Of a stretch of 60,000 nucleotides of DNA, positions 1-60,000 are shown piece by piece. The stretch is from NCBI GenBank assembly GCA_013265495.1, contig MU057560.1, forward strand, positions 3,224,909 through 3,284,908. Reading direction: 5' to 3'. Source of the stretch: Vicugna vicugna (Eukaryota). The translations under genes were made by a program, and so were the position numbers. The number at the start of each line of letters is the position of its first letter. Position 1 is the stretch's first letter. The notes under the pieces were generated by a model that saw nothing but the letters and a program-made list of their open reading frames with translations, searched no databases and was not told the origin of the DNA.

Positions 1-402
1 GAGATCATCATTCTAAGAGAAGTAAGCCGGAAAGAGAAAGAAAAACACCATATGATATCACTTATATGGGAATCCAAAAATATGACACAAATAAACTCAT
101 TTATAAAACAGAAACAGACTCACAGTCATAGAAAACAAACTTATGGTTACCGGGGGGAAGGATGGAGGGATAAATTGGGAGTTTGGGATTAGCAGATACT
201 AACTGCTAGATATAAAACAGATAAACAACAAGGTCCTGCTGTAGAGCACAGGAAACTATATTCAATACCTTGTAATGACCTATAATGAAAAAAATATGAA
301 AAGGAATATATACACATATATATGCATGCGTAACTGAATCACTATGCTGTACATCAGAAACTCACACAACATTGTAAACTGACTGCACTTCGATTTTAAA
401 AA
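1..402 (+). mobile_element. L1 3' end (cetartiodactyl/camelid-type 3' UTR), truncated by the window edge
   Basis: Typical L1 ORF2 end and 3' UTR motifs (atcattctaag..gaagtaagcc, aacaaacttatggttacc, agcacaggaaactatattcaata, ctgaatcactatgctgtaca) ending in an A-rich tail. Confidence 0.85.
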
Positions 403-2538
403 AGTTGGTTTCAAAAAACAACAGTATTAGAAAAGTCACAATGCAAATGTTTAATCAGCAAACATGGAAACAGCTAAGCTGAGAAAGGAGCTGCTCCTGC
501 GGACCCGACGCCGGCCTCGTGCACGGTGGGGCTGGGCGTGTGGTGTGCAGCCGCGGGGAGCAGGGGGCAGGCGGGGCCCGGGCAGCGACTTGCACAGCTC
601 AGCTCCACTCCCCGGTGTGTGGCCAGGAGCCGGGGAAATGCATCCAGGTCCCCCTGGAGCAAGCCCTCACACCGGCTCCACCACGGCAGCCCCGAGGTGG
701 ACAGGAGCCGCGGAGCGTGGTCTCTCTGTCCAGTGCTGGCACAGGCTACGGCATGGACGAGCCTCCAGCGAACAGAGCCAGAGCAAAGGCCACACACCGC
801 GTGACCCCACTTACGTGATACGTCCAGAACAGGGGACAGAAGGTGATTCCACGGTTGGGGGAGCTGCCAAGAGGTACAGAGAGTCTTTCGGGCGATGGAG
901 ACACGGGGAGTTGGACAGTGTGCTGGCTGCACAGCACGGTGAAGGAGTGTACGCTGGACACTGGAGAGTCTGGTGTCACGTGAGTGGTGTCTGAAAACAG
1001 ACTAAGAGCTTGAATTGATGCAAAAAAATAAAAGATGGCACTGACTGTGTCCTGAGGGGACGCCTTCCCGGCCACACTGTGAAAGGAGCGCTGATGTCTA
1101 AGCACAGAGGCTGGCGGAGGGCCCTGCACGCCTGCCCCCAGCTGCTCGATGCTGGAACCCAGCGCCGCCCACCTCCACGAGCCACATCCCTGGGCGCCGA
1201 GGGGAGGCCCGGTGAGGGCTGTTGGTGGGCCTTGACGTCCTCCTGGAAGCAACCCTGTGAAAGCCGGCGAACCCTCGAGCTGTGTGTCTTCTCTCTTCCT
1301 CTTTGCACGTGTGGCCTGACGTCGAGTACTTCCCGCTTTCTGCTGCTCTGGGAGGGCCTGCCTTTCCACGAGCACCTCCGTGTCCGCCTTCCTGGCCGGC
1401 CCGGCACCCCGGTACCCGCGCCCGCTCCCCCTCTGTCTCTCCATCTGTCTCAGCTGCTCCCACTGCGGACGGACTGGTCGTTTTCGAAGGTGGCATGTGT
1501 GGTGACTCTTCCTGACGTATTTTCACAGCAGGGGGTGAGCACCCAGTCTTCCCAGGAGACGCCGGCTGCGGTCCGACGGGGACGAAGTGGTGTCCCTGGA
1601 ACTGATTTGCTCGGTTACTCAGGAAGATGGATGGACAGATGGACAGATGGTGCGGGGGGTTCAGTGGCCCTTCTTGTCCTCGTGGACACCAAGGTAAGAC
1701 GGGGTTCCAGCCGCTGCCGAGGCCCCGGGGCAGCAGGGGCAGAGAGGCACTGACAACAGGAAACCCAACAGGAAAAGAGGACAATACAGATGAGGCGGTC
1801 GGCCTGGGTGCGGGAGCTACTCCCTCACGTGACAGAAAGATCCAAAGAAAGAAGGGAAAACCGCCGCGGTGAGGAGGGGCTGCGGGGGGGCCCTGGGCCC
1901 TCCCACGTCAGGGTGCTGCCTCCGCCGCAGGCTGGACCGCGCTGAGCCCCGAGCAGAGGCAGCTCCTGGGCCCCTAACCCAGGGAGTGACGGGCACTTTC
2001 TAAGTCCTGTAAAAACACGCAGCTGAACAGAGCAAGTCACAATGACTATTCTGACGAAAACACTTCACGGGTTTGCAGTGTGTCACCTCCGCCCGGGACC
2101 ACGTGCGTGGACAGGGAGAACACAAAGGCTGCAGGAGAGCGCGGGAGGCTCGTCACGGTGCAGGCTCACTGTGGCTTTCCCTTTCACAGGGAAAGCTTCT
2201 TGCGTCAGCACGGACACCCTAAATACAAACTGTTTCTCAGCGTGTGCACGTGTGCGTGCACATTCGTGTGTGCACAGGGCAGTAGAGTCGCAGCGAGGTG
2301 ACCTGAAGGAGGCTCCCCGTGAACCGCCTGGCACAGGCAGCCTGGTGAGGCGCTTCTGAGAACCTGCGGATGAAGGGCTGGGATGTCGCAGGACCCGGAA
2401 CACTGAGGTGCTACCCGTGTCCTCCTCTCTCTGGGTATGAGCTCAGGAGATGGTTTACACGCCCATCAGGGCGATCGCATGCGGATGGCCACCGTGCGAG
2501 GAGGAAGCCCTGCGGTGCCCGTGGACGCCCCTCCTTAC

Positions 2539-2625
2539 CTAATGGGAGCTTCAGAAATGCCGGTGCTTCCCTGAGATACTCAACAGTGACGGTCACTTGT
2601 CTCCAGAATTCCTCAAAAGACGCAC
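2539..2625 (-). pseudogene. SNTG2: SNTG2 exon 7 (end of PDZ domain), with 1-nt deletion creating an immediate TGA
   Basis: Acceptor ttggcag, then GTG CGT CTT TTG AGG AAT TCT GGA GAC AAG TGA (VRLLRNSGDK*, stop at 2595-2593). VTVTVEYLREAPAFLKLPL continues in the shifted frame up to donor gtaagg. Length is 87 nt versus 88 expected. Confidence 0.9.
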
Positions 2626-3239
2626 CTGCCAACACGACAAAACACAGCCGCTTTACCATCACAAAGGGACCAGCGCAGAAATGGAAAAGCCCCTGCTCCC
2701 CTGGCCTGTCTCTCAAGAACTCAGCGCTCAGGGCGGGAAGCCCGTTAGCCTCACCTGGAGTAACAACACAGCGGCTGTGTCTCCGGCCACGGCCGCTGCG
2801 CCCCCCTGCACAAACGCTCACACACACCTGTGCACGCCGCGCGCCGCACCCGGCACGCGTCCTCGGGCTGTGGAGTCACTGCAGGGTGGACGCAGCCCTC
2901 ATGGCAGGTGCGGTGACTGGAGTTGTGTCCTGGCCCCCCAGACGCCCTTCTGCCTCCTCAGCCCCCGGAGCGAGGGGCGGGCCGGCCGGCGGTGAGCGCG
3001 TGCGGAGCCGGTGTGAGCTTGTGCGTCCATGTGTGAGCTCTGTGAGTGCGTGTGAGCATGTCTGTCCCCCACAAAATCCACATTCTCTCAAGAACACGGG
3101 GCACCCACAACAGTTGCTCAGGCACAAAGGGAGCCAGGAGCAAGCAGGGTGCAGGCGCTGGAGAGTTCGTCCTCTAAGCAAAGTGACAACGGCTCGTTAG
3201 ACAGGCCCTGGTCTGAGCAGCGAGGTCTCACGTTTCTGG

Positions 3240-4570
3240 CCATTAAGTACTTGGTCAGCCGCAGGTTCTGTAGACATCCTTCACTAAGCTGAGGAGAGCC
3301 CCCTCCCCTCGTAGTTCACTGAGACCTTTGGTCACGGGTGGGTGCTAGCTTTGCCAGATGACCTTCCTGCACCTGCTGGCATGATCGCGTGGCCTCTCTT
3401 CTCCGGCCTGTTGATGCGACGGTTCCGTTACTGACTGTCCAGGGCTCAGCCAGCCCGGCATGTTTGGGATGAGTCCCACTTGGTCATGATGTGCAATTCT
3501 TTTCGTACGCGGCTGGATTTGACTTGCTGGCATTTTGTTGAAGGTTTTCCATCTGTGTTCATGAGGCATACTGTTCTGCAGTTTTCTTCTCTGGTTTGGG
3601 GTTAGAACGGCCCGTGTACCGTACGGGGGGTTGGGAAGCACCCCTTCTGTTTTATTCTCTCAAAGAGACTGTGGAGATTGGTAGTGTCTTCCTCAAGCGT
3701 CTGGCAGAATCACCAGTGACCCACCTGGAGCTGGCGCTTTCTGTTTCGGAAGGTTATGGATCATTCATTCAATTTAGTAACAGATACAAGCCTATTCAAA
3801 CGATGTCTCTTCTTGTAGGAGGTGCGGCAAATTGTGTATTTCCAGGGGTCAGCCCATGTCACCCAGCTAATCAAATCTGTGGGCACAGAGCTCACAGCAT
3901 TCCTTTATCACCCGTTTAACGTCCACGGGATCTGCAGCGACGTCCCCTTCCTCATGTCCAACATCAGCAAACTGTGTCTTCTCACGGCTTTTCTAGCTAG
4001 TCTGGCTAGAATTTGTCGAATTTATTGATCTTTTAAAATAGCAAATTGCTGATTTCACTGATTTTCTCTACTGATTTATTTTCAATTTCTTTGGTCTCTG
4101 CTCTAATTTTTGTCACTTTTGTCCGCCTGTTCACTCTGGACTTCATGGCTCACTTTTTCTAACTTCCTTCTGAGGGCCGCTGTGACTGCAGCCCGCAAAG
4201 TCTGAGAAGCTGCGTTTGCTTTTGCATCTAGTTTAGAACATTTTTTAAACTTCTTCCAAGGTTTCCTCTGCCCCATGTGGTGGTCAGAGCCTCCGAGTGT
4301 CAGGGGCTCTCCAGCCCCCTCTCCACTACTGATCTCTAGTTGAATTCTGTTACGGCTGGACAGCAGATACTGCATGGCTTCTGTTTTTTCAAATTGGCTA
4401 AGATGCGGTTCACAGCCCAGAAAGTGGTCCATCTTGGTAAGCGCCCATGTGAGCTCGGGAAGAACGCGAGCTCCCTGTTGCTAGACGAGTTCATCTGTAG
4501 GTACTCATCGTGGCCAGCTGACCACGGCTTGGCTGAGTTCAACTGTGTCCTTACTGGTTTTCCTGCCTGC
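3240..4570 (-). mobile_element. Ancient degenerate L1 ORF2 fragment (endonuclease to RT region)
   Basis: Minus-strand translations FNKMPASQIQPRTKRIAHHDQVGLIPNMPGW (L1 RT: [30 protein letters not shown]), DHFLG..LSQFEKTEAMQYLLSSRNRIQLEIS (L1 EN: DHILG..LNKFKKIEII..SDHNGIKLEIN) and FFPSSHG. Confidence 0.85.
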
Positions 4571-7500
4571 CGGATCTTTCCCTTCCTGATCAACTGTCCT
4601 TTTATCTTTGTGCTGAGTGTCTGTCATCCACTCAGCAGTCCTTCATTTCCCTTCTCAAAGCTCCTTTGTGTGAAAGGGAAGCCAAGCACTCTGCTTCCCC
4701 AGATACTTTGCTGAGAGAAACTCATGTAAGGTCTGGAAGCTGCAAGACGAGAAGTCCCTGGTCCCCGGGTCGGAGGAGCAGCTGCTGGGCAGACGGGCCC
4801 TCCTGGGCTGCCCGGCGCTCCCGCGCGCTCCGTCTCATCCACGGCAGACAGCAGGCGCGCTCCTGCTTCGTGAAGACTGCAGCGGGTTCCTGGCTTGTTT
4901 CCGAGACCCAACCACGTTAGTTCTCAGCGCTCAGACGGCAGATCCCTGCACTTTGCTCTCCCAGGGATTCCGACGTGCTGTGAACCACTCTATCCCCAGT
5001 CAAACTGTTACGGCAACAATTCCTGCCACTGTGCCTGCCTTCCTGCTGGGATCCTGCTGGGCAGTGTCTCGAGGTGGGGACAGGGAAGGAGGCTGCTGCA
5101 GCTGCACTGGGGAACCTGGAGACAGAAAACCCCACAGCTCAGGGGTTAACGTTTCCGGCTGGAACCCGGAATCGAGAACCAGAGCCTCATGGTCCACCTG
5201 AAATGATTCCTCATTTCTTGTAACTACACAGGTGAGGCTTCTGAAGTCCCAGCTGGGAGGCTGGCAGAGCAGGTGACGCGTGGCTGAGTCCTGAACCTGT
5301 AGCTCGTGTTGCAGTCAGGACGCTGACCAGAAAGAGCGGGGTCAGGAGCAGACGTCAGTGTCCCTGTCCCTCTCCACCCCGTCTTCCTCTTCCCCTCTGT
5401 GGGCACTTTCCTCCCCTGAGGGTCCTGGAACCACCTTCCTGAGCAACAGCCTGGAAGGAAAATGCTGACTCCGGAGACCCAGCCCCTCTGCCTCCCAGTA
5501 ACTCCCAGCCTGTAGCGGGTCTCAGGTCTTGGCGTGAAGTCTGACTTCAGCAGAGGTGTTCCATGTACGTCAAGACAACCACAATATTCTACCCAATTGT
5601 ACCGGCCGGCACGTGAGCGTGCGGATGTGTGCTGAGAGAGTGAGACCTGCTGGACCGAGCCAATGGACTAGGGGTTCTAGATTCAGTTTCTTAGTTTAAG
5701 CAAGTAAGTCAAATAGTTTCCACTGTCTGTTGACTGAAATCAGGACACAACGTGGCCAAATCAAACGAGGTTGAGATACCAGAACTTCCCAGAGACACTG
5801 CTGAAGAAGTAATTCAAAGGGCTGCAGAGACGGAGTGCCCTGCTCACCCACCCCCTTGCTGGAGCCACGTCCACTCCTCCAGGGAGGGTCCAGGGGACGC
5901 TCTCTTCGCCAAAGGACTGAGAACAGTCTAGGTGAGGAAAGCTCTGGCTTCCTGCGAAGGCTCTGCTGTGTTGTTCTCCTGCTGACGAGGGACGGATGGG
6001 CGATGCCTCCACCAAAACTGGTCTCCTGACTCAGAAAGACACAACGGGGTCCTGGGGGCAGAGCCCCGGGGACGGCACTCAGCCACCAGAGCCAGTGGTT
6101 CGGTTCCCCTGATGGGCAGGAGGGCTGAAGGTCTGGCCGTGGCTCATTGATCCTGGAGCCCCTGGGCCTGAAATAGATGAGGAACGTATCACGGTTGTAA
6201 CCGATCCATGCAGGCGCTCAGTCTCCCGATCAGGGAAGCAGAGCCCTGACCGGTCATCACAATACAGAGCCACCGGGTCTCCATCAGCACTGACAGCCGA
6301 GTGGGTTCACAGTCTCCCTGTCCCCTGAATGAAGGAGAGTCTAAGTCCATTTGAGGAAAGATTGTCAAACACTTTCACTGCAAATCCCAGCCCCTGTAAG
6401 AGGCTGTGTGACACCGGTGACGTGCAGTGTGAGAGACGCGGGATCCGCGTCCGTGCTGATCCCTGGACACCAGCACCCGCCACCGTCCGGCGGTCAGAAT
6501 TCAGGTCCTAATGCGGCCAGGCGATCAGGGCCTTTCGTGCTGGACCCATCTCACCTCCGTCCCTAACACACCCTGTGGTTATCTTCCCCTTTTCTGCAGA
6601 GACCAGGTCCTAATGGAAGAGCTGAGCACATCAACAAGAGCTGGACTTCCCCTCCCCCAGCACCACCACACCAACAAACCTCCGCCAACCACACCCACGC
6701 CCCTACCAGGAGTTTAGCTCCCCATTCCCGTGACCTGGAACCTGCTAACTTCGAGGCCTGGGAATTAGGCAGAAGTGGTGCTGAACCAGAGCCACCTGCT
6801 GAAGCGCCTGTGGGGGGTCAGGTGGTTCTGATGTGCTTTGGGGCGGAGAACCACCTCTCCAAACAACTTCCCGTCTCATGAAGGAGAAAACGTTCTGGTC
6901 GGTTATCTATCCACCCACGCTTCTGCCATCCGTCAGTCACCTGCCTGCCCACCACCTTCCATCTGTCCAACCTGTCCCTCAGCCTGTTTCTCTGGTAGCA
7001 CTAGGGCCCATGTAACCAGATGGAAAGGCTGACAGTCTCCCGCAGTTCCTGCTCTGTCACAGAAGCAGAGACTGAGGGAACGGTGACCTTTCACCTGGAA
7101 GAGAGAAGATGACAGGAGGGGGACCTGGAGCAGGCTGGGCACCATCAGGAGGAAGAGGGGTCCTGTCAGCCCCTAGACCCGAGAGCAGAGGCAGAGCAGC
7201 CAGAGGACCAGCTCCTTCTGCAGCAACAACAGGGCTTCCACTGTCATTTCTGAAATACAACTCTCACTCCCTGATTAGACCAGGCCCACCCCTGAGGTCC
7301 GAGGTCATACACGACGGGACGCCTGCTTCGGCATTAAGCAGAAGGAAGCTGCACACGTTATTGGCTCCAATTTTCTTTTTTTTGGTGAGTACTTTTCCCT
7401 TTCCCTGGGCTGTGGGGGCGTTACTGAGGTGTGCACTGTCTCTTTTAATTACTATGTATTTTCTCACCTTAAGAAAGCAAACTTCAGCAGAAATTGGAAA

Positions 7501-8671
7501 ACAACAAAAACGTTCAGTTTAGGAAGTGAAGAGGTGAGAGCGGGTCACCTACCCAAAGGTAACCGAGACCACAAGTCGCTCGACACCAAGAAACACTTCA
7601 TCTCACCCCTCTGCCTGGCGGGCACGAAGTTCGTCCTTCCCTCAGTGACGAGTCACTAACACACTGTGTGCTGGTTTGATGGAAAGTCCGTGTCCCGCAG
7701 ACCAGATATGTTTGGTGTCCAGGCTGCCCGCCCTCATTTGGAAGTGATGTTGGCTCAGTGGAAAATAAACAGCGATGAAGGGCGCACAACTGACCGCATG
7801 CAGAGCTGCCCCTCCCCTGAGACGCTGGCACACTGACATCCTGCTGGGCTTCACCACACCAGGCAGAACAGGCCACCTTGTGAGGGACCCCGACCGCCTG
7901 CCCTGCAGGGTCCTGGGCTCCCCCCCACCTCGGCCCGTCCCCCATCCCTCAGCCTCCCCACGCTCCAGGGCCCGCTCTGGCCGGCCTTCTTCTCTCCCCA
8001 TCTCGCTCTCCAAGGTCCGGCTCAATCACCATCCACATCAATGCTGTCCCCGCCCAACGGAACACGCGTCCCTGTCCCCACGACCCCAGTCCCGTGCATC
8101 GGGGCACGTGGCCGTACACATGGATTCACCACAGGGCTTCCTGTGCCTGATTAAGGCTTCGGCATGGATGTTCCCTGCACCCTTCCCGGCAGTGTGGACC
8201 CGACCCCTCCACAGGAGTAATGCCGGGTGGAGGCCCTGTGACCCCCGTCCCTGGGCCAGCACTGAGGCTAAGTGCTGGAGACGTCCTCCCAGACAGACGG
8301 ACGGACGTGCACACAGGGCCCAAGGAGCCGCGCGGGGGCCCCTCACTGGCTCCACTCAGGCCGCCCAGGGCCCCACCCCCTAAATTTCAGCTCTCCTGTC
8401 TTTAAAATAGAAGCCACCAAACCCACCCTCTACAGTGTCTGCGAAGACCTGTCGCCTGTGGATGTGACAGCACAAGGGCTCACGACCCGGAGGGCACTGC
8501 ACAAAGGCCTCTTGGAAACATGACTTTTACGTCTAAGCTTTTCTTCCCGGTTCTAAAACTCTGTGTCTGCGACACACTCAGTGAAATACACTTTTAAGGG
8601 AAAAATCATCAGAGTAAGAGAAAAGCTAATAAAAAGAAAAAACAGCAACATCTAAAGTCTAATACACTCAC

Positions 8672-8713
8672 CACTTCTTCGTGGGTTGCATTTCCCACAT
8701 GAATGCCATTAAC
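8672..8713 (-). CDS. SNTG2: SNTG2 exon 6 (PDZ), open
   Basis: Acceptor tcttttcag, then VNGIHVGNATHEEV, then donor gtgagt; 42 nt, separated from exon 5 by a 97-nt intron. Confidence 0.94.
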
Positions 8714-8810
8714 CTGAAAAGATGACGAATTAAGAATTTTGAGGAAAAGAACTGAATTAGTGTAAAACTGAAGTGTAACACAGTTAAGCACTGGGGTTTA
8801 AAATACGGAC

Positions 8811-8854
8811 CTGCAGAACGGCGTCCCCCACAAACAGCATGCCCGTCCGGTCAG
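8811..8854 (-). CDS. SNTG2: SNTG2 exon 5 (PDZ), open
   Basis: Acceptor cacccgcag, then (A)DRTGMLFVGDAVLQ, then donor gtccgt; 44 nt. Confidence 0.93.
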
Positions 8855-8947
8855 CTGCGGGTGTAGAAGTGGCAGCAGCGTCAAGAGAGGCTCGGAGACA
8901 TCACGCGTCAGGGCAGTGGCCTCAGCTCAGCGTCTGCAGCAACCGGC

Positions 8948-9135
8948 AGTGTGTGTGTACACGTGTGTACGTGTGTGTGCACGCAGGTCACGTGGGCAAG
9001 TTTGTGTGTATGTGCGTGTATGTGTGCACTGCGACGTGTGAGTCCGTGTGCACACGTGTGCATGTGGGTGAGTCCATGTGCATGTGCAGATGTGTGGTGT
9101 GTGAGTGTGCGTGTGTGCGGGTGTGTGTACCCGGG
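8948..9135. repeat. Degenerate (TG/CA)-rich alternating purine-pyrimidine tract
   Basis: Runs such as gtgtgtgtacacgtgtgtacgtgtgtgtgcacgc, just upstream of exon 5. Confidence 0.8.
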
Positions 9136-10369
9136 TGTGGAAAAGCCAACAGCACAGCAGGCACCCCTGAGGCGAACCAGGCAGCTAGACAAGCACGTTA
9201 AGAGGGTGACTTTCCAAGCACAGGAGCCTGGTTGGGGAGGAGCGTGGACACCACTCCCTCCGGACGAGGGGCGTCACCACACGTGCAGAGTCGGACGCGG
9301 CTTCACTAAGTCCACACAGACAGCAAAACACGAACCCCAGAAGCCCCTCAGGATTCCCCTTTTCTCGGGAACAAATCTACACAGACCGCTTTGACTAACG
9401 AGTGGGCCCAGAATATCAAAGGGGAAAGGAAAGAAACACTTGGTGTGGTCAAGTCCAAGTGTAATCTCTCCAGCATCATTTCCCCTTAACTTTCCACTCT
9501 CACAGGCAGAGGCAGAGCGACAACTCCTTTCAACGGCTGATCAAACCCGCACCAAATGTAGAGCGCTTGTAGTGTAAACCGTGACACTTCCCGCTGTAAT
9601 GCAAGGGCCTGGCCTCAGCTCTGACCGCCCAGGAGGCCCGGCCTCACCCCAGACAAACAGCGGGGCCCCCACCGAGGCCCCTGCGCTGTGGACGGCTTGG
9701 CTGAGCTCAGGGACTGACCGTCTGGGCTGCCTGCTTCTTCCCTCCTCGAGCTTTAAATTCCTGCTCTTACGTTTAAATCACAATACAGAGTGACCCCCGG
9801 GAACCCCCAGGGAAGCAGGACCCTGGGCCCCTGCGCTCTCTGCCCACGACCTCGACCTGGCTGTGGACCCAGGTGTGCTGTGCGGTTTCCAGGTCCTGCC
9901 AGGAGCGAACCTTCCTGTTTTCAAAGCTCCTCCTGGTTATTGCTGACGGCGTCCTGCAAACACAACAGGACCACAAGGGCTGACCCAGTCCCCACACGGG
10001 CTGGAGCCAGGCTGAGACCCGCACGAAGCCCTTTTACAGATCTCTCTCCTTCACCTGGATTTCCTCTGATTTACAAGCCTTTGGTTAAATAAGAGAAGCC
10101 AAGTAATAAGCTATTCCCTTCACACTGTAACCGTCTTTAAATTCCATGCAAACATGTGATGGCAATTGTTAATACCAGTTCTCGTCGTTAACTAGTATTA
10201 AGTTTTGTTGCAAATAAAATAGTCTTTACGTTATTGACTGTGATGGTATGATTTTAGGTAACTAAGAAAGTTCTCGCTGACACCACGACTTCGCCCAGAA
10301 AGCCTGCCTCACCCCTCAAGGGAGACCTGCGCCCCGTCCGGCCCCACGGGAGGCCTTCCGGATTCCCCC

Positions 10370-10432
10370 CCTCTGTCTCCGTCTCCGTCTCTGTCTCTCT
10401 GTCTCCATCTCTCCTCCTCTCTCTCATCTCTG
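10370..10432. repeat. Pyrimidine-rich (CTCCGT/CTCTGT/CT) simple repeat
   Basis: ctctgtctccgtctccgtctctgtctctctgtctccatctctcc. Confidence 0.7.
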
Positions 10433-13400
10433 TCATTAAATAAAAGTTAATTAAAAAGACTATCCAATTAAATCTTTGAAATGCTTTCCATTTGATGGGC
10501 TTTTAGTCCTAAAGAAACAAATTAAAAAGCGGTGAAATGGATGATAAAATAAAACCATGGAAGTTTAAGTTTAATTTAAAATTTTAATTAACGTTCCTGA
10601 ATAAAATAAACTCTTTGGTCAGAATATACTAGGCTTGTGGGTTTTGGCTGAAAAGCGATTCTAGTTTATTTCTGTGGTGATTCTGCCGTTACGCTGGGAT
10701 GGAAAATGGAAAAACAGCATAATGCAGTTTAACCCGTATAAATATTCAAAGGTGCAGACTAGCTACAATGGGCTAATATTTTCTATTTCTGTTACACTTT
10801 CCTTCTCAAGGCAAACTAATTGCTATTACCCATATCTGAGGTGATGTAAATTTAATCATTGTTGGCAATACAATGGTTTTGTAACAAATAATTTGCTCTT
10901 TTTGCAACTTTAGTCTTTGCAAAATTCAGACATAAATATTGATGAATAAAACCTCTGGGTAATAGCGTAAAAGGGTAATATTTCTTAAAAGTCTTCCCGT
11001 TTGAGCACTGAACTTCATTATCTGGACTAACAATGACTAAAACTAGCCTTTCCTGCGCGTCAGACCCTCCTCGCGGTCCACTTTGCGCTCTGACTCTGGA
11101 ACCACTTGACCACCCGTGTGGGGCACGGCTGTCCCCGGGTGGGCGGGTCCCCTGTGGGGACGTGGGCCTGTGGTTTGACAGGAAAGCCACACAGAAGAAC
11201 TAAGTTCAAAGACTGTGGACAGAGGCAAGGAACGCGCATTCTCGGTGTGAACCCCACACCTGCACGAAGATGGGCACTGACTCCAGCGAAACCCCACCGC
11301 AGCAGCCTTCCTGGAAAGGCACAAAGTCCCGTTGCCAGTGGCGGTCGTGGCAGCCCTCTGCTGTGGACGGCACGGCTGGTGACCGGCACTGGGAACACGG
11401 GCGAGGCACCCTGAGGGACAAGCACCCCTGTCTGTGGGGCAGGTGGGCAGCAGGTGCACACGGCGTCCCACAGGAGCAGAGGATGCAGGCGGCAGGACAC
11501 CCTCCTGAGAACGGCCTCGCCCAGGGCCCAGTGCTCGTGAGGCCAGCCGGGCTCCAAGCCCACAGCGCAGCACATGGCCCACTCGAGTGGTCCTGAGACG
11601 GCTCGTCTGGGGCAGCACCTACCCCACCAGGTGCTGGCATGCTCCCTGTGGTGCCATTAACTGCCCCACCTTCCCTCTTCTGGCTGGTCAGCAGTGGGTT
11701 CTGGGCGTCCCTGGCATCCTCCAGGGACGAGTCAGGACCCCTGAGCACCAGCACAGCCTGGACGGGCAGAGGCTGCTGGTCAGAGCCCAGCCCAGGGCCG
11801 AGCTCCGGAGCAGATGGTCTCAGAAAGGGAAGGCGAGACCAGAGACGGCCAGGAGACCGTGGAGGAGTGGGAGGAGAGGCAGGCTCCGCCCTGAGACTTG
11901 CTGTGCCGAGCTTCCTGTGGTGCCTCCCAGCAGCTGGAGAGGAGGCTCTGCTTCGGGAGAGAGTGTGTTGGCACGTCTGGACTCCGGTTGGAGGACTGGA
12001 CGCCCCTGTTACTCCTGAGGACACCCACCTGGCCGGCCACCCCAGACGCGGGCGCACCTCCCAGCTCACGAGGGGCGGCCTGGTCACCCTCTGCAGATAA
12101 AGCTGGTTCTCATCCTGAACTGGGCATAACATCCTTCTCTGATTTTTGTCGTCTCCCTTCATCCCAGTCTTTTCGGAAACTGATATTCACACCCACACAT
12201 TAAAAACTTCACTTAGAAAAAGAACTGAGAATGTTCACGAAGACCACAGGAGCCGAAAAGGACTGGAGCACCTTCCTTCAGTTACTGACCAGCCAGCCCG
12301 ATGGGTGACGGTGGCGCACGAGGCTCCGAACACTCCGAGCTCAACGAGGAGCCGAGTCCTTCCCCCTCACAGAAACTGCCTCAGACGGACTCAGCTCTGC
12401 AGCTCTTCCACTTCACAACTACAGCGCTGGCTTGTACAGCAGAAGGGCGTTCGCCCAAGGGAATCATAATGTTTTGTCAAAGTGCTTTAAAAACCTCGAA
12501 AAATAATGGTCATTTGAGTCAGAGCCTTGTGCCCTATGGTTACAGTTAGAACTGTATTTTCTTACAAAGCAAACGGCAGGGGAAGGACCAGGCTCCTTCC
12601 GAGCCTGCGGCTGGGGTGGGTCCCCGTGGAAGCCCCTCTGGCTCTGTCCCCTCAACCCCCAATAAGTGCGATCTGTCTGCTGCAAACGTTAAAGGCAGGT
12701 GCTGTGACTTCGCTCAGAAAGGGAAAATACCGTATCACGCTGAGTCCTGAATTCCATCCTTTTGGTACCAAAGAGTCTTTACACGCATGCAGATTTTGTT
12801 ACAATGCCTCTTTCCCCCACGAATGAATTCAGAGCACTGTGGGGAGTTCACATCCCCTGGGAACCGTCTTTGCAGGAAAATGTGACCCCCCAGGTCTGAG
12901 GTAGGCGTGATGCCCGAGGGCACGCCGTGCAGACGCCCCAGATACCAGGTTCCGAGCTGAAGCACGAACTGACTCTGCAGTTCCCACTGAACCTGCACGT
13001 CTCGGGGGCCGGTGTGTCCATCCGGGAGGCCCACAGTCTCTGCCCCAGGACTGGTTGGCAGGGCGCACCCCTTCCTGATTCAGGCCTCCCTCTGGACGCT
13101 GCACAGTTTCAGGCTCGGGGCGCGCTGCCCTCCGCCAGTTTTGGGAGCACCATCACCTGAGCCACAGGTCCCACTGACAGGGAGTAGCTGGCAGGACAGG
13201 GAGCCGAGGGTCCTGGTGGGAGTGGACCTCCCTACCCGCCACTAGCAATGTGACACTGTCAGAAAGCCTCCACTTCTACGGGAAACGAGCAGCCCCACAC
13301 AGGGAGGACCCCGTCCTCACTCTCCCGTCTACACACAGCGGCCTCGGGAAAGGGCAGCGGCTCCCAGGGCCAGCGGCCCATCTTGTCAGCAACGCCTGCC

Positions 13401-13723
13401 CCGCCGCACCCACCACGCCCGAGGCGCCCGCCGTCGCAGGTTTTTACCTCCAAGCCCTCGCGATCACCATGGACCCTCCATCCGCACTGACCTCCCTCAG
13501 TGGTTTGCCGTTCCTGAGAAACCCAGGGCTGGGACCACTGGCGTGCCCATGTGTCCCGGTGGCGGGGGGAGACGAGGGCCGGGTGGTCGGCTGAGACAGC
13601 AAGCGCCTGCAAAACCGCAGCAGTGCAGACAACCAGGCGAAGCCAACAGCTCGTTTCTCACCTAAAAGCACACACCACCTTCCAAACTGCTGCAACGCAT
13701 GCCAGCTGCCGCGCCGCTGTCAC

Positions 13724-13781
13724 CTGCGTGGTCTTTCAATATTTTCGATATGACGACAGGGACTCTGTGCGCCAAGCCTCC
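13724..13781 (-). CDS. SNTG2: SNTG2 exon 4 (PDZ), open
   Basis: Acceptor tcttccag, then GGLAHRVPVVISKILKDHA plus one G, then donor gtgaca; 58 nt, separated from exon 3 by an 81-nt intron. Confidence 0.93.
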
Positions 13782-13862
13782 CTGGAAGACAGGCAGCGGG
13801 AGTGCAGGTCAGGTCAGCACAGGGCCAGCGCAGGAAAGGAGCGTGGGGCCACCCGCTCACAC

Positions 13863-13919
13863 CTTTACGCTCAGGCCCAAGCCGCCCCCGGGCTGTCGGC
13901 GAAGTGTAACCGTTCTGTG
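13863..13919 (-). CDS. SNTG2: SNTG2 exon 3 (start of PDZ domain, carboxylate-binding GLGL loop), open
   Basis: Acceptor ttttaaag, then HRTVTLRRQPGGGLGLSVK, then donor gtgtga; 57 nt. Confidence 0.93.
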
Positions 13920-16900
13920 CTTTAAAACACTTAGGAAGAAAAAGAACAGTCTATGTTAGAATGCACAGTCAGAAAGGGAGTACAAAATGCACAAGCAGCT
14001 TCCGCGTGAAACGCGAGGAACTGTTTATAACGTATTTCCAGAGTCACCCCAGTCACAACACCATCTCCAGTCCAGCCCCTGCCGTGACACGGACGCGGAC
14101 ACGGACAGAATCAGCCCTGTTCTGCGCGTGATTTAAAAGCCACACAGAACTCCGGCAGGCGGGCGCTCTTCCCCTCACCGTCCCTGGGAGTCGAAGCACC
14201 ATGAGGGGAACACTGGCCGTTTCCCGGGGGGCAGACAGTGAGGCCGCAGAGCACACCCTGACCTGTCCCTAACGTCTGTTCTCCCTGCAAAACCGGCTCC
14301 CTCTGCACCGCCCTCCTCCGTGCAGCTCAGTCACTCTTAGGCCAGGTTTCAGGTGATCAGTGTGAACTCTCGAGTGATCAGTTATTCCACGTCCGGATCC
14401 AGTTTAAAGGCGTCGGTGCTGATGAGAAGCCAGATTTCCCCTTGCCCTTGGTGGGGGGTGACTGGCTGGGCACCGTCCCGTCTCGTACACGTTCCATCAC
14501 GTGACGGACTGTGTTTTGGTCTAAACTGCCTGACTGTTAGCTGTGGGGCTGAGAGGGCGAGACCAGGGAGGCCTGGACCAGCTGAAGCGGCTGCAGCGAG
14601 CGTGCTCACCGGAGGGACCATCGGAACGACGGGAGCGCCCAGCATCGCTGGGATGAGCGAGCGCAGAGGTGAGCGCTTTCAGACGCCAAAGAGTGCGTGT
14701 GTGCAAAGCCCGCAAAGAGAGACCCCGGCCGGGGAAGAGCGGGGTGTCCCGAGGGGCCCCGCGGGGGACGCGCCCACTGCCGGCGAGAAAGGACCCGGAA
14801 GCCGTACGGCCACCTGTCACTTACTTACACGCTTTTATTTTTATCATTTTAACTTCTCATATTTATTTATTTATATTTATTATTTTATTATTTAAAATCC
14901 ACTTGTAATTTTAGTCTTTGGAGTGAATATATTATAACCTTAAAGACACCAAAAATTAGAGCAAATAAACCTCTTGTAGGGTGTACGTGGGACACATTCG
15001 ACTATTCTGAGCTCTTCAGCACATGCAACGCTTTGAACTGATGAAATACTTTCACAGTCAAATGTGGGAAGAGCTGTACTTCAGGACTTTGGTTTCAGAG
15101 AAACCGTTTCGCCTTTTCCCTCGTCCTGGACTGGGTTCCCAGTGAGGGAGGTGGGGGCAGCAGTGACACTCGTGCGACAGGGACACCGTGGTGACTTCCA
15201 GGCCGTGTTCTAAGTGCACGTCTGAAACGCCGGGAGCACCTTCACCTGCACAGAGTCCGACGCAGCAGAAGCAGGCGTGAGGCTCGGTCCCCGGCAGGTC
15301 CCCAAGTGCGACACGGGAGCTGACTCTCCAGGTCAGCGAGCATCTCCCGAGTGTGACCAGCAGCGTGGGGACACTCGCTCCCTCTGTTCTGCCCTCGGCC
15401 CTGAGGTCCCCCTGCGCTCAGGCTCGGCTGGGGCGGGATAAGCCCACGTGCAACACATCGGCCCTGAGCTTCCAGCAGAGACCTTCTGAGCGTCGGGAGG
15501 TGGGAAAGCTGGGTCGTCCAGAACATCGACCAGGAGGCTGCGGAGCTCCTCAAAACAGTCGATGATGCTTTCCACTTTTCCCACTGGGATAAGCAGCAGA
15601 ACCCACTGAGAGCAGGAGAGTACGCGTCAGGGGAAACGTGTTTGAGAAGGAGCAGGTGGGTCCTGCCTCCAAAGAGCTCCCCAAATAACGACCTTTCGAC
15701 TGTGTCATTTTGTTCCCACGGGGACCTTAGGAAGACAATGCAAAGGAAACACCAAGAAATGGTCAACGAAGCCAAGTTCTAAGATTCCTAACAGGGGAGG
15801 GAAGGAATTCGTGTCATAACCCTCTTTAACTCGGAGCACCTGCCACCCAGGGTCCCGGCTCAGCCAGAGTCCTGGCCACTCAGATGCCCACTCCACGCGG
15901 TCTGCCGCAGTGCCCCTCCTGAGCACACGTGGCCCCCCATGTGAGCCTCGCTCAGCAAAGCTGCATGTGTCCACATCAGACACTGCAACTGGGGCTTAAT
16001 GCGAACTTCCCATCTGTTACAGCTGCAAGCTGAGGCTCAGATCAGAACATTGCAGTGTCCAGAGATGGGCTTCAGCCGGTTACAAAGATAAAACTGGCCC
16101 TTGTGAGGGATGCCACCAGGCCTGCTGTCCCCCTCCCCGGCCCAGGGCACCTTCACCCACACCCCCGGTCACTGGTGAGTCCACACTCCAGCCTCGCCCC
16201 ACCCCGGCCCCCCCGACATCACCGCCGGGACCACCTGCTACCAAGAGCCAGCAGGCTTTCATGACACACGTGGCGGAAGAGCCCGAAAGAGGGATTGTTA
16301 ATGTTAGCAATTTAGGAGAATTTTCTGAGGATTTTAGTTCTCACACACACACAAAACCTTCTCAATTTTTTTCAGAAAACAGATGTTAGTGGATTTTGAT
16401 GTTGGGGAGGGTGTGGGAGGAGGGTGTCAGGCCCCAGATCCACGACGGGAGCAAACACCCTGGAAGGGTCTTGCAGGTCGGGGTCCAGGTCTCTCTTTCC
16501 TCTCTTCCTAAAGCTTCGACACCAATGACTCCAAAGAAAAAGACCCAGGACCCAGAGTCAATTTATGGTGTGAATACATGTGTAGAAATCAATTTTCAGA
16601 AACTGAAAACAAATGGGTTTTCAATTCAGGTCTTGGGAAAAATGGAAAAAATTCAGAAATAAATGTCTGCCAACAAATAGATACTAAGAATGGGAAAAAG
16701 ACAATGGTGAGGAAGTACGTCCAGGGAGTTCAGAAGGGCTGTTTTGTTACAAAGTTACTTGCAGTTTGGGCTGCAGGATAAAGTATCTGGTGGGAAATCA
16801 GGAAATACAGCAACAAAGATTACAGACAAGAGTAAAATCGTTCTTTAAGTTAAATACTAAATTACAGGTGGTACCTACTTCTGATCTATAAACCCAAAGA

Positions 16901-19900
16901 ACAGAAAGCAAAAGGGTGCTCCAGAAAGCACGTCGAACGAGGCGGAGAGAAGTAGAAACAGTGCGTTGATTTTATAACAAAAGAGCGATGACAGGATTGT
17001 GCTGCGTGTCGCACGCAGAACTGATCAGAAACTGCCGCGTCCTTGGCCAGTGTCACGGCAACCACGTCGCCTGTCGTGGAGACCGTAATCCAAGCTTAAC
17101 TCCTTCATCCGAACTAACATTAAAATCTGTTGACATTTTTCACAGGGCATGTTGTGTAAATCATAAACCTAACTTTTTTTTAATGATTTTAACCAGTTCG
17201 GTGGACCATTGTGACGGCCCTGGGACCACCTGCAATGCCTCTCTTCGGCCCTGTGGCGGCCAGTTAGCGCGTCACAGAGGTTGCTCAGTGGTCTTACTGA
17301 GCTGAGCACCTTTCACAATGCACCTGTCTCTGCACTGGGTAACTCGCCCCTCAGTCACTCGCTCGCACAGCTGCAAAGAGACAGGCGGGAAACCCAGGAA
17401 GCCAGGCCCGGACGTGAAGGGCACGCGGTCCCGGGCGGGGGAGCCCGTGTGCCTGGATCTAGGCATCCCCGACGGGACACGTTGACGGGGAAGGGAGGGC
17501 CGACAGCTGTGGCGTCGGGTGGATGCAGAGCTAAAATACGCGGGCCCGATTCTACCTTCTACCGTCAGGCCACAGATGTGTGCTGTTAGCCCGACACCCC
17601 TTCCCCGGGGAGGACTGGACTCTGACAGGACACAGAACCCCCAGAGAGGAGGGGCCCGCACACCCCCTACAAACCGGGCGCGCGTTTCAGGCAGGGAAGT
17701 GGGCGTCTCTCCCTCCAGGGGTCCCCTGGGGCCCGAGACACAGACTGACGTCCTTCACCAGTGAGGAGCCCACTGCCCCCTGAGCCCCTCCGCTTCTGTC
17801 TCCACGGCCCCAGCAGCACCCGCGCCGCCCTGCGGGCCTCCGACCTGCTCTTCTCTATTTGCCGACCCTGGTGCTCCCCCACCGCCCCGCCGCGGGTCCC
17901 TCAGCCCCTGGCGCTCCCCCCGGCCCCGCGGGCCCCTCAGACCAGCCTCACTGTTTGATGGCCGAAGCCTTCTTTCTGACAGACATGCTGTTTAGCTCGC
18001 ACCCCGAGACTGCTCTCCTTCCCTGCTCTTGTCCTCTCTGGTTGGTTCCACGCCTACTGGGTCGCCGTGCACGGCCCTCCCTCCCGGCCGCACTGGCAGG
18101 GCCTCTCTCGTGTCTTCAGACGTAGTGAACACGTGCACCGTGTGGCGCCGGACCCCCAGGTCGGGGGTCTTTGCGGGCCCACGTCCCCACTCTCTCCTCT
18201 CTGCGTCCCTGCCCCGTCCTCTTCCCCGTGGCTTCCTCTCCACAGGCCCCCGGGAACCTGCCCTGGGGAGTCACCTCAGACCCGAATGTGAAGGGTGCTC
18301 CTGCAGAAGGGACACACCGCTTCCCCCTGCGCGGACCGGGGCCCCCAGACCTGGCAGCCCTACAGCCTCCTTTATCCGTGTGGGGCTTTCATGGCACAGG
18401 GACCGGTGAATCCCAGCCGCAGACCCAAAGCAGGGCGGGCGGGGGTGAGGGTCCCTCTTCCTTCTGGAGCCAGTGCCAGGTGGGGAGGACTCTTCCCTCC
18501 CACGGGGCGGGCTTTGTTTTCAGGTCCACACACCGCAGCCGTGACCCCGGGCTCTCCTCCTCCAGGCAGGGAGGGGGCCGGTCTATCCTCCCTCTGGCGT
18601 CCCCCCCGGCTGTCTCCTGGTGTCCACACTGAACCCCCCATCAGGTCACGCTGGGGGCACACCAGGCTCGGGGACTGGCCCTCCCAGAGCTCACACGACT
18701 TCCGCGTCACTGAGCCTCCCCAGCGTCGCTGGCGCTTGTGTCTCTGGGAACATCCCGCACGTCTCTGGGCCTGTGCTGTCTTGGGAACCCAACACGCAGC
18801 ACCCGCCGGGTCACAAACTAGCCGAGGAGCTGCTGAGATGCTGCCCCGATTCTGTAATCAGCTCCGTGAGCTCAGACAACAACTTCCTTCCCCACGAATC
18901 CCAACTTCCCAAACAGGAAAGTGAGGGTGTGGAATCTCCCAGATATATTCCAGCCACAAATGTGCCGTGACTCGAAGTGCCAGATACAACAGAGATCCTG
19001 GAACGTGTTCCTTCAGCGGAATGTGTTTAGATGTAACTTCCTCACCACATTCATTTAAAACACAAATGTAAACGTAGAGTTTAGAAAATTAAACTGTGTC
19101 AAGTGTACAGCGACAGCTACAAAAATAAAGCAATCCAAGCACAAACTGAAACAGAACAAGCGAGCTCTTCCACGCTGCAAGGCGCACACTCTCTTAGGAG
19201 GGAGTCAGCAAACCCAGAGGCTGTGAGTCTTCAAAGTGCCATGTTGATGTCAGGAAAGAGGAACATAAATGCAGTGCAGACTCTTAGATTCCAAGTTCGG
19301 AGGCTGGATCAGCAGAGTTAAGAATATGTCGGTTTTACTAAAGAGCAGATTTAGTTTTACATTAGCTCTTCCCCTCCTGGATGAAGAACAACACCCACCC
19401 TTAACTGACACCACACTTACTTCCTTCCCAGTAGGTTCAAGGAAACAAAATACAAGTCTGCGCAACCGTGTCTTCCCAGACAATCAGCACGTAAGCGCAG
19501 CCCAAGGTGTAGGGTTCCGTGTGAACTTTGTGTTAAGCTTCAAGAGAACCAAACTCCTCCAGGCTCACTTCTGAGTAAGTGCTGAGTCAAAGGAGTGTTG
19601 ACTTTGAAGTGAGCAGGGACCTCCCACTGAGAAGAGCCCGAAATGTGAGAATCAATCATCAGTAGTACCTCCCATTAAGAAAACTGATCTTGAAAATCAA
19701 AACACCAGCGTGAGCCGTCCACAGACTCAGTGGCGGCATCTGAGCTCACGGGGCCTGACAAACGAGGCGCTTGCTCTAAGACGCTGACCCGGTCTCGGGG
19801 TCCCCGTGACCAGCCGCCTTCTGCTGGACTTTCCCATCTACAGTGCAGACTCCGCGACCCGGCTGAACTGACTCCGACGACAAGTTTTCATCTCCCGGGA

Positions 19901-21471
19901 GCCACACAGGAACTCGAGGTTGGTGAGCTGTAAATTCACACTCATTTCTTCCGCTGATCCACTGTGGAATCGTTGCATCTTCCTTTCCTGCTCTTCAGAA
20001 AAATTTTAAATGGAAAATAATTGTCCTCAACCAGGTTCTCTGGTGGAAGTTAACATGGAAACATCCAGCTGTGAACATACTGAGAGTCGAGGCTCTGGTG
20101 TCCCTCAGAGGGGTTCTGACTCTAAAAACAGCCCTGACTTTTGCTAAAAGGAGTCTTTCTTATCCTCCAAACACACGATAAATTCTCATGTCAAGGTTAG
20201 TTTTATTTTTATAATCAGCTGAAGAGCACGGGGTTTCAGCTGCAACTCAAACCAATGGGATTGAATCCAACGTGAGTCTGTAACTGGGAGAGATTCTGAT
20301 CTCAGCAACTGACTATGTTCATCTAGGCGCGGAAACGTCCTCTGAACGCCCCTCCCAACTGTGCAGCCCAGATATGCGTGTTTACTCAAGCACATGTCCA
20401 CCACTTTCCTAGAACAGAGGGCTTCCTGGGGATCCAGCAGAGAGCAGTAAGGAGGGGCGGAGACTGGGTACAAAGCCCGTGAACCCCGTGTCCCCACCCA
20501 CACCCTTATTTTAGGGCAGGAAACACTAACATCAAGCTTCAGGCTTCGATAATCACTTGAAAATGAAAACATGCATTTATGGGTCTGAATATACACCCAT
20601 TTCTCTTAAGAAGGAATCTATAATTTTCATCAGGAACTTAACCTTGGGCAGAAAATCTGACACTGAATAGAATTTAAAAGTGTAGGTTATTTTTCCTGGA
20701 CAAAATAGCCTAGAAACATTGTGTGTTTTTACTATAACTTGTCTGAGATTTTCTAGAGATTACAAATTCACTATTAAGAAGGGTCATTTTTTTCAAGTGG
20801 TTAGAGTGGTCCCATGGCTCCCTCCCCAGCCCCACCCCATGGCATCCAGAGCCGCTGCAGGGAAATGAGCAAAGGAATGGACACTGCCAGGACCACGCAA
20901 AGATGGGACGAGACCTCTCCACTTTCAGAAAGAAAGCAGACATCGGGGTGTTAGCAGGGTCTTCTCGGGGCTAGTGGAGCGCAAGGGGGTCTGCAGGGTG
21001 CAGAGATTCCCCAGGGTGGGGTACACAGGATATGAGTCTGCAGCTCTCCAGAGGATGGCAGGAAGGACTGCCTCCTGGTCTGGCCTCATAGGTCCTGGAC
21101 CCACGGGGGCACCCTCCCCAGATGCAGCAGCCAGACCCAGACCCGGGAAGGCAGACCTACGACACGGGAGGGAGGGTGGACCTGGGTCAGGGCAGATGGA
21201 GGAGGATTTCAGGTGGAGACGTGAGTTTTGAGAGTCACGAGAGCCTGTGTGGACATATGGCAGGCTCAGGCCTCCCCAGCAAGGTCACGGCATTGCATCT
21301 CACGAGGAAATGCCGAGTGCGGGACCACAGCCCCGGAGGAGGTGCCAGTCCGGCTCACCTCCAGCACAAAGGCCACAGGACTCAGAAACCACCCACCGCA
21401 GGTGTCCCCAGAGCCCGTGCCACTGCGAACTGGGGATGGAAGTGCTTCGGGGATACTTTAAAAAACACTCT

Positions 21472-21585
21472 GGGGGAGGGGATGGCGTGTGCTCAGCAGG
21501 CACGAGGTCCCGGGTTCAATCCCCAGCGCCTGCATCAAAAATAAATAAATAAACCAAATTACCTCCCAACAAAACACACAAAAGG
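21472..21585 (+). mobile_element. tRNA-derived SINE, Vic-1-like (camelid)
   Basis: ggggaggg head, ..gcacgaggtcccgggttcaatcccc with B box GGTTCAATCCC at 21513-21523, aaataaataaataaa linker, aattacctccc tail motif and A-rich end. Confidence 0.75.
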
Positions 21586-22397
21586 AAAGTCCTCTCCTCT
21601 ACACGGTTTCTTGCTCGTCAGGTTTTGCAGCCGATGGGGGGTGTAGTCAAAGGGGAGAGGAACGACCCGAGCTGATGACGCGCAGAGACTCGTCAGCAAG
21701 ATGCACGTCTATATCCACGGCTGCGAAACCTCCTGGAAGGATGTGGGAAGCGGAACACGGCTTCAGATACAGTATGTTGTGTGTTTAACACATCGTCGGC
21801 GGGAGGCCCAGGTAAACTCTGAGCTGAGACCCTTCACCCTAATCTTCATTCAGTATTCTAGCGCATCTAACACAAAAGCTTCCTACTGTTAAGGACATTT
21901 CATCTGTAAGTCTGCAGCCGAGAAGGACCGAGCTTCACCTGGAGATCCTGATCTGTACCCACGGATGCAGGGACACGGTCGATAACCTGACACTGAAAAA
22001 CGCCTGCCTGAGCTTGCGCTGCAAGTCGTTCTGGACAGAAACCCTCGGGTTACTACTCTGTCAGGGAGTAGACTGTCACACCACTGCCTTCTAGCTTCCA
22101 ATGAAACTATGCCCAACCTGACTGCAGTGTTCGGGGGTGTTTTTAATGTGCAGCTCCCCAAGGAAAATACATTCATAAAACGTCAGGGAGAGCGCAAGTG
22201 ATACGATGCTGACAATGACAGGCTGCTCTGCGACAACGAAGGCCAGCGGTGGGACCTCTAGGTTCGGCGGAGGACCGAGTCCGGCAGGTCCCGCAGGACC
22301 ACCCGTGGGCGGCTCTGCCTGGGGAGACCCTCTGGGCTCATCGGGGTGGGACGGTCTGGGACAAACCCCTGGGGCCTGCAGACGCGGGAGCACTGAC

Positions 22398-22533
22398 GTT
22401 CGCACTGTGGGTGCTGCCACTGACACAGGACGTCTTGCTTTTGAACTGTCAGTACCTCTTCCGTCAGCTTCAGCCGGACGTCGTAGGCGTGTCCAGACCC
22501 TGGGTCGCACAGCAGTGCGGTCCCGGTTTTGGT
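22398..22533 (-). pseudogene. SNTG2: SNTG2 exon 2 (N-terminal split-PH segment), with 2-nt deletion
   Basis: Acceptor ctgtctccgcag, then TKTGTALLCDPGSGHAYDVRLKLTEEVLTVQKQDV. The tail VSGSTHSAN is in a shifted frame. Donor gtcagt. Length is 136 nt versus 138 expected. Confidence 0.88.
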
Positions 22534-22714
22534 CTGCGGAGACAGTGGGGTCGGGGCAGTGAGGCCAGGGGAGCCTAGAGCTCGCCCGCACGGCCAGCAC
22601 CGACGGCTGGGCCGTCCGCACTCGGCTGCCGAGGGCCTGCCCAGCGTAACGCACAGCAGTGGAATCTTTACTGTGTCTTCCCGAGTTGTCTTCAGAGAAT
22701 TGGGTGTAAAACTT

Positions 22715-22988
22715 TTTTTTGAACACTTTCTTTCTTTATGAATTGAATACAGTCAATCTACAACGTTGTGTTAGTGTCTGGTGCACAGCACAGTGATTCA
22801 GTTACACATGTACACAGATATTCCTTTCCACATTCTTTTTCATTATAGGTCATTATAAGGTATTGAATAGAGTTCCTCGTGGCGTACGGCAGGACCTTGT
22901 TTTTTAAATCTATTTTATATACAGTAGTTAGTATCTGCTAATCCCAAACTCCCAGTTTATCCCTTTTCTCCCAGTAACTAAGTTTGTA
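22715..22988 (-). mobile_element. Short 5'-truncated L1 3' UTR fragment
   Basis: Reverse complement of the same 3' UTR motifs seen at 1-402 (cacagtgattcagtta, tattgaatagagttcc, gtatctgctaatcccaaactccca), with a poly-T at the left end. Confidence 0.8.
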
Positions 22989-25209
22989 AAACATGTTTTT
23001 ACAGGATAATTAGTCCTCACGTTTTTAAAAGCCTGAATGCTTTACTAGTACTTTATTTTAATCTATTTTTCTACTTCGCATTTTTCACTTTGACCAAAGC
23101 TATTTGAGTGAAAATGATAACTTTCAATAAAGATCCAAATAATATTTTCATGGAGATCTGTTGTTCTGGAGCAGGAAGGTGACACACTGACAATAAGCAG
23201 GATGATGTCAGGGTTACAGTCACTGAATGCACAGACGGGATGGTGACTCCATCAGACATGCCCCGGGATGAGGCATGGAGCGCCCGCCCACCAGCCCGCC
23301 CTCCAGGGAGGCTGGGAACAAGGTGTTTTCTGTCCTCCCCACACACCAAGCAATTCCACCTGCATTTGTTGGGAAGTACTGACTGGAGATTTAGTAATTA
23401 CAGAAGATAATGTACCAGGTGTTCTTAGCAGGTGATGAGTCAGGAAGACACCTTTGGATCAATTAGCAGAAGTCACCTCCTCCCGTGTGGACATCACAGA
23501 AATGTTCCCTGGCTGAGCAGCCCCAGGTCGCCCAGGTGGGCGCGGGTCCCGGGCCTGCACCTGATGACCTCCCATCTGTCTTACGCCTGCACCAGGCTCT
23601 GGCCAGCATGGTCTCAGGCACAGCCCTGCACCTGGGAGGAAGGAAGGAGGGGAGAACGGGCACTTGGAGAGGTCACAGGGGTCTAGTCCTCAGGCCAGGA
23701 CCAGAGGATGGCCCCAGGGCACACGGAGCCCCAGCCAGGTCCCAGGAGCAAGGGTGCAACCAGTGTTGCCTCTGTCCCTCCACTGTCCTGGCAGGAGAGG
23801 CCCTTCCTGGGCTAACAGCTCCCTCATGTTCAAGGTCACAATCCGGAGCAGAAGGAAAATTGGGGTGGGGGCAGTGCTCCCTGAGGGGTCCTGGAGGAGG
23901 CCCAGGTTCAGTGAGGGTAATGCTGAGTCCCAGTGCGTCACTCGGTCAGCCTGGAGTGCCGGGTCTGCAGAGCCCCGCCTGGGCCTCCCCCAGGGACCCG
24001 GGTCTAATCCCCGTAGGATGTGGTCTGAGCACCAGGAATTTGAGACACTCAGCATTAGCTTCTGTGAGGCTGACAAGCTGGGGAAGGAAGGCCCAGGCCA
24101 GGAGGGAGGGCCCCCTGAGTCCCTGTGGAAGTGCAGGCCTCGGCCCACAGCCCCACCTGTCGAACCAGCATGGCCCTCCCCAGCACACCTGGTGACCCAT
24201 GTGGGTATTTTCAGGGAACACCACGAAATGCTTCCACCATTTAAATTATGTTAATAGCACAAAAAATGAGCACAGAAAACATCCCCAACAGCCTGTCTGA
24301 ATTGGCTGAACACTCACGGGGGCAGGACTACACAGACGTGCCGGGGCCCGGACACCACGGCCGGCGATCTGCCCGCCTCCCTGGCTACCCCATGCAGAGC
24401 TTGTCTGGCTCAAGCATAAACTCGAGAAGGTGGGACACCTGTGCACCCAGGGAGGCTCCCTTCTCCCCTGCCACCCACTGGAGTGGCTGAAACAGGGAGG
24501 GCCGGGTCCCCTGCGCCGATGCCTGAATCCCCTCAGCCCTGCTTCTGTCACTGACGCAGACCAGCTCCAGACACAGGAAGCCTGGGCGGGGGCTTGTCAC
24601 CTTTCCTGGGGTGTTTCCTGTAACTGTCATCACTAACTCCAGACACAGATCTGCCTCCACGCTGCACTGGTCCAGACCCTCTCCTGCTGTCCTCGACCCC
24701 CGCTGTGCCCTCCCCCTCCCAACACCCCCCCTACAGCTGAGAAACCTGCTGGGGTCTCACGGATGGGAGGGGAAGATGGGGGACACTTGGCTGTGAAAGT
24801 GCGTCTCTCCTGGTCCTAGTGTCAGCCAGCACGCTCGTGTCTGCTGGAGGTCCTGGGCCACGTCTCATATGCCAGACACAGCGACAGAGCTGACCGCCTG
24901 GCCTGCTCAGCGCCCACACGCTGGACCGACAGGAACGCGAAGCAAACATTTTCTGAACAAAATAAAGGTAAAGATGCGAGGGACGGAGAAGGAAAAACCA
25001 GCTCATTTTGGCGGTATTTTTTTAACTTCTAAAATTGCAGTTTTTTAACCATATATTTCAGTGAACCCTTCCTGAATTGAATTGAAATTAGTTGCATGAT
25101 TCAATTTTCCCCTTTGTTTTCCTAATTTAGTTTCTTCAACTGAAAATGTACTTTCTGTGAAAATCCATAAACTGCATCAATTCAAGCTCAGGTGACAGCA
25201 GAAGTAACA

Positions 25210-25750
25210 CACTGCCTGCGCGTCCGCGTGGAAGACGGACCCGCTGAGGCAGGCGTCAGCCGCGCTGCTCCGCCTGAGGATTTGCAGGCGGAGCCGCCCT
25301 GGAACCCGGCCAGCTCCCGGGCTCCCCGGGCCCGGCTGCGCCGCCACCACCACCGCGCAGCGCCGCGCCTCCCGCTCCTAGAGGGAGCGGCGGCACCGCA
25401 GCAACCTTCGCGCAGTCGGCGATGTGGGCGCGCGGCCCCCGGCGCCTCCCCGCGCGCACCCGGTCAGAGCCAGAGCGCCCGCTAAACGCGGCCCCCGGGC
25501 ACCGGGGGGGGGCGCGCTCCAAGGACCCCCGGAGGAGGCTCCCGGCGCTGCGGGGACCCGGGAGCCCCGCTGCCACCGGCAGGCTCGGGACGGAGGGCTG
25601 AGCGTCACCGGCCTCCGCAGCGGAGGGTGGGCACAGGCCGCGCCGACAGCGCTCGCAGACAAGGACCTTCACCGACAGCCGCAGAGCGGCGTCCGCTTCC
25701 CGTCGCAACGCAGGGCGCGGCTTTTCAAAGCGCCGTGAGACCGCGCGAAA
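25210..25750. promoter_or_regulatory. Intronic CpG-rich island in SNTG2 intron 1
   Basis: Dense CpG/GC sequence (cgcgc, ccgcg runs) sharply contrasting with the AT-rich flank at about 25010-25190. Function unknown. Confidence 0.55.
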
Positions 25751-25949
25751 ATGGAGGATTCTGACCACTGGCATGTAATTCCCCAGACTCGGAGAAGGAC
25801 CCGCGTCTCTGAATTTAAGCTCACCTTCCGGGAGGGTGAGCTCATGATCCGGGGACTGTAGGCCAAACAAAATGCCGTCAAACCCCTGTTATGACGGCTT
25901 CACTGGGGTGCTGGGGAGACAGGGAGGGACAAACGGTGCGGGATGATGT

Positions 25950-26040
25950 GGACGGGGAGGGGAGGGTGGAGCAGGAGGGGTGGGGAGGGGAGTGGAGAGT
26001 GGGGAAAGGGGAGTGGAGGGTGGGGGAGGGGAGTGGGAGA
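25950..26040 (+). repeat. G-rich purine tract with G-quadruplex potential
   Basis: Many G3-G5 runs separated by short linkers (ggggaggggagggtgg..ggggtggggagggg..). Confidence 0.7.
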
Positions 26041-26604
26041 ATCAGTCATTCTAATAGCTCAGTAGAATTGACATTCCTGCTTAAAAATCTTCACCTTGGG
26101 AAGAAAACAGAATCCTTGATACGTTCCTAGGATCTTACGAGGAGACTTCAGAGTTTAAAATTAATGAATCTGTTTACCTACATTTTTCAAAAAGCACGAA
26201 CACATCAGCACTGCACTGATCTGAGCAGCAGAAGCAGAAGCTCGAGGGCACCGGCGACTGCAGGACGCTGGTTTTTAAAATGTGCACGTGTGTGGACTGA
26301 AACCAAACCTACTGCTGGCCTGCAAGAAGCCCTCAAAACTCTCAAAGGGTCAGAATCGCTCAGATTGTGTCCTCCCACATACTCTGCAGTGGAAGATGAG
26401 CCGGAAATGATAACATAAAATCTCCTCTCCTTCAAAGTTAAGCGATATACTTCCAAATGACCGCGGATCAGGGTGGAAAAGTCAAGTGGAAATAGGATGT
26501 ATTTTGAATGGATATGGGGTTACAATTCTTTGAAACAGTCCTTCAAAGAAAATGTACATCTTTAATGCACTTTTTTATTTTTAAAAAGCCAAGGCTGAAA
26601 GCCG

Positions 26605-26700
26605 CCGCTAATCTCGGGGCAGCCCCAGGCCTGTGTCTGTAGATGAAGTCTTGCTGGAAGAGCTGCACCCACCCGGTCTCCTGCTCGTCACCGCTGTCGT
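26605..26700. mobile_element. MER58-like DNA transposon remnant
   Basis: ctaatctcgggg..gcctgtgtctgtagatgaagtcttgctggaa resembles MER58A (aaatctggccc..gcctgtttttgtaaataaagttttattggaa), from recall. Confidence 0.45.
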
Positions 26701-26779
26701 GTGAACACGACTACACCTGCTTTAAACCTGAACGCGTCACTAAATCCTTTCACAGAGCACAGCCCAGGGCTGCACAGCT

Positions 26780-27000
26780 GCATCAGGGAAGTCCACAAAT
26801 CTCCGGAAGGATGACGCTATGACACAAACTCTTCCAGAAAAACAAATACGGAACACCACTTCACTCATTTATAAACTCAAACTAAGCTGGACGCCAAATC
26901 CAGCAAGGAAGCTGCAATAGAATTAATTTACTGGTCAATTCCCCCTTGTCAACATCAATGCGAAAATCCTAAAGAAAATATTACCAAATGGAACAATCCG
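26780..27000 (+). mobile_element. Ancient L1 ORF2 fragment
   Basis: acaaactcttccagaaaa..actcatttata..cttgtcaacatcaatgcgaaaatcctaaagaaaatatta translates to LVNINAKILKKIL, similar to L1 LMNIDAKILNKIL. Confidence 0.7.
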
Positions 27001-29599
27001 GTTGGAAACCGAGGATGAGCAGGAAATAAGAGGCCTCCTGAGGGGGTGGAAATGAAAGGCAGGAGGGGGGTCTGCACAGGTCCCGGGGAGCAGGTTCCGG
27101 CTGGGAATCGGGCCTTGACTCAAACACCCCCCTTCCTCAAAGGCTGACATCCTCCGTCCAATGGTTCAGTCCCAGGCCCCGCCCACGACGGACAGGAGGG
27201 ACCCTGGAGTCAGCCGTCAGTGCCTCTGACCAGCCGTCCAGGGAGGATGCGGGAGGTTTCAACGCCAACCCAGTCCTCCCCCAGGAAGACTGCTTCCAGG
27301 GGACACAGCCGCCCAGTGCTGCCGAGAAACAGGCTTATATTTTTCCATAGTCCAGGGAAATGCCATATGACGTATTTTAATCTTCCATTTTAAACTTTGT
27401 TTAGAGCCCAGCTTTCAGCAGTGACACTGGCCTTGTAACTGCCGCTCAGATGTCTGATTCCGCCATCGCAGTGAATTTATAGCCATCAATGGAAACAAGC
27501 AAGGCCTGTCAATAATGACCTACTTAGGATGCACTTTTTGAGGAGAAAAAAGGTAGGACTCCATGCTGTTGACGGATTTCTATTTCTGCAAAAATAGACT
27601 GTTCTAACGAGCCACAAAGATCAAAAGAATCCTAACACAACTGCATAGCATTTGAATAACTTGGATTTGACACACAGAAAGTGTTTCAATGTTATTTAAA
27701 ATAGGTATCTACTTCCTTAAACTGTATTTTAAAGTGAAATCTACTTGTGAGAGAAACAGTTGGGAAGAGAGATGTGTACACACATTAAAAGTCATAAAAG
27801 GCATTAAAATAATCAAAACAAAGTAAATGAATCCTCGTTTATCATTAGCAGAATTCAGCTGTCAGTCACGCAGACGCCATGGCTGAAGCTGTCAAAATAA
27901 TCCTCTGTATATTTTAAATGGGGATCAACTCTGCCTCCAAAAGCAGCAGTGAAGACGCTCGTTACACGTAAGGGTGTCACTTCCAGCAGCCAGGCCGCAT
28001 GAGCTCTGCGCACTTCGCAGGAACTTGTGGGAGTGCAAAGAGGAACCTACTGACAAGATGAGCATTTCGATAAAGATTTCACTCTGCAAAAGGGAAGAAA
28101 CATAAAAATACAGGGTCATCTGGGAAGAACAAACTGCAGGTAGAAATGAGGAACACTTAATGCATCTAAACGTTTCAAGTGTGCCTGACATTTCAGGGCG
28201 GGTGTCGGGCACGTTTGACTCTGAAAATAAAGCAGGACATGCTTCGAACTTTTTTAAGAATACAGACTTTAGCTCCTGAGTCTAGCAGGTCCTCGGCATC
28301 AACCTGAACATTCTGTGAACTTGTTAGGAAGCAAACCTGAGTTGCACATGTCAAAGCAATCGTGCAGTTAAGACATGTTACAACAAGTTGTCCAGAGACA
28401 CCCTCTTGTAAACCAGCTAACGCCCACCTTTACCACACTGAATTTATTTACGTGGAAACTCACACTATCACAAAAGAAGGTGGCGCAGTGCCCAGTTTGG
28501 ATGCTGCTGGACGTGAGTGGGAGGATGAGGGGCGGAAGCCCAGGGCTTCACGAGGGGCACCGCGGCCTGACTCCTTGATGGGGCAGCTTCCCGAGGAAAC
28601 ACTGTGAGACGCCGTCGTTCGTTCCACGTGCAGAATTGGCTGTGCCGCCGCTGCTGCCTTTTGTCGTGATCATCTGTTTGTTATTTTTTTCCAATCTGGT
28701 AACAGAAACTCACAGATTCACTCTGTGAGAATGTAGTTACAGAAGAAGCAATCTTGCCTAAAACTCCTTATGAAAATAAATAATGCACAAAAGTGTTTAC
28801 AGTCAGATGATAACAGCCCCCCTTTTAAAGATTTTGACCACTGGATTGATCTTGATTAATTTATACACATAACGTCCATCCTGAGGGACCGGGTATTTCT
28901 CTAAAGATGACAGAATGGCTCCAAAAAATAAAGTCTTATGATTCTATTAAAAGATATAAAAAACTTACTATAAAATATTTCAGCTATCACCACTACCATT
29001 TAACACTGTTCTGAAAAGTCCTAGCTAAATTAAGGCAAAAATGTTATATTGTGCCTTGTCAATTTGCAATTAATGTCATAGTTTTGTGTTTTCAAATGTT
29101 ATAGAAATGATAACTTCACTCCCTACTTCCTGAGAATTCCAGTTAGCACATGACTGTACTGAACATCATGCCTGACTGAGGAAACTGAATCACTTCTTTG
29201 AGGTATTGGCATTCACCCTCGAAATTCATTATATACTAATACTTAGAACAAACTCCCAGGGGACTCAGCTGTACTCCCTAAAGCTATGGAACAATACAGT
29301 CACCATCTGGTTTTCTCTGTCTTCAGTGTTAAATTATCTGATTACTAGCAGAAACATGCAAATTAAGAGCAAGTTTTCTCAGCAGTCTGCCAAGAGGCAC
29401 GCATCATCAGCACACCTGAAGGCTTTTAACTAGTCTTTGAATGGAAAGTACTTAATGAGTAAATAAGAGAGAATGATTATGTGATTATGACAAATTGAAA
29501 AAGCATACAAATCTCACTTGTGAAATTAATCCACACCTTCTTTCAGCCTGCGGAAACAAAAGTAAGTCAATGACTTTACTTTAAAAGCAGATTTACACT

Positions 29600-30747
29600 G
29601 CATACAACTCAGTGACAAAAAAATAAACAACTCAATCCAAAAATGGGCAGAAGACTTAAACTAACATTTCTCCAGTGAAGTCATACAAATGGCCAATAGG
29701 CATGTGAAAAAATGCTCAATATCATTAATTATCAGAGAAATGAAAATCAAAACTTACAATGAGGTATCACCTCACAACAGTCAGAATGGCCATCATTTAA
29801 AAGTCCACAAACAAATGCTGGAGAGGGTGTGGAGAAAAGGGAACCCCCCAACACTGCTGGTGGGAATGCAGCTTGGTGCAGCCATTGTGGAAAACAGAAT
29901 GGAGATTCTTCAAAAGATTAAAAATAGACTTACCATATGATCCAGCAATCCCACTCCTGGGCATATATCTGGAGAAAAATATAATTCAAAAAGAAACCTA
30001 CTGGAGAGGGGTGGAGAAAAGGGAACCCCCCAACACTGCTGGTGGGAATGCAGCTTGGTGCAGCCATTGTGGAAAACAGAATGGAGATTCTTCAAAAGAT
30101 TAAAAATAGACTTACCATATGATCCAGCAATCCCACTCCTGGGCATATATCTGGAGAAAAATATAATTCAAAAAGAAACCTGAACCCCAATGTTCACAGC
30201 AGCACTGTTTACAACAGCCAAGACAGAGAAACAACCTAAATGTCCATCAACAGATGACTGGGTAAAGATGTGGTATATTTATACAATGGAATACTACTCA
30301 GCCATAAAAACCGACAACATAACGCCATTTGCAGCAACATGGATGTCCCTGGAGAATGTCATTCTAAGTGAAGTAAGCCAGAAAGAGAAAAATACCATAT
30401 GAGATCGCTCATAAGTGGAATCTTAAAAACAAACAAACAAACAAACAAAGCATAAATACAGAACAGAAATAGACTCATAGACATAGAATACAGACTTGTG
30501 GTTGCCAAGTGGGTGGGGGGTGGGAAGAGACAGACTGGGATTTCAAAATTGTAGAATAGATAAACAAGATTATACTGTATAGCACAGGGAATATATACAA
30601 GATCTTATGGTAGCTCACAGAGAAAGAAATGTGACAATGAATATATATATATATATGTTCATCTATAATTGAAAAATTGTGCTCTACACTGGAATTTGAC
30701 ACAACATTGTAAAATGATTATAAATCAATAAAATATGTTAAAAAAAA
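29600..30747 (+). mobile_element. L1 3' fragment (ORF2 C-terminus plus a younger-looking 3' UTR), with an internal ~182-bp tandem duplication
   Basis: ORF-track peptides [39 protein letters not shown] and MFTAALFTTAK..KQPKCPSTDDW..WYIYTMEYYSAIK match the L1 ORF2 C-terminus. A-rich tail at about 30740-30747. Confidence 0.92.
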
Positions 30748-31228
30748 GATGCGGTATATATATGCAATGGAATACTACTCAGCCATAAAATGACAACATA
30801 ATGCCATTTGCAGAACATGGATGGACCTGGAGAATGTCGTAGTAAGTGAAGTAAGCCAGAAAGAACAACAAAGATCATCTGATATCACTTATTATGTGGA
30901 ATCTTAAAAAATGACACAAGTGAACTTATTTACAAAACAGAAACAAACTCACAGACATAGAAAACAAACTTATGGTTACCAGGTGGGGAAGGAGGGAGGG
31001 ATAAATTAGGAGCCTGAGATTTTCAGATACCAACTACTACATATAAAATAAACAAGGACCTACTACAGAGCACAGAGAACTATATTCAATGTCTTATAGT
31101 AACCTATAGTGAAAAAAAATACAAAAAGAAATACATGTATGAATAACTGAATCACTATGCTGTACACCAGAAATTAACACATTGTAAACTGACTATACTT
31201 CAATAAAAATTTTTAAAAATTAAAAATA
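30748..31228 (+). mobile_element. Second L1 3' end (different 3' UTR type) directly abutting the first
   Basis: Restarts at gatgcggtatatatatgcaatggaatactactcagccataaaa and runs through a 3' UTR like the one at 1-402 to an A-rich tail. Confidence 0.88.
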
Positions 31229-33399
31229 ATTAAGATGGTATAAAAAAGCAGGTTTCCTAATTAGTCACTTATATGCTGGAAAATACGTTCAATCTACTGG
31301 TATCTCTAAAAGACACACAAAATTCATCAAGTTTATTATTAGGAAAAGTGCACCAACTTTTTCCTCGGACTGTGGATGACATTTCCAAAATAATAACACT
31401 ATAAAATGAATTACTACTGTCCACCAGTTTTATTGGATTTATTTTAGTTATGTGTGCTGTCTTCAATTTCAGTAAAAACACGCACACCAAAATCAACAAT
31501 GTGTGGAAGCGACCGAGGAGAGATGCTCAGTGCGTCACCAAGACCAGCGTGGCAGAGCCCCGCTGATCGGAGGCAGAGACGCAAGCACAGGCGCTGGCCC
31601 GGCCCAAAGCTGAGGCTGGGAGGGGCCATGTGGACAGAACACGGATGAGAAGCCCCCACCGAGGGCAGGTGAACCCATCAGCTTGCTGCCTTTGGCAAAA
31701 AACAGGAGGAATGATGGTAGCAATGAAACCGGGAAAAAACAAAAGTCGGAAATGTCGACAGGGACGTAAAGCTGAGTGGCGTGGGGGCACGGGGTGGGGG
31801 GCAGATGGGTGCCCTGCAGGTCTTTCCCGAGCCCCAGGAGGAGCCCCTCTAGCTGTGGTCCACGAAGGAGGACCCCTTGTCTCCCTCCTCTCACATGAAG
31901 CAGCTCCATCCGCCGCAGGTGACAGGGCAGGTAAACCTCCCGCGCCCCCAGTCCCAGGGAAAGCCACGGCCCTGGGGGAAGCAGGAACCCCCAAACCGGG
32001 GCCAGGCTGGCTGCCCCTGGGGAGAGGGGCACCAGCACCGAGAGACCCCACCGCCACGGTTCGGGGACGCAGGGCCTCGGGCAGACCCAGTGAAGGAGGC
32101 CAGAGGGAAGCCCCCTCCAGAAAGTTCCAGAAGGAACAGGAGGAGGCAGCAGACCAACAGAGGGCCAGCAGGTGAGGGGGCCTGTGCAGAGCGAGCTGGG
32201 CTGGGAGGGAGGACACAGGAGGCCTCGGCCTGCCAGGCCTCTCACCTGCTGCAGGCTAGGCCACCACGGGGCCGCCGGCAGGTCTCTGCGATGGGAGGTG
32301 ACCTTGGGGTCAACGAAGCCCAGGGCCAAACACCCTCACCCCCACCAGAGCCTCCCGCTTCGCCCAGCGGTGGGTGAGAAAGGCTGCCCTTCCACGACAG
32401 AAGCAAGGGGTTTAAACCAGCCGTTGTCACCCCAGCAGCCACCAGTGGGCAGCCCCACAGACGTGGGCATGAGGGTGTAGACTGGGTCTTAAAGTGCTCG
32501 GATCTGCACGTCAGTAAAGGCCCCGGTGACAGTGGACGCGTCCCGAACAGAATTTCAGCAGAAATCCTGGAATTACAAAAACCAGTCTGCTGGAAATTCG
32601 AGGGCAAGTCTGTAACAGGGGTTAAGGAGCCCTTCTCTAGGGCTGTCCACACACCAACACGTCAGCCTGAGAAACGGGTGATCTGAGGGGGGTTCCCAGG
32701 GGGAACAGAACAGAGCATCCCCAGACACGCAGTCACACTGCTGAGACCACGGGCACAAGGCCCAGGAAGCGACCAGAGAAATGAGAACCACCACCTGGAG
32801 GGGCCAAGACAAGGGTCATTGCGCATCCCCCACAAAGTGACAGGCCAGCCGCATCCTCAAAGCACAGGAAGGGGCCGGAGTGGCCGCCCCAGGACACTGA
32901 GTGAAGGTGGCGTTGAGTGAGCCGCACAAAAGCACGAGCCCCGCCGGGCAGGGCTCACGCGGGAAGGATGTGCCACCGGTCAAGATGGGGACCCACGCAG
33001 AAATGAAGGGCGCCGTGAGATGGCGATTCGATGTTCTCATCTCTAATCTCCCTCGTGAATAATGGCCTAAAGCAGCAGGAGCTGGCCTAGCCTTTCATCC
33101 AACCTGTCACTCTCTTCTTAATCCAGGTGCTGGAGCCATTAACACCGCATGTGATGTCGTCACCCTGTGGCTCAGTGATTATCTTTAGTTCCATCCGTCT
33201 TCTTCCTTGTTTTCCTGTCTTTTAGATTCAGTACTTTTATTATTTACTTTTATTTCAGTTTTTGGCTTTTTAAGTTCATAACTCTTTCTTGAGGGTTTGC
33301 GGATGGGGTACAACTGAAGCACCGGAGATCTGCGAGATAGGAGAATGTCGGGAACAGCCTTGTGCTGTTGGATTGGACAACATGGGTGAAATAGAGAAA

Positions 33400-35960
33400 C
33401 TTGTTAAAAGAGGAAAAGTACCAAAACTCACTCAGTAACAGGTGACCCAAATGGCCCTGTTGCAGGAGCTGTGTCTCTTCTGCAGAGAAAGTTCCAGGCC
33501 CCAGTGGCTTTACTGGTAAACTCTTTCAAAACCTCCCAGAACACAACAGAGGAGAAAACATGTTCCCACTTTTCTTATGATGCTGGAATTACTGATACCA
33601 AAACCAGACGAATACACTAGAAGAGAGAAAATTAGCTTTACCTCCCTCGTAAGCACAGCTGCGACTATCCATAACAAAGCACCGCCAAGCCAGCGCCAGC
33701 AGCTGCGGGAAGAGCACACCTGACGTCCCCTGGGACTCACACCATCATTGCCAGGCTCCACAAACATCTGAACATCAATGCAGCGCACCAGACGAACAGC
33801 TCAAGGGAAGTGAGACCGGTTTTCCACTAAATTCAACACATTGAAGACCAAACCCCTCAGCGAACCAGGAATGGAGGAGGAACCTCCCCAGACGGATGAC
33901 GTCTGTGCAGTTGACGTGATAACTAATGGTGAAAACAACCAGTATTTATCCCCAAGTTCAAAGACAAAGTGTCGACTTCCCATCACTTCGTCCCAACATT
34001 TTCCTGGAGCCTCCAGCATTGCAATATGGAAGAAAAAAGAACAAAAAAATCATCTCTTGGCAAAGAAAGAAGAACTAAGACTGTCTCTGTCATGGATAAC
34101 ATATTGCCTACCTAGAAAATCCCCCAGAAGTCAAAAAGTAAAGTCACAAAAACTAATCAGCAGATTTAAAAGGGCCACAGGATCGAAGGGAAATGTACAA
34201 AAATCAGCTCTATTTCTAGATGCTAAAATAAGAAAAGTTTGTAAACTGAAATTTCAAAAAATATTACGATAGGATGAAGTATATGGAATAGACATAATAT
34301 TGTAAAGCATCGCTGGCAGAATTTGAAAAATCTAAATAAGAATGATTTTCTGTTCATACGTCATGTTCTTAGTTGGAAAACCAAGTATTTTTAAGACATG
34401 ATTTTTCCCTAGACTGAAGTATACTTTCAAAAAAATCTCAATTAAAATTCCAGCAGGCTTTTTTTGTAGAAATGGGGCAAGTGATTCTACACTTACATGG
34501 AAGGACAAAAGATCTAAAAAACCCAAAACAGTACTGAAAATGAAGGACAAATTTGAATAATTCACACCAAGCGATGTCCAGGCTTTCTGTAAAGCTACAG
34601 CACTGGGTGGATGCGGCACTGGCATCAGGAGACATGTGCAGACAAGGGAGACGGAGCCCGGAAGCACACCCGCAGACCCGCCTGGGAGACGGCCAAGAAG
34701 GTGGCAAAGAAATCCAACGAGGAGCGGGCAAGCTTTTCAAAAAACGCAGCTTGAACAACTGGGGAGCTAGATGCGAAAAAAGAACCCCCGTCCACACTTC
34801 ACTGATTATACACAAAGTGCGCGCAGTGGATCCCAGACTTAAGTGCAGTAATCCAACCTGTAAAACTTCAAGGACAACACAGAAAATTTTATGACATTAG
34901 GTGAGGCAAATATTTCTTAGACAGGACACTAAAAAGAGAGCCCAGAGAAGGAAGGGAGGAAGGAAGGAAGGAGAAAAGGAAAAAAAGAAAAGAAAGAAAG
35001 AAATTGACACACTGGGTTTCATCAAAGTTAAAGTGCGTGCTCTGTGAAAGGCATAGTTAAGGAACTGAAAAGATTAGGTCGACACTGGAATAAAATTCTG
35101 TAAAATCAAAGTCTGATAAAGGAGCTGCATCTAGAATGAACAGACAACTCCTACAACTCAGTATTAAAGGGGAAAAAAACCAATAAAAGATGAGTAAAAG
35201 ACAATCAAATAAAAGATTTTCAAACAGAATATGAAAAGAGATCTTCCAACTTAAAACATAAAAGAAAACCCAGCACAAAAAGGGCAAACACCCGAACGTG
35301 CCTCATGAAGGAAGTTGCCCATGTGGAAAATGTACACTGAAAAGCTGTCTGAAGCCACCGTTCACCCGGGGCCAGGACGAAGCCCGCAGCTGCAGCCGCA
35401 CGTCCACCTGGGGGACTGGGCGTACAGGTGCGGGGTACGGGTACCAGGGCCAGGACACAGCAACAGGACCGGCATCCGTGCGTCGCTGGGGACCAAGGAG
35501 CACAGCCCTGTGGAAAACGACCTGGAGTTTCCCTTGTGAAGTTACAGGTGCACGGAATGTGAGACCAGCCATCAGGCTCCTACGAGTTTGCTCAAGACCA
35601 AGGGAAGTGTGCGAGTACAGAAACCCTGTCTCTGAACACCCGCAGCTGCTCTGTTATGTTATTATGTGTTCACAGCTGCTCCAACCTGGAGGCAACTGCA
35701 CGTCCGTCAGCTGGTGAGACACATTCCTTCGAGGGGACACGCCAGGTGATGAACAATGAACCCGATACATGCGAGCTCCCAGGCGAGGCTGATGAGACCT
35801 GGGGTAGCCTGACCGGGGCCGGAAAGCCACTCGCTGCGAGACCCACGCACAGGACCTCTGGCAGGACAGAACCCGGTCCCGGGGCTGGGAAGTGGCCGGG
35901 GGGACTAACTGCAAAGGAGAGGAGGATATGGGGAGAGTCTTGATCACCGTGGCGACTCCA
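33400..35960 (+). mobile_element. Ancient degenerate L1M ORF2 and 3' end
   Basis: Ordered L1 motifs ccaggccccagtggctttactggtaaa, ctgataccaaaaccagac, aatgtacaaaaatcagctctatttcta, aattaaaattccagcaggcttttttgtagaaat, ctcctacaactcagt and gagaccagccatcaggctcctacg. Boundaries are approximate. Confidence 0.8.
34945..35002 (+). repeat. (GAAG)/(GAAA) purine simple repeat
   Basis: gaaggaagggaggaaggaaggaaggagaaaaggaaaaaaagaaaagaaagaaagaaa. Confidence 0.8.
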
Positions 35961-35984
35961 TGATTATACTTGTCAAAACTGATA

Positions 35985-36300
35985 AAACCACACAATTTCT
36001 TCTGCCTGCACAGGAGCCCTGACATCCAGCGTCAGGAGGGCCTGCTCCACCTGGGGGTCCTTGTCGGGAGGTGGCTGCATCCCCGACCGCTTCACCCCCA
36101 GTCCTCCCCACCTCCCTCCTTCCGCACGTCTCCTCCTCTGACTCTGGCCCTCCCGTCCTCCCCCCTGCAGGACCCCGAGATCCAGGATGGTCTCCCCAAC
36201 TCAAGATCCTTCATCACAGCAGCAAACACTGCTGTGCTGTGTACAGTAATGTAGTCACCGGTTCCGGGGTTGGGACGTGGGTGCGTCCACCAACACACAC
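35985..36300. mobile_element. MaLR LTR remnant (MLT1-type)
   Basis: atccaggatggtctccccaactcaagatccttcatcacagcagcaaa..gtcaccggttccggggttgggacgtgg resembles the MLT1 terminus (atccaggataatctccc..tcaagatccttaa..aatcacatctgcaaa..ttcacaggttccagggattaggacgtgg), from recall. Confidence 0.65.
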
Positions 36301-36550
36301 CTGAATCCGGCCTCACTGCCCTTCCTCAGGCCGTCTGCACAGGACCTGCAGCTTCAAAGCCCGTCTCCTCCGGGCTCCCGTAGTACACCCAGGCCCTTCG
36401 TACTGAGTGTCCACCCATGCTCTGCCCACAGCACTGTCCCCACTCAGACACGCCTTCCCGGCCGGGCGGGTGTACTCTCCCGGGAGACAGAGACCGCGTT
36501 TTCTACAGCTTGTGCACTTTCTGAAGCATCTGGTGCAGTTTTAAGTAAAT

Positions 36551-37313
36551 AATCAACATTTCAAAGGGAACCCACCTACACTGCTGGTGGGAACGCAGTT
36601 TGGTGCAGCCACTAGGGAGAAAAGTATAGCGAGTCCTCAGAAAGCTAAAAATAGACATATCCTATGATCCAGCAGTCCCACTCCTGGGCATGTATCTGGA
36701 GGGAACTCTAATTCAAAAAGACACATGCACCACAATGTTCATAGCAGCACTATTTCCAATAGCCAAGACATGGAAACAGCCTAAATGTCCATCAGATGAC
36801 TGGATAAAGAAGTTGAGGTATTTATACAATGGAATACTACTCAGCCATAAAAATGATAAAATAATGCCATTTGCAGCAACATGGATGGGCCTGGAGATCA
36901 TCATTCTAAGTGAAGTGAGCCAGAAAGAGAAAGAAAAATACCATGTAATATCACTCACATGTGGAATCTAAAAGAAGAAAAAAGAAGACACTAATGAACT
37001 TATCTATAAAACAGAGACAGACTCCAGACATAGTAAACAAACTTATGGTTACCAGGGGAAGCAGGGTGGGAAGGGATAAATTTAGGAGTTCAAGATTTGC
37101 AAATATTAACTACTATATATAATAAAGATAAGCAACAAGGTCTTTCTGTACAGCACAGGGAACTATATTCAATATCTTGTACTATCGCGTAATGAAAAAG
37201 ACTATGGAAACGAATATATGAATGTACACATATGACTGGAAGTGTGCTGTACACCAGAAATTGACACACTATAAATTGACTACACTTTAATTTAAAAAAA
37301 TCAACATTTCAAA
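36551..37313 (+). mobile_element. 5'-truncated L1 with a perfect 15-bp target-site duplication
   Basis: Peptide YLEGTLIQKDTCTTMFIAALFPIAKTWKQPKCPS.DWIKK..MPFAATWMGLEIIILSEVSQKEKEKYH plus 3' UTR. TSD aatcaacatttcaaa at 36551-36565 and 37299-37313. Confidence 0.92.
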
Positions 37314-38110
37314 AATTTGTGTCAGAAAAACGATTTGTTAAAGATACATATAATTATATATAATACATAATATAATATAAAATAACATAATACATCATAT
37401 GGTAATACAAAGCAATATTTCAATTTTAATTGAATGCTATTAGTGAGAGAAAAGCTATTGTATTTGAGGAATATTCTGTAAAATTTAGCCCTCAGTTATT
37501 CACTTGGAAAATGCGAAGCATTTATTGGCTTTTCTAACGTGTTTTATGTTTCAGGAATGCCAAGGACATTTTCTTTAAACAACACAGTCGGTGCTTTAAT
37601 TAGAACAGTGCTACATTTTGTCTTCTCTACTAAAGGAACGAATCCTCTATTTAAGGAAGGAAAAAGCCCCACTTGCTAATGAAGCAGTCTTCCCTGAATC
37701 TTCCACAGAATTACTGATCGTCTTCAAGGATCTGCGGGCTTTTTAAATAGATCTCAGCACCAGGTACCACCTGGCAAGTGGATTTCTTCTCCCTGAGCCT
37801 GAGCCGTCCAGGCATCACCCTCTGCATTTATCTTGTCTCCTTCCTTTAAACTAACCCTGGGGGTCTCAGTCACAGCATTCGCCAAATGCCAGCCTCTCTG
37901 CGGAAAGCTCTCATCATTCTAATTCACATTATCTGTTACTGAGTCCAGGCCAACTCACCAATAAGACAGGCACCTTCACAACCATTAAAACAGAAATCTG
38001 ATTCCACGTGAGATTTTTCTCTTGTTCAAAGGGTAAGGAGGTTACTTTGGTTCCTCTCTCCAAAACAAAGCCTAGAGCCTGGGGAGAAGAGTGGCTGGGA
38101 GGTCCTGGGA

Positions 38111-38384
38111 GATCCCCTGGTGTCAGATCCCAGGAGATCCCCTGGTGTCAGATCCCAGGAGATCCCATGGTGTCAGATCCCAGGAGATCCCCTGAACTCA
38201 GATCCCAGGAGATCCCCTGGTGTCAGATCCCAGGAGATCTCCTGATGTCAGATCCCAGGGGATCCCCTGGTGTCAGATCCCAGGAGATCCCCTGGTGTCA
38301 GATCCCAGGAGATCCCCTGAACTCAGATCCCAGGGGATCCCCTGGTGTCAGATCCCAGGAGATCCCTGATGTCAGACCCCAGGC
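38111..38384. repeat. Minisatellite (VNTR), about 11 copies of a 25-bp unit gatcccctggtgtcagatcccagga
   Basis: Units start at 38111, 38136, 38161, 38186, 38211, 38236, 38261, 38286, 38311, 38336 and 38361, with few variants. Confidence 0.95.
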
Positions 38385-41297
38385 GGTCCCTGGCTATGCT
38401 CAGGACCAGGAGGGTGGCCTGGGGACACCATTCTGCCCACGGCCGTGTCCTCGCCCTGTCCCCCATCCTCCAGCCAGGGTGTGAAAGGGAAGTGAACATT
38501 TGGCAAATATGAAGTTCTCTTGGCTCAATCTCTGTCTCTCTCAGAAGGTTACACGTGTTTACAGTTATCTCCAGGAAAATACAGCCATATCAACTTTCGT
38601 ATCTCTAACTTATGCGTAGGTAATACAACACCACACACCCTGGAAATGATGGAAACAAACAAGGAGCACCCCTTCTCTGATCTTTTCTCAGCTTCGCTTC
38701 TCAAAACAAGAGCCAGCAGGCTGGGTCTTTTCCTCTGCTCTGTCCTCCACCTGCAACGCTGTGAGAGCCCTTGCCCGCCTCAGTGTTCATAATGCTTGTG
38801 AGAAAATCAAGGTGAGCAGTTTTGAGGTTCACGACGAAGCAGCAACATTCACGCCAATTCAGAAAAGGCTCCCTCGGGACGTGGTAGGGGGTGTCGGGTC
38901 CTGCACAGGGCAGGGGTCCCCATGGACGCGTGGGAATCAGCGTTGCCAAGACATCACCGCAGACGCTATCTCCGCCTGACGTTCTGAGGGACCCGTTCAC
39001 CGGCGGTCGGCTTCTCTCATAAGGTCATCCTGTGGATGTGCGCTGGGGTACATAGCAAAGTGGCTTTGCGTGGTGGAGCGAGCCCTCTGGGGGCTCCCTG
39101 CGGGACCAGCGCCGCGGGCAGGTGGGTGTGGCGTTACCAGCACTGCCCCCAAATTCCACTTGGGAGTCTGGCTTTCCCGTTTCTGAGGAAAGGCCAACTG
39201 AGGGGAAGACAAGCCACATCCATCAGCCAACACAAATCGTTCTATTTGGAGGAAGGAAATACCTCAATTACGGAAGTTGCTCCATGTGGAATGCCTTCCC
39301 ACCACCTTCTCCGTTTGCCGGAAAGAAAAAAAAGAAAAGAAAAGCAGCGAGTCCTTTCCTCTTTCCATCTGATGGAAGCAGGCACGTGCGTGCCGGCAGA
39401 CCTCCCTTCCTGGAATCTGACATGTATCAACTGAGGAAGAGGCAGTTACTCTACAGGGGCTGGAGTTTTCTTCAGGGAAGATTTTTTTTTCTCTTTAAAA
39501 ACCAGATTGTGTCTAAGAATGAATGTGATTTATATACACTTGGTCCTCTGACAACACTTGATGATTGGATTTTGTATCTCTACAAACTGAAGTGACCACT
39601 CTCAGGGAAATAAACGAACAAAAATTTCCTGGGAACAGAAACAACACGTAAGGCGCTCGTGGCCAGAAAGTCTCTCCCAGCAAACTGAGTGGCTACTAGC
39701 CTCTCTTTTCTGTTACTGAAGACGACTCCATAACAGGAGCAAACAGGCCCATGTCAACCCTCTTTCAGTTGTGACAGTACCACCCCCTTCCTTCTATAAT
39801 AAAATGAGCACTGGACTTGCAGGCTCCAGATCTGGGCTCAGGAACTGGAAACTGGATGCTTTGTCTCCTGTCAAGCGACACCGTAGTTTGGGATGTTCTG
39901 TTACTATGACCTCACCTGTGACCACGTGAGCCACTGTCCTCTCCCTCCCTTGCTCAGGACCATCCTTCATCCTTGGACCAGGGTCTGCCCTCCTAACTGC
40001 CTGGTGTGGCGGGACGCCCACAATGGGATGCCCAGGGTGGCATGCCCTGCAGGTGCAAGCACAGAGCGAGGAGCCTGGAATAGCCAGAGACGCGGGGGAC
40101 CACGTCCTGTGTCGGCCAGTGTCTCTACATCGGGACGGAACCGGCAGAAGCAGCAGGGCCTCAGGCTCCTTGGCGACCCCCAGGTTCTTCTCAGTCCTCC
40201 GCCCTTGGGGCTCCTGCACTGGGCACGTCATGGGTCACAGTGATCTCAGCGTCACCTTCCTGGGCTCAGCAAACCAAGTGAGAATCTGGGCACATCCTCC
40301 CCCCGCCCCTCGTGATGCTCCCCACAGCGTGGCCGGCTCGTCGGAGGAAGCGGTCAGCTCCCCTGCGTTCTGCTCGAGTCTCTGGGGAGAAAGCCTCGGG
40401 TGTGGAATCCTCCCAGCTCTGTCCTGGGGGACCAGTTGCCAGTGCCGCATCCAGGCCGAGTGACCAAATCACAGTCCCCGGGGCTGAGCAGGGGCAGCAC
40501 AGGGGGCACCAAGAGAACAGCAAAGCTGCAGCCTGCTCAGAACAAGCCAGGCGCCTGCATGGAGGAAGCGCCCCCACCCCACGAAATGTGAGAATCAAAC
40601 CGAAACGCCTGAACTGCTGCTTTTCCTATAGACCGTGTTTAGGGGAGGAGCGTCCCAACTGCAAGAGGCTTCCGACTGGAATGGCGCTTCGTACTTCACT
40701 ACGCCTCACGTCCCCCCTGCCAAGGGCCCAGGGCCGGAGGCGACCTGGGTGAGCGGACACCAGCGTGCGAGTGGGGCCGCCCCGTCAGGCACCACCCCAC
40801 GAGGGGCACAGCTCTGAGACGCCGGTTCTTCTCGGAGAAAAGTGAGGAAACGACAGGTGACCCTTGGGCCACGCCGGGTCGGGCACCCACCGTCCGCGCG
40901 GCCGAAGCTCTGGGCGTAACTCACCGGCACCCCCGCGCGGGGCTCCCGTCCTCGGACTCGGGGGAGTGCGGACGGCGGGCCGCACCAGCGCCCCTGCAGA
41001 CCCCGTCCCTGCCCCGGGCCGGTGGGCCCGCTGGTCCCAGCCTCAATGCTCAGGGGCAACTGGTAAGTAACGCTAAGCCTTATTCTATATTAAAACGAAC
41101 ATCTATAATGAGGTAGGCTGTAACTTTTATGAGAATTTAAAAAATAAAACTCAAGGACAGGAGGCGACTGGGGCACTAAGTGGAGCCTCGGAGCTGCCCC
41201 GCCCACACGGGGGAGCCCTGCTCAATGCTGGAGAGCCTGGAATTCAGGCAAAGACGGCTGTTCACCCAGGAGATGAGGAGCCCCAGGACAAGCCTGG

Positions 41298-41610
41298 GGA
41301 TGTGTGTGTGCGTGTACCCATGTGCATCTATGTGCCTGTGTGTGACCTGTACCTGCATGTCCTGTGCGTGCAGAAATGTGTGTGCATGCAGGTGTGCCTA
41401 TGTGCACGTGTGTACATGTGTGTGCCTGTCTGCATGCAGGTGTGTGTGCATGTAGGCACACAGGTGTGATTATGTACATGCAGACATGTGCACATTTGTA
41501 CACGTGTGCGTGCATGTGTGCCCGTGTGCAGGTGTACGTGTGTGTGTGTGTGCGTGCGCGTGTGTGCATGTCCATGCCTTGCACACACAGGTGTGTGCGC
41601 ATGCATGCCC
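41298..41610. repeat. Degenerate (TG/CA)-rich alternating purine-pyrimidine tract
   Basis: About 310 bp of tgtgtgtgtgcgtgtacccatgtgcatc..gtgtgtgtgtgtgcgtgcgcgtgtgtgcatg. Confidence 0.85.
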
Positions 41611-43779
41611 GTGGCCCTGGCGGGTAGGAGAAGTGGGCAGGACAAGAAACCAGACAGCAATGGCGAGTGTCTGTCCTGGGCCAGCCTGTCCCGCGGTGCT
41701 GCAGGGACTCCAGCAGAGCAGTGGCTTTGTCCAGTAACTTGCCCAGGCAGGGGCACACTGCCCGGGTGGATGCAGACACCGTGGTCGTAAAAGCCAGGCT
41801 GCAGGAGGCGGGGCAGCGAAGCAGCGTCTGAGAAGCAGCACAGAGGTGCTTGGAACTGCAGCCCGGAAGCCACCAGCTCTCACCTTGGAAGCCGCAGGTA
41901 AAGCAAGGAGAAAGCAGCCTGCTTTCTACAACTGCATGGTCCTCAGTGCAGCTGCGGGGGCAGGGGAGGGACGCGGATCCGGTGCGTGACCCACCGCCCT
42001 TCAGCACCTCGTCCGTGAACGCCTTTCACGAAAAACTAACACTGTTTTCTTTGTGACGTCAAACAATAAAATCAGGTGTCATTACCTGCCTTCATTTATT
42101 TTTATGTGTTAAAAACACCAGGTCGATCCATGTATTACACTTGCATCCGTGAGCTCAGGGGCCCGAGCTTCCGATAAACATCCTGGTAAAGCAGGCGAAG
42201 AACCAAGCTGCAGGTTACCTCAAACTGAAATACGAACAGGCTGGAAGTGCAGGCCTTCCCCCCCAGAACTTGCTGCCTTCTCTGTTTGGGCGGAGCCGTC
42301 ACGGCCCCAGAGCACCATGTTCCCTCGAGGTGACACCTCTCGCCCAGGTCTCACAGACGGAAGGCCTTCCCCGGGTGACTCGCCGTCAGGCGTTTACTGC
42401 GAACTCACCCATTCTCACCTGTGCGCCTGCAAAGAGGCCCCGGGACAGAGCTGTAGCTGAAAACTTGGTCTCGCGTTAAACACACAACCCTCGGCTAGAT
42501 GGGGAGTGTGAATAAGACGTAACCACAAGTAGAGAGGAGCTTGATCGGATCATTGTGGGTTGGAGACAGGTTGTAATTCAAACATGCGAGTCCACGGAGG
42601 TCACCCCTGCTGCGACCAGAGCTGCACGTTATCAAACAACCCAGCTCCCGAAGGATTTCTTCCACTAGGAATTCTGAACGATGACAAATCTACTCAATTC
42701 TTAACAGAAACTGGTATGACACTTCCGTAAACTTACTTAACCGAGTGTAAGTGAAACCAGACGCCTGCCTCCTCTGTGCATTTCCCTGACGACCTGGGGA
42801 AGAGGCGGCAGCACTCTGGGCACTCAGCGAGTTAGGAAGGCAGAATACGACGCTGAGGGTTAGAAGGCCTGTGAGTGGCCAGCAGCTGCTGAGAGGAGCC
42901 CACACGTCTGCACAGCAGAGGGACTGACTCGTTCCTGCTCCTGCGGTTTGAGAAAGGGAAGTGCCCTTTAAAGGGAGAGCAGAAAAAGATCACAGGCCAC
43001 CGTGCAGTTTTCCTAAAGCCACGTTTGGGGAAGATGTTCCTGAGCACGAGCCCAGTGGGTGTGCCCCGGCACCGCTCAGCCCCCCAGACTCGGCTGACAG
43101 CAGAGACGTCCTGTTCCATCCACATGCGCGAGGACGCGGGGACGCGGGAGGCCGGTGGGGCCGGGGGTCGGTGGGACAGGCTGGGGAGGAGGCGCCCCCA
43201 TCCTCAGGCCCCGGGAGACCCTCCCTACTCCGCCTCCTGAGTGGTTGCAGCGTCTGTGCTGAGTCTGCACCTTCTTTAATCGGTTACCCTACTGAACTCA
43301 CCACCGTCCCAGCAGAGCAGCCAGCCTAACACTCGGGAACGTCACCAACCGGCAATGAAACCGCTGGCAGCCTGAAGTCTACACCACTGGCAGCATCTAC
43401 ACCACGGGAATCAGCTCACACTGCAGACCAGGCCTTTCCCTGCCTTGCCCCGCCCACAGGGGGCCAGTGACCGCCGATCACCAGGGCCAGGGTGCCAGTT
43501 TGAACTACATCTCAGTGGCTTCTAGGTGACTGAGGTCACTCAAGCGAACCCTCACGCCCAGCACGGAGTGGCCAGCTCTCCGTGTGCCCCATGAACACAC
43601 CACCTTACAAACACCCACAGGGGTCAAAGCGTCAAAATTGAAAACTCTTTTTCCAATGACTTCTAGGTCATGTGAGCGCCACTGACGGCAGGAAGCTTTG
43701 CTCAGTCACAAGCAGGGTAGAAGTGTCAGATGACAGACGTGCCTCTTAACGTCTGATGGGTGGAGAATGACAGAAAAGG

Positions 43780-45735
43780 CCTGGAGAATCCCAGGAAGGA
43801 TAGATTTCTCCTCCCACCAAAAATAACTGCCAAGCCTCACGCTGGAGACTCCTGAAACCAAAGACAAAGAGAAATCCCAGAAGGCATCTGAAGGAAAAAA
43901 AGCTTACGTACACATGAACAAAAGCAAGCAGATTTTAAGCAAATCAGAAGATGCTTTTAAATTACTGAGAAGAAAACAAAAATCTAAGTGAAAACTTTCA
44001 ACCCAGCATTCTATGCTCAGCAAAAATACCTTTCAAATACGCAGGCAAAATAATATAAAGACGTTCTCAGGCAAAACAAAAGCTGAAGAGGATTTAATGG
44101 CAACCGCCCAGCCCTGCAAGAACTGGTAAAGGATGTGCCTCGGGCAGGCGGACAGTGGCCCGGAGAGAAATCTGAACTTACACAGAGGGATGAGGACTGA
44201 CGAAAGGGAGGAAGAGGAGGGTCTGTGTTTTTTTCACTTGCTATAAAAACTACGGATCATGTAATCAAATATAGAAATAATAAATTGTGTGGTTCCCAAA
44301 AACACAGAAGCAAAATTCACGGGAACTGCAGCAGGAGGGAGGTGAGAAGTGCGTGGGAACTCGCGCGGCCCCTGCCCTGCTCCTGAGGGCACAGCCCCAC
44401 GTGAGGCGGACGCTGACGGGTGAGGCACGCATTGTCGACCTGCGCAAACAGCACAGGATGAGAAAGTGCCATAATACTTAGTAGCTCAGGGACGGGGTAA
44501 AATGAAAGCATGAGACACTCAGAAAGAAGGCAAGAAAATCTGGGCAAAGAACAGAGTATAGATGGGATGAACGGAAGGTTGGCAAGATGATACATGTAAA
44601 CCAAATCACATGAACAACTATGTAAAATGCCTAAACACCCCCCAAAAAGCAGAGAGTACCAGACTGAACAAGAATAATACCAGATTCCACTTACATCTCT
44701 GCAGGGGGCCCACTTTAAGTATGACAAGTGGACTTCATTATATAATTTTCATTTAACATAATGAAAAAGTTGGAAAATGTACATCAGACAAATAATACTG
44801 AAAGCTGGAGTTTATTTATTAATATCAAAAAGTAGACTTCAGAATGAGAAAGATTTCCAGGGATGAATGACAACAAGCAGACAGAAAAAGCAGCAGCTGC
44901 GACCCGCACGTCAGGCCACTGCACCTGCCGGGCCTTCGCAGAGCCCTCGGCAAGCAGCAGCAGAATGCGCCTTTCCTCAAGCGCACACGGAGCGCGCACT
45001 ACTGGACCATAACACGAGTCTCTATAAATATAAAGAGGGGACAGAAGTAGAGCCCCACTCACAGGAGAATCAAAGTAAAAATAAGTACCTAGAAATTCTC
45101 AAACATTTGAAGAGTGAACCCTGTACTTCTTTATAAACCATGAGCCACTGAAAGAATCAAAAGGCAAATTAGAGGCTCTTTGGGCTGCAGACACGTGTGC
45201 TGAGCGTCCCCAGGACCTGTCCTCGGGAGCGCCTCCAGCAGCAGCACTGCCATCAGGCTCAGGGCGAAGTGCCTCCCCACAGGCAGGAAGGGTGCCCAGC
45301 CGGTCCCACGGGGACAGGCGCTGTCTGGGGAGCCCCCCGCTCACCCTCCAAGGGGCTCTCCGCGTGCTCGCTCCCAGCAAAGACACGCAGCCCTCAGGAG
45401 ACCTTCCGGCATCCGGGGCAGCTAGAGCAGGGCGCGCAGGCGCCCTCTGCCGGCACACCCCAGACTCCACGGTGTCTGCAGAGGAGCCCAGCAACAGCGG
45501 CGGCCTTGTCAGCCAAAGGAGGGCGGGGACGCTGTCAGGGCCCAGCCCCAGGCGCCAGCAGACCTCTCTGGGAACAGCCGTCTCAGGCCTGCTCTGCGGA
45601 CTCTCTTGCAAAACACAGAAACACAAATGTGGGAAACACTTAAAACAGTGGTTCCTTGGAAGCGTGTAGTGTTAAAAGCTTCCAAGAGAAAGCAAGAACT
45701 CTCTCAAATCAACAATCTAAGATTCTACCTTTGGA
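43780..45735 (+). mobile_element. Ancient L1M fragment spanning the ORF1 C-terminus to the ORF2 endonuclease region, degenerate and interrupted
   Basis: caacccagcattctatgctcagcaaaaatacctttcaaatacgcaggc..aagacgttctcaggcaaaacaaaagctga..cgcccagccctgcaagaactggtaaaggatgtgc resembles ORF1 QPRILYPAKLSFK.EG..KTFSDKQKL..SRPALQEMLKEVL. ORF2-like motifs follow (aaagctggagt.., aaagtagacttcag, tctctcaaatcaacaatctaag). Confidence 0.72.
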
Positions 45736-47559
45736 ACCAATAACTGATGAATGTCTTTAAAAGTGTGAAAACTGTCATTTTGTAATGAGAAGTTTTAGAA
45801 TGCAGAATAAAATCTGTATCTAAAGGATGGCTTTTGCTAATAGGATACGTACTGAAAAAGAAGCCAGGAGGAAGCGGTGAAATGCCACGCCGCCACCAGG
45901 TCACAGACTCTCATCTCTCAGGCTGTGCGACGCTCCACACCCTTCCACGCTGAGACAGTAATAAGATGTCACTGTCACGCAAAGGCCAAAACGTCAAAGA
46001 AGCGTATTTAGACCAGAGGAGGTAACAGAAAGGGCCAGAATCCCACCAAGGAGGGGCTGGAGAGGGGCTCCCGCGGCCACGTCCAGGCGCTCGCGCCCTG
46101 CTCCAGCTCCAGCATCCTCACGTGTCACCTAGGTCCTCTTCCAGCTCCCTGCAACCCACGAGACTTTCACAGCACACAGTGCTGACCCCGCAGCCCTGGC
46201 CACCCCTTCTCTGCCTCTTGCCCTCCCAGGACCCATCCTTATTTCCCCCCAAACCTCCCCTCCTCCCTCCCACCTGTGAGAATGGAAAGGACAAATCTGA
46301 AAGCATTTTGATTCCACCCCAGGAAAAATGAGAGGGACCCAAAGGTCATAGTGAAATGTGAGAAAGGCAGAATGAAATAATTCCAATGCACAAAGCACCC
46401 AGCATTCCAGAGCTCTGGGCTGGGCCTGCCCGCCTAGGGAGGAAAGCCTGAAACCCGGGCACGTGACTGTGAGGTGCGGCCCAGCTCTGCGTGTCGTCCT
46501 GAGAGGGGAGCTCTTCAGTTCTGCCTCCTCTCCTTCTTCGCTACCGGCTTTTCCCTCTCCTGTTACTTAGTTTAATAAACCATGTTATATGTGTGCACAT
46601 CAAATTAATAGTAAACTATAATGTCAACCAATTTAGAAATTAATTTTTTAAAACATAACTAAATCTTATCCAAGATCGGACTTCCCACGTGTATTATTAG
46701 TTACTTTTGCCAGTTTCATTCACGTGCTTAGAACAAATCTACTTCACATACAGAGAAAGGGCAGTTTATATGTATGTGAGTGAGCGTGTCTTCATTCATC
46801 TTCTGTTACCTTTTCTGAAACTCTGTTAGCAGTTTCAGAATTGGATTCTAATTTCTTAAATCTTAAAGAAACACAATGATTTTAGGTAAATATTATTCCA
46901 AAAGTCTAAGTGTCAATTAAGAATGTTTGACATTATAACTATATCAACATCAAAATATAAAAATACATATGTTTCATTTATATGACATCTTGAAAATTAA
47001 GATAAAATAATGTATGTAAGCTTAATTTTTTTATATCTCTCCAGACTTTAAGCGAACCAGTTTCTTTCAAAACGCCACTGATTTTGATGACAAGAGGTTT
47101 CGGTTGTAAATCCCGATTCCCACTGCATTGTAAATCTAAGCACCAACTTAGGTGAGAGGGTCTTCGGAGTTTTTCTCTAACGCAGTTACAGGAAGTTCGT
47201 CTGCATCAGCTTCCATACAAAGTCACTGCTTAAAACATGCCATGTTTTACATGCAGATCTTGCATCCTGTATTTACCAGTTACCACCGCGAAGAAATACA
47301 GAGTAAAAGTCAAACAAAAATTACTTTATTTACTAGTAGCTGTTAATACAGAGTAATAAAGGAAATGTTCCTGAAAATTCTATTTTTTCCAAATTTATTA
47401 AACCATCTATTTTATAATTTGAAACTGAAAATTGAAAATGTTTATGTTTGAATTTTAAATTTTCACGATCGAAATAAAGATAACTTAGAAATACAGTTCT
47501 GAGGGAGAAGCTCAGTCTTCAGGAACTAACTGATGATCGTCACTCTAGAGAGACGAGCA

Positions 47560-48560
47560 CCTGCCCCACTCTCCCCCGGCGGGACAGCTGACCCACAGCG
47601 GAGCCCAGCTGCCCGTCCGCGGCCACTCGGTCGCACACGGCAGCCTCTGGGCCCCGGGCCCCAGGCCCCCGCGGCGCCGGCCCGGAGCCCCCCACCGGGA
47701 CTCGAGGACACGGGACACCAGGAGGGGGGCGCCAGCGGAGGCCGCGGGAAGGGAAGGGGGCCCCGACCCAGCGCAGCCGGCGGTGGGGTGCAGGAAACCT
47801 GCCGGCCGGGCCCGGAAGGAAGGCGCCGGCGGTGAGGAGCGTGGACCCCGCCCTGCCTGAGAGCGGAGGTCACGGGTGTGGAGAGAAGCTCTGGTCTGAA
47901 CGTAAAGTGCCTCAGACTTTCTCTTGCCGCGACGCCCGCGGAGCCATCCCGGTCCCGACGGAGCCTCAGAACACACAGATCGCCACGTCCGCACCGCGGC
48001 GGGCTCCTGTGTGACCGCCGGAGCCCCACCCTCTGCGCCCACCTCGGGACGTGCGGCTTGTTTAGTCCATAAAACACCCCGGCTCCAGAAGGTGTCTGCC
48101 CTCCCTCGTGAGGGTGACCTGGGCGCCGGAGGCCCTCCCACCCCGCAGCCCTGCCCGCTCCCGGGGGTGGAGAGCCCTCCACTGACCCGCCGCGGCCGGG
48201 GCCGCTCTCCGCTCGGGCGCGCAGGTGCAGCAGACACGCCGGGGGCGGACTGCACCCGCAGGAGCCTTCAGACCCGGCACGCGTGCGTGTTGCGCGTGCA
48301 CGGAGTGTGTGGTATGTGTGTGGGGGTGTGTGTGTGTGAACGCGCATTGCACGTGTGTCTGTGCGTGTGCAGACGTGGCTCTACCCGCGCCTGGCACGCG
48401 TGCCCAGGTCAGTCAAACCCGTCCTTCCGTCAGGACCCCCGCCGGCGGCCCCCTCACCCCCGCCCTGAGTCCGCGGTGCCCACCTCCCCGCTGACTCAAC
48501 CCCGCTCTCGCCCGGCCTCCCCCGGACCACTGACCCCGGTGGTCGCCCAGGCTCAGTGCC
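47560..48560. promoter_or_regulatory. Intronic CpG-rich island in SNTG2 intron 1
   Basis: About 1 kb of dense CpG/GC sequence directly after a very AT-rich segment (46570-47500). It includes a short TG tract at about 48280-48375. Function unknown. Confidence 0.6.
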
Positions 48561-51543
48561 CCTCGTGAAGCTGTAACAACCTATTGGCTTAACACGGCCG
48601 TGATTCTCCCAGCAGCGTCTCTCTCCTCCCCTTAGACGCCCGTAGCCATCTGCAGTCGCAGTGTGTGTGTTCACTCTTTTCTGCGACCACACGGCGGTCA
48701 CATCCAGCAGCCGGGGCAGTGACCACACAGGCAGCCCTTCCCCCCCCCACCCTCCCGCCTGCCACCTCCTGTCTGGACCCCGTTCCGCCCCGTACTGTCA
48801 CCCGGGTCCCCAGCACGGCACACGGTACCTGGCAGGTGTTCAAACACCACTCTGCAGACATCATCACGGACGTGCACGTACGTATGAACCGTGTGCACGT
48901 TTACAGTAACCACAAAGCACTCTTCCCAATGATGTCGGACTTCACCTTCATGAAGTCCCCACCCTTTGGGAAGGGCCTGGAAGCTGAGACACAGGCCAGC
49001 CTGGCCAGCCCCTCCCTGTCCCCTACCCCGCAGGAGACAGTCACAGACGCTGGTGTCTGTCTCCTCGTCACACAAACCAGACTGGACCTTCCATCGGGAC
49101 GACAGTAGCCGGCGCTGCCCGGCGGGCCACACACCCCCAGAGGCACTGACCCGCCTCAGCGTGGTCACCCCAGGTTTAGGGATGAGAAGGGACTCCATGC
49201 TTCCCAGGACCGGCTGAAAACTGAGGATAATTACCATGTGAAGAACCAAAGTGCTAGGGCCATTTGGCAAAGTAAAGTTACCTGAAGAAAATCATTAAGG
49301 ACACTATTCACCAGGATAGACGTGAGAACAGAACAAAGTATATTTTACCATTAATGGTTATGCTGATTTGTAAAACTGATATTAAACTCAGCTACTATAA
49401 AAGTATAAAGGCACAAATTTCTCAAATCCAAAACAGCTCATCATAAATACAAAATAAATCCTCAGTACAAGAGCCATTAACGAACCTTCTCCTTCTCACT
49501 CAGAGAACCACATACATTTACTTCAGGTAACATTTATTCACTCAGCTAGCCTGTGTGCATCAGCATTATGCACCTGCTGAATAGCTGACTCACCCAGCCT
49601 CGGGTCTCCTTCTGGAAGCAAGGGGACTCTCCCAGTCACTTATACGCAGCATCACTGGCACAGCTGCAATCACGCCCTTTTGAAAGACAAGCACTGATCA
49701 GATTATCCATGTTTACACCTGAGGGAGGGCACGAAGCCCATAAAACACAGGGGCACGGAGCACCCAGCAAAGGGTCTTGAGAGCAGGGCTGTGCAGCCAT
49801 CAGAGAGGCTGGGCTGCACAGTGACGAGGAATTAGCAGGGGGACAGTGCCGGTGGGTGGGCCCAGAGTGGGGCCCAACGTCCAGGGAGAGAACAGCAGAA
49901 GCAAAGGCCCCGGGGCAGCCACAGGGACACCAGCGTATCCGAAGTTCAAAAAAGTCATGATTCGGGTCATGACACCAGCTGGAGGGTGTCGCTGTCCTTC
50001 TCTGGCACATAAACACAGAGAGGACCAGGTTTCAGGCTAAGGCTAAGAGTCAGTTTCGGAAACATTAACCCAACAGCCAAGCAGGCCTCACACTCAGGCA
50101 CGGCACTGGGGGTCAGCGATGTAGGAGGGCGATTTGACCAGAGGAGGGAGAGGTTACCTAGAAACAGAACGCGGGAAGAGACCCTCCAGCAGAAGGGCTG
50201 CACCCTCCCACTCTGAAAGGCACAGCCAGGGGCGGGGGGAGCGGCCAGCAGCCCCAAATTGCTGAGCGGTGAAGCCAGAGGCAGCAGGTCTGGGCCTGGG
50301 GACCAGCCGCCCAAGGGTCTCGGGTACAGAGGCGAAGATGGAGGTCAGCTGGGGACAGTGACCGGCAAAGGACAGCACCAGGGCCACCACACAGAGGAAA
50401 GGGTCGGGGAGACAGGCTCAGCCGCCTCTTCCAACCCCTCTGATTTGGAAAGAGAAGCTGGTCTCCTCTTTAAAAAGCACGCCGGGGCCACGGGACTTAG
50501 TTTCTGGAGGGTTGCCAGCCAAAGTGTGCGCAAGCATTGCCAAACGTGACACTTATTTCCATGGAAAGTGTTGTAATTTCTGACAGTAGTAACTGGCAGC
50601 TATGCCAGACTTTAGAAACACAGATGATTCTACTGCATGCTAGCTCCGTGGGCAAAAACGTTCTCACGTGGAACGTGGGTGCATCCACGTGGCCATGTTT
50701 TTACCTGTGGTAACTCATGGAACAGACAATGAAATACCTGCCTGCCAGAGCAGTCACATTCATCTAGAAATGGAGCGTGATTCTTACTATGATCTGTCAC
50801 GTAAACCACTCTGATTACAGCATAAGCAGTTACAGAGGCTCTCTTTAGTCAATGCCTCAATGCAGTCACCCCTCACTGGGCAGGAGGGGGTCTGTCTTCC
50901 GAGGCTGGGGTCTAACTAAAAACAGCATGAAAACCAAAGCAGAGGAGCGCTCACCAGCACCGCGGCACTTACGGTGCTGGCCCTCCACATTTATATGATC
51001 GTGCTTCCAGCACAACTTAGGGCCTCAAGGCAGCGATACGTGTCCAGGTTGCAAATGAACTTCGGTGCCTACAAAAACTAGACAGAGTGGATGTCAAAAT
51101 GTCAACAGTTTCGAGCCAGATTTACTCCCTCACAGGAAGTACGACTGGAAGTACGAGGCCAGAGCCGGGCTGGTGCCCGCACACAGCCGGGGAGGACGCT
51201 GACGGCACTGCTGGGGGGGCAGGGGCTCCAAGGCGAGTCCACCATGGGTCAACACGTAGCTGACCATTTCCAACCGTTTCCATCCGTGGCCTCTCAGAGT
51301 GGTCTCTAGACAAGTTAAGAGGCATGTTCACTTTTCTAAAATCTTACTTCTTTGTTTAATTAAAATACAGCTCATTGAGAACATTGACAGGGCGTCACAC
51401 TACAGCCTCGGCAGAAAACAAGCTGTTTCACCAACAATTTTATTGAAAATCACATCATAATGTTCACTGCACTTCTTAACCCCACTGAAGACCAAGTGCA
51501 AGAGAAGAAGGAGGGCTGGGACTGGGGGGGAGCGGGGGGGGCA

Positions 51544-51595
51544 NNNNNNNNNNNNNNNNNNNNNNNNNNNNNNNNNNNNNNNNNNNNNNNNNNNN
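51544..51595. other. Assembly gap (52 N)
   Basis: Run of N flanked by G-rich gggggcagc-type sequence. Confidence 0.99.
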
Positions 51596-54500
51596 GGGGG
51601 CAGCAGGGTTGGGCAGTGTGGGGGGCAGCGTGGGGGAGACGCTGGTCACAAAAGCAGGGAGGGTCCTGCTCAGACAGAAACGCCAGGGACCAGCCGGCCT
51701 CCTGTGCCTCAGAGGAACTTCGGTGTGGCCTGGGGAAAGTGACATCTAGTGTTGGCTGAAAACAACCCCAACTATCTCCAAAATGACAATCTGGATGAAA
51801 ACAGGCACTAAGCATCTGGACAGTAAGGAAGAGCACATGCCAGTTTAAATGCAAATACATTTTTTCTACGAAATTCTCATTCATTTTTCCTCCAAAAGCA
51901 TTTTTTTTACTCTGCCTTGGTTTATCCCCCAAAACACATGCAGATTCTAATTAGCAAGTTTCTGAGGGTGTTGGAATCAGCTTCAGAGTGACTTCAGAAC
52001 CCAAACCACACAGTCAGCAGGTGAGGCCGTGAAGACAGGGGACTCCTGGCTCCTGGTCCAGGTGAAGCGTCCAGTCCTGGACTGGGCCCGGCCATGACCA
52101 CCCGAGTCCACCTGCCCTGGTGCATCTGCACCGTGCAGGACACGCAGGGGCCAGGAGGGTGGAAGGGACCTGGCGTGCCCGTCTTACTGGGTCTTCCTGA
52201 GGGGCAGGTGAGCCAGGATATCACACTGCTTCCAAATTCTAGAGCGAGCGCACCCACTCAGCAGACGGAGCTGGATACAAAATCTCTCACGGGGCTCACC
52301 TCCCTCCACCCTCCACTGAGCTGAGTATAAAGCAGCTCAGTGTCTCCACATGTCACTCGTCCCTGTGGCCTGATGCGCGTCACTCTGCCCTCCTGCCAGC
52401 TGCCTCGAAGTGTGTCTCCTGGGCCGTCTTGGAAAATGGAACTAAAGTCGACATTTAAAAAGCTGTATTTATATTTACATGTCTACACAGATGTGTCAAC
52501 GTAAAAGGTCGTGGTTCTACCCATGTTATTTGGTGAAACGAGGCAATTTTTACATCTGATATTTTCCATAAATAAGCATGCTTTTCTAACTTGGATCTTA
52601 TTAAACTGTTCATTAGGAAACATATCTCCTGGTCAAATCAGGGGATTCCCCATTTGAAAGATATGAATCTTGCTTTGGGGTCACGGACATCATCAAAAGT
52701 TCTACACCTGAGATCAGAGACGAGTCAGCAAGGACGAGGCACATAACAGAAGTGTAAAAGCAACGGACAGCCTCCCCACGGGGTTCCTGCCTAACTCGTG
52801 CAGGGGTTCGCATCTCTCACCGGGTGAGTAAGTGCTTCCATTCCTAGACGCACATTCTAAACGGCCTGCCGTGGTCGCACCTTTCTGTCCCCCGGCTCCT
52901 CAGGGGGACTCACACATGGCTGGCTCTCCCCTGCTTCCAGCCCCTCAGACTGAAGCAGTGTTGCTGATTAAAAACAGAAGATGTGTGTTCATCACAAATC
53001 CACAGCAGTGTTTGAACCCAAAGCAGGGCACACTCAGCACACCATACTGGTGGTTCTCCAGCCGGGGTCCACTGTGGGACACAGGGAGGGTCAGGGATAA
53101 GGGTGTGAACTGGCTCAACTCAGGAAGCTTGTGTAGCAGAGAGCAGCTACCTAAAGCCAAGGAGGAAAAAGCAGCTCCAGCGCTGAACAGGCGACGTTCA
53201 AATCTGGCCAAATTCTGATTTAAACAAGCAGCCACAAAGAGCACGTTGTGTTTCTGACTTCAAAAAACGTTTACAACCAGAAATATAGTGGGTTTAAACC
53301 AACTTGCTTTGTTGTCATCATTTTTCTACTTAGAAGCACTAAGTTCTCCTTCTTCACCGAAATGATTAAATAACTTTGCAATTCAATGATATTACGGATA
53401 GTTACTGATAAGAAAATCAGTAAATCTGCATGGTTGTCTAGTCTGCAGTGATTCAAGTACAAACGAATGGCTGTTAAAGATTCACGGAGCAAAGGTGGAC
53501 ATGCCACTTTGCAGCAAACGTGCCAGCCATGACTGTGTGCGATGAACGGTCCTGTTTTAAAAAGACATGTGTAAACAGAACATTCAGCAAATTCATTTTA
53601 AATGAGCAGAACCTGAACCTTTCCGCAGGCTGGAGCACACGCAGAACGTGTCTTCTATTCGTGAAAGCAGAGGGACCCTCCTGCTCTTGCCTGCTCTGTC
53701 ATAATGCTGACATCGGTTCCCTGCCAGTGCAAGTCACATAGGTCGCATGGGAGAACCCAGGCCCTTATTATAAAGGGAGCACTAATTACATCCTCAGTAA
53801 ATAGGATGGAGCCCCTTGTCTGAGCCCCGAATTCAGTGTCTTAAAGGAGCCAACACTTAGCAGCCTGGAGAGAACTTATTTCAGGATCTCAGGTGACACG
53901 CTTTTGAAAACCTGAAGTTATTGCCCATACCCCTCAGCTGGGTCAAGCATGCAGTACGATGAACCCACTTGTTTGCTCCTCTATGATCACCGCGGTTGTA
54001 AACAAGCCGGCTGTGGGACTACCGCAAGGAGATGTGCAGCTCCCACCCAGGGAGCATCACTGTGAACTCAAGGCAGTGACGAAGCAGAGCGCCCCTGACT
54101 CCCAGCCGCTCTCCTCGCTCAAGCAGCTCACTTCCAGTTATTCCAAGCCCATCTGGTGGTTTAATTTCCAGTAGCTGGAAAACTGCTCCATGACAAAGAA
54201 TGTAAAACACTCAACACAGAACTTCACGTGAAATTTAATTTCAAGATTTCGCAGTAACGTCTCAGAATGATATAGCTTGGTGGAAGAGGCAACTATCTCT
54301 ACATATATATTTTTAAAAGAAAAACATACAAGAATTACTGCCTGGTTTAGAGGCATTCTGACATGAGAATTTATAAAAGTCTTCAATCCACAGTCTGCTG
54401 AAACATTTGTCAGCTGTCCTGAGATGCACAGCTATATACGTGCCGGGTTTTTGGTCACTCCTGAGATCAGGGGCTCTGCAGGGACAAACCCTACAGAAGG

Positions 54501-54799
54501 CGGTTATGGGAGCACGCGGATTAGCCTATTAGCCCAGAGCCTCCCGGGCTCAGGATCCTTAAATTGTTTCCAGAACACTCGGTTATGCTGTGGGTGGCAA
54601 CTCGAAGGTTTCCAAGAACTTTTCGTTTTTGTCTGAGCCACATTTCTGTTTTCCCCCGGTAGTTCAGTTATTTAAAAATAAGAGGGTGGAGGGGGAGTCT
54701 TTTGGGATAGGGGTAGAATAGATGTCACGCACAGGCTCTGTATTAAGAATTCGGTGCTGAGAGCTGAGCTGTCCCCTGAGTTGCTGGGCACTCGGCTAG

Positions 54800-56100
54800 G
54801 GCCCTCAGAATCGGGCAGAGGCCCCCAGGCCGAAGCGGCGCCAGCGACCCCGACGCGCGCCCATCCAGGGGCTCGCCTCCGCTGGACCCTGGGCTCCGAA
54901 GATGCACACAGGAAGATATGAGGAGTGAATCCCCAATCCCCAGTTCTGGAAAACCGGGTTCCCACGGCCACAGAACCCAAGTACCTGCCCAGCCAGCCTT
55001 CAAGACAGGGAGAAGGCAAAGCCCACAGTTTCCATCTGGGATACTGGGGTTGGGGGACTGAGTGGTCAGGGGGCGAAAGCCCACTGTGCCCGGGGTCCTG
55101 GCGCCCGTCAGCCTGCACGAGCCCCCGGGGAGACAGGGATGGGGACGCCGGAAGGAAGGGGGAGCCGGGTGAGGAGGGGGCGTCGGGAAGGAAGGCGGAG
55201 GCGCAGAGGGGAAGGGGGCACGGGGTGAGGAGAGGGCGCGGGGAGGGAAAGGGGGCTCGGAGGGAAGGAAGGGGCGTTGGGGGAGAAAGGGACGCAGAGG
55301 GGAAGGCAGCGCGCGGAGGGAAGAAGGGGGCCGCGGGGGGGGCGCCGAGAACGAACGGCCGCGGGGGGCCGGCACTCACCCGCGCGGGCACCAGCAGGCG
55401 GCCGGGGTCGGGGCTCCCTCGGCGCTCATCGCCCCCAACTCGGCGGGGCCCGCACTCCGGGCCGGGGGCGCTCAGCGCCGGGGCCCCTCGCGAGCAGCCA
55501 AGGGCCCCGTGGGCGCCGCGTCCGCGCCGCGCTCTGCTCGGGCTCCGCGGGCGGCGGCGGGAGGGGCCGAGCTCCGCGCCCCGCCCACTGGCCCCGCCCC
55601 GGCCCGCCCCCGGAGAGGAGGGGCTGCCCAGGGAGGGGACCGGCTGCAGGCGCGGGCGGGGCGCGGAGGCGCCGGGGGCGCGGGCGCGGAGGGGCTCCCA
55701 CCGGTGGGGCCGAGGCCCGGGCGCTCGGGGCCCAGCGGGAGGATGATAGGTTTGGGTGCTGAGGCTCCCTCGGGCGGGCGCCCCCTTCCCGCCCCTGCCC
55801 CCTGCTTGATCTGACTGGGGTCGACCCTTAGACCACAGCGTGGCGCCCCTGGGCCTTCCAGGCCCTCGGACGGTCGCCACCGCGCTGCTTTCCGGGTCCC
55901 TAGGGACCGCCCCCCTGCGACCTGCCCTTCACACGGGCGCTGACGCTGGACCCCGGGGACCTCCAGGACAGGAAAGCGCACAGAAGCCTAAATGCGCGCC
56001 CGCCCGCGCCCGGGCGTGGAGGCTCCGGGGGCGCCTCGGGGCGCACGGCTGGGCCTGACCCTGGCCTCGCACCCCAGACTGTGACTCGGGCACCAGCGCG
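54800..56100. promoter_or_regulatory. CpG-island promoter of SNTG2 with clustered GC boxes
   Basis: Very GC- and CpG-dense stretch spanning exon 1. Sp1-type GC boxes lie at about 55578-55586, 55591-55600 and 55602-55610, roughly 150-180 nt upstream of the ATG. Boundaries are approximate. Confidence 0.8.
55380..55429 (-). pseudogene. SNTG2: SNTG2 exon 1 coding part (ATG to donor), with 22-nt frameshifting deletion
   Basis: ATG at 55429-55427 reads MSAEGAPTPAA (human MGTEGPPPPAA). The conserved LLVPAR (CTG CTG GTG CCC GCG CGG) followed by donor gtgagt (55379-55374) is in a different frame. Length is 50 nt versus 72 expected. Confidence 0.85.
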
Positions 56101-56499
56101 TGGGCTGTTCCCTTGCTCTTTCAGGACGACGGTACTGGGGTGTGTAGACTCAAGTCATCCTAATTTAAATGTAAAGGAAAATTAGTTTGGGGCAAATCTC
56201 AGAAACACACACACACAAACCACGCAACCAACCTTTTAAAAGAAGCATTTATTTTCCTCCCTTCCCAAATCGATGTCTCCCTAGTCCCCCGACACTCGCA
56301 GCGGCACGAACGCGCACAGCTCTTCGTCCCAGGAAGCCGGTTTCATTGTCCTTCCAAGGCCAGGAAAGCCGGACAGCTTGGGTGGCGGGGTGGCGCCCGC
56401 CCCCCTCCGCAGGTGGAATGGAACAAAAATTAAAGACGCTGCTCTTTCTGACGCCAACCTGGTGTTTTCCAGCTCCATCAAAAGAGAATGGACTTGAAA

Positions 56500-57270
56500 A
56501 GTGTTACTTTAAGGTGTACGAAGTGCTGGGTTCATACACTTCTAATACTGCAAAGTGATCACCACCCTAAGTTGGCTGATACCTTCATCAGCTCACATAA
56601 CTACCATTTCTTTTTGGTGGTGAGAACATTTATAACCTACTCTCGGCAACTTGCAAGCATGTAACACAGTACTGATCAGTCACCAGGCTGAACGTGGGAG
56701 CCCCAGGATGTGTTCACCTTATAACTGAACAACATCCTGTGTCCCCCAACCCCGATTTACTCTCTTCGTCCGAGCCGGGCTTTTTTAGACTCCACATTTG
56801 AGACTGCACAGTATGCATCTGCCTCTGACTGACTGGTCTCACTTAACATAATGCCCTCAAAGTTCATCCCTGTTGTTGCAAGTGGTAAGTTTTCCTTCTT
56901 TCTCGTGGCTGTGCAATAGTCATCACATGTGAGCATAATACACACGGATGCACACGTGTATGTAAGTCAGGTGCACACGCGTACACATCTATCTGCTGTA
57001 TCATGATACATACACATACACACACACGCACTCTCACCCCACGTCTTCTTTATCCATTCATCCGTTACCGGACACTCGAGTTGTACCTATGTCGCGGCTG
57101 TTGTGAATAATGCTGATTGAACATGAGAGTCAGATAGCTTTTCTCAATACCCTGCTTTCATTTTCTTTGGTTATATACCCAGAAGGGGGATTTCTGAGTA
57201 TAGTAGTAATTCTATTTCTTTTTTGAGGTACTTCCATACTGTTTTCCATAGTGGCTGCACCAATTTACAA
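56500..57270 (-). mobile_element. L1MA-type 3' end (antisense) with an internal CA-rich tract
   Basis: gtggtgagaacattta..ctactctc, ttttagactccacat, ttcatccctgttgttgca, ttctttatccattcatcc and cttccatactgttttccatagtggctgcaccaatttaca. The minus-strand ORF ENLPLATTGMNFEGIMLSETSQ resembles the L1 ORF2 C-terminus. Confidence 0.8.
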
Positions 57271-58164
57271 CTTGTTTCAACTGCTGAGCAGGCTGGGTTT
57301 CTAACCCAGATGACGAGAAGAATTTGGCTTTGCAGATTTCTCTCTCCTTTGTATCCCCAAATCTCCTGCGCAGAAATCTACTGACGCTTCTTAATGCTCA
57401 TTGGGTTACACTTAGAAGCTCCTGAAATGCAAAAATTAGATCCTTTTAGTCCCTGGCACAGTGCCCTGAACACAATAATTTCTTGGGTGAATTGGTAAGA
57501 AATATTGTACCATTTTTTTTATTTATAGCAAAATCTAGCATAAGAAAAAGAAAGTATGAAGGATTGTTATTTGATGTTACATTTTTAAAAAAGAGTGCAT
57601 GCGTATAACCTCTGAGATCCTAAATTTCTGCAAGATACACAAAGACACTGTCTTATTAACCCCAAGGGAAGACCCATCCCAGGAGCTGAAGAGAGAGAAA
57701 CGCAGAAGTGTTGAGTTTACAAGACTTGAGTTTTGTTCAAATTTTACTATTAAATTGTTGAAAGAATATGGTCATAGTTTTTTTTTCCAGAGTAAAGTTA
57801 ACTTATTTATAAAATACAGTTTTATTCAACGATTTCTGGGATCCTTTCTACACTAAAATTGTGTGATTCTGGTCATTTCAGGTGCTCTGGGGCTGCCTTT
57901 GGAAAGCTAAATGATTCTGCTTTTAACAGCAGCACCTCTGTTTTCATGCATTATGTGTTAGGGTTGTGCATGTTTTTTTAATAATGGGGCTCTAGCACAA
58001 TAATAATGATCATAAATCATGAAACACTGAATATCCTGAAACTCTGAGAGGGAATAACCTGGTATGAATTTCCTGTTCGAAACCCAACTCTAAAATTTTC
58101 ATGGTCAACATAGAGTTCTTTCTCGGTTGTGTCTGAAAACTGCGTGTAAACAGTGTCTTCTTAA

Positions 58165-60000
58165 CTTACTGACTTTTAATTTTGAAATAATTCCAAGTTT
58201 ACAGAAAAGTTGCAGTTGTACGAAACCTTCCACTTACCTCGTCTAGATTCCCGAGTTGCCCGAATTTAACTGCACTTGCCCTAGGATTCTGTTTCTCTCT
58301 ATTTATATACAGATTATTTTTTGAAGTGAGCGAAAAGTACTTTGCAGACACAAGGCGCCATCACCCCGAGTACTTAACATGCTTTTCCTAAAACTCAGAC
58401 ACAGTCTCTCACCTTTGGAGCATACACATTAAAATTGGAAAATTACCACTCACACGATAATGACGGACCACGGTCAAACTGCACCAATTTTCCCAAGAAC
58501 GTACTACCATAGCAATACATACGTAATAACTGATTTTCTCCCTTTTCTGTCATCCCTCCTGCTTTGAACCAGTTCAGGATCGTGATCTGCCGTTAGTTTC
58601 AGGATCGCCAACTGCCATTAGCTGACGTCCCTTTGGTTCCCTTCAATCTCAATCTTGACATTTTCAAGAGTATAGGACGGCACACAGGAGTCGTCCAGGT
58701 TTCCTTCTTTCCTTGATTCCTTAATACATTTTGGCTGAAGTAGCACACACACGGCTTTGTGTGCATCATGGCAGAAGACTCACGGTGTTCACTTGTCCTG
58801 GTTCTGGTGACATCAGCGTTATCTCTTGGCTAAAAGTGTCTGCCGGGTTTCTCCACTGTGGAATGAGTTAATGAATATGGGGCCGTGCTCGTTAGTAAGT
58901 AACAACGAATACATCTGTCAATAAGAGATCACTGTAAATTTGCCTATGGGTGGTCGCATTCCGCACAACAGACCACGCTAAACGCAGCGGCTTCCAGCTC
59001 TGCTGGTGTACCGTCCCACACGGATTCTGTGGCCCAGACACTCGCGAGGGGCCGGTCTAAGTGCTTCTAGCTCAGAGTGTGTCTGGAGGTCACAGCTGGG
59101 GGCACACCAGGCCTGCAGTCCTGTGACAGTCAGACTGAGCCTCTGGGACCTTCTCCGTCTGGTCCCCTGTGAGGGGCCGTGTGAGCGTCCTCCCAGCACG
59201 GTGGCCGGCTTCCCCCAGAACAAGCGGTCCAAGAGACCCAGCTGTGATGTCAGAGGCTCACATCATCACTCCCTCTGCGTGAACATGGTGGGTCACGCAG
59301 GGCCACCCCGGACTCCATGTGGGAGGCCAGGACGCGAAGGCCAGCTCATCCCTGCGTCTCTGGAGGTCGCCGTGGAGGCTGGGCTGCCCTGTAAGTTGAA
59401 AGTGGATATTCAGTAACCCATTGCTGACTCTTGCTTGAATCAGTTGTTACTACGATGGTCGCCAAAAGGTGAATCTGTAGCTTCGTCTTTCCCCACTCGC
59501 TGCCTGGTACTCTGCACAAATGTCTTTACTTACTCGTTCATCAATCTGTATCAGTGTGAAGACATTTATTTACACCTCTTCCATTCATTGGGTTATATTC
59601 CATCACTATTTTGATGCTCACATTGTGCCAGATCCGGCCAATTAGAGCCCCTGGGAGCTGACTCCTGTGTCCTTCAAGTGTCCCCATCATGCCCTGAGGA
59701 CTTCCTCATTTCTGTCCAGACTTGCTTTTTCACTCTGTCCCAACAGCAGCCCGCACCCCAGGAGCCCTGACTCCTGTTAGTGGAGAACAGAGAATGGTAC
59801 TTAGTGAAATCTATGCTCGAAGGGCTCTCTGCTGCGAAACTACGAGCTCCCAGCTCCCTTGGCAGATAGAACTACGAAGCACATATCTAAAATTTCTTAT
59901 GTATAAATGTAAGTGTGTCTATGCACACACTTGTCTTTCTCTGCTGGCCGCCCACACCTTTGTGCAAGTTCACACACACCCTTCCTTCCAGATCCCTGCG
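58165..60000 (-). mobile_element. Old L1MC/MD-like 3' UTR remnant, interrupted by an MLT-like LTR
   Basis: ttttaattttgaaataattccaagtttacagaaaagttgca at the left end, and ttttgatgctcacattgtgccagat..ctgactcctgtgtcctt further in; both recalled as L1MC/MD 3' UTR motifs. Confidence 0.55.
58915..59390. mobile_element. MaLR (MLT1-like) LTR remnant
   Basis: cacacggattctgtggcc.., cctctgggaccttctcc..tgagcgtcctcccagcacggtggccggcttccccca.., catcatcactccctctgc..ggtcac. Confidence 0.5.

What the first reader, a model, noticed from the sequence alone, without database searches (positions are those of the whole stretch)
2539..55429. SNTG2 (gamma-2-syntrophin) appears inactivated: three independent frameshifts in seven exons, a candidate lineage-specific gene loss
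Seen in the sequence: exons 1, 2 and 7 are 50, 136 and 87 nt, and in each the conserved peptide switches frame inside the exon, while exons 3-6 and all GT-AG sites are intact. Splicing from the ATG gives a 37-aa peptide ending at TGA 22472-22470. With exon 1 repaired, the exon 2 lesion alone stops at TGA 8853-8851 at the start of exon 5. Re-initiation at the exon 5 Met gives only 34 aa before TGA 2595-2593. None of these routes produces a complete PDZ domain or the downstream PH/SU domains. Established knowledge: SNTG2 is a dystrophin-associated PDZ adaptor reported to bind Nav1.5 (SCN5A) and neuroligins. Inference: it is a unitary pseudogene in this probably camelid lineage. I do not know of a published description of this loss, but I cannot search.
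Basis: partly seen in the sequence, partly recalled or inferred. Interest (0 to 1): 0.88.

Follow-up and report, generated by a model that had tools for sequence, protein, structure and literature searches.

The report
Dead SNTG2 gene in a camelid
The gene for the nerve and muscle scaffold protein gamma-2-syntrophin is broken in many places in this camelid genome and has drifted like junk DNA, so it is a real but fairly ordinary lineage-specific gene loss.

Summary
On the minus strand the window carries SNTG2 exons 1-7. Exons 1, 2 and 7 are 50, 136 and 87 nt, against 72, 138 and 88 nt implied by intact orthologues.

The rest of the gene lies just outside the window on the same contig and adds four lesions. 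These are a 7-nt loss in exon 9, a frame change in exon 10, and lost splice donors at exon 12 (GA) and exon 15 (AT).

Assembly error is unlikely:
- The paralogue SNTG1 shows no frame break in 16 exons, and two neighbouring peroxidase genes show none.
- The read-through protein departs from 17 of 191 positions invariant in 24 mammals, the most of 25 sequences.
- Against two Camelus ferus gene models, true-frame exon residues are 167/187 identical and translated non-coding DNA 464/518. That leaves no sign of purifying selection.
- C. ferus lacks this genome's exon 2 and exon 10 lesions but shows its own frame changes in exons 12 and 14.

Verdict: a unitary pseudogene, probably decaying in all camelids. 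I obtained no read-level check and found no published description. It is a new member of a known kind, of moderate interest.

The parts
55380..55429 (-). SNTG2 exon 1, 50 nt (72 expected). The ATG frame (MSAEGAPTP...) and the conserved frame (GRLLVPAR) differ; the frame junction is near 55403/55402 and amounts to a 22-nt shortfall.
22398..22533 (-). SNTG2 exon 2, 136 nt (138 expected). A 2-nt loss lies between 22423 and 22422 in a short TG run (CTGTGTC). The stop of the as-is reading is TGA 22472-22470.
   Evidence: The C. ferus model P0002 reads this exon in one frame (DVLCVSGSNHSAN).
13863..13919 (-). SNTG2 exon 3, 57 nt, intact (HRTVTLRRQPGGGLGLSVK).
13724..13781 (-). SNTG2 exon 4, 58 nt, intact (GGLAHRVPVVISKILKDHA).
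8811..8854 (-). SNTG2 exon 5, 44 nt, intact. TGA 8853-8851 is the stop reached when only the exon 2 lesion acts.
8672..8713 (-). SNTG2 exon 6, 42 nt, intact (VNGIHVGNATHEEV).
2539..2625 (-). SNTG2 exon 7, 87 nt (88 expected). A 1-nt loss lies between 2599 and 2598 and is followed by TGA 2595-2593. Exons 8-17 follow outside the window at contig C391:3221854-3165524.

Best explanation
This is the orthologous SNTG2 (gamma-2-syntrophin) locus of a camelid other than Camelus, and it is a unitary pseudogene.

Shown in the assembly:
- Frame-shifting deletions in exons 1 (-22 nt), 2 (-2), 7 (-1), 9 (-7) and 10 (net -2).
- Loss of the GT donor at the conserved ends of exon 12 (GA) and exon 15 (AT, with 9 nt missing).
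- Every route from the start codon therefore ends before a whole PDZ domain is made. The PH and C-terminal syntrophin domains cannot be joined on in frame.

Inferred: purifying selection had already gone by about the time this lineage and Camelus split. The exons have since changed as fast as the surrounding introns, and each lineage has gathered its own frameshifts. Camelids would then live without gamma-2-syntrophin, with the intact paralogue SNTG1 as a possible partial substitute (my inference, not tested).
For: 1. Lesions. The total is 1586 nt, against 1620 nt expected from the 539-aa orca protein. Of the 16 donors, 14 are GT, and all 16 acceptors are AG.

2. The lesions are not the usual polishing error. 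Three are multi-base losses (22, 7 and 2 nt) and two are base changes at donors.

3. Controls in the same assembly. SNTG1 on contig C719 tiles residues 9-526 of a 527-aa SNTG1-type protein, with each of 16 exons in one frame. On the same contig as SNTG2, 75 kb away, a peroxidase exon has a 592-codon open frame. A second peroxidase gene, 20 kb away, tiles Pfam PF03098 positions 7-530 exon by exon.

4. Relaxed constraint. The read-through protein (X at the breaks) departs at 17 of 191 positions invariant in 24 mammals. That is the highest of 25 sequences. The others range from 0/193 to 14/207, and a marsupial has 4/197. Its identity to orca is 0.77, where cattle-orca is 0.86.

5. Neutral rate against Camelus ferus. 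True-frame exon residues are 167/187 identical (0.893). Translated non-coding DNA in the same two gene models is 464/518 identical (0.896).

6. Independent decay in Camelus. C. ferus models P0002 and P0125 read exons 2 and 10 in one frame. They read the first part of exon 12 and of exon 14 in the wrong frame and the rest in the right one. This implies an indel in each exon of C. ferus relative to this genome, which keeps the conserved frame there.

7. Shared history. Of 48 invariant positions covered by both camelids, 3 carry the same derived residue in both.

8. No other copy. Apart from SNTG1, every match of 59% identity or more to orca SNTG2 lies in this one locus.

9. No camelid protein named gamma-2-syntrophin was among 28 hits to this genome's exon 14, nor among the best 120 of 623 hits to whale SNTG2. 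This is weak evidence.
Against: - No independent reads or second assembly of this lineage were examined, so each single lesion rests on one assembly.
- The read-through frame has no nonsense codon in 1620 nt, which is somewhat few for a very old pseudogene.
- Intact SNTG2 is not slow everywhere. Cattle-sheep identity is 484/535 (0.905) and human-capuchin 484/539 (0.898), so the 0.893 figure matters only next to the non-coding figure.
- The Camelus evidence comes from two old ab initio style protein models, not from DNA. The inferred C. ferus indels could be errors of that assembly.
- The two exon 10 losses lie in short G runs, a context where errors are commoner.
- GC-biased gene conversion in this GC-rich region (0.46-0.57) could speed up amino-acid change without loss of function. 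It would not explain the frameshifts.
Confidence: 0.88

Rival explanations
1. The gene is functional, and the frame breaks are sequencing or assembly errors in a GC-rich stretch near a chromosome end that is hard to sequence.
For: - The region is GC-rich.
- Exon 1 lies in a very GC-rich CpG-island-like stretch.
- The two exon 10 losses are in G runs.
- The window holds a 52-N gap at 51544-51595.
- No read-level check was obtained.
Against: - There are seven lesions of mixed kinds, including 22-nt and 7-nt losses and two donor substitutions.
- SNTG1 (16 exons) shows no frame break, and neither does a 592-codon exon 75 kb away on the same contig.
- Errors cannot produce 17/191 changes at invariant residues, or exon divergence equal to intron divergence.
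- A separate C. ferus assembly is also broken, at other sites.
Confidence: 0.04
2. The loss is confined to this (probably New World) camelid lineage, and Camelus keeps a working SNTG2.
For: C. ferus has exons 2 and 10 unbroken. No lesion has been shown to be shared by both lineages.
Against: - The C. ferus models imply frame-changing indels in exons 12 and 14, and they carry no Pfam domain.
- They leave out exons 3-7, 9, 13 and 15-17.
- Exon and non-coding divergence between the two lineages are equal, which is hard to reach if one lineage stayed constrained.
- Three of 48 invariant positions carry the same derived residue in both lineages.
Confidence: 0.07
3. A shortened or alternative product survives: an N-terminal peptide, an internally started C-terminal fragment, an exon-skipped isoform, or a regulatory RNA.
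For: - Ten of 17 exons are unbroken, and the terminal stop codon is at its conserved place.
- The read-through frame has no nonsense codon.
- Exon 12 has an in-frame GT donor 45 nt downstream.
Against: - Lesions are spread from exon 1 to exon 15, so no domain-sized block escapes. The PDZ domain (exons 3-7) is hit in exon 7. The PH region is hit in exons 9, 10 and 12. The C-terminal region is hit at the exon 15 donor.
- There is no sign of constraint on the exons.
Confidence: 0.03

Closest known systems
Intact SNTG2 (gamma-2-syntrophin) of other mammals, such as orca P0010, horse P0015, cattle P0029 and human P0045
   Same: It has the same 17-exon layout and phases, with expected exon lengths summing to 1620 nt. 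It shows 73-77% identity when read through. It lies beside peroxidase-family genes, as on human 2p25.3.
   Different: Here five exons are frame-shifted and two donors are lost. Seventeen of 191 otherwise invariant residues are changed.
SNTG1, the paralogue in the same genome (contig C719:1249533-1356638)
   Same: It belongs to the same family and has a matching exon structure.
   Different: SNTG1 is unbroken in all 16 exons detected. It serves here as the control and may partly substitute for SNTG2 (the substitution is my inference).
Published camelid pseudogenes, the ten genes reported inactivated in Old World camels, among them TAS2R16, CES3, CPA3, PLA2G2F and KRT24 (PMC12127551; passages read)
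   Same: They are the same kind of event: a conserved mammalian gene disabled by frameshifts or stops in a camelid lineage.
   Different: Those losses were chosen as absent from alpaca. SNTG2 is broken in this non-Camelus camelid and appears broken in C. ferus too, so that screen would not list it. SNTG2 does not occur in that paper's text or in its 6 held supplementary files.
Camelus ferus models CB1_001753004 (P0002) and CB1_001753002 (P0125)
   Same: They map in order onto this locus and hold exons 2, 8, 10, 11, 12 and 14 at 84-100% identity.
   Different: They are patchworks of SNTG2 exon remnants and translated intron, with no Pfam domain. They lack this genome's exon 2 and exon 10 lesions but imply their own in exons 12 and 14.

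Membership tests
SNTG2 orthologous locus | Best protein matches are gamma-2-syntrophins rather than other syntrophins | tested here: met
   Exon 2 and exon 14 translations hit proteins named gamma-2-syntrophin. SNTG1 is a separate locus on contig C719.
SNTG2 orthologous locus | Conserved multi-exon structure with introns (not a processed copy) and conserved neighbours | tested here: met
   Seventeen exons spread over 115 kb, all acceptors AG. Two peroxidase-family genes lie 20 and 75 kb beyond the 3' end. Human 2p25.3 holds SNTG2, TPO, PXDN and MYT1L (passages). The names TPO and PXDN for the camelid neighbours are inferred from position.
Functional syntrophin gene | Open reading frame through the PDZ, PH and C-terminal syntrophin domains | tested here: not met
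   The frame is broken in exons 1, 2, 7, 9 and 10. The longest product from the ATG is 37 aa.
Functional syntrophin gene | Canonical splice sites at all conserved junctions | tested here: not met
   The donor of exon 12 reads GA and that of exon 15 reads AT. The other 14 donors are GT.
Functional syntrophin gene | Purifying selection on the protein | tested here: not met
   Exon identity to C. ferus is 167/187, against 464/518 for translated non-coding DNA. There are 17/191 changes at invariant sites. This is a proxy; no codon-model test was possible without orthologous DNA.
Unitary pseudogene | No intact copy elsewhere in the genome | tested here: met
   A search of the 2.03-Gb assembly with orca SNTG2 found other matches only in SNTG1 or in PDZ proteins at 34-52% identity. 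Only the best candidates are scored, and the assembly has 12,405 contigs.
Unitary pseudogene | Lesions present in independent reads or individuals | not testable with these tools
Unitary pseudogene | No functional transcript or protein | not tested
   No RNA data were examined.

The most novel reading that the evidence does not exclude
SNTG2 was already disabled, or freed from selection, in the common ancestor of all living camelids. The whole family would then be a natural knockout of a neuroligin-binding, dystrophin-complex scaffold. I found no published note of this.
Probability: 0.55. Interest if true: 0.45.

Novelty: new member of a known kind. Interest (0 to 1): 0.4.

Why it matters
SNTG2 is described as a scaffold of the dystrophin complex that binds neuroligins 3 and 4X, and it is a recurrent copy-number candidate in autism (passages of PMC3276563). 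A mammal family that has done without it for millions of years would show the gene is dispensable in vivo. That bears on how human SNTG2 deletions are read, and it gives a natural system for asking what compensates, with SNTG1 the obvious candidate. It also marks the two Camelus ferus gene models at this locus as mis-annotations. It is still one more lineage-specific pseudogene. Automated gene-loss screens may already flag it without comment.

Tried and rejected
- **Read-level check.** One search for sequencing runs listed 19 runs of four coded organisms, from 8 studies, that hold 0.80-0.92 of the sampled words of window 12601-22600. No RNA holder was listed. The single read-laying run laid nothing and was counted, so no reads were seen. 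Word shares say nothing about single lesions.
- **Earlier notes of this scan.** Nothing on this genome, on SNTG2, or on look-alike stretches.
- **Metagenome contigs as a source of other camelid DNA.** A 32-nt exon 9 pattern found 0 stretches. A protein-guided scan with exon 14 matched 594 stretches, none confirmed.
- **Literature.** Full-text searches were run for SNTG2 with pseudogene (25 papers, 20 listed), with TOGA (2), with camel (3) and with alpaca (0). A six-term search on gene loss in camelids listed 20 papers, all with 0 occurrences of SNTG2. None of these described the loss (passages of PMC13115841 checked). The held supplementary files of PMC12127551 (6 files), PMC7498332 and PMC7671337 hold no SNTG2. 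Supplements not held as text, and public gene-loss tables, could not be seen.
- **Pfam on single exon translations.** Only exon 16 touched PF23012, at 22.8 bits, below the cut-off of 27. Exons 2, 14 and 17 gave nothing, being too short.
- **Hidden genes in the window.** Nine long open frames of 242-418 aa had no Pfam family, and no tRNA genes were found.
- **Rescue of exon 1 by an upstream start.** Rejected, because there is no in-frame ATG in the 184 open codons upstream.
Full report
**What is in the window.** The window is part of contig C391 (3224909-3284908) of a 2.03-Gb assembly in 12,405 contigs. tblastn with orca, horse, human and cattle gamma-2-syntrophin finds seven coding exons on the minus strand. 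I fixed their ends by splice dinucleotides. In window coordinates they are:
- exon 1: 55429-55380, 50 nt
- exon 2: 22533-22398, 136 nt
- exon 3: 13919-13863, 57 nt
- exon 4: 13781-13724, 58 nt
- exon 5: 8854-8811, 44 nt
- exon 6: 8713-8672, 42 nt
- exon 7: 2625-2539, 87 nt

All six acceptors are AG and all seven donors are GT.

- Exon 1: the ATG frame reads MSAEGAPTPAA..., and the conserved GRLLVPAR is one frame over. The exon is 22 nt short of the 72 nt implied by MSAEGPFPPAAPRGRSGRLLVPAR in orca. The conserved frame is open for 184 codons upstream but has no in-frame ATG, so no other start rescues it.
- Exon 2...QKQDVLC is followed one frame over by CVSGSTHSAN. The DNA reads CTGTGTC, two bases short in a small TG run, between 22423 and 22422.
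- Exon 7: VRLLRNSGDK runs into TGA 2595-2593. VTVTVEYLREAPAFLKLPLG follows in the next frame, which is a one-base loss between 2599 and 2598.

- 37 aa, then TGA 22472-22470.
- TGA 8853-8851 if exon 1 is put in frame.
- 34 aa from the exon 5 ATG, then TGA 2595-2593.

**The rest of the gene adds four more lesions.** The assembly could be searched, and exons 8-17 lie just beyond the window at C391:3221854-3165524.
- Exon 9 (121 nt, 128 expected) reads ...RWLDALSLPPS in one frame and (V)RISRCRAGAEGLR in another, a 7-nt loss where orthologues have SLPLSMARVSRC.
- Exon 10 (128 nt, 130 expected) changes frame between SGAFKVLAPD and GLLQFHTAQD.
- Exon 12 ends ...CCT CCT|GAAAGC, where the donor should be GT. 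The next GT donor is 45 nt downstream and in frame.
- Exon 15 ends TTC CCA AAG|ATGAGC, where orthologues have F-DSKTK followed by GT. Nine bases are missing and the donor reads AT.
- Exon 8 carries an in-frame 9-nt gain.
- Exons 3-6, 8, 11, 13, 14, 16 and 17 are unbroken, and the terminal stop is at its conserved place.

The 17 exons sum to 1586 nt, against 1620 nt for a 539-aa protein.

**Is this an artefact of the assembly?** I could not look at reads. Three controls speak against an error-ridden assembly.
- The paralogue SNTG1 on contig C719 tiles residues 9-526 of a 527-aa SNTG1-type protein, with each of 16 exons in a single frame.
- On the same contig as SNTG2, 75 kb from its 3' end, a peroxidase-family exon has an uninterrupted 592-codon frame covering Pfam PF03098 positions 1-440.
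- A second peroxidase gene, 20 kb away, tiles positions 7-530 exon by exon.

By position these two are the TPO and PXDN neighbours of human 2p25.3 (passages; the naming is my inference). In addition, the lesions include 22-nt and 7-nt losses and two base substitutions at donors, which are not typical consensus errors.

**Evidence of relaxed selection, independent of the indels.**
- I read the gene through in a script with N at each break. That gives 1620 nt with no in-frame stop. I aligned the product with 24 mammalian SNTG2 proteins, chosen from the listed hits as mammalian and 535-540 aa long.
- At positions where all 24 agree, the camelid differs at 17 of 191. Each of the 24, tested the same way against the other 23, gives 0/193 to 14/207, and a marsupial gives 4/197.
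- Identity to orca is 0.77, where cattle-orca is 0.86 and horse-orca is 0.84.

**Comparison with Camelus ferus.**
- Two old C. ferus gene models (P0002 of 216 aa, P0125 of 561 aa, no Pfam domains, both on one 137-kb contig) map in order onto this locus. They are patchworks of real SNTG2 exons and translated intron, which gives a built-in neutral yardstick.
- Residues in true SNTG2 frame are 167/187 identical between the two camelids (0.893). Translated non-coding DNA is 464/518 identical (0.896). Exon read in the wrong frame is 32/36 identical. Badly aligned tails, with local identity under 0.6, were dropped before counting.
- So the exons have diverged as fast as the introns.
- For scale, intact SNTG2 pairs give 0.905 (cattle-sheep), 0.941 (human-langur), 0.950 (sea lion-elephant seal) and 0.983 (manatee-dugong). 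The exon figure alone is therefore not decisive. Its equality with the non-coding figure is the point.
- About 10% amino-acid difference in translated non-coding DNA corresponds to roughly 5% per base. This genome is therefore a camelid but not a Camelus. Four coded organisms hold 0.80-0.92 of its sampled words, which fits a group of very close species.

**Independent decay in Camelus.**
- The C. ferus models read exon 2 (DVLCVSGSNHSAN) and exon 10 (SGAFKVLAPDGGSTGLLQCHTAQD) in one frame, so those two lesions are private to this genome's lineage.
- Conversely, P0125 reads the first part of exon 12 (GCAHGVGQREAGWGRLLSDLQTQV) and of exon 14 (SGFWTTAGHQLPS) in the wrong frame, and then continues in the right one (LALKGSSFHVFVAPP; LGSGGPDGQDHGPYCFS...).
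- That needs an indel in C. ferus in each exon, at places where this genome keeps the conserved frame.
- The models leave out exons 3-7, 9, 13 and 15-17. This fits shared damage there but does not prove it.
- Of 48 invariant positions covered in both camelids, 3 carry the same derived residue in both (S to P in exon 8, L to P in exon 10, E to G in exon 14). One is changed in C. ferus only, and none in this genome only. This hints that relaxation began before the split.

**Other copies and annotation.**
- The genome search with orca SNTG2 gave 19 matches. Those at 59% identity or more are in this locus, apart from one SNTG1 exon. The rest are SNTG1 or PDZ domains at 34-52% identity.
- No protein named gamma-2-syntrophin from any camelid was among the 28 hits to this genome's exon 14, nor among the best 120 of 623 hits to a whale SNTG2. 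Cattle, sheep, hippo, whales and horses were all there.
- This is weak evidence, because I do not know how complete the collection is for camelids.

**Mechanism and rivals.**
- The best reading is a unitary pseudogene. No PDZ, PH or C-terminal syntrophin domain can be made, and the locus has drifted neutrally since about the time the two camelid lineages split (confidence 0.88 that the gene is truly dead in this lineage).
- Whether one ancestral lesion killed it in the stem camelid (my estimate 0.55), or selection was relaxed first and each lineage then broke it on its own, cannot be told without Camelus DNA.
- Assembly error (0.04), a loss confined to this lineage (0.07) and a surviving short product (0.03) are the rivals.
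- Points against my reading are the lack of any read-level check, the absence of nonsense codons in the read-through frame, the reliance on protein models for Camelus, and the chance that GC-biased gene conversion adds to the fast protein change.

**Novelty.**
- Five full-text searches pairing SNTG2 with pseudogene, TOGA, camel or alpaca, or placing it among gene-loss and camelid terms, found no description of this loss. Nor did the held supplements of three gene-loss papers.
- Public gene-loss tables and RefSeq pseudogene labels were not available here and may already flag it.
- I rate it a new member of a known kind, of moderate interest.

Noticed in passing
window 51544-51595: A run of 52 N (an assembly gap) lies in intron 1 of SNTG2. 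It touches no exon.
   Followed up: no
contig C391:3221854-3221754 (exon 8) and 3175999-3175916 (exon 15), outside the window: Exon 8 has an in-frame 9-nt gain (PDAGGSG where orthologues have P---GSG). Exon 15 has an in-frame 9-nt loss beside its lost donor.
   Followed up: partly
contig C391:3201466-3201421 (just past exon 12), outside the window: The sequence after the GA at the conserved donor position runs 45 nt in frame to a second ...CCT CCT|GTAAGA. It looks like a partial repeat of the exon end, and its origin is unexplained.
   Followed up: no
Camelus ferus proteins P0002 and P0125, mapped on C391:3260393-3181643: Both deposited 'hypothetical proteins' are chimeras of SNTG2 exon remnants and translated intron, and are likely mis-annotations of a pseudogene.
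   Followed up: partly
contig C391:3089752-3091137 (+) and 3136490-3146552 (-): Two peroxidase-family genes, by position PXDN-like and TPO-like, lie next to SNTG2 and look unbroken. Conserved gene order with human 2p25.3 is kept.
   Followed up: partly
window 54672-55928 (-), 11206-12186 (-) and seven other long open frames: Stop-free frames of 242-418 aa in GC-rich DNA have no Pfam family. They look like chance open frames.
   Followed up: yes
ortholog set: The wolverine (Gulo) SNTG2 model departs at 14/207 invariant positions and two bat models at 8/201 each. This is either annotation error or fast evolution in those lineages.
   Followed up: no

Follow-up and report, generated by a model that had tools for sequence, protein, structure and literature searches.

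The window analysed here, a stretch of 60,000 nucleotides from Vicugna vicugna, carries on its minus strand a first coding exon of SNTG2 (55380..55429) that is 50 nt long where 72 nt is usual. The question it raises is whether this 22-nt deletion, which causes a frameshift, is real, how it arose and what became of the gene. Our answer, to which we give a probability of roughly 0.6, is that a repeat-mediated deletion really took place in the germline and that it sits in a dead SNTG2 of this camelid lineage, the lesions being those known from the assembly.

Judged by comparison with known proteins, the gene is SNTG2, which encodes gamma-2-syntrophin. A search with exon 2 as query returned nine proteins from ten candidates, six of them named gamma-2-syntrophin, two hypothetical and one unnamed, so that every gene-named match was gamma-2-syntrophin and none was gamma-1 or an alpha or beta form. 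The named proteins were 76-86% identical to the query and one Camelus ferus model 89%, and by protein comparison the exons were 76-95% identical. Exons 2-7 were placed in order by tblastn with the orca, hippo, horse and human proteins and have GT-AG ends throughout. Since they are ordered, properly bounded and match the SNTG2 of whale, hippo, horse and human, the exon 1 found here is not a product of chance. The analysed part of the gene, whose position we take to be between TMEM18 and TPO, comprises exons 1-7, exons 8-17 being located outside the window.

Exon 1 opens with the ATG at 55429 and its final base is 55380, the donor gtgagt starting at 55379, and over these 50 nt the reading proposed in a preliminary description of the locus is an exact match to the minus strand. 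Translation of this strand agrees with the same description in placing LLVPAR outside the frame of the ATG, and the ORF that contains LLVPAR (54672-55880) does start with GTG, as stated there. It was also right that the LLVPAR frame has no ATG leading into it from upstream: the minus strand has ATGs only at 56248, 56158 and 55429 within 55429-56300, and the first two both run into a stop before the donor. A rescue of this frame from an upstream ATG is ruled out, since none opens through to the donor. The 402-aa ORF with the GTG start had no match among 1.84 billion representative proteins, and none of five proteins predicted across the deletion junction was found by exact look-up.

The usual length of exon 1 was taken from the 99 of 324 SNTG2 proteins that begin with the canonical N-terminus. 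The exon encodes 24 aa in 77 of these, 20 aa in 14 and 23 aa in three, with rarer lengths of 17 aa (two proteins), 26 aa (two) and 34 aa (one). Because 24 aa, or 72 nt, is found in 77 of the 99, the 22-nt loss is well founded, and the length of exon 1 in homologues together with the order of the exons upholds the identity of the gene, the frameshift and the size of the loss as they had been proposed. Shortening in frame is found in other species (homologues P0294, P0295, P0029 and P0314): exon 1 of the musk deer has three residues fewer at the same Arg-Gly-Arg spot (17 aa), which we count in favour of the repeat mechanism proposed below, and in ruminant models it is mostly 20 aa long and ends four codons early.

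The donor of intron 1 (55372..55379, minus strand) is intact, and the frame of the ATG meets a TGA here if the message is left unspliced. After splicing, the same frame runs for 37 codons before it meets a stop in exon 2 (22472-22470). Two alternative donors were considered and rejected, the one at 55391 keeping the wrong phase and the one at 55375 including the TGA. Promoter and exon 1 lie in a CpG island recognised by its GC content and CpG observed/expected ratio (55001..56000, no strand assigned), with a GC of 0.77 and a ratio of 0.79 over 55000-56100, rising to 0.84 and 0.86 over 55300-55800. The island is intact and the promoter may still be active; we count the intact island and splice sites against the death of the gene.

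All the remaining exons are on the minus strand. Exon 2 (22398..22533) has 136 nt instead of 138, two having been lost near 22422-22423, and its internal donor at 22455 corresponds to the shorter exon 2 that other mammals have (17 of 324 proteins). The first premature stop met from the ATG (22470..22472) is followed by two further stops before the loss of two nucleotides restores the frame. Exon 3 (13863..13919, 57 nt), where the PDZ domain starts, exon 4 (13724..13781, 58 nt), exon 5 (8811..8854, 44 nt) and exon 6 (8672..8713, 42 nt) are intact. Exon 3 has an alternative acceptor at 13914, and we infer that its use gives the ITVTLRRQ junction seen in 5 of 324 proteins. Exon 7 (2539..2625) has 87 nt instead of 88, with one base lost at 2597-2598. 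Exons 3-7 align with orca residues 71-167 and encode the PDZ domain (74-153 in the orca), which the frameshift in exon 7 cuts at residue 147 with a stop at 2593-2595. In about 474 coding bases there are three frameshifts, of -22, -2 and -1 in exons 1, 2 and 7, and with several separate inactivating lesions present in the assembly the SNTG2 of the window is most likely a unitary pseudogene.

Intron 1 (22398-55429) is about 33 kb long, that of human SNTG2 being presumably some four times longer, and has a gap of 52 N at 51544-51595. At 29818-30181 a 182-nt unit is tandemly duplicated with 99% matches, either as a recent duplication or as an assembly repeat, in what looks like a fragment of L1. 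The intron also contains a minisatellite at 38108-38390 (25-nt unit, 11.4 copies, 89% matches) and patches rich in CpG and GC at 47501-48500, 40501-41000 and 25501-26000, in a window whose overall CpG observed/expected ratio is 0.57.

Could splicing still produce a protein from this gene? From the ATG, 432 splice paths were followed, which differ in the donors used in exons 1 and 2, in whether exon 3 is entered at its alternative acceptor and in the exons skipped. Stops are absent from twelve, two of which finish in the phase that exon 8 requires; none of the 432 keeps exons 3-7, and with them the whole PDZ domain, in frame, so that an open frame from exon 1 through this domain is absent in the window. 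The loss of 22 nt is not made good by the loss of two (sum -24), a compensation ruled out by the three stops between them. One path, in which exon 1 is spliced to exon 3 at the alternative acceptor, leads around both of these lesions, but the frameshift in exon 7 has no bypass that does not cost the PDZ domain. The preliminary description had called the exon 1 deletion the strongest lesion. It is indeed the least like a sequencing error; however, since it can be bypassed by splicing and the exon 7 lesion cannot be without loss of the PDZ domain, it is exon 7 that holds the decisive break.

The open paths raise the alternative that SNTG2 has been remodelled, through the junction of exon 1 with the alternative acceptor of exon 3 or through a downstream start, into a shorter protein in which the PDZ domain does not work and the C-terminal dystrophin-binding part is kept. 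The twelve stop-free paths, two of them in the phase of exon 8, agree with this, as do the intact state of every splice site and of the CpG island and the fact that, of 324 annotated proteins, five have the alternative exon 3 junction and two skip exons 5-7. Both open paths, however, need the skip of exon 2, a minor acceptor and more skips together, and in none of the 324 proteins is exon 1 joined directly to the start of exon 3. Moreover, a camelid C-terminal SNTG2 fragment is absent from the best 120 of 152 shorter matches, and the RNA sets holding the exon 1 region are few and small (three at 0.05-0.09, two recorded as RNA), which is no evidence by itself. We consider such a remodelled gene very improbable.

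If SNTG2 is dead, as we prefer to read it, the full PDZ-bearing protein would no longer be made from it in this camelid lineage. Once spliced, any message would be expected to fall to nonsense-mediated decay, in line with what is established for transcripts of this kind. The deletion in exon 1 may have been tolerated because SNTG2 had by then become dispensable or had already died, or it may itself have been the first hit.

As to how the 22 nt were lost, the preliminary description had proposed a collapse between two copies of an octamer standing 22 nt apart. A short direct repeat at this distance remains a good explanation of the junction, but the ancestor reconstructed for it does not hold. 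The final T of the octamer GGCCGCCT needs Ser at residue 12, which is found only in human and bonobo, and a left copy with Pro at this position lacks the T. Across 34 distinct 24-residue N-termini (two of them mispredicted starts) residue 12 is Pro in 28 and Ser in one, that of human and bonobo. A human-type ancestor with GGCCGCCT was rejected, as it requires both this Ser and Gln at 16, neither of which is supported; residues 15-19 in whales read RPGRL. A better candidate repeat lies 4 nt upstream of the octamer (55396..55403, minus strand), is up to 11 nt long and includes 7 of its 8 bases. This stretch (55397..55407, minus strand), the putative surviving copy at the deletion junction, fits residues 8-11 when read from the left and residues 15-19 when read from the right, and it occurs once in the window.

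The fit was assessed by comparing the 50 nt with the codons allowed by 14 outgroup proteins, read from the left and again shifted by 22. An unbroken double fit of 11 bases (55407-55397) was obtained with 6 of the 14, namely those of three whales, a sea lion and two bats, and one of 10 bases with the sheep protein, while the runs were broken with horse, macaque, human and mouse-like rodents. With the proteins of horse, macaque and human the breakpoints of best fit move to 30-36, and with those of sea lion and bats they lie at 21-34. With the whale proteins the placement of minimum mismatch is further left, by one mismatch, because whales carry Phe at residue 7. The 28 bases from 55407 to 55380 match the whale right-hand reading without mismatch, and a single 22-nt gap explains the exon; one copy of the repeat is left and no bases were inserted at the junction. 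The repeat finder detected no direct repeat at the junction in 55330-55800, as expected after a collapse.

When 22-nt deletions were placed at random in simulations with GC-rich wobble bases, 1.6-1.9% of them gave a double fit of 11 bases. The fit is suggestive of a repeat-mediated loss, short of proof, as no more than 3 of its 11 positions are fixed in the left and the right reading alike. About four wobble bases of the repeat went with the deleted copy, and the roughly four that are visible all match the other copy. Under a flat prior the true repeat is at least 6 nt long in 36% and at least 10 nt in 10% of the matching simulations, and the probability of at least 6 nt becomes 0.67, 0.86 or 0.98 if each homologous base raises the rate 1.25-, 1.5- or 2-fold, these weights being assumed. 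In a second comparison, a deletion at the longest repeat was favoured over one at a random place by a ratio of only 2.8. Judged from proteins rather than from outgroup DNA, the true repeat was probably about 3-11 nt long. Outgroup or camelid DNA for exon 1 was sought with a 23-base pattern, which had no match in metagenome contigs; in addition, a protein scan gave 51 candidate stretches, which led to two loci, both with a later exon and with tortoise and fish proteins as their nearest relatives.

The same figures leave room for a loss that is real, in a gene that is dead, and yet was made by ordinary end joining that involved hardly any microhomology or none, in which case the repeat would be only apparent, a by-product of low-complexity Pro, Ala, Gly and Arg codons in a CpG island. 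Under the flat prior the true repeat is 0-1 nt in 29% and below 6 nt in 64% of the matching simulations, and no unbroken double fit is obtained with the horse, macaque and human proteins, where the breakpoints move to 30-36. Nevertheless, the visible wobble bases all agree, only about 1.6% of random deletions yield an 11-nt fit, and under the assumed 1.5-fold weight a repeat of at least 6 nt has a probability of 0.86. Among human pathogenic deletions of at least 3 bp (n=15,453), according to the figures given in PMC9069542, microhomology of at least 3 bp is present in 40%, against 7.3% of controls, and a prior that favours repeats is therefore reasonable. Ordinary end joining is, in our opinion, unlikely. 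In the repeat-mediated loss that we favour, the Pro/Ala codons 8-11 and the Arg-Pro-Gly-Arg-Leu codons 15-19 would have made up a direct repeat rich in GC, about 6-11 nt in length and with its copies 22 nt apart, and one copy with the spacer would have been removed by replication slippage or by microhomology-mediated end joining, two processes that cannot be distinguished from a junction.

The closest relative of the locus among proteins is the C. ferus hypothetical protein CB1_001753004 (EPY75191.1, here P0002), which comes from the same locus and holds exon 2 of SNTG2. It is a chimeric model, made of this exon and of intronic frames (35366-35485 and 15248-15611 in the window), and has no Pfam match. 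P0002 is the protein closest to exon 2 of the window (33 of 37 residues), its intron-derived pieces agree in 35 of 40, 45 of 48 and 61 of 63 residues, and the two share the private residues 35P and 60L, which are absent from 60 other species. This places the window among the camelids, though not in C. ferus, and presumably in a South American species. The model is without exon 1 and exon 3 and is uninformative on the 22-nt deletion. In exon 2, with 5 of 45 residues different, it keeps an unbroken frame at the place where the window has 2 nt fewer, and the loss of two nucleotides is therefore younger than the split from Camelus, or an error. Exon 2 differs from that of C. ferus in these 5 of 45 residues and the intron pieces in 10 of 151 (p=0.34), which fits an exon diverging like introns, as would be seen if constraint had been lost before the split from Camelus, although intact ruminant pairs are similar, with 2-9 differences in 46.

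We have also to consider that the missing 22 nt reflect an artefact of library preparation or assembly in a stretch of 84% GC, or a private allele of one animal. The GC of 0.84 around exon 1 is in favour of this, and even the best read run reaches only 0.90 of the sampled words, some being missing everywhere. Two single bases are also missing relative to the C. ferus model within about 25 nt of intronic DNA (15440-15460, near 15455-15440); taken with the three exon lesions, all five indels are losses in the window, and the intronic pair fits neutral divergence or a deletion-prone assembly. Of the 24 listed read runs, 17, from three organisms, contain 0.79-0.90 of 260 words sampled from 54300-56900, which shows that this region is real and common to the three, word counts of this kind being unable to resolve the 50-nt junction.

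Against an artefact there are two unrelated frameshifts, 33 and 53 kb off, and three or more indel errors in 474 coding bases would have a probability of 0.012 at one error per kb and of 0.00002 at one per 10 kb. A repeat of 11 nt is moreover shorter than the word lengths usual in assembly, which we also count against it. The camelid exon 2 query found no camelid SNTG2 protein among its nine matches. None was found either in the best 120 of 586 matches of near length, in the best 120 of 152 shorter ones, where the dromedary SNTG1 is present, or among the cluster members listed. Pig SNTG2 is likewise missing among the listed matches to the whale query, so that absence from such lists is imperfect evidence and only the camelid-query search carries real weight. 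In the alpaca orthologue table (PMC6598621, supplement file 8), TMEM18, TPO, PXDN and MYT1L have rows on one and the same scaffold, where the model of TPO extends over 225 kb. The table has no row for SNTG2, which speaks weakly against an artefact, since SNTB1 is missing too. An artefact or a private allele is, on balance, quite improbable.

The remaining exons carry a modest signal of relaxed constraint, as far as protein alignment can tell. In a set of 60 species (one of 61, Monodelphis, having been dropped for gaps) the window is changed at 9 of 98 columns conserved at the 90% threshold, against a median of 2; 23 cetartiodactyls have 0-6 changes, the dog 14 and the tortoise 11. At 95% the window is changed at 4 of 81 columns, a count matched or surpassed by four species whose genes are annotated as full-length. 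It would be tempting to go further and suggest that SNTG2 was lost in the ancestor of all living camelids, with the repeat-mediated deletion in exon 1 as the founding lesion common to camels, llamas and alpacas, but we regard this as a tentative and doubtful extension.

Full-length SNTG2 is annotated in sharks, bony fish, amphibians, reptiles, birds, marsupials and many placental orders, including whales, hippo and ruminants (best 120 of 586 matches). Gamma-2-syntrophin binds the sodium channel Nav1.5 and neuroligins. According to a review (PMC11967788), its partners in the cortex and hippocampus of the mouse include the brain dystrophins Dp71 and Dp140. If the ancestral loss is true, the dystrophin complex, which has five syntrophin adaptors, would lack one of them in camelids, and these animals would serve as a natural knockout. 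Should the loss prove fixed, healthy camelids would show that a large mammal can manage without the SNTG2 adaptor, which could help in weighing human SNTG2 deletions, and camelid orthologue tables and annotations would need correction. The mechanism of the deletion is common and adds little; its value would be that of a dating marker. Our search, with most subscription journals and bioRxiv supplements beyond its reach, found no report of SNTG2 loss in camelids.

A repeat-flanked microdeletion in a decaying single-copy gene is a known kind of event. The unitary pseudogene Aqp10 of Camelidae, as described in bioRxiv 10.64898/2026.09.20.752922, likewise keeps the ancestral intron-exon structure and has frameshifts in different exons; its lesions are reported there as common to all camelids examined, whereas the exon 2 lesion of SNTG2 is not shared with C. 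ferus. The microhomology-flanked microdeletions below 30 bp of the kind treated in PMC9069542 resemble the one proposed here in being short and set in GC-rich DNA, in needing no insertion and in leaving a single copy, and differ from it in that both ancestral copies are here deduced from proteins. With the known SNTG2 (Orcinus orca XP_049551858.1, 539 aa; human PDZ domain in PDB 7QQL; Pfam PF00595 and PF23012) the window shares the order, sequence and splice sites of exons 1-7 and a first exon in a CpG island. Unlike it, the window has exons 1, 2 and 7 of 50, 136 and 87 nt and a PDZ domain without an open frame throughout, and where other mammals have shortened exon 1 of SNTG2 (to 20 aa in most ruminant models and 17 aa in the musk deer) they have done so by whole codons only.
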